A stretch of DNA of 63,617 bases, counting the filler, from Octopus bimaculoides (lineage: Eukaryota), in NCBI RefSeq assembly GCF_001194135.2. It is 7 parts of 7 records of this genome, joined end to end, with 100 filler letters (N's around TTAATTAATTAA, not from the genome) between each part and the next. Parts side by side here need not be neighbours in the genome. Positions count along the whole stretch, not along the records: positions 1 to 17,608 come from NC_068986.1; positions 17,709 to 44,432 come from NC_068987.1; positions 44,533 to 52,180 come from NC_068981.1; 4 more parts are not named here. The stretch is one strand, 5' to 3'. Below, piece by piece: positions 1-63,617 of the stretch. The position numbers and the translations under genes are program-made. How positions within the stretch are numbered: position 1 is the stretch's first letter; each line of letters starts with the position of its first letter. The notes beneath the pieces are model-generated. The model was not told the origin of the DNA, ran no database searches, and saw only the letters and a list, made by a program, of their open reading frames with translations.

Positions 1-38
<38 letters not shown>

Positions 39-401
39 TATATACTCATATACACATGCTTGCATGCACTCACTTATACATAAAGAGATGTCTCCGATGT
101 GTGTTTAATTAATTCTGAATTTTTTTATTCAGCACTTTCATTGAAAAATATCTCATGCTTCACTGAATTAATATGCCTATTATGAAGGGCATGTGTATCT
201 ATTATCCACTTACATTGGCTCCCGAGTTTGTGATAATCTTTTCAAGAAATCCACACCTTACACTTTTGGCTGAGTATTTGAGAAGTCTTCATTTAGCTTC
301 AGGGAGAAAGAATTTTCCATTCACACATATAATGCATTTGTTCTGTCCTCTGCTCTCATTTTGTTAATCTCGCGTTGACTCATAGCAGGCCTGTGTGTAT
401 T

Positions 402-444
<43 letters not shown>

Positions 445-446
<2 letters not shown>

Positions 447-765
447 GGCACTCTATAGGTTGCAATGACTAGTGCTCCAGTTGATCCGATCATTTGGAAC
501 AGCCTGCTCGTGAAATTAACACGCAAATGACTGAGCACTCCACAGACACATGTCCCCTTAATGTAGTTCTCAGGAAGAGTCAGTATGACACACAATGTGA
601 CAAGGCTAGCCCTTGGAAATACAGGTACTACTCATTTTTGCCAGCTGAGTGGACTGGAGCAACGTGAAATAAAGTGTCTTGCTCAAGGACACAATGCGTT
701 GCCAAGAATTGAACACATGTTCTTATGATCATGAGCTTAATACCCTAACCACTAAGCCACATGCC
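445..765 (-). mobile_element. tRNA-derived SINE (head differs from the 4531 family, 3' half shared)
   Basis: Minus strand starts GTGGCTTAGTGGTTAGGG (A box) ... GTGTTCAATTC (B box-like), then GTGTCCTTGAGCAAGACAC. The 3' half (CCTTGTCAC...GAGCAGGCTGTTCC...GATCAACTGG...GTGCC) matches 4750-4908 and 49405-49560. Confidence 0.8.
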
Positions 766-1174
766 TTTATACACCACACACACACACATAAATATCTTAT
801 GATAATTCTGTTTGTCATTATGTTACTTAGCCCATCGGTAACACTTTCATATGATTAATGAAAAAGTGGGAGAAAGAAAAGAGGGAGAGAGGAAAAGAGA
901 ATAAGGTGAAGTGTGAGGCAGAAAGAGAAAGAAAGAAAATGAGAGAGAGAGAGAAAAGATGGAGAGAGAAGCATCCATGACATGTGGTAGGGGGAACGTA
1001 GTTAAAAAAGTGAGTTGAAGGTAGTGATATAGAGGAGCATTAGAAATATAATTTTAGCAGAGAGGTGATGTTCTGATTGGGAGATTAAAGAAAGACACAG
1101 AGAGAGGAGAGAGAGAGAAGGTGGTGATGATGAGTGCATAGTGAAAAGTAATTTTTTAAAAATTGAACAATGTT

Positions 1175-1886
1175 TTTTATATCACCTATCACTTAACACA
1201 TGCGCATCCCAAACTTGCCATTCACTTTAGAAAGAAACCAGTTTCTTGTTTACCCATCAGATGCAATGGTTATTAATATATCACAAGGGCAGACATTTGA
1301 TAAAGTGGGGCTGTTCTTGTCGGAACCTGTATTCAGCCTCTATTCGGCCATGCATTCTCAAGGGCTCACAAATTATCTGATGTGAGAGTTTAAATTATCA
1401 ACATTAACAAACAAAGGAGAAGAAGAGGGAGAACTTACAAGAAGAACATTAATCTGCAAAGAAGTATTGGATTGAAAGGTGTATGCAAATTGAAATATGT
1501 ATTGGCTCTGACCCATCACCTTGGCTTATATGTTACCAATGATGTGGTTTTCAGAGTATGTCATGTTGCATTAGATTTTTACCGCCATGAAATTGTGACT
1601 CATATATTTCACATATAAAATAATTTCTTTTACTATAAAACTTTTATTTTCTAGATATGAAATTGTGACCATGAAAATTTTAAAATGTAATTTTTTTCTG
1701 TTTATGAGAAAAATGGAAAAATAAAAGTGAATATTTATTTTATGAGTACTGTGTATTAAGTCTATAAAATTGTGCATAAAGTATATAAGAGCACAAGCTG
1801 TGGTTTCAGATTTCTTGGATAAAATTTTCTGGAATAACCCAAAAGGTTTACTATTAATTCTGTGAAATATTCACGGGTCACGCTAG
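1175..1886 (+). mobile_element. Helitron 3' end: degraded PIF1-like helicase C-terminus plus terminal hairpin and CTAG
   Basis: LPFTLERNQFLV...AMVINISQGQTFDKVGLFLSEPVFS resembles the Helitron helicase LPFxLxRRQFPV..AMTINKSQGQT..VGLYL.EPVFSHGQ. After frameshifts it reads AFSRAH..DVRV and TLICKEVLD*. Hairpin CTGTGAAATATTCACGG at 1860-1876, CTAG at 1883-1886, followed by T. Confidence 0.85.
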
Positions 1887-1892
1887 TATATA

Positions 1893-3012
1893 TCATCATC
1901 ATCATCATCATCATCATTGTTTAACATCCGCTTTCCATGCTAGCATGGGTTGGACGATTTGACTGAGGACTGGTGAAACCAGATGGCAACACCAGGCTCC
2001 AGTCTGATTTGGCAGAGTTTCTACAGCTGGATGCCCTTCCTAACGCCAACCACTCAGAGAGTGTAGTGGGTGCTTTTACGTGTCACCCGCACGAAAACNN
2101 NNNNNNNNNNNNNNNNNNNNNNNNNNNNNNNNNNNNNNNNNNNNNNNNNNNNNNNNNNNNNNNNNNNNNNNNNNNNNNNNNNNNNNNNNNNNNNNNNNNN
2201 NNNNNNNNNNNNNNNNNNNNNNNNNNNNNNNNNNNNNNNNNNNNNNNNNNNNNNNNNNNNNNNNNNNNNNNNNNNNNNNNNNNNNNNNNNNNNNNNNNNN
2301 NNNNNNNNNNNNNNNNNNNNNNNNNNNNNNNNNNNNNNNNNNNNNNNNNNNNNNNNNNNNNNNNNNNNNNNNNNNNNNNNNNNNNNNNNNNNNNNNNNNN
2401 NNNNNNNNNNNNNNNNNNNNNNNNNNNNNNNNNNNNNNNNNNNNNNNNNNNNNNNNNNNNNNNNNNNNNNNNNNNNNNNNNNNNNNNNNNNNNNNNNNNN
2501 NNNNNNNNNNNNNNNNNNNNNNNNNNNNNNNNNNNNNNNNNNNNNNNNNNNNNNNNNNNNNNNNNNNNNNNNNNNNNNNNNNNNNNNNNNNNNNNNNNNN
2601 NNNNNNNNNNNNNNNNNNNNACGTTCAGCTTTTCTCTCAAGATACTTACACTCTGACGGGTATTCACATTGACATTACACATCCAACGGAGCATACTGGC
2701 TTCATTCCTTGCGAGCTTACGTATGTCCTCAGCAGTTACAGCCCATGTTTCACTGCCATGTAGCATGGTTGTTCGTACGCATGCGTCATACAGTCTGCCT
2801 TTTACTCTGAGTGAGAGTCCCTTTGTCGCCAGCAGGGGTAAGAGCTCTCTAAACTTTGCCCAGGCTATTCTTATTCTAGCAGCTACACTTTCAGCGCACC
2901 CACCCCCACTACTAACTTGGTCGCCCAGATAGCGGAAGCTATTGACTACCTCTAGTTTTTCACCCTGGAATGAGATAGAAGTTGTTTCCTGTTTGTTTAC
3001 AGTCTTTATTAT
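1893..3012 (-). mobile_element. 5'-truncated RTE-clade LINE (post-RT ORF C-terminus, 3' UTR, (ATG)n tail; middle in N gap)
   Basis: ORF 3015->2621 reads EVVNSFRYLG...AARIRIAWAKFRELLPLL...KGRLYDACVRTTMLHGSETW...EASMLRWMC, typical of RTE/RTEX. The 3' UTR at 1915-2098 ends in (CAT)n on the plus strand. Confidence 0.9.
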
Positions 3013-3019
3013 CACATCA

Positions 3020-3290
3020 TCGTAATCATCATCATCATCATCATCATTTTAATGTCCACTTATCCATATTTGCATGGCTTGAATGGAATTTGTTGAGAGT
3101 GGATTTTCTACTGCTGGACACCCTTCTTGTTAATAACTCATACCTGTTTCAAAGTAAGGTAATATTTCCTTATGGCTAGACATGTTTACAAGGAAAATTG
3201 TAAAATGAAAAACACTGCTTGCATGATGGGGAAACTCGTTTGCAGCTATCAAGTCATGTGTAGACAAGGAAACACTAACACACACACACA
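3020..3290 (-). mobile_element. Diverged RTE-tail copy (short truncated LINE or RTE-tailed SINE)
   Basis: (CAT)n followed by TTTAATGTCCAC..TCCAT..TTGCATGG...TTTTCTACTGCTGGACACCCTTC, homologous to 1915-2050. Further diverged copies at ~11360-11630 and ~14400-14620. Confidence 0.65.
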
Positions 3291-3361
3291 ACCACACACA
3301 AACATATATAAATGTGTGTGTGTGTGTATGTACATATGTGTATGTATATACATGAAATTTT

Positions 3362-3769
3362 GAGGGTGGGGTGCTAATTAATTACATCAGCCTCAGTGTT
3401 TGACTGGTGCTTATTTTATCAACCCCAAAAGGACAAAAGGCAAAGATGACCTCAGTAGAATTTAAACCCAGAACATAAGGACAGTCAAAATGCTTTAAGC
3501 GTTTTGTCCTGCATTCTAACTATTCTGCCATCTTACTGCCTTAATAATAATAATCCTTTCTGCTGTAGGCAAAAGGCCTGAAATATTTGGTGGGGAGGGG
3601 ACTAATTGATTACATTGAGTCCTGTATTCAACTGACACTTATTTCATCAACCCAGAAAGGTGACAGGCAAAGTTGGCCATGGTAGATTTTGAACTCAGAA
3701 CATAAAGGCAGAAAAAATACTGTTAAGAATTTTGTCCAGCTTGCTAATGAGTCTGCCAGCTCCCCGCTT
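3362..3769 (-). mobile_element. Two head-to-tail copies of SINE family A (tRNA-like head GGCGGTGAGCTGGCAGAAT, (TTA)n tail)
   Basis: Heads end at ~3542 and ~3769 (plus-strand TTCTGCCAGCTC..C). Shared body TTCTGAGTTCAAA...GATAAAATAAGTACCAG; tail ATTATT adjacent to GAAAGG. Confidence 0.8.
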
Positions 3770-3770
3770 T

Positions 3771-3771
<1 letters not shown>

Positions 3772-3835
<64 letters not shown>

Positions 3836-3860
3836 TAATAATAATAATAATAATAATAAT
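3772..3860. repeat. (AAT)n microsatellite
   Basis: About 30 near-perfect AAT units, directly visible. Confidence 0.95.
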
Positions 3861-3877
3861 GAAACCCCTAACTGGCT

Positions 3878-4122
3878 CTCATGCCTGTGGCATATAAAAA
3901 GTACGATCCGAACATGGTCAGAACCAGTGTCCCCACTGGTTCTGACCATGGCATGTAAAAAGCACCCACTACACTCTTGTGGTTGGCGTTAGGAAAGGCA
4001 TCCGGCTGTAGAAACCTTGCCAGATCAGATTGAAGCCTGGTGCAGCCTTCTAGCTCACCAGTCCTCAGTCAAACTGTCCATCCCATGCCAGCATGGAAAA
4101 CGGATGTTAAACGATGATGATG
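3878..4122 (+). mobile_element. RTE 3'-UTR/tail copy with (GAT)n tail
   Basis: GTAAAAAGCACCCACTACACTC..GTGGTTGGCGTTAGGAAAGGCATCC...CCATGCCAGCATGGAAAACGGATGTTAAACGATGATG is the reverse complement of the LINE tail at 1915-2098. Another copy at 16090-16298. Confidence 0.85.
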
Positions 4123-4123
4123 A

Positions 4124-4450
4124 ATAATCCTTTCTACTATAGGTGCAAGGCAAGAAATTTAGGGGAGGAGGATAGTCAATTAGATCAACCCCAGTCCTCA
4201 ACTGGTACTTATTTTATCGACCCTGAAAGGATGAAAGGTAATGTCGACCTTGGTGGAATTTGAACTCAGAATGTAAATGCCACTAAACATTTTGCCCAGT
4301 GTGCTAATGATTCTGCCAGCTCACCACTTCCATAATAATAATAATAATTAATTCGGTTTTTTTGGAAGGCACAAGGCCTTGAAATTTTGGAGGAGCGGAC
4401 TAGTCAATTACATTGACCCCAGCATTCAACTGGTACTTATTTCATCGATC
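4124..4450 (-). mobile_element. SINE family A: full copy (4124-4328) plus partial copy (4355-4450)
   Basis: Same body and head motifs as 3548-3769. Confidence 0.8.
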
Positions 4451-4462
4451 CCAATAATATCG

Positions 4463-4489
<27 letters not shown>

Positions 4490-4493
<4 letters not shown>

Positions 4494-5352
4494 TCTTTTG
4501 GGATTTTATGATTCAGTGCAACCATGAGCAGTGGAGACACAATGGCCCAGTGGTTAGGGCAGCTGACTCATGGTCATAGGATCGCGGTTTCAATTCCCAG
4601 ACCGGGCGTTGTGAGTGTTTATTGAGCGAAAACACCTAAAGCTCCACAAGGCTCTGGCAGGGGATGGTGGTGAACCCTGTTGTACTCTTTCACCACAACT
4701 TTCTCTCACTCTTACTTCCTGTTTCTGTTGTGCCTGTAATTCAAAGGGTCAGCCTTGTCACACTGTGTCATGCTGAATATCCCCAAGAACTACGTCAAGG
4801 GTACACGTGTCTGTGGAGTGCTCAGCCACTTGCACGTTAGTTTCATGAGCAGGCTGTTCCGTTGATCAGATCAACTGGAACCCTCGACGTCGTAAGCGAC
4901 GGAGTGCCAACAACAGCAACCATGAGCTAGAGAATAGGAAATCAGACATAGTGTTATTTGAGAAAGAAAGCAAATGATGCTGGATCACAGCATGCCCAGC
5001 TGATAACAAGGTATGTGATGAGGAAGAGGGAAAAGTCGATAGTTATGACAGGTTAGCTTGGGAAGTTAAGCAGTTGTGGTTGATGAAAAAAAGGTGGTAG
5101 TAGTACCAATAATCGTCGGAGCCCTGAGAACAGTGAGTAAAATTCTTGAGAAGTACATGGAACAAATAGGGGCTGCAATAAGGGTGGAGCACTTGCAGAA
5201 AACAGCACTTCTTGGAACCGCTCGAATACTCCGGATGGTGCTCGAAAAATAAGAGGTGTTAACTTAGTTCACTGGTAGAAAACAGCTGGCAACGTAGTAC
5301 ATCTCCAGCGTCAGAAGCTGTGCAAAGACAATAAATAATAACAATAATAATA
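4490..5352 (+). mobile_element. R4/Dong-type RLE LINE 3' fragment, interrupted by a SINE, (AAT)n tail
   Basis: With the SINE removed it reads ILWDFMIQCNHELENRKSDIVLFEKESK*CWITACPADNKV..EEEGKVDSYDRLAWEVKQLW..KVVVVPIIVGAL..V...LQKTALLGTARILRMVLEK*, the RLE domain (PD..D-like motif, GAL, LQK.ALLGT.RILR). Flanked by AAT tracts on both sides. Confidence 0.85.
4531..4915 (+). mobile_element. Full-length tRNA-derived SINE (family C) with 12-bp TSD
   Basis: A box TGGCCCAGTGGTTAGG (4543-4558), B box GGTTTCAATTCC (4586-4597), CAA tail. TSD GCAACCATGAGC at 4518-4529 and 4916-4927. Confidence 0.9.
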
Positions 5353-5858
5353 ATCCTTTTCTAATATAGACACAAGGCCTGAAATTTGAGGGAGGGATTT
5401 AGTCAATTACAGTGTTAAACTGGTACTTATTTTATCGATCCCAAAAGGATAAAAGCAAGTTGACCATGACAGCATTTGAACTTAAAATGTAAAGTTGAAA
5501 GAAATTTTACTAAGCATTTTTTTCCAGAGCAGTAACGATTCTGCCAGCTCACTGCCTTAATAATGACGATGATGATGATGATAATAATAATAATGACAAT
5601 CCTTTCTACTATAGGCACAAGGCCTGAAATAATAATGATAATAATAATAATAATAATCCTTTCTACAAGGCCTGAAATATGGAGGAAGGGGATCGTCGAT
5701 TACATCAACCCAGTACTCAACTGGTATTTATTTTATCGACTTCGAGAGGATGAAAGGCTAAGTCAACCTTGGCAGCATTTGAACTCAGAATGTGAAGACA
5801 GATGAAATACTGCTAAGCATTTCACCCAAAATGCTAACGGTTCTACCAGCTCGCCGCT
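5345..5858 (-). mobile_element. Tandem SINE family A copies (5345-5558, 5598-5858) separated by (AAT)/(GAT) tracts
   Basis: Heads TTCTGCCAGCTCACTGCC (~5540-5557) and TTCTACCAGCTCGCCGC (~5840-5857). The tail segment CCTTTCTAC..CACAAGGCCTGAAAT is duplicated. Confidence 0.8.
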
Positions 5859-5929
5859 TTTAATAAAAATTTATTATGACCCCCAACGTGATTCGAACAT
5901 ACAGCTTTCTGATCTGGAGTCAGACATGC

Positions 5930-5979
<50 letters not shown>

Positions 5980-6529
5980 ATAATAATAGAACTACTTTTG
6001 TATAAGGGAGTTTAAAGTGGAATTCACTCCTGTCTGCATATCTATGAAATGAACAGTAAAAGCACTAAAACCGCATTCAGCTTTTCTGGCCTCTAATAAT
6101 TCTAATTAGCACATCTATATCCATTCATGAATTAGCCAAAACAGAAACTCACACGAGATAATTAAATTAAATTAAAGTCATTCATGCCACATAAATACTT
6201 ATCACATTCCTCAGACAAATTCTTTAATACTTTGCAAAATAGCAAACGAGCACACAGCATTTTTACTGTGGTTAGGGAGAGCTTTTTTACTGATGTCCCT
6301 ATGAAGAAAATCATTAAAATATAATTAGAGAATGTTTTGAAACATCATGTAAAAAGAATTTACTGGAATATTTATCCATAGAAAAGACAAAAGAATGTGC
6401 ATCTTTAGCTGTATGTAGTTGATAATGGCTTCCCCACATTCATACACATAGATATTCACATACATGCTCTCTGCCATTCCAGATATACTCTTGATATTGT
6501 GATTGTATTAGCTAATTTATAATCAATAG

Positions 6530-6724
6530 GCACAGTCGTAGCTGTGTGGGTAAGAAGTTTGATTCCCTACCACATGGTTATAGGTTCATCCCCACCTTGG
6601 GTATGTTTCTTCCAGTATGATCCAAGGCTGACCAAAACCTTGTGAATGGATTTGATAGATGGAGTAGATATACATGTGTGTGCGTGTGTGTGTGTATAGA
6701 CACATGCATATATAAATGATGGTG

Positions 6725-6771
<47 letters not shown>

Positions 6772-6781
6772 NNNNNNNNNN

Positions 6782-6815
<34 letters not shown>

Positions 6816-7100
6816 GCACACACACATATATGTGAATGATGATGGTGATTGTGAGAGAGAGAGACACACATGCACACATGTGTGTCAATGTGTTTGTGTT
6901 AATGCCCACCACAGTTTAATAACCAGTGTTGGTTTGTTTACATCCCCATAACTTAGTGATCCAAAAAAGAGACTAATAGAATAAGTACCAGTCTAAAAAC
7001 AAACAAACAAAACATTAAATACTAGAGTTGATTCATTCAACTAAAACCCTTCAAGGTAGTGCCCCGGCATGGCCAATCACTATAACAATAAAAAATAAAT
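6530..7100 (+). mobile_element. SINE family B (tRNA-like head, internal (TA)n/(TG)n tract, conserved 3' half)
   Basis: 5' half GTAAGAAG..CCACATGGTT...GGTTCA..CCCAC..CACCTTGGG..GTCTTC; 3' half ACAACC..TGTTGGT.TGTTTACATCCCC.TAACTTAG...GATAGAATAAGTAC...GGTGCTCCAGCATGGCC. Other whole or half copies at ~8800-9085(-), 9690-9840(-), 10230-10390, 10620-10900(-), 11680-11830(-), 12470-12670(-), 12685-13050, 13240-13435, 13490-13640(-), 15550-15730, 17085-17290, 26090-26250, 27410-27605, 60760-60880(-), 60910-61065(-). Confidence 0.8.
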
Positions 7101-7201
7101 GATAAAAGCCATTGAACTTAATCTATTGCTGTCAAATGTTTTACTTTCTATTCACTTTCAGCTTATAAATCAGAGATTGTTTTGCAGAGAGATTAAAATG
7201 T

Positions 7202-7546
7202 AACAAGAGCACTCAGAGAGCGCAAACCTCTGCCAAGGCAACACCAACGTCCTCTCAATAATTAACCACAGAGGAATTTTAAAATGAGAATATCTGAAAT
7301 AAACTCGACTGCTCTCACAAATGAGAATACTAAAAATGAACCCAACTGCTCTCAAAAATTAATTAAAAGAACAGGAAAAATAATCCAGAATCTTTGTCTG
7401 GTACTGGATCGATCCTAAAATCTAATAAGTTTGTTCCAGTCATGAGGCTAAACATACCTGAAAGTTTCATCCGAATCCATCCAGTGGTTCTTGAGATATC
7501 TTGTCCATGGACAAGCAAACAAAAACACAACTGAAAACACTATCTC
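7202..7546 (+). mobile_element. Non-autonomous Helentron-associated (HINE/DINE-1/Pearl-like) element, 3' end lost in gap
   Basis: Starts ACAAGAGCACTCAGAGAGCGCAAACCTCTGCCAAGG. 3' part CCTGAAAGTTTCATCCGAATCCATCCAGTGGTTCTTGAGATATCTTGTCCATGGACA...GAAAACA resembles HINE termini (recognised from memory). Confidence 0.65.
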
Positions 7547-8058
7547 NNNNNNNNNNNNNNNNNNNNNNNNNNNNNNNNNNNNNNNNNNNNNNNNNNNNNN
7601 NNNNNNNNNNNNNNNNNNNNNNNNNNNNNNNNNNNNNNNNNNNNNNNNNNNNNNNNNNNNNNNNNNNNNNNNNNNNNNNNNNNNNNNNNNNNNNNNNNNN
7701 NNNNNNNNNNNNNNNNNNNNNNNNNNNNNNNNNNNNNNNNNNNNNNNNNNNNNNNNNNNNNNNNNNNNNNNNNNNNNNNNNNNNNNNNNNNNNNNNNNNN
7801 NNNNNNNNNNNNNNNNNNNNNNNNNNNNNNNNNNNNNNNNNNNNNNNNNNNNNNNNNNNNNNNNNNNNNNNNNNNNNNNNNNNNNNNNNNNNNNNNNNNN
7901 NNNNNNNNNNNNNNNNNNNNNNNNNNNNNNNNNNNNNNNNNNNNNNNNNNNNNNNNNNNNNNNNNNNNNNNNNNNNNNNNNNNNNNNNNNNNNNNNNNNN
8001 NNNNNNNNNNNNNNNNNNNNNNNNNNNNNNNNNNNNNNNNNNNNNNNNNNNNNNNNAT

Positions 8059-8307
8059 AATCAAACAATAAGCAACACGGATTTCAAAAGTGATTGTAGT
8101 ACGCACGTTTCATGCTACTTCAATTTATTTAAGTAATGTGAGCATTATTATATTATAATATGTCTTTTTTTCTACATTTTCGTGCAGCTGAAGATTGCTC
8201 TTCATATTGCATTTAAGGTAATGCTCACATTACTTAAATAAATTGAAGTAGCATGAAACGTGCGTACTACAATCACTTTTGAAATCCATGTTGCTTATTG
8301 TTTGATT
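8059..8307. repeat. Foldback element: 89-bp inverted arms, 71-bp spacer, degenerate hammerhead motif
   Basis: Arms 8059-8147 and 8219-8307 differ at one position by my alignment. CTGAAGA at 8188-8194; GAAAC-GTGC-GTA at 8255-8266. Confidence 0.85.
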
Positions 8308-8390
8308 TTAATCACCCATCCTTTTGGGATGTGATATTCGGGTGCCTTCGCATAAGTACCATATTCAAGCCTTGAATCTATATTTACTGG

Positions 8391-8693
8391 AAGGTACCAA
8401 TATTTACTGGAAAATAGCAACCGATACAAATACGACTCTATTGTAAAGCTTCACTGCATATATACTGGCAAAGACGTGTGAGAGCAACAAACATGAAAAA
8501 TTTGTCTTACCTCCAGGAAGAACATTCGATAAATGGACCACCCAGAATCGGACAATGCAAGACCGGTTTCTGACTCTTCCAATACGTTTGACAACGTAAA
8601 TTTGATCAGTCTTCATCAGTATATATGCAGTGAAGCTTTACAATAGCGTCATATTTGTATCGATTGCTATTTTCCAGTAAATATTGGTGCCTT
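8391..8693. repeat. Foldback element: ~77-bp inverted arms, ~150-bp spacer with hammerhead core
   Basis: Arms 8391-8467 and 8617-8693 are reverse complements with a few mismatches. Confidence 0.85.
8553..8630 (-). ncRNA. Putative type I minimal hammerhead ribozyme
   Basis: CTGATGA (8619-8613) - A-GACT...AGTC-A - GAAAC-CG-GTC (8570-8561). Stem I is weak (TGCA/TGCA with a TA-repeat bulge). Confidence 0.55.
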
Positions 8694-8775
8694 GTTGTAC
8701 CACTCATCTATATTTATATGTATAGTTCTACCCTTAAGGGGTTTTATTTTACTGGAAAGTAATACATTTTATTGC

Positions 8776-8806
<31 letters not shown>

Positions 8807-9089
8807 ATTCTTTTACTTGTTTCAGTCATTTGACTGTGGTCATGCTGGAGCACTGCCTTTAGTCGAACAAATCGAACCCAGGACTTATTCTTTGTAAGCC
8901 TTCTACTTTTTCTATCGTCACTTTTGCCAAACTGCTAAGTAATGGGGACATAAACACACCAACATCGGTTGTCAAGCGATGGTGTGGGGATGAACACAGA
9001 CACACACACAAATATATACATATATATGTATATACGACAAGCCTTTTTCAGTTTCCATCTACCAAATCTACTCACAAGGTTTTGGTCAT

Positions 9090-9686
9090 GGGATGAGGTG
9101 GTGAAGCATGATCTTTGAACTTTGAACCTCACAGAGGCAATGACTAGTGACTGAGACTTTTGGCGATATGCTGTGCTTGAGAAAACCTGTCAAGCCAAGT
9201 GAAATTGTAGTCGTGGCTGAAATTGGTGTCACATAACTGGCACTGGTGCTGGTGGCATGTAAAAAGCACCTTTTGAGCACTGGGCCTCATAAAGGCAAAG
9301 TTGCTGATGCCGGTGGCACAGGAAAAGCTCCTACTGAGTGTCGGGCCTCACAGAAGCAATGACCAAGATATTTGACATTATGTCATGCTTGAGAAGAAGA
9401 CCCATCAAGCCAAGTAGAATCACAGTCATGGTAGAATCACAAGCCAAGTAGAATCAGTCATGTCACGCAAATGGCACCCATGCTGATGGCATGCAAAAGC
9501 ACCTATAGCACTCTCATAGTGGTTAGTGTTAGGATAGGCATCCAGCTATAGAAACTGTGCCAAATCAGACTGGAGTTAGGTGCGGCCTTCCAGCTTACTA
9601 ACCCTGGTCAAACTGTCCAACCCATGCCAGCATGGACAACAGATGCTAAATGATGATAATGATGATGATGATGATGATGATGATGA
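9090..9686 (+). mobile_element. RTE LINE long 3' UTR with ~200-bp internal repeat units and (GAT)n tail
   Basis: CCTCACAGAGGCAATGAC...GCTTGAGAA..ACC..TCAAGCCAAGT...GTAAAAAGCACC occurs twice, followed by the RTE tail shared with 1915-2098. Confidence 0.7.
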
Positions 9687-9861
9687 TACGATGGGCTTCT
9701 TTCAGTTTCCATTTACCAAATCCACTCATAAGGCTTTGGTTGGCCCAAGGCTTATAGTAGAAGACACTTGCCCAAGGAGCCATGCAGTCGGACTGAACCC
9801 AGAACCATGTGGTTGGGAAGCAAGCTTCTTACCACACAATCACAACTGTGCGTATACACAC

Positions 9862-9906
<45 letters not shown>

Positions 9907-10412
9907 CACACACACACACAAATGCCACATATATACACATATATTCACACACATGTATGTATGTGTATTTATATGTATGTGTGTGTGCACATGCACACAC
10001 GAGTATGAGTGTGTATACACACAGCAACCCAGCCCAACATTTCTGAAAACTCATGAATTTAAACTTTTGAAAAAATCATACGTGAATTAATATTAAAACA
10101 AATAAATCTCCTTAGACAGTCTCTGAGCTTTTTCAACTTCATTTATTTCTCTTCTGTGCAACTTACTTGCATGGATTAATAACTACTTTGTCTATATTTG
10201 TGTGTGTGTGTGAGTTTGTGTAGGAGTGTTCCAGTGGAAGTATTACCAGTGTGTTTGTGTTTGTACTTCCACCTCTTGACAGCTAGTGCTGGTTTGTTTA
10301 CATCCCCATGACTTAGCAGTTCAACAAAGAGAAAAAAATATGTACTCGTGGCAACTTGCTCAATTAAATTATTCAGGCTGTGCCCCAGCATAATTGTAGT
10401 AAAAAATAAAAC

Positions 10413-10473
<61 letters not shown>

Positions 10474-10535
10474 NNNNNNNNNNNNNNNNNNNNNNNNNNN
10501 NNNNNNNNNNNNNNNNNNNNNNNNNNNNNNNNACA

Positions 10536-10587
<52 letters not shown>

Positions 10588-12054
10588 TACACATGTGTAT
10601 TAAATTAAAGCAAATGAAATATCTAAATATTCTTTCTTTCTTTTATACGTTTACTTGCTTCAGTTGTTTGACTGAGGTACATAAACCACCACATCACAAC
10701 AAGAATTGGACTTTGTGGTGGATCCTGGAACTATAGTAGAAGACATTTGCCTAAGGGGCAATACGATGGAACTGAACCTGAAGCTACATGATTGCAAACT
10801 AAACTTTATAACCTCACAGCCTTTCCCATTTTCTCACTTTTGCTGCATGCGCATGTGTAGATTTACAGATTTGGTTGGTGGAAACTGAAAGAAGCTTATT
10901 TTATACTTATGTTTGTGTCTCCTTGAGGTATTGGAGGGGAACTTTCTTGGTGCAATCCCATGGTCATTCATGACTTAAGGGTTTTTTTACCCTTTACCTT
11001 TACCCTGTGTCTCTTTGTCTTGTTCAGCTAAACCATTCTAGGAATTGCTTCAGCATGGTTGCTGTTCAATGGCTAAAACAAGTGATAAAATATAATAAAA
11101 TTAAATACTGAAAACCAAGCTGAAGCTGAGAAAGAGTAATAATTTCATTGACAAGACTTAAACTCTGAACCTGTTGCTCACCTTATAGCCACATTACTGA
11201 TCATACCATAGTATGTCTATATCTCTTCTTTTTTAAATTTAGACATTACAAGTATGTCTGTTTCAATAGATCTTGTAACTTCTACTGTTGCCTATTTCAT
11301 TGAATAATTTGTCAGAAATTTACCCATAAAGAGTTACGCGTCTTCACAGTGAACATCATCATCATCATCAGCAGCAGCAGCAACATCATCATGGTTGTAA
11401 TTAATGTCTACTTCCCATGCTTGCGTAGGTTCAACAGAGTTTAACTGAGGCAAATTTCTATAGCTGGATGCCCTTCCTGCTGCCAACCCTCATCTGCTTC
11501 TGAGTAAGGAAATATTTCCTCATTACCAGACATATTTTCATAGAATATTGGAAAAGAAGGACACTGCTTGTATGGCAGTGACACTCATTTACAACTATCA
11601 CACAATGTAAAGACAAGAAGATACTAATGCACACTCACACATACATATATGCACACATGTACAAACACACACACATATGATGGAGTTCTTTCAGTTTTCT
11701 TCTACTAAATCCTCTCACAAGGTTTTGGTTAGTCTAGGGATATTAGTAGACAACACTTCCAAGATACCATGCTGTGGCACTGTACCTAAAACTCTGTAGG
11801 TGAGAAGTAAACTTTTCAACCGCACAACCATATTGTATGGTTAAGAAATTCTCCTTGCAGCCACAGAGTGTTTCAGTTCAATCTCATAGCATGACATCTG
11901 AGGCAAGTTTTTCTTTCTACCATTGACATGGGTTTATCCTATGGTTTATCCATATCCATTCATAAATTAGCCAAAACAGAAACTCAGACAAGATAATTAA
12001 ATTGAAGTCATTCATACCACATAAATACTTATCACATTCCTCAGATAAATTCTT

Positions 12055-12420
12055 AATCGAAAAGTTAACTTCGTTAACCGTTGATCTGTTAGCCAAAATG
12101 TTACCTTCAATAACCATTAATCAATTAATTATTTCCTAACATAACGGAAATTATCAACAAACTGTTGATATGAATTTTTATTATAGAAAAAACAGAAAAT
12201 CAGTTTTTGCGCTAAAACCACCTAAAAACACCTTTAAAAAGTGCCAGAACTATAAACTCTGTAAACTTCAATTCAATTAAAGTTAACAGAAGTTAAATGT
12301 AATGGCAGTTAATTAGTCTAATAAGGGTTTCCAAGTTAACTTAAAAGCTAAATTGTTTACGAAAATGGTAACTTCGTTAATTAACAATTAGCGGATTAAT
12401 GGGTTGGTGCCCAGGTTTGG
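12055..12420. mobile_element. Possible non-autonomous DNA transposon remnant (hAT-like) with AAGTTAAC subterminal repeats
   Basis: Repeated AAGTTAAC/GTTAAC motifs; right end GTGCCCAGGTTTG resembles a hAT-type TIR. Left TIR not found. Confidence 0.3.
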
Positions 12421-14667
12421 TTAATCCCAAGCCTTATGAATGAAATCTGGTAAATCTTTAGCCTTTTATCTTTTATTTGTTTCAATCATTAGACTGTGAG
12501 CATGCTTGGGTACCACTTTGGATAATTTTTTAGTTAAATGAATTGACCACAGTACTTTTTTTTTTAAGCCTGGTGCTTATTTTATCAGTCTGAACTGCTA
12601 GGCTACAGGGACATAAATACACCAACACCAGTTGTCAAGCAGTGGTGGGGGAGAAACACAGAGATGCACACACATAAATAAATATGTGTGGTAAGTAGCT
12701 TGCTTACCAACCACATGGTTCCGGGTTCATTCCCACTGAAAAGCACCTTGGGCTAGTGTCTTCTACTATAAAGCCTTGTGAGTGGATTTAGTAGATGGAA
12801 ACTGAAAGAAGCCTGTCATATATATGTATATATATATGTGTGTGTGTGTGTATATGTTTGTGTGTCTGTGTTTGTCCCCACCAATATCGCTTGACAACCG
12901 ATGGTGGTGTGTTTACATCCCCGTAACTTAGCAGTTCGGCAAAAGAGACCAATAGAATAAGTACTAGGCTTCCAAAGAATAAGTCCTGGGGTTGATTTGC
13001 TCAACTAAAGGTGGTGCTCCAGCATGGCCACAGTCAAATGATTGAAACAAGTAAAATATAAAAAAAAGTATGNNNNNNNNNNNNNNNNNNNNNNNNNNNN
13101 NNNNNNNNNNNNNNNNNNNNNNNNNNNNNNNNNNNNNNNNNNNNNNNNNNNNNNNNNNNNNNNNNNNNNNNNNNNNNNNNNNNNNNNNNNNNNNNNNNNN
13201 NNNNNNNNNNNNNNNNNNNNNNTATATATATATATATGAATATGTTTGTGCTCCCCACCATCACTTGACAACCAATGCTGGTGTGTTTACACTCCCGTAA
13301 CCTAGCAGTTCAGCAAAAGAAACTGATAGAATAAGTATTAGGCATACAAAGAATAAGTCCTGGGGTTGATTTGTTCGACTAAAGGTGGTGCTCCAGCATG
13401 GCCGCAGTCAAATGACTGAAACAAGTAAAAGAATATAAAACCAAACACATCACACACACACACACACACACACACGTATATACACACAATGGGCTTCTTT
13501 AAGTTTCTGTCTATCAAATTCACACTCACAAGGTTTTGGTTGGCTTGAGGCTATAATAGAAGACATTTACCAAAGGTGCTACACTGTGGGACTGAACCCA
13601 GAAACATGTGGTTGGGAAGCAAGCTTCATGTCACACAGCCACACCTGTGCCTGTGAACATTTTGACAAAGCCCATCAAACAGGCACCTGTTCTTAAGTGT
13701 AGACTTAATCGTTCATCCAGTAAAATACCACCAACTGGTGTTCTTGGGTGATTTTGAAGGCATTTAACTATATTGTAAGCGTTCTGACTGCAACAATTTA
13801 TGAGTCACAATTTCTATCTCCTTCCCTTCCTATCAATCTCAGAACCCCCTACAGAGATCATGGGTGGTGCTATCCGATTCTGACTAAGCTGAAAAAAATA
13901 TATATATTAGAGTTATCAGATTTTGATTTTATGCTTCAATGAAAACTAGCATGGAGAATTTAATTATGAATATAATTAAAAAAAATTAATGGCTAATACT
14001 TTTAATTGCTGACCCTCTGCAAAGCATAATTATAACCCACATTAGAGTTTGTGTATTGCTCATGTATCTGAGATGATAGTGTGTTACTTCAACAGATACA
14101 AACGATGTAGACCAGTGGCTTGGGTTCTTAATCTTTTTGACATTGTGGTGCACTGGAGATTAAATATAAAAAAAATTACTGTTGAACTGGAAATTAAATG
14201 GAAAAATACTGGTAGACTTTGCATGGAAAATTAAACCAGACTTGGTTTTAATGTTAAAAAACCAGAAACCAAAAATATATCGGAAACTATAACTTATTTT
14301 GTTTCATTAACCATTCTTGCATATAACAGAATTATGAATAACATTTTTTTTTTAAAGATGTTCAAGCATTAGTATAGATTTTCTAAAGCCTTAAATCATC
14401 ATCATCATCATTGTTGTCGTCGTCATCGTCATCATTACCATCATCATTATAACAGCCACTTTTCTATGCATGCATGGGGAAGGTGGAGTTCATTGAGGCT
14501 AATTTTTCTATGGCTGCATGCTCTCCTTGTTGCCAACCCTCATCTGTTTCCTGGCATGTTTTTATAGAAGAGTGACATTGACATTGTGTAACTCTCATTT
14601 ACAACCATCACGTAATGTCAAATTAAGAACACAAACACATAAACACACACAAACACACACAAACACA

Positions 14668-14706
<39 letters not shown>

Positions 14707-14819
14707 ACACACACACACAAAAACAAACATAGACATACACATGTATCACACACATATGTACTTATATATACATTATTTCTCACTGTATTAAGTTTCTAAA
14801 TACTTGCATCAACAATATA

Positions 14820-15555
14820 CAAGGGTTAGACAAAATAATGGAAACACCTTAAAATTTCAAACAAATTTATTTTAATATGGGGTGGGATCGCCTTTGGCAA
14901 TAATTACAGTTTGAATTCTATGTGGTATGGACTCGTACAAAGTTTGAATTGTTTCCAAAGGAATTTTTGTCCATCCTTCAGCAAAAACAATCTCTAGTTC
15001 TTGTAGTGATGATGGTGGAGGACATCGACTCTTTACTTGTTTTTCTAAAATGCACCATAAACGTTCAATAATATTGAGATCTTGAGTCTGTGGTCGCCAG
15101 ATAAGATGTTCAACGTCAGTAGAAAGTTCTTTGTGCCTTTCAGTAACAAATTTAGCTGTGTGAATTGGTGCATTATCATCCTGAAAGACTGCGTTTCCCT
15201 CCAGAAACAGTTCTGCAACCATAGGATGAATTTGATCAGATAAATTGCTTGACTATTAATTCTGCCATGAAGGGAAACCATTGGGCTGGCAGATTTCCAA
15301 GACATAGCCCCCTGGATCATCACAGATCCTCCTCCATGTTTAACAGTTGGAAGAAGGCAGTCTGGGTCAAATGCTTCTTTTGGCTGTCTCCACACGTATA
15401 CTTGGCCTATGGTCAGAAATAAGGTAAAAGATGACTCATCGGAGAAAATAACATTCTTCCACTGCTCAAGGGACCAATTTTGTAGGTTTTTACTCCACTC
15501 TAAATGCTTTGAAAGTAGTGGTTTTTCTGATTGCAGCCCTCCTGCTTGTGTTTCC
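14820..15555 (-). mobile_element. Tc1-family (DD34E) transposon, 3' two-thirds with terminal TIR; frameshifted pseudogene
   Basis: WKNVIFSDESSF...PTVKHGGGSVM...VFQDDNAPIHTA...WRPQTQDLNIIERLW...AKGDPTPY*. TIR CAAGGGTTAGACAAAATAATGGAAACACC from 14820, preceded by TA. The 5' part is cut at a family B SINE half. Confidence 0.92.
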
Positions 15556-16816
15556 ATAACTTAGCAGTGTGGCAAAAGAGACAGATAGAAAGATAGAATA
15601 AATACCAGGCAGCTAAAAAAAGATACAAGTCCTATGGTTGGGTTGATCTGTTCAACTAAAACCCTTCAAAACCTTCATGCAGTATCCCAGCATGGCTGCA
15701 GTCCAATGACTGAAACAAGTAAAAGATAAAGATATCTATCAACAGCTTTTGAAGAGGTGAAGGGATGATAGATGTTAAAAGTTCAGTTAAAAACAGATAG
15801 ATATTTATTTAATTATTGCTATTTAGTTCATCAATTATTAAATAATTGACTATACAGCCTGTGAAAGTATTATTTATGCAAGTGAGACTAATTGATTTTG
15901 TGAAGTCATAATATTTTGTGACTATAAATAACTATAAGGAATACATATTTCTCTCTAGGCAAAGGTAGGTGTGTTCCCCCGGAATAAACCCCCAAACTAA
16001 AGGTCTGGGTCTTTTTTCTGTCTATGGAGAAACAAAAATGACATTTGTTAAGGTATATCTTTATGTGCATTTCAAAGATATATATATACACGTTGGCACG
16101 CAAAAGGCACCTACTACACTCTTGGAGTGGTTGACATTAGGAAGGATGTCCAGCTGCCTTGCCAAATCAGATTGGAGCCTGGTGCAGTCTCCCGGCCTGC
16201 CAGTTCTCAGTCAAACCGTCCAACCCATGCCAGCATGGAAAGCAAACATTAAACAACGATGATGATGATGATGATGATGATGATAATGATGATGATGACA
16301 CACACTGCATAATGTTGAAAATAATATTTAGTGCATCAATAATTAAATATTTGGTTATATAACCACTACAAGCACTATCTATGCAAATCAGATTAACTGA
16401 TTTATTGAAGGTATTATATTTAGTGGCTATATATAATTACAAGCAGTAACTTTCTCCCTGTGTGTGCAAGCAATGATGGGTGTGTCATATCTGAAGATGT
16501 CCCAACTAAGATCAAACCAGATCAAGCCGACCCCCATTTTTTCTGTTCCATTCATGGAGTAATGAAAAAACTGAAATTTTATATTTGTTTACATTTGTCC
16601 AAGTATATTCAATTACACATCACTGCAATGGTTAATCCTGTCAGCACTACTAGACAAGAAAACCAACATCTGGACCTGAGCTCCACAAGTCTTCGGTCAG
16701 CCTCACAGCCAGTGCACTTTATGATGTATGTTCTACAAACAGAAGGAGATGTTATTGAAAACATCTTGGCATAAACATAAAATCTCAAACATTATCAACA
16801 ACATATACTTAATGTA

Positions 16817-17075
16817 TGAGGGATAGTCAAAATTTATATGCACTCTTGTTTTTTCAATGTATTTACACAAAAGTAGGGAATAAAAAAGTACATCATTTTT
16901 CTATATAGTCTCTTTCCTTTTCGATGCACTTGGTCCAGTGGTCCACAAGCTTGCATATTCCCTCCAAGAAGAAGGTTTTTGGTTAGTCGTGCAGCCATTT
17001 ATGCACTGCTTCCTTCACATCTTTATCCATAGGAAATCGATGACCTCGTAAACCATCTTTAAGCAATCCAAAGAT
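16817..17075 (-). mobile_element. Mariner transposon 3' end (transposase C-terminus plus TIR)
   Basis: Minus strand YHIFGLLKDGLRGHRFPMDKDVKEAVHKWLHD*PKTFFLEGICKLVDHWTKCIEKG matches the mariner C-terminus. TA + TGAGGGATAGTCAAAA resembles a CGAGGG-type TIR. Confidence 0.85.
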
Positions 17076-17321
17076 ATGATAGTTGTATTTGTCCCCCCCA
17101 CCAACACTTGACAACCAATGCTGGAGTGTTTATGTCCCCGTAACATAGTGGTTCGGCAAAAAAGAGTGATAGAATAAGTACTACACTTACAAAGAATAAG
17201 TCCTGGGGTTGATTTCTTTGACTAGAAAATACTCTTTAAGGTGGTGCTCCAGCATAGCCACAGTCAAAACGACTGTGACAACTAAAAGAATATACACACA
17301 CAGACACACACATATATATAT

Positions 17322-17608
17322 AAATAATACAGAATGGGACAAGAACGCAAAACATCCAGACAGTCAGGTGATACAAGAAAGGGACAAAACATCCAGCTAG
17401 ACGATACAAAGAAAACAAGGACAGGTCATTCGGAGTTTTCTTTCCTCAGTCGAGATCCAGATTAGCCTTGCAATTTCGGCTAGGAAAGAAAACTCCAAAT
17501 GACCTGTCCTTGTTTTCTTTGTATCGTCTATCTGGATGTTTTGTCCCTTTCTTGTATCACCAAACTGTCTGGATGTTTTGCGTTCTTGTGTCCCATTCTG
17601 TATTATTT
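17322..17608. repeat. Long inverted repeat (~125-bp arms, ~32-bp loop)
   Basis: Arms 17322-17446 and 17479-17608 are near-identical reverse complements. The right end abuts an assembly spacer. Confidence 0.9.
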
Positions 17609-17708
17609 NNNNNNNNNNNNNNNNNNNNNNNNNNNNNNNNNNNNNNNNNNNNTTAATTAATTAANNNNNNNNNNNNNNNNNNNNNNNNNNNNNNNNNNNN
17701 NNNNNNNN
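17609..17708. other. Artificial 100-bp scaffold spacer (44N-TTAATTAATTAA-44N); also at 44433, 52181, 55928, 57137, 61166
   Basis: Identical 12-mer with stops in all six frames, always centred in the same N padding. Confidence 0.9.
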
Positions 17709-17854
17709 AAGGCCCGAAATTTTGGGGAAGAGGGGCTTGTTGATTAGATCGACCCTAGTACGTAACTAATACTTAACTTATCGACCCCAAAATGATGAAA
17801 GGCAAAGTCAGCCATGGCGGGATAGCAGTATATACTGATACACAAACGGGTATG

Positions 17855-17885
<31 letters not shown>

Positions 17886-19707
17886 ACACACACACACACA
17901 TTAACACACACATGTACGCGTTCGAACGGACACAACCATACATACACACAGATACACACACACACGCACACATACACACATACACACAGAAACACATGAA
18001 CACACATTAATGTAAATGCATAAATGCATACATTATATATGTAAATATTTATTTGTGTACACGTGTGTGTTTGTGTGTGTGTACTATGGTGTGCGTGCGC
18101 GTGTAACATTTATGTGTGAAATTCATTCAAGAATTTCTCCTCCAGTCCAGAGAATTCTAGATTTCGTCCTATTGTCCTTTTGACGTCATAATATCGGAAA
18201 CGTTTTCTCCAAGATCTACGTTTCAAATAATATTCAGTCTCTTTCAACCTTCCGCGGGGATTAGAGGCTAGGGAATGTGTGCGCCGGGGGACGCACCCGG
18301 ACACCTGAAGACTAGAGTGAAGTCAAAGTCATCTTCACCTTGTTTTTGGTGTTTGTGGGGATATTTTGAGCGGACCTTCACAGGCGTGCTCTCCAGACAT
18401 TTGCATTCTTATAACGTTCTGAAAAAATACATNNNNNNNNNNNNNNNNNNNNNNNNNNNNNNNNNNNNNNNNNNNNNNNNNNNNNNNNNNNNNNNNNNNN
18501 NNNNNNNNNNNNNNNNNNNNNNNNNNNNNNNNNNNNNNNNNNNNNNNNTTTCAAAATTTCAAGTTCTCTTTCTTTCACTCATACACTTATGCACGCAGAC
18601 ACAGGCAAACTTGTTTTGGGGCTTTCTTGAAATTACTTTTGTCTATAAACTTTAGTTAATCTAATATGTCCGATGTTTCTTCCTTACTTCCAACCGTATC
18701 AACAATTATAGACTGAGGCACGTACCTCTGGTACATAAACTAATCAAAATAAGAAACGTGAAACCACTGTGCGTCTCAGTAAGATAAAACCCCACTTCTT
18801 TAATTATAAATTCAACCAAACTCTTTTCTTTGATGCACTTTCTAAGGTAGATAATCTAAAAATGTTCGTTGCTATTATCTTCCAATGTATTTTGTATTAA
18901 CTCATTTGTGTGGTGAGCGGGATTTGAATGCTAGCGGACCTAGCAGCCACCTTATGAACATCCAGTTGGACAAATTGTATAATCAAGAGGAATCCACGCG
19001 AGATGCTGAAGAGAAGATGCTGAATGTAGTGTATTGTATGCGAACTAAGAGATCGGGTACGACAAGTAATGATATTTGTGTTAGTATATATTTGTGTAAT
19101 TTTGTGAAATTTTCTTTTTTTTTCACATTAAATTCCTCTACAATCTTAATGTACACAATCTGAGAGGTACGTGTAGAAAATGTCTTTAAAAGTGTACCCA
19201 TTTTTCTGGAAGTTATCAGGAAACAAATTCGGGGACACAATTGTGTGGGTCTGCCGTTTTATGCACCTTTGAGTTCTTAAACACCCTCTGTAACATGCTG
19301 GTTGGTACCATAACATAGTTACAAGGTGTCCGGTATTGTTCCTGCACCCGTATGAACTCTTAGCCAGGCAATTTCAGGACAGGAAACCTGGAGGTTCCAA
19401 CCGGAAACGATACTTTACACTTGATATAATCACACAGAATATTTCATTGTAAACAATCGTGTAACTGTAAGTGGACATGATAGTAAGGATCGGTAAATAA
19501 AAATTGTACATGGAATATTCCTTTCTACGTAAATAAATGAATTTCAAGTTGATTTCACACTCATAAATGCTTTCATTAGTACATACATGTATGTGAATAT
19601 TTGTTTCTTAGTGTGTGGGCTTGATTGTGTGTGAGTGTTCGTATATATATGTACGTATGTAATCCTGTGTATTTATGTTTGTGTATATGCATGTGTATTT
19701 GTGTGTG

Positions 19708-19711
<4 letters not shown>

Positions 19712-19786
<75 letters not shown>
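19712..19786. repeat. (AG)n microsatellite
   Basis: Perfect GA run. Confidence 0.95.
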
Positions 19787-19789
<3 letters not shown>

Positions 19790-19944
19790 TACACATGTGT
19801 GCATGAGCTGGTTTGTGTACGTGTCTTTTTCTCTTTCCACTGTGTACGTTTCTTTTCTTCTCACTCCATTTGTTACTTCTCATCTCTTTCTGTCAAAGAG
19901 TGTAGGCTCGAAACGTGAAGAACCTTTCTGTTTTTCCCGTTTGT

Positions 19945-20155
19945 GCACAACAAACATCTACACGCAACGAATGGTGAAAGACCACTCAAGCAACTTTTGT
20001 ATGGTGTGCTGGAAAATGGCAGGAGATCAGCAGATAAACCTAAAATGAAGTTCAAGAACTGCCTCAGAATTGCTCTGACACAGACAGGAATTTCAGTTGT
20101 TGATCGGGAGAAGTAGGCGCAAGAGCGAGATGGATGGAGGAAGAGAGTGCACTAC
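19945..20155 (+). mobile_element. RTE-BovB-like LINE ORF C-terminal fragment
   Basis: NGERPLKQLLYGVLENGRRSADKPKMKFKNCLR..L...GI...REK*AQERDGWRKRV matches the RTE motif RLPKQLLYGEL..G.R..G.PK.RFKD.LK...WR. Confidence 0.75.
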
Positions 20156-20237
20156 TAGCCTTGCTGATTTCCAGTGGTGGGAAGATAGGCCTGATTGTAG
20201 TGGTGACTATAGTTGTTGCAGTAGAATATTATGGCAC

Positions 20238-20242
20238 TGATG

Positions 20243-20329
<87 letters not shown>

Positions 20330-20370
20330 GTGATGATGAGGAGGATGATGATGATGATCATGATGATGAT
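20238..20370. repeat. (GAT)n microsatellite
   Basis: Long GAT run with few interruptions; source of the spurious poly-D and poly-I ORFs. Confidence 0.95.
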
Positions 20371-20724
20371 GGGACAGTTGTAGTATTCAATGAAGATGAA
20401 GAATGTGGATAGCAGGACAGTAAAGGGCTTTTCATTGTGCAGAATTCCCTTGGGAATATGATGACCAACTTCATTAGTAAACATTTTGGATTTTTTATTT
20501 ATTTATTTATGTGTGTTCTTTGGTCTTGCTTTGAGAAAACACCTAACTTAAGCAATTTTTTACTGATCAATTTTTAGACACTATTAACGAAACCTGGCAA
20601 AATATGTATGGGGTGCAAATTTTGATATTGCACCCCTAAAATTTTTAGGAGGAGCAAGTGCACCACCTGCACTCCCCGTTCCCGGGCCGTTGCTTCCACA
20701 AGTGATAAAAATTATCCTTATTCG

Positions 20725-21575
20725 TGAGGTGTGTCGGCAAAATTTTTAGGGAGTCGGACTAAATACCTTGTATTATATCTTCTTTTGAGTTCATATTCTA
20801 CTGAGGTCAACTTTGCCTTTCATCGCTCTGGGGCCGATAAAGCTATACTGTCAGTCAAGTACTACAGATGTCGATTTAATCGGTTAACCTCTTCCCTGAA
20901 ATTTTTGGCATTGCGCCTCTGTGTTCAAAGCAATTAAAGGCTGCGGATTGGCAGAATCATTAAAGCGTCGGACAAAACGTCTTCCGGTATTTTATGTTCT
21001 GGGATCCAATTCCTCCAGAGATCAACCGTGTCTTAAGACCCCTCCTGAGTCCAGCGTTGGGTGGTGGTCAGTATAACTGATCACTTTTCTCCTCTTAAAA
21101 TTGATGGCCTTGTGCTTAAGTGCGAAACTATAAAGCGATGAAGTTGAAGAATTGTTGATGCGTCAGAAAAACACTTCGCAGCATTTGGTCCGGTTCTTTC
21201 TGTTCTGAGTTCAAATCACCAAGTTAAACTTTCCCGTTTGTCCCTGCGATGTCGATAAAATAAAGTACCAGTCAAAATGAAGTCTGTAGTATAGACTTAT
21301 CCTATCTTTTCAAAATCGCTGGTCATCGACACCACCCTCATCGTTGTCGTCATCGTCATAGACCTCCTCCTTCTCCTCCTCTCCATCATCATCATCATCA
21401 TCATCATCATTTTTAATAATATTATGAGAATAAAGGCGGCGAGCTAGCAAAATCGTTGCCTTTCATACTTTCGAGGTCAATAAAATAACTGCCAGTTGAG
21501 CACTGGGGGTCGATGTAATCGACTTCCCCGCTCCTCCGGAATTGCTGACTTTGACCAAAATTTGAAATCAATATT
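20725..21575 (+). mobile_element. Cluster of four SINE family A copies (~20725-20905, 20935-21120, 21135-21310, 21435-21575)
   Basis: Repeated GGCAGAATC.TTA...TTCTGAGTTCAAAT...GAGGTC.ACTTTGCCTTTCAT...GATAAAATAAGTACCAG motifs. Confidence 0.75.
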
Positions 21576-21839
21576 ATTAACAAGATACACGTCGCATCAC
21601 TCGAAAGTTTCTTAATCTGTTTCTATGTGCAAGAGTTGTTATTTGTTGAAATTGTGTTTAGACTACTTTACACTTAGGGAAATTTAGCTTATTTATTCTT
21701 TGCACCACTGGAGCGCATATTTGGAAAGAAATTTTCAGAATTTTATTTGGGGGAGAAAAAAAACATGAAAAAAATTGGTGTCTTTTTAGGAGGGAGACAT
21801 GAAAGGTAACTGTAAGAGACATATGCAATACACTTAAAT

Positions 21840-23825
21840 GTGTTTCAAATCTAAAATCCAAATAACTGCCTCACTGCTATCAGAGCAAATAAAAGTTACG
21901 GTGACAACAACATCCTTAACAAAGACACTGCAAGCTGCAGCAGTGGCAAAGGAAATAATGTTAACAAGGGCAGCAGTAGCAGTGTCAGCAGTAGCAGTGA
22001 CAACAGTGATGGGAACATCAACAGTATCAGCAGCAGCAGCAGCAGTAGCAACAGCTAAGACAACAGTAGCAGCAACGGCAATAACGGGAAAAAAAGCAGC
22101 CGTGACAGCAGTAGTATCGACTGAAGCAGCAGCGGGTGCCGCAGCATTAGCAGTAACATAAACATCAATAATAAAACTTCTCTCGCTGGAGGGAGGGGTC
22201 TCCGCAGAAGAATTAAACAGACTCTTCCTAACAGATGAACAGGTGAAATTAAAGGACGCTGTTACACATAGGAAATTGAGGGGAGAGGATCAGAGGGTGT
22301 GCCACCTCTTGAACTTGCAGCTACACATGCTAGAAAAATGGTAGTGTATCGATGCGGTAGTTTAAAAACTCCTCGCAAGGAGACAATTATAAACACTCAA
22401 GTAGAAAGGGCTATTTACCTTGTATAGTTGGTCATCGAGCATGTAACTATTGCAAAACAGTCCGACGGGGTGGAAGACTTATTTAAGACTGAGGACCTTG
22501 CATTACAACAATAGTGTCGTCTGCCGTACGGCGGACTTCACTCACTTTCCCAGCTATTCGGGAAGAAAAGCAGAAAAGGTTACGATACCGAGTGTCCCTT
22601 CAGAACTGGATCTGGTGGACCCTGGCATGCATAATGTTGGAATGGAGGGATTCTGTCCTGGAGACAAGGGGCAAGATGCAAGAGAAATGGTTCGGGACCA
22701 CACTGGGGGACCAGCTACGTTTCGCACCACACTGGAGGACCAGCTAAGCCAGAGCTGCAGGAATGGATCTTTATTCCTCTGCCGAATGGGGTCGAATTGC
22801 GAAGAGTTGAAGAAGGCAGATGATCGAGATGTTATATCTATGGAACATTTGATCATCTTAGAGTGCTCTGCCCATACTACCAGAACAAGAAAAGAGGAAG
22901 GACGGCCTTGATGCCTCCAACATCTCTACAACAACAGCAATACCAGTGTGCAATAACAGAATCACTGGCGTAGCAGCAGTAAGGGAAAAAAGGAGCTATA
23001 ATTACATGATCTGGACCAACAACAACAATAGTAAAAACGAAATCGTCAACAACCACGGCAGAAACTCTGGGAAAAGAAAGAGCAGTGGAATCAACAACAT
23101 TAACAATAAATCTGTCAGTAGTAGTAACTGAGGTGTCGAAAAATAATGACTATAAAAAAACGTAATCGCAACCTAGGGGATATCACAACACTGCAATATT
23201 TCTTCCCCTGCTCCTGTTCTTTTCCTTCCTACACGCAAAAACACGGACGTACACACACAAGAAATTATTCCACATGCCGCAGTCCCTGTCCGAGGCGAGT
23301 ATGTGAGGAACGGCCAGGAAAAGCCAAGAAAAGCTAAAGAGAAAACAAATAGAAACCTGAAAACAACACCGAATCTACTACAAGTACACCGTCACTATCA
23401 CCAACAAAAATAAAATGTAAAAACCCAATAACGTTGAACACAGTAAGGGAAAACCAGCAGTCAAGCACTCAAATCTACCAGCGACTAAAGCAATATCAAC
23501 ACTAGCTACAAATTCTACTCCACCCAGAACATTAAAAAATTGTACGTATATCCTACCTTTACAAATCAAAATCAATAAATGATGGAAAATAATGATTCAA
23601 ATAACGTCTTAAAGTGAAGGGGATTCGCATGACAGAAACCCCACTGTGCAGCAGGGTGGGCCCGGTCGTAACTCAGCTTCTACTAGCCGTGCAAAAAGGT
23701 AGATGTGGAGTAAACAGGTAAACGCAGTCATCATTGATGTGCTATTATCGCAGCAAACTAGTAAATGAAATTCGTGGTACAATAAGGGACTCTCGACGGA
23801 GAATGGTTATTATCTTTATTATCAT
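21840..23825 (+). mobile_element. Degraded L1/Tx1-like LINE 5' part: ORF1 (RRM-like + CCHC) and probable start of ORF2 APE endonuclease
   Basis: DGVEDLFKTEDLALQ..PSYSGRKAEKVTIPSVPSEL..LPNGVELRRVEEGR*SRCYIYGTFDHLRVLCP aligns with the ORF1 at 31.7-32.1 kb. At ~23600-23825, frameshifted ITS(LN)VKGIR ... AVIIDVLL ... IRDSRRRMVIIFII weakly resembles the APE N-terminus. Confidence 0.6.
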
Positions 23826-23827
23826 AT

Positions 23828-24055
23828 GGCGGTGACCTGGCAAAATCGTTTGCACGCTGGACGAAATATTTAGCGGTATTTCACCCGTTGCTACTTTGTG
23901 AGTTCAAATTACCCCGAGGTCGACTTTGCTTTTCATGATTTCAGGGTCCATAGATTAAGTACCAGTGAAACGCTGAGGTCGATCTAATCGACTATCTCCC
24001 TCCCCCCAAATTCCAGGCCTTGTGCCAATAGTAGAAAGGATTATTATTATTATTG
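23828..24055 (+). mobile_element. SINE family A, full length, (TTA)n tail
   Basis: GGCGGTGACCTGGCAAAATCGTT ... CCAGGCCTTGTGCC..TAGTAGAAAGGATTATTATT. Confidence 0.88.
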
Positions 24056-24176
24056 CTTTGCACAGCTTCTAAAGCTTGAGATGTGTTACACTGTCAGCGG
24101 TTCACTACCAGTGAACTAGGGTAACAGAACTTATTTTTCGAGAACCTTCCAGAGTAATCGAGCGGTTCCAAACATC
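24055..24176 (-). mobile_element. R4/Dong 3' terminus (same subfamily as 4490-5352)
   Basis: Reverse complement TTGGAACCGCTCGATTACTCTGGAAGGTTCTCGAAAAATAAG...AGAAGCTGTGCAAAG-(AAT)n matches 5212-5350. Confidence 0.8.
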
Positions 24177-24177
<1 letters not shown>

Positions 24178-24244
<67 letters not shown>

Positions 24245-24716
24245 GTTGTTGTTGTTGTTATTGTTGTTGTTGCTGTTGTTATTGTTGTTGTTGTTGTTGT
24301 TATTTACTTCTAATCTGCATGTTTCTTACAATCACTTGCCGAGATACACCCAGCGTCCTATGGCGAGTGAAGGATTAGAGATGTTACAGTATGACTGAAA
24401 GCTTGAGGAGTGGAAGTGGCAGGGGCAGTAGCAAATATCATCATGTAATATAACACAGACATTTAAATTGATAGGGATTTTCTAAGGATATAAACAGTAC
24501 ATGGTTCTCCCGGGATATTATCTAGACGTTTCTGCCATCCCTTTTTTATCATGCCAAGGGCACTTACAATAACAGGAACATTTCTCGCTTTAAGAAACCA
24601 CATCTTAGTATTTTGATTTCGAGGTCCTTATAATCTTTTAATTTGTCAAATTCCATTACATATATATTTTTATCAGTAGAAACACTTACATCTGTTAGTC
24701 TACAAGTATTATTATT
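24178..24716 (-). mobile_element. R4/Dong RLE LINE 3' fragment with 3' UTR and (AAC)/(AAT)n tail
   Basis: NNNTCRLTDVSVSTDKNIYVMEFDKLKDYKDLEIKI...VSALGMIKKG...YILRKSLSI*, then UTR to 24303 and tail 24178-24302. Confidence 0.8.
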
Positions 24717-24719
24717 ACC

Positions 24720-24782
24720 GAGTGAGAGAGCAGTACATGCCATCAAAGTAACACGGATAGAATATAAGAAACCCAGTATATC

Positions 24783-24843
<61 letters not shown>

Positions 24844-25330
24844 GAGTGAGAGAGCAATGCATACCATCAAAGTAACACTGGGGTAAAATGTGCGAAGCCC
24901 ATTAAACCCATCATGACTACTCGTCTGATAAGGGTACACCAGGCACATTCATCACAGCCATATGTGCGCGACATGGTGATCTCATATCAAGATAAACAGC
25001 GCATGACCTCGCAGGTGGAACCCAGTTAAAATTTCCTTCAGGTCGAGTAGCCCATCCCACTCAAACGGTCTCTGAATAAGGTTTGTTTAAGGATGTTGAG
25101 CAAAACACCGATGTTTCCAAAGGTGAATTATTCAAACCCCAAAGAATTCCTCTCAACACATGGCTATGATGCTCAACTGGTTAAGGTCAAACAACTGACA
25201 AGCAAATCTGTGGTATTGAGAAGAATATTTGCTGCAGCCCATCTTTTTATACCAAGACAAAACTATGTACATGATAACACTTCCAATCAATGAAGATCAG
25301 AAGCCATGAGAGCCACTGCCTGGTACTGCA
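24720..25330 (-). mobile_element. Non-coding (TAA)n-embedded element: 487-bp copy (24844-25330) plus 65-bp 3'-end copy (24720-24785)
   Basis: GAGTGAGAGAGCA.T.CAT.CCATCAAAGTAACAC is repeated at 24720 and 24845. Long TAA tracts at 24784-24843 and 25331-25407. Confidence 0.7.
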
Positions 25331-25408
<78 letters not shown>

Positions 25409-26040
25409 CAATTTGCCTTGTTTATAATTTGTGTTTTCATTGCTGATAGCAGTGTGAGATTCGGTATAAGGAATTATTTTTATTTGTTGTTTCTAATGTC
25501 TTGCAGATATTCTAAATGATATTTGCAGTGCCTAGTAATGCTATATTCTGTACATTGTACATATTTTTAAATCCTTGTTTGTACTTATGCACTTGTTTGC
25601 ACTCTCAAGTTACCTGTTATTATACAGATTGTTTATTTTTTTTCCCTTTCGAAATTTATATTATTTTCCCTTTCCTATCTTTAAATTTCGATAATTTCTT
25701 TTTGTTTCAGCAATACATTATCTGGGGTTCATGTGTCAATTAGGAGACATTTTTTCTTTCGATGGTGCTTGATTACTACATTTTGTTGATTAGTTTTCAG
25801 CACCCACGTCTCTGTGTATTGACATACTGCAGAGTGTGATCGCTGTGTCATTTCCTCATACACAACTCCTTATCTGCTGGCATTTTGTAACGCTGAGATA
25901 AATTCCATTTTTGTTTATAAGTACCTTCTCACTAATATATCTGCAGATGTGTTTTTTCATAGTTGTTTCTTCCTCATGGCTATATGTTCTTTTATTATAG
26001 TGTGCCTGTTCCATGACCTGCTTTTCGCAGTTGGAAAGTT
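25331..26040 (-). mobile_element. R4/Dong RLE LINE 3' fragment with (TAA)n tail
   Basis: Frameshifted VVIKHHRKKKCLLIDT*TPDNVLLKQKE ... NMYNVQNIALLGTANII*, then UTR to 25408 and TAA tail. Confidence 0.7.
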
Positions 26041-27127
26041 TTTTTATTCTGTATACCAATAAATATATTACGCAAATAGTCAGAAGGCGCCGGCGTGGGT
26101 CTGTGATAAGAAGCTGCCTTCCCGACTACAAGGTTCTGGGTTTAGTCTCCCTGCATGGCACCTTGACCAAGTGTCTTCTACGATAGCCACGACCGACTAA
26201 AGCCTTGTGAGTGGATTTGGTAGACGGAAACTGAAAGCAGCATGTCGTGTTTATATATATATATATNNNNNNNNNNNNNNNNNNNNNNNNNNNNNNNNNN
26301 NNNNNNNNNNNNNNNNNNNNNNNNNNNNNNNNNNNNNNNNNNNNNNNNNNNNNNNNNNNNNNNNNNNNNNNNNNNNNNNNNNNNNNNNNNNNNNNNNNNN
26401 NNNNNNNNNNNNNNNNNNNNNNNNNNNNNNNNNNNNNNNNNNNNNNNNNNNNNNNNNNNNNNNNNNNNNNNNNNNNNNNNNNNNNNNNNNNNNNNNNNNN
26501 NNNNNNNNNNNNNNNNNNNNNNNNNNNNNNNNNNNNNNNNNNNNNNNNNNNNNNNNNNNNNNNNNNNNNNNNNNNNNNNNNNNNNNNNNNNNNNNNNNNN
26601 NNNNNNNNNNNNNNNNNNNNNNNNNNNNNNNNNNNNNNNNNNNNNNNNNNNNNNNNNNNNNNNNNNNNNNNNNNNNNNNNNNNNNNNNNNNNNNNNNNNN
26701 NNNNNNNNNNNNNNNNNNNNNNNNNNNNNNNNNNNNNNNNNNNNNNNNNNNNNNNNNNNNNNNNNNNNNNNNNNNNNNNNNNNNNNNNNNNNNNNNNNNN
26801 NNNNNNNNNNNNNNNNNNNNNNNNNNNNNNNNNNNNNNNNNNNNNNNNNNNNNNNNNNNNNNNNNNNNNNNNNNNNNNNNNNNNNNNNNNNNNNNNNNNN
26901 NNNNNNNNNNNNNNNNNNNNNNNNNNNNNNNNNNNNNNNNNNNNNNNNNNNNNNNNNNNNNNNNNNNNNNNNNNNNNNNNNNNNNNNNNNNNNNNNNNNN
27001 NNNNNNNNNNNNNNNNNNNNNNNNNNNNNNNNNNNNNNNNNNNNNNNNNNNNNNNNNNNNNNNNNNNNNNNNNNNNNNNNNNNNNNNNNNNNNNNNNNNN
27101 NNNNNNNNNNNNNNNNNNNNNNNNNNN

Positions 27128-27253
27128 ATAAATAGCGTGATCAAGATAAATTATCCATATAATGCAGAAAAATACGTTGTCGGCTAGCCATGGCTGGCCG
27201 GTAACGTATTTTTCTGCATTATATGGATAATTTATCCTGATCTCGCTATTTAT
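27128..27253. repeat. Spacerless palindrome, 2 x 63 bp
   Basis: 27128-27190 is the reverse complement of 27191-27253 with 5 mismatches; centre CCATGG; left end abuts an N gap. Confidence 0.9.
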
Positions 27254-27343
27254 AGCATCATCACGCTTTTGAGAAATAAATTTATTTCTGTATCTTATAT
27301 ATATATATATATGCGCGCGCTCGTGTGTGTTTGCGTGTGTGTG

Positions 27344-27382
<39 letters not shown>

Positions 27383-28560
27383 ATGTGTGTGTGTATTTAT
27401 GTGTGTATATGTCTGTTTGTCCCCACCACCATCACAAGCGATACTGGTGTGTTTATGTCCCTGTGACTTGGTAGTTCGGCAAAAGAAGCCAATACAATAA
27501 GTACTAGGCATACAAAGAATAATACTTGGGATTGATTTCTTCGACTAAGACCATTTAAGTCGGTGCTCCAGAATGGCCGCAATCAAGTGACGGAAACAGG
27601 TAAAGTAGTAAAAGAGATTATACGTTAAACAGTTGCATCTATAATATCTTTTCCTAATCATTTACATATTTTGTGCGTGTTCCACTACATACGGTTCATT
27701 AATTCCCAAGAAGTTGTATGCATGTTTTTGTTTAATTTTCTTATCTGAGTTTCTTTACATCATATTAATTTTTACAATTAACTTTCCAGTTTTTCTCATC
27801 AAAATTCCTGAAGATTTTCTCCGGGAGATGGATTTCTTCTTTCTAGTTGTTTATTATAAACAGTGACCAATTTGATGTAGTCTGTATACAAAATGTGGTT
27901 GGTTTTCCTCCTATATTATACTATCTGCATCCGTGGAAATTCAACAGTAAATACAAAATTTTCAAGATAGTTTTACGTTTATACAGTGTCATAAAAATTA
28001 GCGTTCCTTTAACTGTATATTGTACATTATCGTCTTAAAAAAAAAATTCATTTCTTCAGGACAGGGCTGTAACTCGGTACTTCATGGGTCATTCATAAAT
28101 CTAACAGCTTTAGAATGATTACAGAAAATATTCGTATCATCAGAGTTGTAACTTTCAACCATATGTTTATATTCCATTCGTATTTTACACTTTTTATCGT
28201 GCCCTCACTCGCATACATTTATTTTCGCATTTCATTACACTTCAACCAGTAAAATAAGTAGCACGTGGGATAATGGGCGACCTCTATGCGATCCTTCGAC
28301 TGTCTTGAAATGGTAAGTAAGCCTTCCTCAAATCAAAGAAAAGTACGGTTTAACCAGCTCTCGCTCGCAAGTTGGCATAACTCGAAAAATACATCGTGCA
28401 TTCGCAAATTATATTGGGTACATAAGCAGTAGCAAGAAGACATAGACACCCTGCTTGATTAAATGAAATAACTACGATGTGACACGAAGAGAGAAAAAAA
28501 GAGGGAGAAAAAGAGAGAGGAAGAGAGACAGAAAGACAGAGAGGGAGTGGGGAGAGACAG

Positions 28561-28600
<40 letters not shown>

Positions 28601-29704
28601 AATTCATCCAATACCATACTGATAATCATTACAGTTAAGTTGACTGGGGCAACGGGAAATGAAGTTTCTTGCTCAAAGCTACGATAAGCTACCCGTTCCG
28701 GGATTTGAACAGACAACATAATGATCATGAGCTGAATTCTTTAAACATTAGGTCATGCACCTTCACCAAATAACACGTTAGCTTCTGGGAAGAAAAGAAC
28801 AGAATTGGAATATTGGAAAGTTTTGTATTCAAAACCAATAAATAGACAGAATGGTTTCATTGGGAATGCCTTTTGTCATAGGCCAGATTAATGCAGTGAG
28901 AACTAAGTTAAACAAGATTATTAGTAAATAAATACCAGTAGTTTACTGAGCATGTTTCAAATGGCTATATGTATTTGTATATACAGATTTCAACAATGAA
29001 ATACCAACACAAATATTTGTATGCGAAACCAAGATTACAGTCCGCAGAAATCAATGCAACTGAAACGATGTGAAGTGGTAACCAACCTTTGGAATTTATT
29101 ATAAAAGCGTAAAGGTTGTAGAGGCGCTGAATTTTATGCAGTTAACTTATGCTAAGTTTGTCAATGAATCAATGATAATTATAGGTGGTTTTGCTGCCTA
29201 AAGATCCGGTAATTGACATGGATTAAAGGATATTCAAGGAATACTGTAATCATCGATGACCATTAAGTCGGCATTTTAGTAAAAGTCAAGTGGTCCTGGT
29301 AATTCTTGGGGCATGTCCGGCAGCTCAATTATATGCATTAATCAAATTGGTGCCACAGACTCGTTGTGTGAGTATCTATACATAAGTGTGTGCCTGTGCG
29401 TATGCGTGTTCCTGTATATAATATATATATGTGTGTGAGTGTCTGTGCGTGTGTATAATAGGTACACATGTATATATATGTGTGTGTGTGTATGTGTATG
29501 GGCGTATACATACATTATACACATACATATCCATTGATTCACTGTATTAAGAATAGAAATACAATTTGCTTGCATAGCAAGTATATCCGCGTGTTTGTAG
29601 TATTGATGTACGTAAAAGTTTGTAATTGGGCAAACATGATGAAACTGTACAATTGTAAGTTCTTGACATACTTGTTTACACTCTAATCTATGTTTTTATC
29701 CATA

Positions 29705-29739
<35 letters not shown>

Positions 29740-29811
29740 CAAAGAATATATATACATGTATACACACATATATGTACATACTTACATCTACATGTGTATA
29801 TACATGCATAT

Positions 29812-30065
29812 CAGGGTACAGGACGTTAGAACAATAAACTACAGACAACGGAACGAACACATAGGAAAACGGAAAGCCCCTTGGAATATCCCTTCATCAG
29901 CTGTCTCTATTCTATCTAGACGTTTCGAAGACCAGACAGGACGTACTCTAGAATAGTCTCTTCCTGAGTAGTGGATCAACCAACTACACAGAGGATTCCA
30001 AGGTGGCAAACACAAACCAAGACAGGAAAAAATGGACAGTGAAAACAACATTCAAAAGCCGTACG
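29812..30065 (-). mobile_element. Penelope-like pLTR/UTR repeat; related copy at 40636-40815 (+)
   Basis: Both copies carry GTCCTG..C.G.TCTTCGAAACG(T/C)C-~19 nt-CTGATGAAG and ...GTCCTGTACCC.GATATGCA. Confidence 0.5.
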
Positions 30066-30401
30066 NNNNNNNNNNNNNNNNNNNNNNNNNNNNNNNNNNN
30101 NNNNNNNNNNNNNNNNNNNNNNNNNNNNNNNNNNNNNNNNNNNNNTATATATACATGTATACGTGTGTATGTGGGTGGGTGCATCTATGTGCGTGGGTGT
30201 AGGTGTGTGTGCACGCGTGTGTATATGTGTGAGTGTATTGCTTTATTACATTTTGTTTAACTCCATCATAGATTTGAGAGCCTAAAGAGTGTTAAGTCTG
30301 CTATTCAAAATTGTGTAATATTTGAGTTTAGCTTAATATATGATTATTCAAAAATAAATGTTAAACAGTTATTAAACACCGGTTTATCTTGGCACTCAGC
30401 T

Positions 30402-30454
<53 letters not shown>

Positions 30455-30705
30455 GTATATATGTAGATGTATGGATATATATACGCGTATATAATGAAAA
30501 CCTGTTTTATACTCTATTTTACTAAAGTTTCTTCAAATTTCCTTTAATATGTCTTAAATTTAAGTTAGATTAGTAATCCTTTGAAGCCTTTAATATTTTC
30601 AAGACCTCAGATTCGTCATCTAAAAGAAATGATGATTGTTATCGTTTTTATTGTGTTTTATATTTTATAGAAAGCAGAAAGTGAACGCGTGACTGAAATG
30701 ATAAC

Positions 30706-30758
30706 AAACGAGAGCACTCAGTGAGCGCAAACCTCCTCCAAGGCAACACCAACGTCCT
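30706..30758 (+). mobile_element. HINE-like element, 5' part (continues at 32651-32755 after an insertion)
   Basis: GAGAGCACTCAGTGAGCGCAAACCTCCTCCAAGGCAACACCAACGTCCT matches 7202-7253; 32666-32750 matches 7254-7340. Confidence 0.85.
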
Positions 30759-32650
30759 GATTTCTTTTATTAGGCACAAAGCCTCTATAAAGATGGAACA
30801 ACACAAAAACAGACAAAAAAATACAATAGGGTACATAAAAACACATATCGTATGAAATTATGGATACAATGAAAAATGTGGATGGATGACTTACCTGCCT
30901 CCCATAAGCAGGCAGTTTCATTCTACTGTTTTTATATGACATTTTACTAACAGTTCAATATCTGTCTTGTATCTGTTGGTTTTCCCTTTAAAAAAAAAAA
31001 AAAATTACATGAAGTCATTAATTATTCAGTTCTTAACTTCTTCACTTACCCTCATTTACGCCAAATACCTACTTATATCTTCGAATGCCACCACCAGCGG
31101 CAATTCATCAAAACAAAACTGTACCGGTGTCGCATCTAACTTTTCACCAAACAATTCTTTTAACCGTACTCCTCTCTCTCTTTCCAACAGAACAGCTTTC
31201 AAACCTACATTGTTCTCGTTGGGTAACAATTTACCTCTGATTACGTTCTTCGTTTTCGCTATCTTTTTTCTATCTCTACACTTTTTGTGTATTGTATCAT
31301 ATTTCTTAAGTGTTTTCCTTTCGGTATCATTGTCAGTTTTTCTTCACCAATCTCTTCTACTGTTCTTGGCGTTTCTATCTCTGTATATTTCTCATTCTTT
31401 GTTGTTATCCTTTCTCTTTTATCTTCCTTTTCCTTCTGTACTTTCACCTCTTGTTAGCCATTAGTAACGGTTCCTGTTGACGCTCTTCGATTTTGTCACT
31501 TACTTTCGTTGGCCTTTCATTTTTTTCTCTGTTCGTTCGCTTTCCCTTGTTTCACACTTTGCGTCTCCTCTCTACTTCCCTTTCTTTTCTTCCTAAGACT
31601 TTTTGGTGGAGAGTCCGTGTTACTCTTTTTCCTCTTCATCACTGTATAGTGTTTTTCCATACTTTGCTCCTCTACGGTTGAAACTCCTTCTTCTTGTTGT
31701 TCTTTCCCTATCTCCTCCTCTTCGTGTTTCTGGGGACATTTAACTTTCCTGTGTCCCCGTACTCCACATTGAAAGCAAATAGATCTTCCTTCCACCACAA
31801 CTCCGCTTCGTCTCATCCGGCAACACCAATTCCTCAGCAATTTTTTTGAGGTCTGGTAAACTGATGTGAACCGACACCTCGATGTCGTAACCCCATTAGT
31901 TTACCTCCGTGGTTCTTGTGATTTTCAGTATTTTTGCCTCCTCTTCTCTATTTTAGAGGATGGCTACCACCAGTCACGCCTCGTCAATTTCTGGGGGCAC
32001 TTTACCAATCCTAACTCTGGTCACACGTCTGCCACAGTAGGTTGGTAGTAATACCAACTCAGTTGATCGCAAAGGCACAGTGGAGTGTTTTATCGCTTCT
32101 TGTTCACTCGCGAAGCGTACCTCCACTGTGCCATATTTCTTTCCGGTGGCGTAGGATGTCGTTAGACTTTTGATCTCTTTCAAGCATTCCTCGACTGCTG
32201 CCTCTACTGCAGCTATTTCCACTCTTTTTGTAGCAAGGATCAGCGTTCTGTCTATTACAGCCCTCTTTTCAGTTTTTTTCAGTAATTTCCTTAGGCGGCG
32301 TCAGCCTCCAGCTGTCTCCTTCTTTTCTTAACAATTCATTGTACTTATTGAAATTCGTGTCGTTCAATCGAATTTCTCTCAGTTGCAGGACATTTGCGGT
32401 TAGACCTTTCCTAGTTACTGCAGTGTAGCTACCTGCTGGAATTGGTTGACTTTCCATACTGTCGTTTTTCACAACTTCACCCATGAATGGAAAATAAAAA
32501 TAAAAATTCAGGCAACAAGTTTAACAATTCAGTAATATAACAATTAGGTGCGGCAGACCTTCAACAATTAAACAATAACAAGACTGCAATAACAAGACTC
32601 ACATGGAGCGAACACACATCAAATGCACCAGGGAATCAAATGACTCGACA
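30759..32650 (-). mobile_element. ORF1-only L1/Tx1-like non-LTR element (HAL1-like), 1892 bp, 15-bp TSD
   Basis: TSD CAACACCAACGTCCT at 30744-30758 and 32651-32665. 5' UTR starts TGTCGAGTCATTTG; 3' end ...CTAATAAAAGAAATC; single degraded ORF; no EN/RT motifs seen. Confidence 0.8.
31056..32484 (-). pseudogene. Degraded ORF1 protein (~475 aa; SYxAV motif, RRM-like region, CCHC zinc knuckle, charged tail)
   Basis: MGEVV..AGSYTAVTRK..KKYGTVEVRFASEQEAIKH..LLPTYCGRRVTRVRIGKVPPEI..VVVEGRSICFQCGVRGHRKVKCP..KTKNVIRGKLLPNE..FEDISRYLA*, reconstructed across several stops and frameshifts. Confidence 0.75.
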
Positions 32651-34300
32651 CAACACCAACGTCCTCTGAACGATTAGCCAGAGATGAGTTTTAAAATGAG
32701 AATATCTGAAATAAACTCGACTGATCTCACACACGAAAATACTAAAAGTGAACCATGGGTTGGCAGCCCTTGCGGAAAGGAAAATAGAACGCCCAAAGGG
32801 CTCCCGATCCTCTAAAAGGCAGCGTCTAATCCCGATTTAGTCCTGACCCCTCCGAGGTGTACTATCGGTCAAGGCTGTATCGAAAATATGCATTGGAGAA
32901 GGTTTTAAAATAATAATAATAATAATAATAATAATAACTATACAAGGCAGAGTACGAACAACTCGATGAAGAAATGGAAAATTATCTCGTTTACCCTTCC
33001 ATTTTCCCTGCAAGTCAGTAACCTCGCTAAATTATGTTTTAGGATTATTGACAGAAATTTCCCATTAGGCCATAAATATACCATCTGTAATAGATCCTGC
33101 CTTAAACTATCGTACTAACTACGCCCAAGCTAAGATCTATAATTGCGGCGAATAATAGATTAAAACTTAGAAATAATGGTATCGATGAAGATGATAGTAT
33201 AGCTGGTCTGAATATGAATAATAATAAGAATTTTGATATTAAATATATAAAGCCGAAGCGTGGAAAAGATGTAACTGTCGTAACCGGGATTTATGTTCCT
33301 TAAAGGGATTATGTTTAAGGAGAAATATCGTATATAAAGTTGAGGTTTCACCATAAAGAATTGAGTCTGGATTGGTCTATTAATACGGAAACCACACCAT
33401 ACAATACACACACCAGAAATTGTAAATTATACACAAAAAAGCGATTAATATTCTCCGTGCAGATGAAAAATTTTTACTTAATAAGATCTCGGATGTCATT
33501 ATTGTTTGTAGACAACTTTTAAATTTTATTCCAAAGATAATTAGTTTATATGATTTTAAACTATTTACTCTTTGTGCATTTGGATTCATCTTAAAATCTA
33601 TAGCTTCATAATCTAGTTAAACATGTAAATTTAGCTCTTATTATATCATCCGCCTGAACAGTATAGTATGTTCGACACAGCATTCGAATTTAAAAAATTC
33701 TTAAATTTCTCATGTTGCTTAGAACTTTAAGATTTAAATAACTCTTTTATAAATCCTTTCACATTAACTCTAATGAGAGAAATGTATATGATTGTTATGG
33801 TTGGAATTAACTCGCCCATACCAACCCATATTTTCTCGAAACGGCCGTCAAACTTTGTATCTTCTAAAGATTCTTCTTAAAATCATTTTATACCAACATT
33901 CTCATCTATTTAGATTACCGCTATATCTTCACCATGTACATATTTTAATATCCTCATTGATTTTAATACGGACATACAACCTCGCAAGTACATTTATGTA
34001 TTTATATATTTACATATTTTTATATTATATCATGTGTATATGAGTGCATCTATGTATGCTGTGAGGGTATTCCGATGCTTTGAAATATATAGTGAGTGAA
34101 TATGAACGCTGACCTTTGAAATTTGTTCTGTCTTTCTTGGCTTTATATATATATATATNNNNNNNNNNNNNNNNNNNNNNNNNNNNNNNNNNNNNNNNNN
34201 NNNNNNNNNNNNNNNNNNNNNNNNNNNNNNNNNNNNNNNNNNNNNNNNNNNNNNNNNNNNNNNNNNNNNNNNNATATATATTGTGTGTGTGTGTGTGTGT

Positions 34301-35478
34301 ATTATAGTGGGGTAGGCCGATTTACGGAGTTACCCCGGGTTTCTCGCTCATAGAGAGTTTAGCCTTATGGCGTATCTTCAGACCCCAAACACTGCTGGCC
34401 TGAGACCTATTTAAAATATGGATGGAGGGAAAAGCCTCGTTTTTATGGGTAAAAACCCTGGGTGATTATCTCCCTTGGCCATTGTTCATCGATCTTCGGC
34501 CGTGCTGCCATATTGCGCTCACTAAAGCATCACGAAGGTAAACGATTGTCTCTCTTCGGCCTTGGCTATTGGTCTCCCGATGTGGTGCTGCCCTGTGGAT
34601 TCCAAAAACCAGTAGGAATTTTCTAAAATGCAAGCATGGTCCGAAAATCTCCGTCCTGGAGTTCAGGATGTTCCCTTGCACGAGTGAGTCTTTAAGGATA
34701 CTCGTGTGTTCGGAAATGCATAACTTACACCGTTTCGTCCCATTGATGTAGGGGCCTGGGTTCTCGAGTATTTTCCATGCGATCGAGTATGGAATCTCTT
34801 CGTCTCTTAATTGCCAGATATGGCTGGCCCGTGATATCACGTATCCCCTTTCCGGGACTCTGAAGGGGAACAGATGATTGGAAATTCGCTGTTTGAGAGA
34901 TTTTGCAGTGCACCTCACGTACTTCTGTGAGCGCGTGATGTTGCGCATGTTGCTGTTGTAGGTGCTGCTGTTGTTGGTGCTGTTGCTGCTGCCGTTACCG
35001 CTGATGCCGCCGATGGAGTTGTCACTGCTGGGGTTGGGGCTGCTGCTGTTGGTGCTGGTGTGAGCGTCACTGGGGGTGATGTTGTTGCCGGTCATATTCT
35101 CGTCCCTGCGCGTGTTGCCTGTAGTGCAGTCGTTGTTGCTGCTGTTGCTGGCGTTGCTGTTGTTGCTGTTCTTGTTACAGCTGTTGTTGTTGTTGTTGTC
35201 GACAATGCTGCTGGCGCTGCCACCCACATAAATACGTAGGATGCATTGGGAACTCTCGCAAACAGCGTATTTCCAATCATCTGTGCTCCTTCAGAGTTCC
35301 GGAAAGGAGATACCTGACATCGGTGGCCAGCCTTAAAAACGAGGCTTTTCCCCACCTCCATATTTTAAAGAGGTCTCAGGCTAGTAGTGTTTGGGGTCGG
35401 AAGATATGCCGTATGTCTAAACCTTTTATGAGCGAGAAACCCAGAGTAACCCCATAAACCAGCCTACTCCACTATAAT
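34301..35478. mobile_element. Head-to-head inverted Penelope-like 3' ends (GIY-YIG endonuclease plus UTR)
   Basis: Outer arms 34301-34445 and 35334-35478; inner arms 34822-34927 and 35230-35332. Minus-strand KYVRCTAKSLKQRISNHLFPF..SHIWQLRDEEIPYSIAWKILENPGPY.NGTKRCKLCISEH..LNSRTE..PCLHFRKFLL is a Penelope-type GIY-YIG C-terminus. Confidence 0.85.
34321..34390 (-). ncRNA. Putative type I hammerhead ribozyme (second, core-mutated copy at 35389-35459 +)
   Basis: GTTTGGGGT-CTGAAGA-TACGC..GCGA-GAAAC-CCGGG-GTA-ACTCCGTAAAT. In the right copy stem I is GTTTGGGGT/ACCCCA(T)AAAC but the core is CGGAAGA. Confidence 0.5.
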
Positions 35479-37714
35479 ATTACCTGCTCTACATCTTACA
35501 GTATGCTTCACCTCCGGATTTATGTATTTCTACAGACGAGTGTAGAAATGTTGTGAGTGTGCCTGTGTGTGTGTGTACTAATACAATTATTATAAGTAAC
35601 CAGAATAAACTAGATAGTTTAGAATTGCCATTGATGTGCTAAACCCTAAAAAAAACTGTTCTCCTGTTGTTTATATTCCAAATGTTTCAAGGGTTTCTTA
35701 CTAAATCGTTCTTTTGAGCTTCTGCCAAAGGTTATGGTTGTTGGTTATCTTGTTCTAGTATATGAACAACATAATCGGTTTAATTTGTCTAGGATTTTTC
35801 TGAATCGTAGCAGTCTAGATTATTTATTAAACAAGAAACAGGATTAGCCAGAATATAGTTAATGGGTTTGATCGCTGAGAGAATATTTTGCAAGTGAAGA
35901 CGTCTTTCATTCTCAACATTACAATGACTAAACATTCCACGGAACAGGATTAACAGTCATTGCTATATTTTCTGTGTTAATGCAAGCCAATTGAGATTCA
36001 GAAAACTAGATTTTTCAGTTTTTCCTCAAGCATCAGTTTCTCACTGTTGCAACATTAGTGTAAGCCCTATTCCAAAAAAGATCCTTGTGTTGAACCCTTT
36101 CTCGTAACTCTATTCTCACATAAACATCATGAAATCTCTTAAGGATGTCTATTATTTCTAGTTTTAACTTTTTACTAAGAAGCACAACACGCATATACAT
36201 CAAAATATCTTTGGGCTACTGGCGCAAAATCTAGAATCCATTATTAACATTGTAAGGTGAATCTTAAGAAAATGACTGACGAATAAAAAAATATATATTA
36301 TGTAATATGAAGTAGAAATATATGTCATGTGTATGTTCACAACATATACATTAAAAAGCACTTTCTATATTGTTGTCAACTAAAGTGATAAATGTTCGAA
36401 GAAAGTATAGAAAATATCTTAATATAAAGACGTTTTTTCTTTTACTTAATTCGAAAATGTAAGGAATAGTGATAAAGGCTGATTCCCTTATGACTCCAAT
36501 TTGCGAAAGAACCGGAAGAAAGTTATAACTGTGCGGTGAAACTGCAGTCAAAGTTACCTCAAGGTAGAGTCTAATGTCCTTTACAAAGAACATGACACTG
36601 AGAAGTCTAGGGTATATTATACCTTGCAAAATAAGGCAGGATAGTCAGTTTCACATTGATGTCAAACTTACTATATCAACTTAAATATACGAAAATAAAT
36701 CAAATACATAACCATTACTAATTATTTATAATTATTTTAAATGATACGAGAATATTATAATTATATTTCTACGGGGAGTAAAGACTTTCACTATAAGTAG
36801 ATTTCAGTAAGTAATTAACCATATATTTTTACTTTAAATAATAAACAGATATATTCTAAAGGAAATAATACTTTCCTTCCTTCTTTTTCGTAACGTACAT
36901 AATGAACATGATAATTAAATAAATGAAATAAAAAAATAGAAACAGCAACTGTGTCGCATAATGCTTTCTCATATCAGTTTTATCTCTAAGGTATACAATC
37001 ATAATGTTATCTTGTACAATACACGTTTAAACAAAATGCTAGGTACATCAATTATTTATGTCGAAGGCTAAAATAGAACTTCGTTAATTCTGAACAAAGC
37101 AGCTTTACAATAACGTTCCATTTTAAATAGTGCAAAGAAAGACCCAAAGGATAAGACGAAAATAAATTATTGATTTCTAATGTAAGCAGAAATTTTATGC
37201 ATTTTGAGAGCGAGAACAGTCAAATATGTATACAACCCAGTAATTCACTACTAATTATTTTATGAAGCACTGACGGATTCAACGTAAAATAGCTCGCAAG
37301 ATATTGAATGTTATAAGTAAAAATGAATGAGGCATAGTATTGTAGATATCATGTGACAGCATCGGAAAATCACTACATACTTCATTATAACGCACGCACG
37401 CACGCACTCACACAAACACACTCACACTAACTCGACCAACAACAATTACTACCACCATCCCGACACCTCCACTAACACCTACAACAATATACACCACACT
37501 GACCAACAAAAATATAACAACTTAAATACTTCAACCACCACCACCCCCAACACGGCAACCATAGCAATGACTGACCAGCCCTGAACTCTATGCGCCCTAC
37601 TACCACCACCCACAGGGCCCCACCACCACCTAATAATCCATGCCTACGACGGCCACTGCTGCTGCTGCTAACGATTCCCGAGTTACAGACCTCACACAGG
37701 CAGAGAAACAACTG

Positions 37715-38430
37715 CTAAGCTAAGGACCCAAATTCATTCTAACACAACTCAATGACAAATTGAGACTGGAGATAGAGACCAACTTCTGTCGGACAGCTTA
37801 CTAACTAAAATGGATTACGGCCCTTAAATCCTCTCTCTCCCCACCACATCACCTTCGTCTGCATTTTCATCGCCGCCAATATCCTCACTGTTGACATCAT
37901 CGCCGATATTACCCTCACCATCATCTAAATCTTCTACATCTTCGTCCCCATCTCTATCTTTACCGTCTTCATCAGCGTCATCGTCATCATCTACCCCTTT
38001 ACCTCCTACGTCCTCGAAATCTTCCTCATCGTCATCTTCACCGTCCTCATCATTATCTTCCTCCTCTGCTACACTTAGGTTCCCCGTATACTACCTTGAT
38101 AACCCACTCCACCCCCTCACAACTCCGAACTCAACACCAAACTAGCTTGATTCAAACAATCCATACTTAACACGCCCTTCCCCATCATGCAACCTTACTA
38201 AATACCAACTTTACTAAATACCTTGCAAAACCTAAGAAAAAAACCTCATCTACATACCTTCAGATAAAGGGAAAAAATCTGCATTATAGACAAATCCACC
38301 TACAACAAACTAGCTATCGAACACCTCAGTGACACCACACTGTACGAGAAGGTTTACAACATTACACCTCACCAATTGGAGTCTACCATCAACACCAGCT
38401 GGACCAACATCTGTCACCAAAGGAATCTCC
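37715..38430 (+). mobile_element. Penelope-like element, pre-RT region (left part of an interrupted copy)
   Basis: EKQLLS*GPKFILT.. and frameshifted NLIYIPSDKG..IIDKSTYNKLAIEHLSDTTLYEKV..INTSWTNICHQRNL. Confidence 0.75.
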
Positions 38431-39574
38431 ATAAGAAGACTAGACTGAACTACATATCTACAATGGAATGGAAGGTTTGTGATACCTGTGGAGTATCTCC
38501 TTCTCCCATTATAGTTATTTTTGTAGCTTCAAGGAGCTGGAACGGGTCACCAATTTGTAACGTCCGTGCGAAGCGAGGTGACGAGAATGGCTCCTTAGTA
38601 CATCACACGATCGATACAATAAATATAAATAGAATAATGCATATATGTGCCAGAGGGAGAAAAGAGACACAACCAGGTAGAATGTTTAAGAGAAGATTTA
38701 TTGATATGTTAACATGTGTGATTGTGTGTCGGTCATATGTACAGAATAATAAACAGGCCGTCATATAAGAATAAAATGTATGCGTGTGTATAGCCGTATG
38801 CGTGTTAAGAACATATGAGGATGGCGATGAAAAGACAGTGAAAGAGTCTATAGCCATCGAAGTGAGGAGTAAGTTCATAGACACAAGAATGATACATATT
38901 CGTAGTCAATTGTACACGACAGTTGAAATACTGTATCAAGAGGTTGCAACGATGATGCAGAGCCGGTTGCGGTGCATGGCGTACGTGAAGTTGTGGCTAT
39001 GATGCTGGTGCGTGGGTAACTTGGTACAAAAGTTCTCGCAGGTTGTACATTCGCTGTTGATCCATGGTGAAGTAATTCACGAACAGTGCAGTGTTGTAAC
39101 CGGGGCGAGTTGCTTGTTGAGTTGTGTACGTAGAGAGATGTTGACGTTAGAACGATGATGGCGACAGAGATGGAGGTCACCGAATGCTGTTGGACGAAGT
39201 TGATAAGTCTCCATGTGGCTGCTGTTGTGTTGTCGCTGGAACTGGCTGTGTCTTATGTGGTCAGTGGCTACACCTTAAAAGGTCTGGAACCGAAAGACAT
39301 CGAAATGAGAAGCTGATTTTTTTATAAGAAATTGTAGGCTCAAAACTAAGTTGAGAACAGGCTTTCATATGTGACCTTATTTAGGGGCTTCGATTGGTTA
39401 TACACTGCGTATTGGCGCGATAGAGTAAGAGACAAATTGTGCCAATACTAACTAATCAAAGTAGTGGACACAACGGGGTCCAAAATGCGGCCAAAGGCTA
39501 GCTGTTATCTACTACGTTCGTATGTATTTATATATAATAAAGAGGAGGGGAATTTCACTCGAGTGTACGCTACA
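38430..39574 (-). mobile_element. Gypsy-type LTR (38556-39574, 1019 bp) plus PBS and short internal stub
   Basis: Termini TGTAGCGT...ACGTTACA (7/8 inverted match). PBS TGGTGACCCG (38552-38543) lies 3 nt downstream; AATAAA inside the LTR; then ATG GGA GAA GGA GAT (possible gag start). Confidence 0.75.
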
Positions 39575-40070
39575 CATCTAGAAACACCACCTTTCCAACC
39601 TTCATCCTTCTACTATTTAATAAAAAACCACAAACCCGGACCTAAGCTTAAAATCAGCCCAATATTATCAGGAATTAACGGTCCTTTCCATAAGATTTCT
39701 TGGCTCTTCTCAAAACTCCTCAAGCCCTTATTACACGCATACCTCGGACACGTCAGCTGATCCCACGAAATCTTCACAAGACTCAAAGATATCGACCCCT
39801 CCATACTTAAAACTAACAAATACCCTTTTAGTTTAGACGTAGTTTCTCTCTACACCTCTCTACCCGCTCTCCTGGCCGTTGATATCTTCATAAACCACAT
39901 AACGTCCTTATTTCCCCCTACATCTCCTTGCCCGCCATCTCCCTCCTCATCCATCTCTCTCTCCCCAATAACCTCCTCCTCCCCATCTCCCCTTCATCTT
40001 CTCCCACCTCCCCATCCATCAACCTCCAGCTATTCGACCTCACACCCTCCGGCATACGTGAGTTACTAAC
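39575..40070 (+). mobile_element. Penelope-like reverse transcriptase fragment (right part)
   Basis: PSSFYYLIKNHKPGPKLKISPILSGINGPFHKISWLFSKLLKPLL..KYPFSLDVVSLYTSLP matches Penelope RT motifs 1-3. Confidence 0.85.
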
Positions 40071-42929
40071 CATTATAGTTGGTAACACCAAATAGGGTGT
40101 ATAAACGCTGTATTTGGAATGACTAATTTCAAAGACTGTTGGACTTTACTCATAGGGTATTGGAATCTTAATAATGGATTTACAAAACCAACGACCAACC
40201 TTAAAAACAATTGGATCTTACTCACAAGGTATTGTAATCTTATATGTATACCATTCTGCCTAAACAATGGATTTACAAATACAATATCCCTACGTTCACT
40301 CTCTATTTCCTATATTAACTAAACTAGCTATAGCTTAATCGTCTTCTCACACCGTCTCCAATGAAGAGATATAATAAATATCCTGGAAAGAGCTGTAAGA
40401 CATTCGATTTACAAATGTTCTATATTATACACAGCCTTGTTTTTTTTTTATCTCATTGCCAAAAGTATATCCTATATTCACACGCTGATATATGACCTAC
40501 GTTGGACCCCTTATTCGCATAACCACCGAACATGGAGCTTAACCGTGGTCTATCCATAGCACTTACTTAGCATTACCTGAAACCTCTGGGTCTAATTGAC
40601 ACCACTGCCACTCATAACCTATATATATATATATATACATACATACATACATACATACGATGCGTCCTGCCCAGCTCTTCGAAACGCCGATGTTAAAACG
40701 GGGGTAGCTGATGAAGTAGAATGTTCTCTATGTGGCTTGTGTATTTTCTTGTCTACGTTTTGTTTGCAATGTCCTGTACCCAGATATGCACCTATACATA
40801 CAGGTGGATGTCGGTATGCACATACCTGTACGTATATATGCATATACTCATTTACTATTTGTTTTTACATGACTGAACGCAGCGTCTCCAATTCGTAAGT
40901 AGTTTTCGTAAACTTATATTTTCCGACGCTACTCTATCTCTTTCTCTTCCTCTATCATTTTTCCCCCTCTCGTTCTTCCTCTTTACTACTNNNNNNNNNN
41001 NNNNNNNNNNNNNNNNNNNNNNNNNNNNNNNNNNNNNNNNNNNNNNNNNNNNNNNNNNNNNNNNNNNNNNNNNNNNNNNNNNNNNNNNNNNNNNNNNNNN
41101 NNNNNNNNNNNNNNNNNNNNNNNNNNNNNNNNNNNNNNNNNNNNNNNNNNNNNNNNNNNNNNNNNNNNNNNNNNNNNNNNNNNNNNNNNNNNNNNNNNNN
41201 NNNNNNNNNNNNNNNNNNNNNNNNNNNNNNNNNNNNNNNNNNNNNNNNNNNNNNNNNNNNNNNNNNNNNNNNNNNNNNNNNNNNNNNNNNNNNNNNNNNN
41301 NNNNNNNNNNNNNNNNNNNNNNNNNNNNNNNNNNNNNNNNNNNNNNNNNNNNNNNNNNNNNNNNNNNNNNNNNNNNNNNNNNNNNNNNNNNNNNNNNNNN
41401 NNNNNNNNNNNNNNNNNNNNNNNNNNNNNNNNNNNNNNNNNNNNNNNNNNNNNNNNNNNNNNNNNNNNNNNNNNNNNNNNNNNNNNNNNNNNNNNNNNNN
41501 NNNNNNNNNNNNNNNNNNNNNNNNNNNNNNNNNNNNNNNNNNNNNNNNNNNNNNNNNNNNNNNNNNNNNNNNNNNNNNNNNNNNNNNNNNNNNNNNNNNN
41601 NNNNNNNNNNNNNNNNNNNNNNNNNNNNNNNNNNNNNNNNNNNNNNNNNNNNNNNNNNNNNNNNNNNNNNNNNNNNNNNNNNNNNNNNNNNNNNNNNNNN
41701 NNNNNNNNNNNNNNNNNNNNNNNNNNNNNNNNNNNNNNNNNNNNNNNNNNNNNNNNNNNNNNNNNNNNNNNNNNNNNNNNNNNNNNNNNNNNNNNNNNNN
41801 NNNNNNNNNNNNNNNNNNNNNNNNNNNNNNNNNNNNNNNNNNNNNNNNNNNNNNNNNNNNNNNNNNNNNNNNNNNNNNNNNNNNNNNNNNNNNNNNNNNN
41901 NNNNNNNATATGTATATATATATATATTGCCTGTTCTTTTTCTTCGAGAGCAAGCCACCTGAAAGTTTCCTTTGGGATATGTCCTGTAAACTACTGTACT
42001 GCTATCGTGACTATTTGACTGGAATAATTATATATTTTCTTACTTATTTCCTATATCTCATAAGTTTTTGTTTTATGTTTCCTGCCAACAAGAAAAAAGG
42101 CGATGAATGGCCCATCCTTTCGGCGCCTGGAAGAAAGCAAGATTTGAATTGGAAACGTACAGAAAGGAAACAAACACTGCAATGCATCACATCGGACACT
42201 TTATGTATCTATGTAGGTAACTGCCAATTTTATAGCATAAAACATCCAGCGAATAGTGTAAATGCACACACATACATGTTTCCCCCACTACACACCTAAA
42301 TGCACAAAGTAAACGGAATTTTAAAAATCTAATTACTGCACTGGAAAGTTCACATCGAGAAAATTCCATTGATGTAAGAATTTTTACGAAAAAGTGGAAA
42401 ATGTGGATTTCTATAAACTTTCAAAAAGGCTTCACACAGACACACAACTTCAGATTTATATATTAAGATATATATATGTATGTATGTATGTGCGTGTGTG
42501 TGTGTGTGCAAGTATACATACATACATACATACGTACGTACATACATACATGCATACATAATGCATACATACATGCGTACATACAACAGCTGACTTGTTG
42601 AGAATCAACGATTACCTATTTACTATAACTAACCTGCATTAAGTTTAAATTATAAATTAAATGCTCTAAAGTGATACCACATATTTTGCTTGTTTATTCT
42701 ATATTTCCAGTATATATCTACCTGCTCTACGATGAATCATTTCTAGCCATTTTTGATAGGCAGCCTCAACAACTTGTTTTCAGTTGCACTTCAAACCGGT
42801 GTTATAGTGGTAAACTAGACCGAGCAATTATAGTACATACCTATTACATTACGTCATTAAACGGAAATCCTGTATACATACTCTATTCTATGCTCTCTTC
42901 TCTGAGCACTTACAATAGGTAGTACGCAA

Positions 42930-43385
42930 CATGGAAAAGCAATTTCTCAGCATCTCAGTTAAGTACACACTCCTTCCATCTCAAGAAACGGATATATTAC
43001 TACACAAAACTAATGATTTAACAAGTGTGAGATCGCGAGTTTTCTCCTTTGACAATAGCCACATATCAAACAAAAAATGCAATTACAACGACAAATCCTA
43101 TAAAAACCCTGCTCCATAACTCTCTGCTCGACAAATTCGAATCGGATATTCTAAGCATGGTTAAAAAAGTTAAATTCTCTAAATTTACCAGTGCCAACTT
43201 TCTAAAATTGTAAGACAAATCACAAGATCAGAAAAAAGTCACGTATCCTCTGATAAGACCGGAAATCTATACTCAATTCTTATCAAGGAATACAGGGATT
43301 TCATTCACAAAGACCTAAATAAATCCTACAAAACCACTGGAAAGCCTGTCGTGGATAATATTAACCGAATCACTCAGAACACCAA
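42930..43385 (+). mobile_element. Penelope-like ORF N-terminal fragment (different family from 37.7 kb)
   Basis: Frameshifted LLHKTNDL..VRSRVFSFDN..KSYKNPAP..LLDKFESDILSMVKKVKF..VSSDKTGNLY..EYRDFI..SYK..DNIN. Confidence 0.65.
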
Positions 43386-43609
43386 ATCTTGAAATATTTA
43401 AGTAAAAATATGGAAACTAGCTTTAAAATCTTGTGTTATAGTTTTAAAACTTAGCTTATTCGCGGTATTGTAAGATTTAACTTTACTTTAATTATGCCAT
43501 GTCATAGTCAGTGTTTGAGAAGTATAATATATTTACTCTGTATTGTGCTACATCAGCTTGAGTTTTTTTAAGGAAAAAAATAAGAGGAAAATAGTTTTCA
43601 GTGCCTTTA

Positions 43610-43835
43610 TTTAGGATTTTAAAAAATCAACATTATTTGAGAAACATAGCTTTTTCATTAATCTCTCCAGAGTTTCATATGTCATAAATTTTTCACTTTC
43701 TTTTTCGAAGACTCTACTGTCGTCAGGGCAAGCAATATGTATAATCAGAAATGATTTTTCTCCTTTTCTTCCAAGAATACTTAGTGGCATTTTATCCGTC
43801 TTCAAATATCGCCTAGATTGACTTTGCCATTCATC
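43610..43835 (-). mobile_element. R4/Dong-type RLE fragment
   Basis: EKSFLIIHIACPDDSRVFEKESEKFMTYETL..MKKL resembles LIIDIACP.D.RV.EKE.EK...Y..L. Confidence 0.7.
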
Positions 43836-44686
43836 CTTCCGGACACGATGAAACAATCACCAGTTGAGCAATGTGAGCATTATAATCGATTAGCCCCTTT
43901 TCCCCAAATTTCGGGCCCTGTGCCTACTTGTTCGTGCTATTTTTAAGTAAATATACTCAGAATATCTCGCATATCTTTGTTAACATATCACAATAAAAGC
44001 AAAAGTATTACTTAAAAACTCCCTTTTAAAAGCGTAAATCAAATTTTTAAAGCTCATGTTCTGGATTACTTGTAAATATTTCAATAATCGGTGCTCCTAG
44101 TATTCAAACGTTCAATCTTTCAGTACTATGACTTACAAGTTACTTGAATTCACTGTTCTTACGTTCGAATTTCAACTGTTAAAAGATATAAACTCAGAAT
44201 ATTAAAGCAGACGTAACGTAATGCAGTAAATACATAGTCTGACAAGTTTCTAATTCTACCACCATCATGATTAATCTTTCAATGAAAGAAAGAAAAGGAA
44301 GCATAATTATTATACGTTTCGAACACTCAAAGTACCATCTATTTCTCTGTTTCGTCTAAAATGATGCGGAAAAGAAACTAGGCAACATTTTGAGCGTAAA
44401 CTATAGAAACATATACAAGCAAGATAAAAAGGNNNNNNNNNNNNNNNNNNNNNNNNNNNNNNNNNNNNNNNNNNNNTTAATTAATTAANNNNNNNNNNNN
44501 NNNNNNNNNNNNNNNNNNNNNNNNNNNNNNNNATCTATATATAGGTATATAGAGATGTAGATAGGTATGCATATATATATACATTTGCTCATATGTACGA
44601 TATACAAGTATATTATATAAATATAAATATAGATACGTGTGTGTATCTATGTATGTATGCATTTTTGTATATATGAATATATAATC

Positions 44687-44719
<33 letters not shown>

Positions 44720-44798
44720 GCCGATACATGCATCCTTATATATGTATAGATGCGTTTACGCACATATACATACATACATACATACATACATACATACA

Positions 44799-44829
<31 letters not shown>

Positions 44830-46874
44830 GGAAATGAGACAGTGTAGGTCTGTTTCCAAAATATGAATTTTGCAACTTTATTGTTCCAAACTCGCTGAAA
44901 AAATAACAATAAGAAAGTACGAGAAAATCTACAATAAAATAAAGTTTGAATACAGTTGTATATTTAATGAAGCACATATATGCGAATATATGTGTGTGTA
45001 TTTGTGTGTGTGTATTTGTGTGTGTATATTTGTGTTAAATTAGGATTATTGTCTTAAAGTGTGTTTAAGAACAACGGAACATTTACCCCTGAAGTGACCC
45101 ATTGCTGAAAGGAGAGTCAAATTTAGTATAAGATATGTTGTGGCTAGGAAATTTAATTCTTCATATGAAAGTACTCTATTTGATATATGTTTATATATTA
45201 TATCTATTGTATTATATTTTATATTTTATATTATATTGCATTATACTATATAACGTCTGTTTTTCCTGAACTATTCCAGTTGATAAATATTTCTGCATCA
45301 AGTTGTTATGTCCCATGTAAACCCTGAATTGAACATAAATATTATCAGCCATAATCACCCTGTAGATGTTAATGTTTAAATTGAGGGCGAATATGGCTGC
45401 CATTTCGGTCAGGTCTAACTATAGCATGGAGCTGTATTGTCTATTGCATTCTAACCTTTGAATGAGATATGGGATCGCCATGGTAATGCAATCTGCACAG
45501 AGATTTCCTCGTTGTGTTGTTTTGTTGCATAGCTGTCTTTGAATCTCGAACAGAGACTCCAATAAACATACAAACGAAAAGAATTGAGATACAGGATGTA
45601 TTCTGAAGATGAAACTAAAGACTGCAGTAGTTCATATACAAATATATTATGAATATTTTTGTCTCTTAGATTAACTATAAATCTTAGTACATTCTCATCA
45701 GATGTTTCTTTCTCATCAAATCGCTAAATTAGGAGATGGTTGTGCTTTACATTGATGTTTCTTGGTTGTCTTTACTAACTGTTCGTTTTTCTTTTGTCTC
45801 ATTATTTGATTTTTCAATTACATTAAAAACTACTGATTTGGTATTGATTTCTAACATAGGTACAAGGTCACAAATCCATGACACAATCGATTAAATCATC
45901 CCCATTATCTGATTGGTAATTTATTTTATCGAAAATTTGGAAAGGGAAATTATTATTGCTGAATCCTTAGATGAGACCACAATATTCAAAGACCAAAATG
46001 TAAGTTTCAGCAAGTTTCAATAAAATTTTTTCTTTTCTTTTTTTTTTAAAATTTTATTTTGTATAAACGACATGGTCAAGGGAGGGAGGGCAGTAGCCAT
46101 GACATTTTCACAAGACCTCTGAAACTGTTGGGATGAAGATACTGATTTCTCAAGCCATTCAGTTTGGTCCTAAAGCTTGCAAATAGAATTGACTCTATTA
46201 AAGTTATTCGCGAGCCGTGCGACTGTGTTAAACCGGATGATGAATAACAACTACAACCAAACAGGATTTCACAAAGTCTTCGTCAACCAAATTTCATGTT
46301 TTAGGGTCTGGGGCAAATTGGGATAACATTCTAGGTCACCTGATTTCAAAACAAACCTCATAACTACACGACTGATGAAGACATTTTATTAATGGCTCTG
46401 CAATGTTCAACATTCACATAGAGTGATGTTGTGTTGATTGTTGCTGAGCAGTTACATGTCAGCCTTAATTGAGTAGACTTATGATCAAAGGCATTCAAGC
46501 CTTTGCTGTCCTCTTTTCTTCTGGCATAGTGTATCTCAGGTCATATTATCCAATGTGTATCTTCTTTTTTAAGACAATAGTGTGTGATTTAATAAGGATT
46601 TTAGTGCTATTTACAACGTAAAGATTCTTGGAATATTGGTTCTATGATATATAACACCTACATATAAGATTACAGATTTTAGGAGGAAGGCCATAGTCGT
46701 ATCATCCCTCTGACTACTTGCTTGGTCCTTATTTTGTCGAACCCAGAAGGGTCCGATGCTTTATCATCTTTAGTGGTGTCAAATTGAATTCAAAATGGCG
46801 TTCTAATGATTTTGCCCTCCCCAGTTTCTCCCTACCATCCACCATCCCCACGTTTCTAAAAGAATATTAATATT

Positions 46875-47085
46875 CAACAGTTGGTATATGGTCACAATTT
46901 ATTTGAGATTGAGAATATATTTGATTGCATTGGCCCAAGTACTTCGCTACAACTTATTTTGTCGACTCCGAAAGGATATAGAGCCAAGTCGATCCCGACG
47001 GTGTTTGAATTCAGAACATAGAGATGTGACTAAACCCCTCAAGACATTATACACGACACTCTTACAATTCTGCCAATTCAATTAG
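46875..47085 (-). mobile_element. SINE family A, diverged; others at ~45845-45940, 46655-46830, 48380-48545
   Basis: Shared TTATTTT.TCGAC.C.GAAAGGAT.A...TTTGAA.TCAGAAC motifs. Confidence 0.65.
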
Positions 47086-48897
47086 ATATTGGAAGCAACT
47101 TTCAAGAAATCGTATGACGTCATTAAGACTTTAAACGTTAGCGATTAAGATGAGAAAAAGGTTCTAAAATTATTCAAAGAATAAAGAGAAAAATTATCAA
47201 AAATACTTTTTTTTTCTTTTGTCATCCCGAAGAATATCAATATTTTTGATTCGGTAAAATATTTGTTAGTTACGTTAATTTGAAATTTACTTACAGCTTA
47301 TGTGATTCATTACCCAGAATTGGTAGACACTCCTTAGAAAAATAGGATTTCACAACAGTTTACTTCCTGATTAAAACAATACTTGGGTTTTCATCTTTTA
47401 CAACTGAGAACAACTCGAGAAACTGTATTTTATAAAGAACTTCTACGCCTTTCACAATTTACCACTTGGCTTAAGGATGTTACCACGGCTATTTTCAAAG
47501 TGTATTCATTCATCCATTATCTTTTATTTTCATTTTACTTTATTTTGTTTTTCGCAAGTTCATTATATTTTATCTACTGTTCAACTGACATTCTGCTATA
47601 AATACGTGAAGTGCTCCTTAGAATGCTTCTAGAAGAGACTTCTAACGAAATACATGCACACATACAAAAGCATTGTTCAAGGAGGAATTTTTTTTTTTTT
47701 TTTTTTGCTTTCTATCTCTTACTTTCTTCCTTAAAAAAAAAAACGAAATTTCTCTCCCGGTCGTCAAATAGCTATACTCTTGTGCGATGGAGGCGTGAAA
47801 CAAACATAAATCTAAAATAATGCGTTAACCTTGTCGAATGAACCACGTTTACTTTTATTTATCTTATGTATTTTCTATTGTATATATATGTACGTGTGTG
47901 CGTGTGTGTAAGTAAGTGTGTGTATGTTTGTGTCTATGTTTTTAGGAGGTTTTTTTATGGTGTTAGGAACGGACCGGAAATCTGTCTCTTAAAAAGAAAG
48001 GAAGAGTCGCTGTTTTAGAAGTGAAGTATACCGCGTAGACAGGCGTTAAAAAGACATTAGGGACATTAGGAATATGATAAAAACGGTGACTATGTGACCG
48101 TTGGTGTTACCTTTTCTTCGTGATGAGTTAGAACACCACCGAAGTCTTCGTATTCATGCAAGTTAGTCTGGCAGAGTTATATCCACGGGATAGATTGATC
48201 TCAACATAAAATTTTACAGCGTTAATTCTACAATGCGCACTTACTACAAAGGAGCTGCTATGCGATCGCCTGACCTGCTAGAAATAGCGACTAAACGTCG
48301 CCTCAAACCACACCCCACCGTCTTTAAAAAATGATGATATATCTAAGACATTTGGTGATGTAATATTTATTTTTTTTATTTTTAGCTTAAGGCCAATAAT
48401 TTTGAGGAAAGAAGAAAGTCGATTACATCGACCCTGGTAATTATTCCGTCGACCACGAAAGAATGAAAAGTAAGGATGACTTCGGCGGTATTTGAACTCA
48501 GAATCTAAAGCAGGAAGAAATTCCACTAAGCATTTTGCCCCGCACAGCAACAAATGACGTACTATTAGATAGACGATGTCTGAGAAGAGAAAATGACTTG
48601 ATGATCATGGATAGAATCATGATCAACGTGGCTCTAAACAACAAGAAACATATGTACCATCACCACCATACACTTGTTAACTGTTTTGGTCAAATCATTT
48701 TCAGAAAGCTGGGTTTGCGATATGACACGAACCACCAAGCAAGCAACACATAAACGGGCATTAAATCTCCTCTTGAGCAAGTGAAACTCACAGTTTACGT
48801 TATCTCTTTATCCCTCAACCCCTTCCTACCTTTTATAAAGACGTTTTTGGCTAATCAATTGATGTGAATAAATTCACAAACTTATAGTAAGCTTATA

Positions 48898-49280
48898 GTG
48901 GTTGCGTGGTAAGAAGCTTGCTTGTTTCCCAACCACATGGTTCAGGTTTCAGTCCCACTGCGTGACACCTTGGGTAAATGTATTCTACTATAATCTCAGG
49001 TCGACCAAAGCCTTGTGAGTAGATTTGATAGACGGAAACTGAAAGAAGCCTGTCGTATATATGTGTGTGTGTGTCTTAGTTTGTCCCCATCTCCCACCAT
49101 CGCTTGACAACCGATGTTGGTGTATTTACATCCCTGTAACCTAGCGGTTCGGCAAAATATACCTATAGAATAAGTACCAGGCTTACAAAGAATAAGTACT
49201 GGGGTCGATTTCTTCAACTAAAGGTGGTGCTCCAGCATGACCACAGTCAGATGACTGAAACAAATAAAACAATAAAAAAA
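48898..49280 (+). mobile_element. SINE family B, compact full-length copy
   Basis: Both conserved halves are present, separated by only ~25 bp of TA/TG. Confidence 0.88.
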
Positions 49281-49404
49281 TAAATAGAAAAACTGCAATA
49301 AGCGTGTGAATCTGAGACGGGAATATGCTGAATAAAATCACAATTAATTGATCCTCCTGTATTTTCTTTTACCTAAAGCACCCATTCGTATAACATACAT
49401 GTAT

Positions 49405-49768
49405 GGCACTCCGTCACTTACGACGTCCAGGGTTCCAGTTGATCCGATCAACGGAACAGCCTGCTCGTGAAATTAACGTGCAAATGGCTGAGCACTCCAC
49501 AGACACGTGTACCCTTAACGTAGTTCTCGGGGATATTCAGCGTGACACAGTGTGACAAGGCTGACCCTTTGAATTCCAAGCTCAACAGAAACAGGAAGTA
49601 AGAGTGAGAGAAAGTTGTGGTGAAAGAGTACAGCAGGGTTCGCCACCATCCCCTGCCGGAGCCTCGTGGAGCTTTAGGTGTTTTCGCTCAATAAACACTC
49701 ACAACGCCCGGTTTGGGAATCGAAACCGCGAGTCCGCTGCCCTAACCATTAGGCCATTGCTCCTCCAC
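49405..49768 (-). mobile_element. SINE family C, full length, 11-bp TSD
   Basis: Reverse complement of 4531-4908. TSD ATAACATACAT at 49390-49400 and 49769-49779. Confidence 0.9.
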
Positions 49769-50362
49769 ATAACATACATAACGCCTGGGGATATTCGAAG
49801 GAAAAGACACAATAGAAGTGTGTAGCTGTAAGTAGAGGTAACACTGCTAACTAAACTGACGGACGTGAAGCTTGAAAACACATCACGTTAGTATATATTA
49901 TGTATATCAAAGAAAAAAGGAATATGTCAGTCTAAATAAAAGGTCATACATTGTAAAAGGCCATCTGCGGGAAGTGTACTGCAATGTTAGCCCAAAGTAG
50001 ATGTGGACATATGAATATGGCGGAGTGAGTTTAGGAATATAAGAGAATGACGTATACGTGGGTTAATAATGAAAATCAAACATTAATGAGTTATTTATGA
50101 CTAAGAATAGTATACGAGTAATTGCACAGTAAAATCTTTGAAAATTTATTGAAATAAATCAAAAGTTATTCGTAAGCTCCACAATATATGGTGTATGGAA
50201 GCATGATACAAGTGAGAGGTGCTTGTAAGAGGTGCGCATGCAGTAGCGAGAAGGCGAGAGAACGAAGAAGCGGTGGAGTAATTGGACAAAAAGGAGTAAT
50301 TGCAAAAACAAAACAGGTAAAAATGCAAGAAAAGTGACGTTAGTGTGTGGAACCTAGTAGGT

Positions 50363-50878
50363 ATGGACATACCTGTGACAAGCTTTAAAGTTCCTACAAG
50401 CATTAATAGACGCCAAGGGGACAGAGATGTTCGTAAGTAAATTTCCTTTGCTAATAGCATGAAGAAAACAATTCCAAGTTCAAATATCAAAGATGTAGTG
50501 GTTGTGTCTAAACGTTATATTTCTGTGATAAGCTTGGAGGTAATTTTAAGCTAAAGATGTAAGCAGACGCAGTTTTTAAATAGCGACTAATTAATATTAT
50601 AATTAACAGTACCTTCATCCTTCAATTTCCAGATGTAATTAGAGAGTATTGTTGTACTTCTTTCTTCTTGTCGAAAACAATAGGTATGTTGGTTGTGTCT
50701 GAATATAAAATCACTCACTGTCTGAGGCCTTCATAACATATTGTATATCGTTGTTTCAGGTGATGACTTTAATGTAGTATATCATACATTTCTTAAGGCA
50801 ATTGCCGTTTATGAAACAAGCGTTATAGTAAAGCAATTTCATGGTGATAACGAGTCGTATATGGCTGATGGGCGCTAA
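50363..50878 (+). CDS. Candidate 3-exon small ORF, 79 aa, unknown product (exons 50363-50432, 50633-50683, 50760-50878)
   Basis: Donors GTAAGT and GTATGT; acceptors TTCAATTTCCAG and TTGTTTCAG; both introns phase 1; frame open to TAA. No homology recognised. Confidence 0.3.
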
Positions 50879-51307
50879 TGTCCTCCAATTAATCTAGTTT
50901 GGGAAAAGAAGAAATAACTGCATGATTTTATCTTACCCTAAAGTAATTCCTATTGAAAACTTTAGGAAACTTACGGCTAGTAATTATGTAGTTACTGTAT
51001 ATATGCATGTAAATTTAAAAAAGAATAAGTAATGTTAGAACTAACGGTTAAACAGGAAGGTGGATTAAACCATAAACCTGCCTTTACCTGGTATTGTATG
51101 AATAAGAAGTTTTTTTTTTCTGAATATATATTGAATTTTAGCTGTGAAGCAATTAAATACGATCAAACGTCCTTTCGGAAGATACTCTGCAAGTTCTCTT
51201 ACTGATATTCCTATTATAATTCTTAATAATAGCAAAAGAGCGAATAAGTGTGCGCACTTAAGTACATGGGTAAGAATGAGTGGGTTTGTATATATAAATA
51301 GATAGAT

Positions 51308-51354
<47 letters not shown>

Positions 51355-51725
51355 GGGAGTTCAAAAAAGAAAAACGACAAAAAAAACAACAAAAAACAAC
51401 AACGCGAGGACGTGATACAGATATTGTGTTACTGGACGCTCAGGAAAGGAAAGAAAGAGAATTTGAGGTTTCGAGCGGTGCTCTTTGTCGGAAATATAGG
51501 AAAGTCCACAGAAGGGAAGACGGAGGAAGAAAAAATCGCCAACGATATACACGAGGTTACATTGTGATGTATATAATAGTGTACAGACAATTTACGTATT
51601 TATAGACAAAAGAGGTGACCGTTAACAGGACACTTTACATGCTAGNNNNNNNNNNTTACATTGTGATGTATATAATAGTGTACAGACAATTTACGTATTT
51701 ATAGACAAAAGAGGTGACCGTTAAC

Positions 51726-51994
51726 AGGACACTTTACATGCTAGAAAGGGCAGTTAAAGTCCAAACCACGAATAAGAGCAATTTCAAAGGGTATGAAAAT
51801 AAAAAAACAATATATTTTTGTAGTTGCCTTCAGACTCGAGTTTCTGTATCAATGTGCAAAATAAATTAATTTGCCATCCGTACTTCTTCAGTGACAGCGC
51901 TAAAATTAATGCATATTTTATTTTCATTCCCTTTGAAATTGCTCTTATTCGTGGTTTAGGCTTTAACTGCGCTTCCTAGCATGTAAGGTGTCCT
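51726..51994. repeat. Foldback element: 79-bp inverted arms, 111-bp spacer with hammerhead
   Basis: Arms 51726-51804 and 51916-51994 are about 90% identical reverse complements. Confidence 0.85.
51826..51898 (-). ncRNA. Putative type I minimal hammerhead ribozyme
   Basis: GCTGTCA-CTGAAGA-A-GTA..TAC-A-GAAAC-TCGA-GTC-TGAAGGC. Stem I has 6/7 pairs, loop III is the palindrome TCGA, and the cleavage triplet is GUC. Confidence 0.65.
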
Positions 51995-52141
51995 AATAAA
52001 GGTCACATATTTCGGGTATAAACACGTAAATTGTTTGTACACTATCATATATGAAAATATGTTGCCTGTTGACATTATAACATATGCTAGCCACCGGTAT
52101 GCGTGTGTGTGTGAGTGTGTGTAGGCATGTATGTATGTATG

Positions 52142-52180
<39 letters not shown>

Positions 52181-52280
52181 NNNNNNNNNNNNNNNNNNNN
52201 NNNNNNNNNNNNNNNNNNNNNNNNTTAATTAATTAANNNNNNNNNNNNNNNNNNNNNNNNNNNNNNNNNNNNNNNNNNNN

Positions 52281-53929
52281 CCTACGTTCGGGCCAAGGGA
52301 ATCGAACGAAGTTCGGTAGATCTTGGCTCGAACGAACGTACGTACGTTCGGGCCAAGTGCAACGAACGAAGTTCCGTTGCACTAGGCTCGAACGAACGTA
52401 CGTACGTTCGGTCCAAGTACAACGAACGAAGTTCCGTTGCACTAGGCTCGAACGAACGTACATACGTTTGGGCCAAGTGCAACGAACAAAGTACCGTATC
52501 TCTTGACTCGAACGAACGTACGTACGTTCGGCCCAAAAGCAACGAACGAAGTTCCGTAGCTCTTGGCTCGAACAAACGTACGTACGTTCGGTCCAAGTAC
52601 AACGAACGAAGTTCCGTAGCTGTTCGCTCGAGCGAACGTACGTACGTTCGGTTCAAGTACAACGNNNNNNNNNNAGTTCCGTAGCTGTTCGCTCGAGCGA
52701 ACGTACGTACGTTCGGTTCAAGTACAACGAACGATGTTCCGTTGCTCTAGGCTCGAACGAACGTACGTACGTTCGGGCCAAGAGCAGCGAACGAAGTTCC
52801 GTAGCCCTAGACTCGAACGAACGTCCGTACGTTCAGGCGAAGTGAAACAACAAAGTTGTGTAGCTCTTGACTTGTACGTACGTACGTACGTTCGGGCCAA
52901 GAGCAACGAACAAATTTCCTTTGCTCTTGGCTCGAACGAACATACNNNNNNNNNNNNNNNNNNNNNNNNNNNNNNNNNNNNNNNNNNNNNNNNNNNNNNN
53001 NNNNNNNNNNNNNNNNNNNNNNNNNNNNNNNNNNNNNNNNNNNNNNNNNNNNNNNNNNNNNNNNNNNNNNNNNNAACGAACGAAGTTCCTTAGCTCTTGG
53101 CTCGAATGAACGTACGTTCGGGCCGAGCGCAACGAACGAAGTTCCGTAGCTCTTGGTTCGATCAAACGTACTTACGTTCAGGCCAAGTGCAACGAACGAA
53201 GTTTCCTAGCTCGTCGCTCGAACGAAATTACGTACGTTCTGGCCAAGAGCAATGAACGAAGTTCCGTAGCTCTTAGCTCGAACGAACGTACGTACGTTCG
53301 CGCCGAGAGCAACGAATGAATTTCCGTAGCTCTTGGCTAGAACGAACGTACGTACGTTCGGGCCAAGAGCAACGAACAAATTTCCTTTGCTCTTGGCTCG
53401 AACGAACATACGTACGTTCGAGCCAAGTGCAACGAACGAAATACCGTAGCTTCGGGCCAAGTGCAACGAACGACGTTCCGTAGCTCTTGGCTCGAACGAA
53501 CGTACTTACTTTCAGGCCAANNNNNNNNNNGTAGCTCTTGGCTCGAACGAACGTACTTACTTTCAGGCCAAGAGCAACGAACGAAGTTCCGTAGCTCTTG
53601 GCTCAAACGAACGTACGTACGTTCGAGCTAAGAGCAATGAAGGAAATTCCGTAGCGCTTGACTCGAACGAACGTACGTAAGTTCGGTTCAAGAGCAGCGA
53701 ACGAAGTTCCGTAGCTCTTGGCTCGAACGAACGTACGTACGTTCGGGCCAAGTACAACGAACGAAATTCCGTAGCTCTTGGCTCGGACGAACGTACGTAA
53801 GTTCGGGTCAAGAGCAGCGAACGAAGTTCCGTAGCTCATGGCTCGAATGAAGGTACGTACGTTCGGGCCAAGAGCAATGAACGAAGTTTCGTAGCTCTTG
53901 GCTCGAACGAACGTACGTACATTCGGGCT
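52281..53929. repeat. 60-bp CpG-rich palindromic satellite (about 25 visible units, interrupted by N gaps)
   Basis: Consensus CTCTTGGCTCGAACGAACGTACGTACGTTCGGGCCAAGAGCAACGAACGAAGTTCCGTAG; the 60-bp period is visible as column alignment in successive lines. Confidence 0.95.
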
Positions 53930-54040
53930 ACTAGGGTATATTTTTCTGATTAAAAATTCGAAGAAATCATAATTAGGTATAAATATGTCATCTATGTATC
54001 TGTAACATCCATTAAGTTGTTTAAGCAAACCCATCGTTTT
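53930..54040 (-). mobile_element. Penelope-like RT catalytic (YIDD) fragment
   Basis: LNGCYRYIDDIFIPNYDFFEFLIRKIYP matches FRYIDD...N..F......IYP. Confidence 0.7.
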
Positions 54041-56089
54041 CCTCGCACATATGTCTTACACTGAGACGGAGAACCACACTACATAAGGAATAGAACCGGT
54101 TCTCTCAATATAAGCAAACTCCCCTCCACCTATAACCTTCCCCCTCTCTCCCCACCTCACGCTTACCACATCTCACCTCCCCACATATCACCTCCCCTCA
54201 CTCTCCATCCCCTTTCAGCTAATCACGTGGAAGCGTTACGGAGAGGCTAAGCAACAGAAGAGCTAGCAGAATTATAATATTTTGAAAAGCATATTTTAAG
54301 TATGACAATTTTTTACTTTACTTTGTATTATATTTGACTATTTACTTATATTATATTTGCAAATTTCCTCCCACTCTCGACAACGTTTCACATATACATA
54401 CATACACACACATACACACATATATATCGATGAAATAATCCAGTGAAATCCGTGAAGGTAGAGCCGGTAGATCCAGTGGTAATCCGGGTGGAGTACTGGT
54501 ATGTAGATGAGGAGAAGTGCTGAAAGTTCGGGAAGTGGTTCAGATATGCAAGTCCAAAGAGTAGGAATTTCAGCCGGGATCAAACTGGGGTAACCACGTG
54601 AGCGTATAATATATTGTTGAAAGTTATAGAAAAACAAAAAAAAAACCAAGATAGGTGTATGAGTAAGGAGCAAGGATATTAGTTGGTTAAAAACAGCTGG
54701 TTAGCTCGGAAAAAATGAAAAAGTCTTTTACGCTGGACTGCTAAAATCTACAAGCTTTTTTCNNNNNNNNNNNNNNNNNNNNNNNNNNNNNNNNNNNNNN
54801 NNNNNNNNNNNNNNNNNNNNNNNNNNNNNNNNNNNNNNNNNNNNNNNNNNNNNNNNNNNNNNNNNNNNNNNNNNNNNNNNNNNNNNNNNNNNNNNNNNNN
54901 NNNNNNNNNNNNNNNNNNNNNNNNNNNNNNNNNNNNNNNNNNNNNNNNNNNNNNNNNNNNNNNNNNNNNNNNNNNNNNNNNNNNNNNNNNNNNNNNNNNN
55001 NNNNNNNNNNNNNNNNNNNNNNNNNNNNNNNNNNNNNNNNNNNNNNNNNNNNNNNNNNNNNNNNNNNNNNNNNNNNNNNNNNNNNNNNNNNNNNNNNNNN
55101 NNNNNNNNNNNNNNNNNNNNNNNNNNNNNNNNNNNNNNNNNNNNNNNNNNNNNNNNNNNNNNNNNNNNNNNNNNNNNNNNNNNNNNNNNNNNNNNNNNNN
55201 NNNNNNNNNNNNNNNNNNNNNNNNNNNNNNNNNNNNNNNNNNNNNNNNNNNNNNNNNNNNNNNNNNNNNNNNNNNNNNNNNNNNNNNNNNNNNNNNNNNN
55301 NNNNNNNNNNNNNNNNNNNNNNNNNNNNNNNNNNNNNNNNNNNNNNNNNNNNNNNNNNNNNNNNNNNNNNNNNNNNNNNNNNNNNNNNNNNNNNNNNNNN
55401 NNNNNNNNNNNNNNNNNNNNNNNNNNNNNNNNNNNNNNNNNNNNNNNNNNNNNNNNNNNNNNNNNNNNNNNNNNNNNNNNNNNNNNNNNNNNNNNNNNNN
55501 NNNNNNNNNNNNNNNNNNNNNNNNNNNNNNNNNNNNNNNNNNNNNNNNNNNNNNNNNNNNNNNNNNNNNTATATATATATATATATATATATATTTGTAT
55601 GTATTTATGTATGTATGTATGTATGTATGTATGTATGTATGTATGTATGTATGCTTGCATGTATGTATGCATGTATTTATCTACGTATGCTTGTGTATTC
55701 GTATACGGTAGACGCACTAACACAATTACAAATATACATATATCTGCGTATGTATCTGCATACATAATTATACAGACGTATATACTTACAAATACACATA
55801 TACCCGATTTCCTAGGCTGTTTTCACAGTCTATCTGCGTTGAAGAATTCCTTTACTTTCTGCAGAACATGTGTGTGTGTGTGTGTGGGTGTGGGTGTGTG
55901 TGTGTGTGGGTGTGGGTGTGTGTGTGTNNNNNNNNNNNNNNNNNNNNNNNNNNNNNNNNNNNNNNNNNNNNTTAATTAATTAANNNNNNNNNNNNNNNNN
56001 NNNNNNNNNNNNNNNNNNNNNNNNNNNGATCTGGCCTCGGACGGTCGTTATATCACAACAGATCACATGCACGGTGTGCGCAAAATCTG

Positions 56090-56960
56090 ACATAAATGGA
56101 CGAAGGAAGAGTAGGATACAGTTATTGAATGTCATGAAAGAGCAAAGCTGGAAAAAAGTCGTGGAGTAGGCCGACGTTCCTTGAAATTTTGGATGGAAAA
56201 GGACGGGTATCCAATGTCAGAAAATAAACTAATGAACCAAGTGGGAGTAATTAGGAGGAACGGTTATTTAACTGGAGTAGAAATATCTCGGATTATCGAG
56301 AGTCTTAGAGACCCTTTGGATGGGCGACAAAGGAGGGTCGGAGTTGAAAACAGAGAGGTAGGATTTGAAAGCAGGGAGAAGAGTAGACAGGAGAAACAAG
56401 GGAATGGTGATGGAGCTGTTACTGTGATACTGTGAAGGGCTGGACATGCAGGGGAATTGAACCAACTATATAATGAAGTACTTGAAATTCAAAGACGACT
56501 CACCGACTTGATGAATGCTCCAGAAGAAAAAAATCCCCATGAATATGAGAAGGGTAGATAGAAGTATGACATATAAAGTAACACAAAAGATAAATACTCC
56601 CATACCAAACATCCAGACGGAGGAAATAACACAAAAAAGGAATATTCTCCGAGCTATTACGCTACTTCTTCAGGAAAAATTACGACGTAAGACAACAAAA
56701 ATGGTGGAGCAAAGGAATCATGGTGGAAACGACGCATTGAAAGTGACATAATGCGGACAAGGCAAGATCTTAGGAAAAACTGAGCAATGGTTAAGAATAA
56801 ATTGGGAAAATGGGAAAAAAGACCGACCGAGAAAAATTAGAGAAGACATATAAAATATGGAAGAACGGGTTTGAAGCGGTTATAGGGCAGTTTCAACAGA
56901 GGATCATGGCGAAAAACCAGAAGATCACAAGCGTATAAAAATTTAGTCCAAATACCATTA
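56090..56960 (+). mobile_element. R4/Dong LINE ORF N-terminal region, degraded
   Basis: KWTKEE*DTVIECHERAK..RG.GRR..FWMEK.GYPMSENKLMNQVGVIRRNGYLTGVEI ... ESWWKRRIESDIMRTRQDL ... VIGQFQQRIMAKNQKI. Confidence 0.75.
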
Positions 56961-57236
56961 ATTACGCATAAGATACAATGTATATTTAAACGCATATGAG
57001 GAATCCACTTATGGGATTCCTTACGCTAGAAAGAACAGCAAGGTTTTAGAACCACAGAATTAGGGTTAAAATCCCAAAAGGAACAAAATGAAAAAGAAAT
57101 CTTTTACCACCTAGATTCCTGGACCAATTGGTTTCTNNNNNNNNNNNNNNNNNNNNNNNNNNNNNNNNNNNNNNNNNNNNTTAATTAATTAANNNNNNNN
57201 NNNNNNNNNNNNNNNNNNNNNNNNNNNNNNNNNNNN

Positions 57237-57271
<35 letters not shown>

Positions 57272-57690
57272 ATGTATACTATGTTAAAATAACTGAAATA
57301 ACACTAATAACAAAGCGTATTTAATAATGACTTCAAATTTTGATTTCACATTTGGTCACTTAATTTTAGCGTGGATTATAGTAATATAATGGATATCAAT
57401 ATATTAGTAATGTATAATGGCTGGAACTTCTTTGATTATTAACGAAAGGGTTAAACACAATCATAATACATACAGATTTTGAACATGGTACAAAGACACA
57501 TCAGACTAAAACATTAGGTACAGTTCGGTAAATTAATACAGTTGAACCATATACGCATATTGTTAATTTTTATCTCCTCTAATATTCATGGAGTGAAATT
57601 GAAAGCTTGCGAACTAAGATTTTGAATATTCAGCAGAATTACAGACATTTGTAGTAGAATTACAGACATTTGAATAATTAATATACATAG

Positions 57691-57732
<42 letters not shown>

Positions 57733-57864
57733 GCACACAAATACACATGCACACACACACATCACACACACACGCACTCACATACATATCACACACACGC
57801 GCACTTACATGCACATCACACACACACACTAACATACACATCACACACGCACTAACATACACAT

Positions 57865-57908
<44 letters not shown>

Positions 57909-57931
57909 CTCACACACACACACATATATAT

Positions 57932-58760
57932 ATATATAGGCCAAACGAAAAACAGCCTGCGTCAACGGATGGCTCTGCACAAATCCCAAATAAAAATTCC
58001 CCCAAACAGAAAAATAGCATCCAGCCAACACATCAATATTTGCGCCAATAATAAAAAATCCTAGTTTCAGAATCTTTCCCTTCTACCAATTCAGAGACGA
58101 TACAACCTACAGCCAAAGAATAAGTAAATAATCTCTCTTCATCACAAAATACAGACCCCTTCTGAACACATCTACAACGAATGACATATCCACCACTACC
58201 TTACAATAAAACACACACAAATATTAAAAATGATAAAGTCCAAATAGATATTCAAGGAATTATTTAAAAATATAAAAAACAACCCCAATCACTACTCACT
58301 CAGCTAGTTACTATCACTCTATTCTACATTTTATTATTACTATTTCTCTCCTCTCCCCATCCCTCATCTTCTCCGTCATCTTTTTCTTCCTTTCCACCAC
58401 CTCCTCCCTTACTTTAGTACTACTACTGCTGTCTAGAATAACACCCACGCAAACATTATAAACAATACAGATCACTACGACCATCAACAGGTCAATGTCA
58501 GGACACCCAACCAATTAACACTCTGCTACTATTATAGCACTCCTTCGTCGAACCCACAAGAGTTAACAAGTGAAACAGAGACAGGCAGAAACAAGAAAAA
58601 TGCCGCTGTTACTTGAATACTATACAAATATGTCTTTAAAAAAATTTTCTTTTAAATTTACCAAAATTTAATTTTTCAATAATTTTTCAAAAATCTATTA
58701 TTCATATTTACTGTTGAAAAGATCTCAAGGATCGAAACCGGTTCTGTAATGTTCTTTATA
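57932..58760 (+). mobile_element. Penelope-like 3' end: GIY-YIG endonuclease plus 3' UTR with degenerate hammerhead at 58711-58743
   Basis: YIGQTKNSLRQRMALHKSQI..SQHINICAN..FRIFPFYQ..FITKYRPLLN; CTGTTGA-AAA-GATC-TCAAG-GATC-GAAAC-CG-GTT. Confidence 0.8.
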
Positions 58761-59124
58761 AAAGTATTTTAGCATTTTCTACTTTGTCTTTTTTCCATAT
58801 ATATATATATATATATATTCAAATATGAATTAGACGGCGATACGGCTTGCAGTGAGTTTTGTTTGATATGTAACATTGATAAGTCAAAACAATGACGAAA
58901 CATCAATGTCTATCACTCCCAAAAGGGGCCTATGTGAGTTGTCTCACTTGACTGTGACTTTCAGGTGGTTCTTTTTTTTTACGCCAGGCGCTCAAAAACC
59001 GCAGCCGACCCACGAACTAACAACACACATGCCTTGTGTATGTGCGTCCGATTTTGTTTATATACATACATACACACACACATACACACACATATACATA
59101 TATGTAAACACAATTATATACATA

Positions 59125-59705
59125 CATGCGGCATGTCCCAGTGAAAACCTCAATAAAATGTAACACAATAGACCTGATATAATGGTTTGGAACAAAGAAG
59201 GGAAACTGTGTAGTTGTGGAAATCAGCTGCCTAACGGATGTTAACATAAAGTTGAAGATCAGCGAAAAAGAGAATATCTACGCTGAACCACTGAGAAATC
59301 TGCAGTTACTCTATCCAGATTACAAGTTCAGGTTTATACCTGTAATTATTAGGGCGCTGGGATATGTGACAGACTGTCTAAATATCAATCTTCAGAAATT
59401 AAGTATCTCAAAACCAGAAAGGAGAAAGTTGATTCGAAGACTATAAATCCAACCCATTACTAGAACTGTAAAAATCTGTAAAATTTCCCGGAGGTTTATC
59501 ATTTAAGTATATATGAGCATGTCTAGATATTCAAGTATATGCATGAAAAGAAATACATAAAACAAAACATACAAATCTGCACATAAATATACATACATGC
59601 GAAAATATCCTGTTGTTGATGTTGAAATTCCAATAAAGGAGCTTTGGATATAGGTTAAAAACCGGCTCTTTCTCTATTGCTAAGAAATCTTGAAATCAAT
59701 CTGAA
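59125..59705 (+). mobile_element. RLE-clade LINE (R4/Dong or NeSL group) 3' end with UTR
   Basis: VKTSIKCN(H)NRPDIMVWNKEGKLC..VEISCLTDVNIKLKISEKENIYAEPLRNLQLLYPDYKFRFIPVIIRALGYV..TRTVKICK. Confidence 0.8.
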
Positions 59706-59726
59706 TAATGACACACATACGTACCT

Positions 59727-59787
<61 letters not shown>

Positions 59788-61064
59788 NNNNNNNNNNNNN
59801 NNNNNNNNNNNNNNNNNNNNNNNNNNNNNNNNNNNNNNNNNNNNNNNNNNNNNNNNNNNNNNNNNNNNNNNNNNNNNNNNNNNNNNNNNNNNNNNNNNNN
59901 NNNNNNNNNNNNNNNNNNNNNNNNNNNNNNNNNNNNNNNNNNNNNNNNNNNNNNNNNNNNNNNNNNNNNNNNNNNNNNNNNNNNNNNNNNNNNNNNNNNN
60001 NNNNNNNNNNNNNNNNNNNNNNNNNNNNNNNNNNNNNNNNNNNNNNNNNNNNNNNNNNNNNNNNNNNNNNNNNNNNNNNNNNNNNNNNNNNNNNNNNNNN
60101 NNNNNNNNNNNNNNNNNNNNNNNNNNNNNNNNNNNNNNNNNNNNNNNNNNNNNNNNNNNNNNNNNNNNNNNNNNNNNNNNNNNNNNNNNNNNNNNNNNNN
60201 NNNNNNNNNNNNNNNNNNNNNNNNNNNNNNNNNNNNNNNNNNNNNNNNNNNNNNNNNNNNNNNNNNNNNNNNNNNNNNNNNNNNNNNNNNNNNNNNNNNN
60301 NNNNNNNNNNNNNNNNNNNNNNNNNNNNNNNNNNNNNNNNNNNNNNNNNNNNNNNNNNNNNNNNNNNNNNNNNNNNNNNNNNNNNNNNNNNNNNNNNNNN
60401 NNNNNNNNNNNNNNNNNNNNNNNNNNNNNNNNNNNNNNNNNNNNNNNNNNNNNNNNNNNNNNNNNNNNNNNNNNNNNNNNNNNNNNNNNNNNNNNNNNNN
60501 NNNNNNNNNNNNNNNNNNNNNNNNNNNNNNNNNNNNNNNNNNNNNNNNNNNNNNNNNNNNNNNNNNNNNNNNNNNNNNNNNNNNNNNNNNNNNNNNNNNN
60601 NNNNNNNNNNNNNNNNNNNNNNNNNNNNNNNNNNNNNNNNNNNNNNNNNNNNNNNNNNNNNNNNNNNNNNNNNNNNTATATATATATATATATGCTATTA
60701 CATATTATTTTGTATTATATTTATATTATATGTGTGTGTGTGTGTGCATACATATATACGACGAGTTTTTTTATTCTCCGTCTACCAAATCTGCTCACAA
60801 GACCAATGTGCAACGCAGTGGGACTGAATCCGGAACTATGTGGATGGGAATCAAGCTTCTTAGCACACAGCCACGCCTATACCTAATAATGTTCTGATAT
60901 ATACATATATCTTTTATCTTTTACTTGTTTCAGTCATTAGATTGCAGCGATGCTGGAGCACCGCGTTGAAGAGCCTTTATTCGAATGAATCAACCCCAGT
61001 ACTTCTTCTTTAAGGCCTGCTACGCAAACACACCAAAATTCATTGTCAAGTCGTGGTGGAGTGA

Positions 61065-61121
<57 letters not shown>

Positions 61122-61728
61122 ATGCACACACAAACACACACGTATATATATATATATATATATATNNNNNNNNNNNNNNNNNNNNNNNNNNNNNNNNNNN
61201 NNNNNNNNNTTAATTAATTAANNNNNNNNNNNNNNNNNNNNNNNNNNNNNNNNNNNNNNNNNNNNTCTACATTAGAAACCGGCTCTTTCTCTATTAGCTA
61301 TGGGAAATAGGGTTGGAGTTGTTAAGGCAATGGTGAGTGATTTGAAATGCTATTGTGTGTGTATGTGTGTATATATGTGAGTATATGTGTGTATGCATGT
61401 ATGTGTGTATGTATGTGCGCGCGCGCGTGTGCGTGTGTGTGGTTCTTAACAGTGTAACTCGAAGTAGATAAAGCCCGTGGACAACGTTCAACTTCTTTTT
61501 TACATGCAAAGGAATTTCTTTTAACCCAAAATATTCTACAGAGATAAAGCTATTTTTCATAGCTTTATCTTCTTCGAGTTCCACCATTAAAAACGATTCA
61601 TTAAATATCTCTTGAAGTCTCTAAAATTCCTATGCTACACACACACACATACACACACACATATACACACACATACACACACACTCACATCTATATATTA
61701 AAGTATATACATATACATAATATACACC

Positions 61729-61763
<35 letters not shown>

Positions 61764-63475
61764 NNNNNNNNNNNNNNNNNNNNNNNNNNNNNNNNNNNNN
61801 NNNNNNNNNNNNNNNNNNNNNNNNNNNNNNNNNNNNNNNNNNNNNNNNNNNNNNNNNNNNNNNNNNNNNNNNNNNNNNNNNNNNNNNNNNNNNNNNNNNN
61901 NNNNNNNNNNNNNNNNNNNNNNNNNNNNNNNNNNNNNNNNNNNNNNNNNNNNNNNNNNNNNNNNNNNNNNNNNNNNNNNNNNNNNNNNNNNNNNNNNNNN
62001 NNNNNNNNNNNNNNNNNNNNNNNNNNNNNNNNNNNNNNNNNNNNNNNNNNNNNNNNNNNNNNNNNNNNNNNNNNNNNNNNNNNNNNNNNNNNNNNNNNNN
62101 NNNNNNNNNNNNNNNNNNNNNNNNNNNNNNNNNNNNNNNNNNNNNNNNNNNNNNNNNNNNNNNNNNNNNNNNNNNNNNNNNNNNNNNNNNNNNNNNNNNN
62201 NNNNNNNNNNNNNNNNNNNNNNNNNNNNNNNNNNNNNNNNNNNNNNNNNNNNNNNNNNNNNNNNNNNNNNNNNNNNNNNNNNNNNNNNNNNNNNNNNNNN
62301 NNNNNNNNNNNNNNNNNNNNNNNNNNNNNNNNNNNNNNNNNNNNNNNNNNNNNNNNNNNNNNNNNNNNNNNNNNNNNNNNNNNNNNNNNTTATCTTATTT
62401 CAGAAATTATAGAAAAAAAGAAGACTTAAATTTCGTATTTGTTTAGAATTCTTTAAGACATGAAGGCGTAAGGCACACACACACACGCACACAAACGATA
62501 AATACAAAACAAATAGTTTAAGCTTATTTTGTATTTTGTTTTAATGTTTCCAAGGTTTTTATTTGTTTCCACCTTTTTCGACATTTTTTTTTTTTTTCCT
62601 TTTTTTCCTTTTTCTCTTTATCATTTTGTCCAAAGACAGAAAAGTCTGAATTCTTCCACTGAACCGCTCGTCAAGTATGCAATATTCTATAATTACATTC
62701 TTTTAATCTTTGGATCGAGTGCATTCTGTTTGTGTTTGGACTTTTAAAATCTTCTTTGGATATCTCAGCTACGTTGACACTGAGAGAGAAGCAATTTGTG
62801 TTTTTACTAAAAATAACCAACTCGGAATCACATATACACAACACTTCTTGTGAACAAATCTGTAAAGAAGTCTTGTTTCTTTGAGGTCTTATGCGTAACA
62901 TCCGGACACATTACATACCATCGCGATTTCAGCTTCTTACATTTTGGCAACCTCAAAAATCTAGTTTTAGCCGGAAAAATTTTGGCGATTCTCCCATTTG
63001 GACTGGGATTCCAGATTATCATTTCTTTTTATATTGGACCAAGAAAGAATTGTGACATCGACTCGTAATTTTCCGTATTGCTTTCCAGGAAATATCTACT
63101 TTCTAGTCAACGCTTGCTTTCGTAGCTTTTCATCGGTCAAGGAAGGTCTGACAACCAGGAAATATCTCATTTGAAGACAAACCAAACACAGTTTGGTACA
63201 TCAAAAACACACACACAAAAACATATATCAATTTCGTTTCGTTTCGCATTTATGTCTTCGTTTGTGGTTGGCAGTCTCTGGTATTCTTATATGCTAAGTC
63301 TTTCATGAGACAAATACGATAGCATGTGTATGATGTAAGAAAACGAAGAAGAAAAAAAAAAAGGTGACGAAATTACATAGAGAAGTTGTGTGACATCCAA
63401 CCTTCACACAACATTCCAGTCGAACGATAAAATGGCAAATTTCTTCGTCACTGATGCTAGGGATCAGATGACCAC

Positions 63476-63477
<2 letters not shown>

Positions 63478-63536
<59 letters not shown>

Positions 63537-63577
63537 CAGCATCCACAAAACCGCAGAGATAACGGTGATAAAAATTA

Positions 63578-63617
<40 letters not shown>
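63478..63617. repeat. Opposed (AAT)n and (ATT)n microsatellites
   Basis: (AAT)n at 63478-63535 and (ATT)n at 63578-63617. Confidence 0.9.

What the first reader, a model, noticed from the sequence alone, without database searches (positions are those of the whole stretch)
8059..51994. Recurrent architecture: ~250-300 bp foldback elements carrying a hammerhead ribozyme
Seen: three sequence-unrelated elements (8059-8307, 8391-8693, 51726-51994) share 77-89 bp inverted arms plus a type I minimal hammerhead motif. Two share an unusual A/A-flanked stem II. Known: Penelope pLTRs and non-LTR retrozymes carry such ribozymes, but retrozymes are described as tandem direct repeats. Inference: a class of non-autonomous, Penelope-mobilised 'foldback retrozymes' that repeat annotators would label MITEs. 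They could give self-cleaved hairpin RNAs and dsRNA substrates for ADAR or Dicer. I cannot confirm novelty without a literature and database check.
Basis: partly seen in the sequence, partly recalled or inferred. Interest (0 to 1): 0.75.

Follow-up and report, generated by a model that had tools for sequence, protein, structure and literature searches.

The report
Penelope-type insertions joined head to head
The three hairpins with ribozyme-like motifs are real, but each is a one-off, head-to-head insertion from a common repeat family, likely pasted by Penelope-type jumping-gene enzymes; this layout is already described and is not a new class of element.

Summary
The inverted arms and hammerhead motifs exist and exceed chance. 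The hairpin is not a fixed element.

Each motif belongs to a high-copy family. In 100 copies chosen by their 3' part only, 40 carry a 5'-inverted piece, all head-to-head. None of 269 pairs shares both breakpoints.

E1 (8059-8383) is the 3' end of a Penelope-like element (PLE): one locus links it to a GIY-YIG endonuclease with Hydra-clade motifs. E2 and E3 belong to ORF-less tandem units of about 430 and 485 bp, like non-LTR retrozymes. Outer ends sit mostly at (TA)n.

In these copies the ribozyme is predicted to be blocked by its own arm (E1) or broken at the junction (E2); only E3 could fold. RNA reads show no cleavage ends. The A/A stem II base is not a class feature.

Inverted ends plus a one-sided tail are published for PLEs, and this scan found the layout before on other DNA. 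Residual interest: the two arms look copied from one template with paired start sites.

The parts
8059..8147 (-). E1 inverted arm: 5'-truncated copy of the family's 3' end (+31 to +119, counted from C3 of the hammerhead core), ending at the family's short 3' end next to an assembly gap
8153..8383 (+). E1 sense copy (-35 to +195): 3' end (pseudo-LTR) of a likely Hydra-clade Penelope-like element; 8307-8383 is the one-sided tail
8188..8266 (+). E1 hammerhead core: U.U at the base of stem II, 8-nt near-palindromic stem III, predicted cut after GUA. Its 3' half pairs with the inverted arm (predicted +79 kcal/mol to reach the ribozyme fold)
8391..8619 (-). E2 sense copy (0 to +228) of an ORF-less ~430-bp tandem unit; its 3' end abuts the E1 tail
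8561..8619 (-). E2 hammerhead core, predicted cut after GUC; the 5' strand of stem I is replaced at the inversion junction (3-nt CTG microhomology)
8617..8776 (+). E2 inverted arm (about +150 to +316), running to the long 3' end and into (TA)n
51669..51918 (-). E3 sense copy (-27 to about +217) of an ORF-less ~485-bp tandem unit
51833..51891 (-). E3 hammerhead core in the hairpin loop: stem I 6 of 7 pairs, A.A at the base of stem II, 8-nt palindromic stem III, predicted cut after GUC; the only one of the three predicted able to fold (+3.3 kcal/mol)
51913..52098 (+). E3 inverted arm (about +78 to +266), followed by (TG)/(TA) repeats
34300..35479 (-). 149-nt outer arms, a hammerhead at 34381-34331 and a decayed endonuclease frame at 34466-35290 (36% identical over 104 aa to the endonuclease of the E1 parent)
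17322..17608 (-). F4: a further foldback (about 90% self-complementary) of a common repeat with a non-canonical hammerhead-like motif; cut off by the end of the packed stretch

Best explanation
Each hairpin is a single insertion of a common hammerhead-bearing repeat, made of two 5'-truncated copies joined head to head, and was likely written by the reverse transcriptase and GIY-YIG endonuclease of a Penelope-like element (PLE). Shown: the families are high-copy; inversions are frequent, always head-to-head and never at shared breakpoints; outer ends fall at two preferred sites, mostly next to (TA)n; E1's family lies downstream of a GIY-YIG frame; E2's and E3's families are closed ORF-less tandem units. 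Inferred mechanism: the endonuclease cuts both strands of an AT-rich target, and each free 3' end primes cDNA on the element RNA, one at the short and one at the long start site (hence the tail on one side only). The two cDNAs stop at random points and are joined through 0-8 nt of microhomology or a few filler bases. The hammerhead rides along because it lies 120-300 nt upstream of the start sites. The hairpin is a dead-end product, not the unit that is copied.
For: Copy number: 806, 1376 and 867 first-look candidates for E3, E1 and E2. Samples chosen on the 3' part only: head-to-head inverted piece in 8 of 29 (E1), 17 of 36 (E2) and 15 of 35 (E3) loci; tail-to-tail in 0 of 100; both breakpoints shared in 0 of 269 pairs. 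Parent of E1: locus L253 runs without a gap from a 367-aa frame with GIY-YIG (Pfam E 3e-5) through about 930 nt to the E1 hammerhead. Its CxCX5C linker and C-terminal CxxC and CxH fit the Hydra clade (PMC8557442 section 11). F5 in the window holds a related endonuclease frame inside its foldback (E 1e-16). Tandem periods of 416-438 bp (E2, 7 of 29 loci) and 481-489 bp (E3, 7 of 27 loci) were seen; the longest ATG frames are 24-60 aa. 3' ends are bimodal in all three families. In E1, 10 of 10 foldbacks with both ends visible have one short and one long end; 4 more rows had an end in a gap. Arms are closer to each other than to other copies in 13 of 13 (E1, 1.1% vs 3.3%), 13 of 13 (E2, 4.8% vs 9.3%) and 8 of 12 (E3, 12.1% vs 13.8%). 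Published precedent: inverted 5'-truncated copy and one-sided tail (PMC8557442, PMC3846280); opposite-strand minimal hammerheads 100-700 bp apart (PMC4209133); cleavage and extension of both strands with two start sites bounding the tail (PMC11167929).
Against: No reverse transcriptase was found attached to the E1 family: L253 is 5'-truncated within the ORF. No autonomous partner was found for E2 or E3 among 75 loci near endonucleases or other PLE ends; the one hit (68%, L277) looks like an older E3-like copy. Their PLE dependence therefore rests on shared insertion anatomy. No empty site was available, and target-site duplications cannot be read in (TA)n and gaps. For the window's own E3 the arms are no closer to each other than to other copies (13.8% vs 13.6%), and for E2 only slightly (9.2% vs 10.7%). 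Gene conversion between arms could also explain arm similarity. The tails here (about 60-90 nt) are longer than the published 30-40 nt. Three of the ten E1 foldbacks in the end-pairing count were picked on the long end.
Confidence: 0.88

Rival explanations
1. A distinct class of non-autonomous 'foldback retrozymes' with a fixed hairpin structure, transcribed and copied as a unit.
For: Hammerheads are about 30-fold enriched in short foldbacks (6 of 23 vs 0.18 expected). E3's motif sits in the loop and is predicted to fold. E2 and E3 are ORF-less.
Against: 0 of 269 pairs share both breakpoints and 60 of 100 copies show no adjacent inverted piece. E1's motif is predicted to be locked in the duplex and E2's lacks half of stem I. 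E1 derives from a coding PLE. RNA depth over E1's own junction is 1-7 per direction against 80-145 over the family part.
Confidence: 0.03
2. MITEs: non-autonomous DNA transposons with long terminal inverted repeats that happen to contain a hammerhead-like motif.
For: Size of 250-430 bp, inverted arms and TA-rich flanks.
Against: Arms are unequal and differ in length from copy to copy; most copies have one orientation only; families show 5' truncation and head-to-tail tandems; one family is linked to a GIY-YIG frame.
Confidence: 0.02
3. PLE-type elements inserted singly, with the inverted arm made by self-priming (fold-back) of the cDNA or of an antisense template, or later by repair or gene conversion, rather than by priming from both target strands.
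For: Arkhipova et al. 2013 propose self-priming on an antisense template for head-to-head junctions (PMC3846280). One E1 junction lies on a 6-bp palindrome (L033). Arm-to-arm similarity fits as well.
Against: Most junctions are asymmetric by tens to hundreds of nt, and some arms do not overlap at all (L329, L335, L347, L351). The strict short/long pairing of outer ends in E1 (10 of 10) is not predicted by simple fold-back.
Confidence: 0.07

Closest known systems
Insertions of endonuclease-bearing Penelope-like elements with inverted pseudo-LTR and one-sided tail (Arkhipova et al. 2013, PMC3846280, passages read; Craig et al. 2021, PMC8557442, passages, section 11 and supplement rows read)
   Same: 5' truncation, inverted 5'-truncated copy joined head to head, tail on one end only, microhomology junctions, hammerhead near the 3' end, asparagine-rich insert in the ORF.
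   Different: Here most insertions are so short that only the ribozyme-bearing end remains; tails are about 60-90 nt rather than 30-40; the inversion rate (40 of 100) is measured.
Hydra clade of PLEs, including Hydra-1_Obim (PMC8557442 section 11 and supplement)
   Same: C-terminal GIY-YIG with a CxCX5C linker, CxxC and CxH motifs and no CCHH by eye; hammerhead in the 3' end; insertion into (TA)n.
   Different: The E1 parent has a ~930-nt stretch between ORF and hammerhead, a long asparagine-rich insert, and a hammerhead of other sequence with a 60-nt stem II region (Hydra-1_oBim: 7 bp plus 8-nt loop in supplement file S2). Its reverse transcriptase was not recovered.
Metazoan non-LTR retrozymes (Cervera and de la Pena 2020, PMC7229834, part 2 and passages read; Li, Clavereau and Pollet 2026, bioRxiv 10.64898/2026.07.22.740005, part 1 and passages read)
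   Same: E2 and E3 families: ORF-less, AT-rich, head-to-tail units with one type I hammerhead per unit, probably PLE-derived.
   Different: Units are 430-485 bp, at or above the reported 150-450 bp; mostly monomers or partial dimers; often inverted. 'Inverted' does not occur in the first paper and only in a reference title in the second. Circular RNA was not shown here.
Minimal hammerheads of metazoan PLEs (Cervera and de la Pena 2014, PMC4209133, parts 1-2 read)
   Same: Short palindromic stem III that needs a dimer, long stem II, extra nucleotide after A9; pairs on opposite strands 100-700 bp apart were noted in Schistosoma.
   Different: A 1x1 mismatch (U.U in E1, A.A in E3 and half of E2) closes stem II instead of G10.1-C11.1. 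U.U is published (PMC3088659, PMC7229834); A.A was not found.

Membership tests
EN+ Penelope-like element (E1 family) | C-terminal GIY-YIG endonuclease upstream of the hammerhead-bearing end | tested here: met
   L253 contiguous; Pfam PF01541 E 3e-5, above cut-off
EN+ Penelope-like element (E1 family) | Telomerase-like reverse transcriptase in the same ORF | tested here: inconclusive
   The one copy followed upstream is truncated before the RT; no full-length copy was recovered
EN+ Penelope-like element insertions | 5' truncation with inverted copy joined head to head | tested here: met
   40 of 100 loci head-to-head, 0 tail-to-tail
EN+ Penelope-like element insertions | Optional tail at one end only | tested here: met
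   Bimodal 3' ends; E1 short/long in 10 of 10 foldbacks with both ends visible; longer than the published 30-40 nt
Hydra clade (E1 parent) | CxCX5C linker, CxxC and CxH motifs, no CCHH | tested here: met
   Read by eye from the L253 translation against the description
Hydra clade (E1 parent) | RT motifs (RWK, DKT) and RT phylogeny | not tested
   RT not recovered
Hydra clade (E1 parent) | Insertion into (TA)n | tested here: met
   3' flanks of most E1 copies are (TA)n
Non-LTR retrozyme (E2, E3 families) | ORF-less head-to-tail unit with one type I hammerhead | tested here: met
   Periods of 416-438 and 481-489 bp; longest ATG frames 24-60 aa; family stem I pairs kept in 31-34 of 34 (E2) and 22-34 of 35 (E3) copies
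Non-LTR retrozyme (E2, E3 families) | Expressed as monomeric linear and circular RNA | tested here: inconclusive
Non-LTR retrozyme (E1 family) | Closed ORF-less tandem unit | tested here: not met
   Upstream sequence leads to the endonuclease; no head-to-tail repeat of the hammerhead region among 72 loci
Hammerhead ribozyme | Conserved core and three stems | tested here: met
   Intact core in 30 of 32 (E1), 28 of 34 (E2) and 18 of 35 (E3) family copies; the window copy of E2 lacks the 5' strand of stem I
Hammerhead ribozyme | Self-cleavage activity | not testable with these tools
   Needs in vitro transcription; Rfam scan to E 5 gave no hammerhead match
MITE | Fixed termini, constant inverted-repeat length, multi-copy identical structure | tested here: not met
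   0 of 269 pairs share breakpoints; 60 of 100 copies show no adjacent inverted piece

The most novel reading that the evidence does not exclude
These foldbacks record how Penelope-like elements integrate. Both target strands prime on one and the same RNA, one at the short and one at the long start site; the long-site enzyme displaces the first cDNA, so the same stretch is copied twice and the two products are joined head to head. Unlike L1 twin priming (recalled), the arms overlap. Thousands of such insertions in this genome, from autonomous Hydra-type elements and ORF-less retrozyme-type units alike, would make the unsolved second-strand step of PLE mobility directly testable.
Probability: 0.35. 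Interest if true: 0.5.

Novelty: new member of a known kind. Interest (0 to 1): 0.17.

Why it matters
As a new class it does not stand. It still matters in three modest ways. Repeat annotators could mislabel these short hairpins as MITEs, and they are abundant: 30 short foldbacks and 23 strict hammerheads per Mb in a random sample. The paired short/long ends and the arm-to-arm similarity constrain the unsolved integration mechanism of Penelope-like elements. And hairpins of this number inside host transcripts would be a plausible source of double-stranded RNA for editing or silencing, which is untested here.

Tried and rejected
Rfam scan to E 5: no hammerhead family match, nearly all rows being microsatellite-driven miRNA or snoRNA noise. 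A custom descriptor with shuffles was used instead.

Neptune clade for the E1 parent: my first guess from memory, dropped after the motifs were compared with the Hydra description.

Hot spot of 5' truncation at the 5' edge of the hammerhead: suggested by the biased first samples. In samples chosen on the 3' part only, 7 of 80 breakpoints fall in -11 to +8, which is inconclusive. Copies starting at the cleavage site were not evidently enriched.

A 3' splice site just before stem I, as in D. virilis Penelope (PMC4209133): YAG is present in E1 and E3, but no spliced joint at that place appeared in three RNA-seq runs laid on E1.

Cleavage ends: no pile of molecule ends at the E1 or E2 cut site. 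About 6% of each run was read and the libraries appear unstranded, so this is weak. A-to-G counts (15-19 places vs 15-17 T-to-C) come from mixed copies and say nothing about editing.

The run search listed no RNA holder on record; this is not used as evidence.

An autonomous partner for E2/E3 was not found. The protein atlas gave no result. The Lunse et al. 2017 paper on dimeric PLE hammerheads (recalled) is not held. PMC9977147 was checked in passages: short PLE insertions into microsatellites, nothing on inversions.

Literature searches: 'retrozyme + foldback' gave one unrelated review (listing only); octopus + Penelope + hammerhead, the A10.1/A11.1 mismatch and Penelope twin priming showed no description of these families or of the paired ends. 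Only open-access text was searched, and the supplements of the bioRxiv preprint were not seen.
Full report
1. Observation. The arms are real: 8059-8147/8219-8307 (89 nt, 99%), 8391-8475/8609-8693 (85 nt, 92%) and, longer than stated, 51669-51818/51902-52051 (150 nt, 85%). A descriptor finds a type I hammerhead core in each. With stem I required, the window has 3 motifs against a mean of 0.07 in 100 shuffles; E2 passes only without that requirement. Rfam has no hammerhead match. The window is a pack, so E1/E2 (C6) and E3 (C1) are unlinked. The organism is probably an octopus; this is inferred from the similarity to Hydra-1_Obim and from earlier notes.

2. Each element is one copy of a large family. 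Genome searches gave 806 (E3), 1376 (E1) and 867 (E2) first-look candidates, of which 40 each were scored; most top hits cover one arm plus the loop, not the whole hairpin. E2 and E3 copies run on downstream into the sequence that lies upstream of the ribozyme, with periods of 416-438 bp (7 of 29 loci) and 481-489 bp (7 of 27 loci). Their longest ATG frames are 24-60 aa, so they are closed ORF-less units. E1 is different. Walking upstream reaches a GIY-YIG frame, and locus L253 joins it to the E1 hammerhead without a gap. Its CxCX5C linker and CxxC and CxH motifs match the Hydra clade as described in PMC8557442 section 11. The RT was not recovered. The missed foldback at 34300-35479 holds a related endonuclease frame itself.

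3. The hairpin is not fixed. To avoid selecting for foldbacks I searched with 110-115 nt downstream of the ribozyme. I examined 29 E1 loci (30 of 40 scored hits fetched, minus the window's own), 36 E2 loci (39 hits, 1 not fetched, 2 in a locus already counted) and 35 E3 loci (39 hits, 2 not fetched, 2 already counted). An adjacent inverted piece was found in 8, 17 and 15 of them, all head-to-head and none tail-to-tail; 0 of 269 pairs share both breakpoints within 5 nt. About ten E1 loci have a gap at the junction, so 8 of 29 is a floor. Junctions mostly show 0-8 nt of overlap or short filler.

4. Recurrence across the genome. In 120 evenly spaced 10-kb stretches of contigs 1-11 (1.008 Mb without N) there are 23 strict motifs against 0-3 in 10 shuffles, and 30 short foldbacks covering 0.8% of the DNA. 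Six of the 23 motifs lie inside foldbacks, against 0.18 expected. By eye about a third of the 30 foldbacks carry an intact or decayed motif, and where both arms carry one it points outward.

5. Ends and arms. All three families have two preferred 3' ends: about +118 and +195 (E1), +255 and +320 (E2), +217 and +300 (E3). In E1, all 10 foldbacks with both ends visible have one of each; 4 rows had an end in a gap, and 3 of the 10 were picked on the long end. In E2 and E3 the pairing holds in most rows by eye, with exceptions in complex or decayed loci. Arms are closer to each other than to other copies in 13 of 13 E1, 13 of 13 E2 and 8 of 12 E3 foldbacks, but not in the window's own E3. Published work gives the frame: an inverted 5'-truncated copy and a one-sided tail (PMC8557442; PMC3846280); a PLE protein that cuts and extends both strands at AT-rich DNA from two start sites bounding the tail, and does not need ribozyme cleavage in vitro (PMC11167929); and opposite-strand minimal hammerheads 100-700 bp apart, attributed to truncated PLEs (PMC4209133).

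6. Would these hairpin RNAs self-cleave? Folding predicts that E1's inverted arm pairs with the 3' half of the ribozyme (+79 kcal/mol to reach the ribozyme fold). E2 has lost the 5' strand of stem I at the junction (+34). E3 keeps the motif in the loop (+3.3), but its loop-less palindromic stem III would need a second molecule (dimer requirement from PMC4209133). The core is better conserved than the flanks in E1 and E2 but not in the older E3 family. The A.A at the base of stem II is kept in 30 of 35 E3 and 17 of 34 E2 copies; E1 has U.U in 32 of 32, a published variant (PMC3088659 passages; PMC7229834). Three RNA-seq runs hold E1-family reads, about half or more running on into unrelated sequence, as expected of copies inside host transcripts. 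They show no end pile at the cut site and no splice joint there, and low depth at this locus's own junction. These libraries are a weak test.

7. Mechanism. Shown: family structure, variable head-to-head junctions, paired ends, (TA)n flanks, and the endonuclease link for E1. Inferred: cutting of both target strands, priming at the two start sites, joining of the two truncated cDNAs, and use of PLE proteins in trans by E2 and E3. Self-priming on an antisense template (PMC3846280) and later gene conversion remain possible contributors.

8. Verdict. This is an ordinary outcome of Penelope-type insertion, involving one likely Hydra-clade PLE family and two retrozyme-like families. I found no description of these families in the searches made. 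The scan's earlier notes report the same layout eight times, once in this genome; none fits this place. Two of them gave me the Hydra lead, which I tested. One says most pieces stop just before the ribozyme; my unbiased samples do not show that clearly (7 of 80 breakpoints). The one point of remaining interest is the evidence that both arms come from one template with paired start sites, which some of those notes also propose.

Noticed in passing
window 34300-35479 (G000:C7:50.95 Mb): Larger foldback with a nested second inverted pair (34819-34929/35225-35335), a near-intact hammerhead on the minus strand, and a decayed Hydra-type endonuclease frame preceded by an Asn/Ser/Thr-rich stretch; 833 first-look candidates.
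   Followed up: partly
window 17322-17608; relatives in L125, L275, L350, L036, L052, L070: Common repeat with a consistent hammerhead-like motif in which a T follows GAA where A15.1 is expected; whether it is a variant ribozyme or a decayed one is open.
   Followed up: partly
window 51558-51645 and 51657-51744: Exact duplication across a 10-N gap: an assembly overlap, not a third arm.
   Followed up: yes
window 8379-8412: The young E1 tail abuts the older E2 end, with a 13-nt direct repeat 20 nt apart; E1 probably inserted at the AT-rich end of E2.
   Followed up: no
window 8170-8187 (+) and 51900-51910 (-); several motifs: A pyrimidine tract or YAG lies directly before the core or stem I in several families, like the intron end described for D. 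virilis Penelope; no spliced reads were seen for E1.
   Followed up: partly
L253:2100-3200 and L312:3220-4113: Long asparagine-rich inserts upstream of the endonuclease linker in Hydra-type ORFs, like those reported in rotifer Penelopes (PMC3846280).
   Followed up: no
L329, L335, L347, L351: Some inversions have non-overlapping arms, as in L1 twin priming (recalled), alongside the overlapping foldbacks of the same families.
   Followed up: no
window 14875-15560 and 2620-3048: Frames that look like a decayed Tc1-type transposase and a LINE reverse transcriptase fragment (labels recalled, not tested).
   Followed up: no
window 52281-53934: Tandem array of self-complementary units that yields many inverted-repeat calls.
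   Followed up: no
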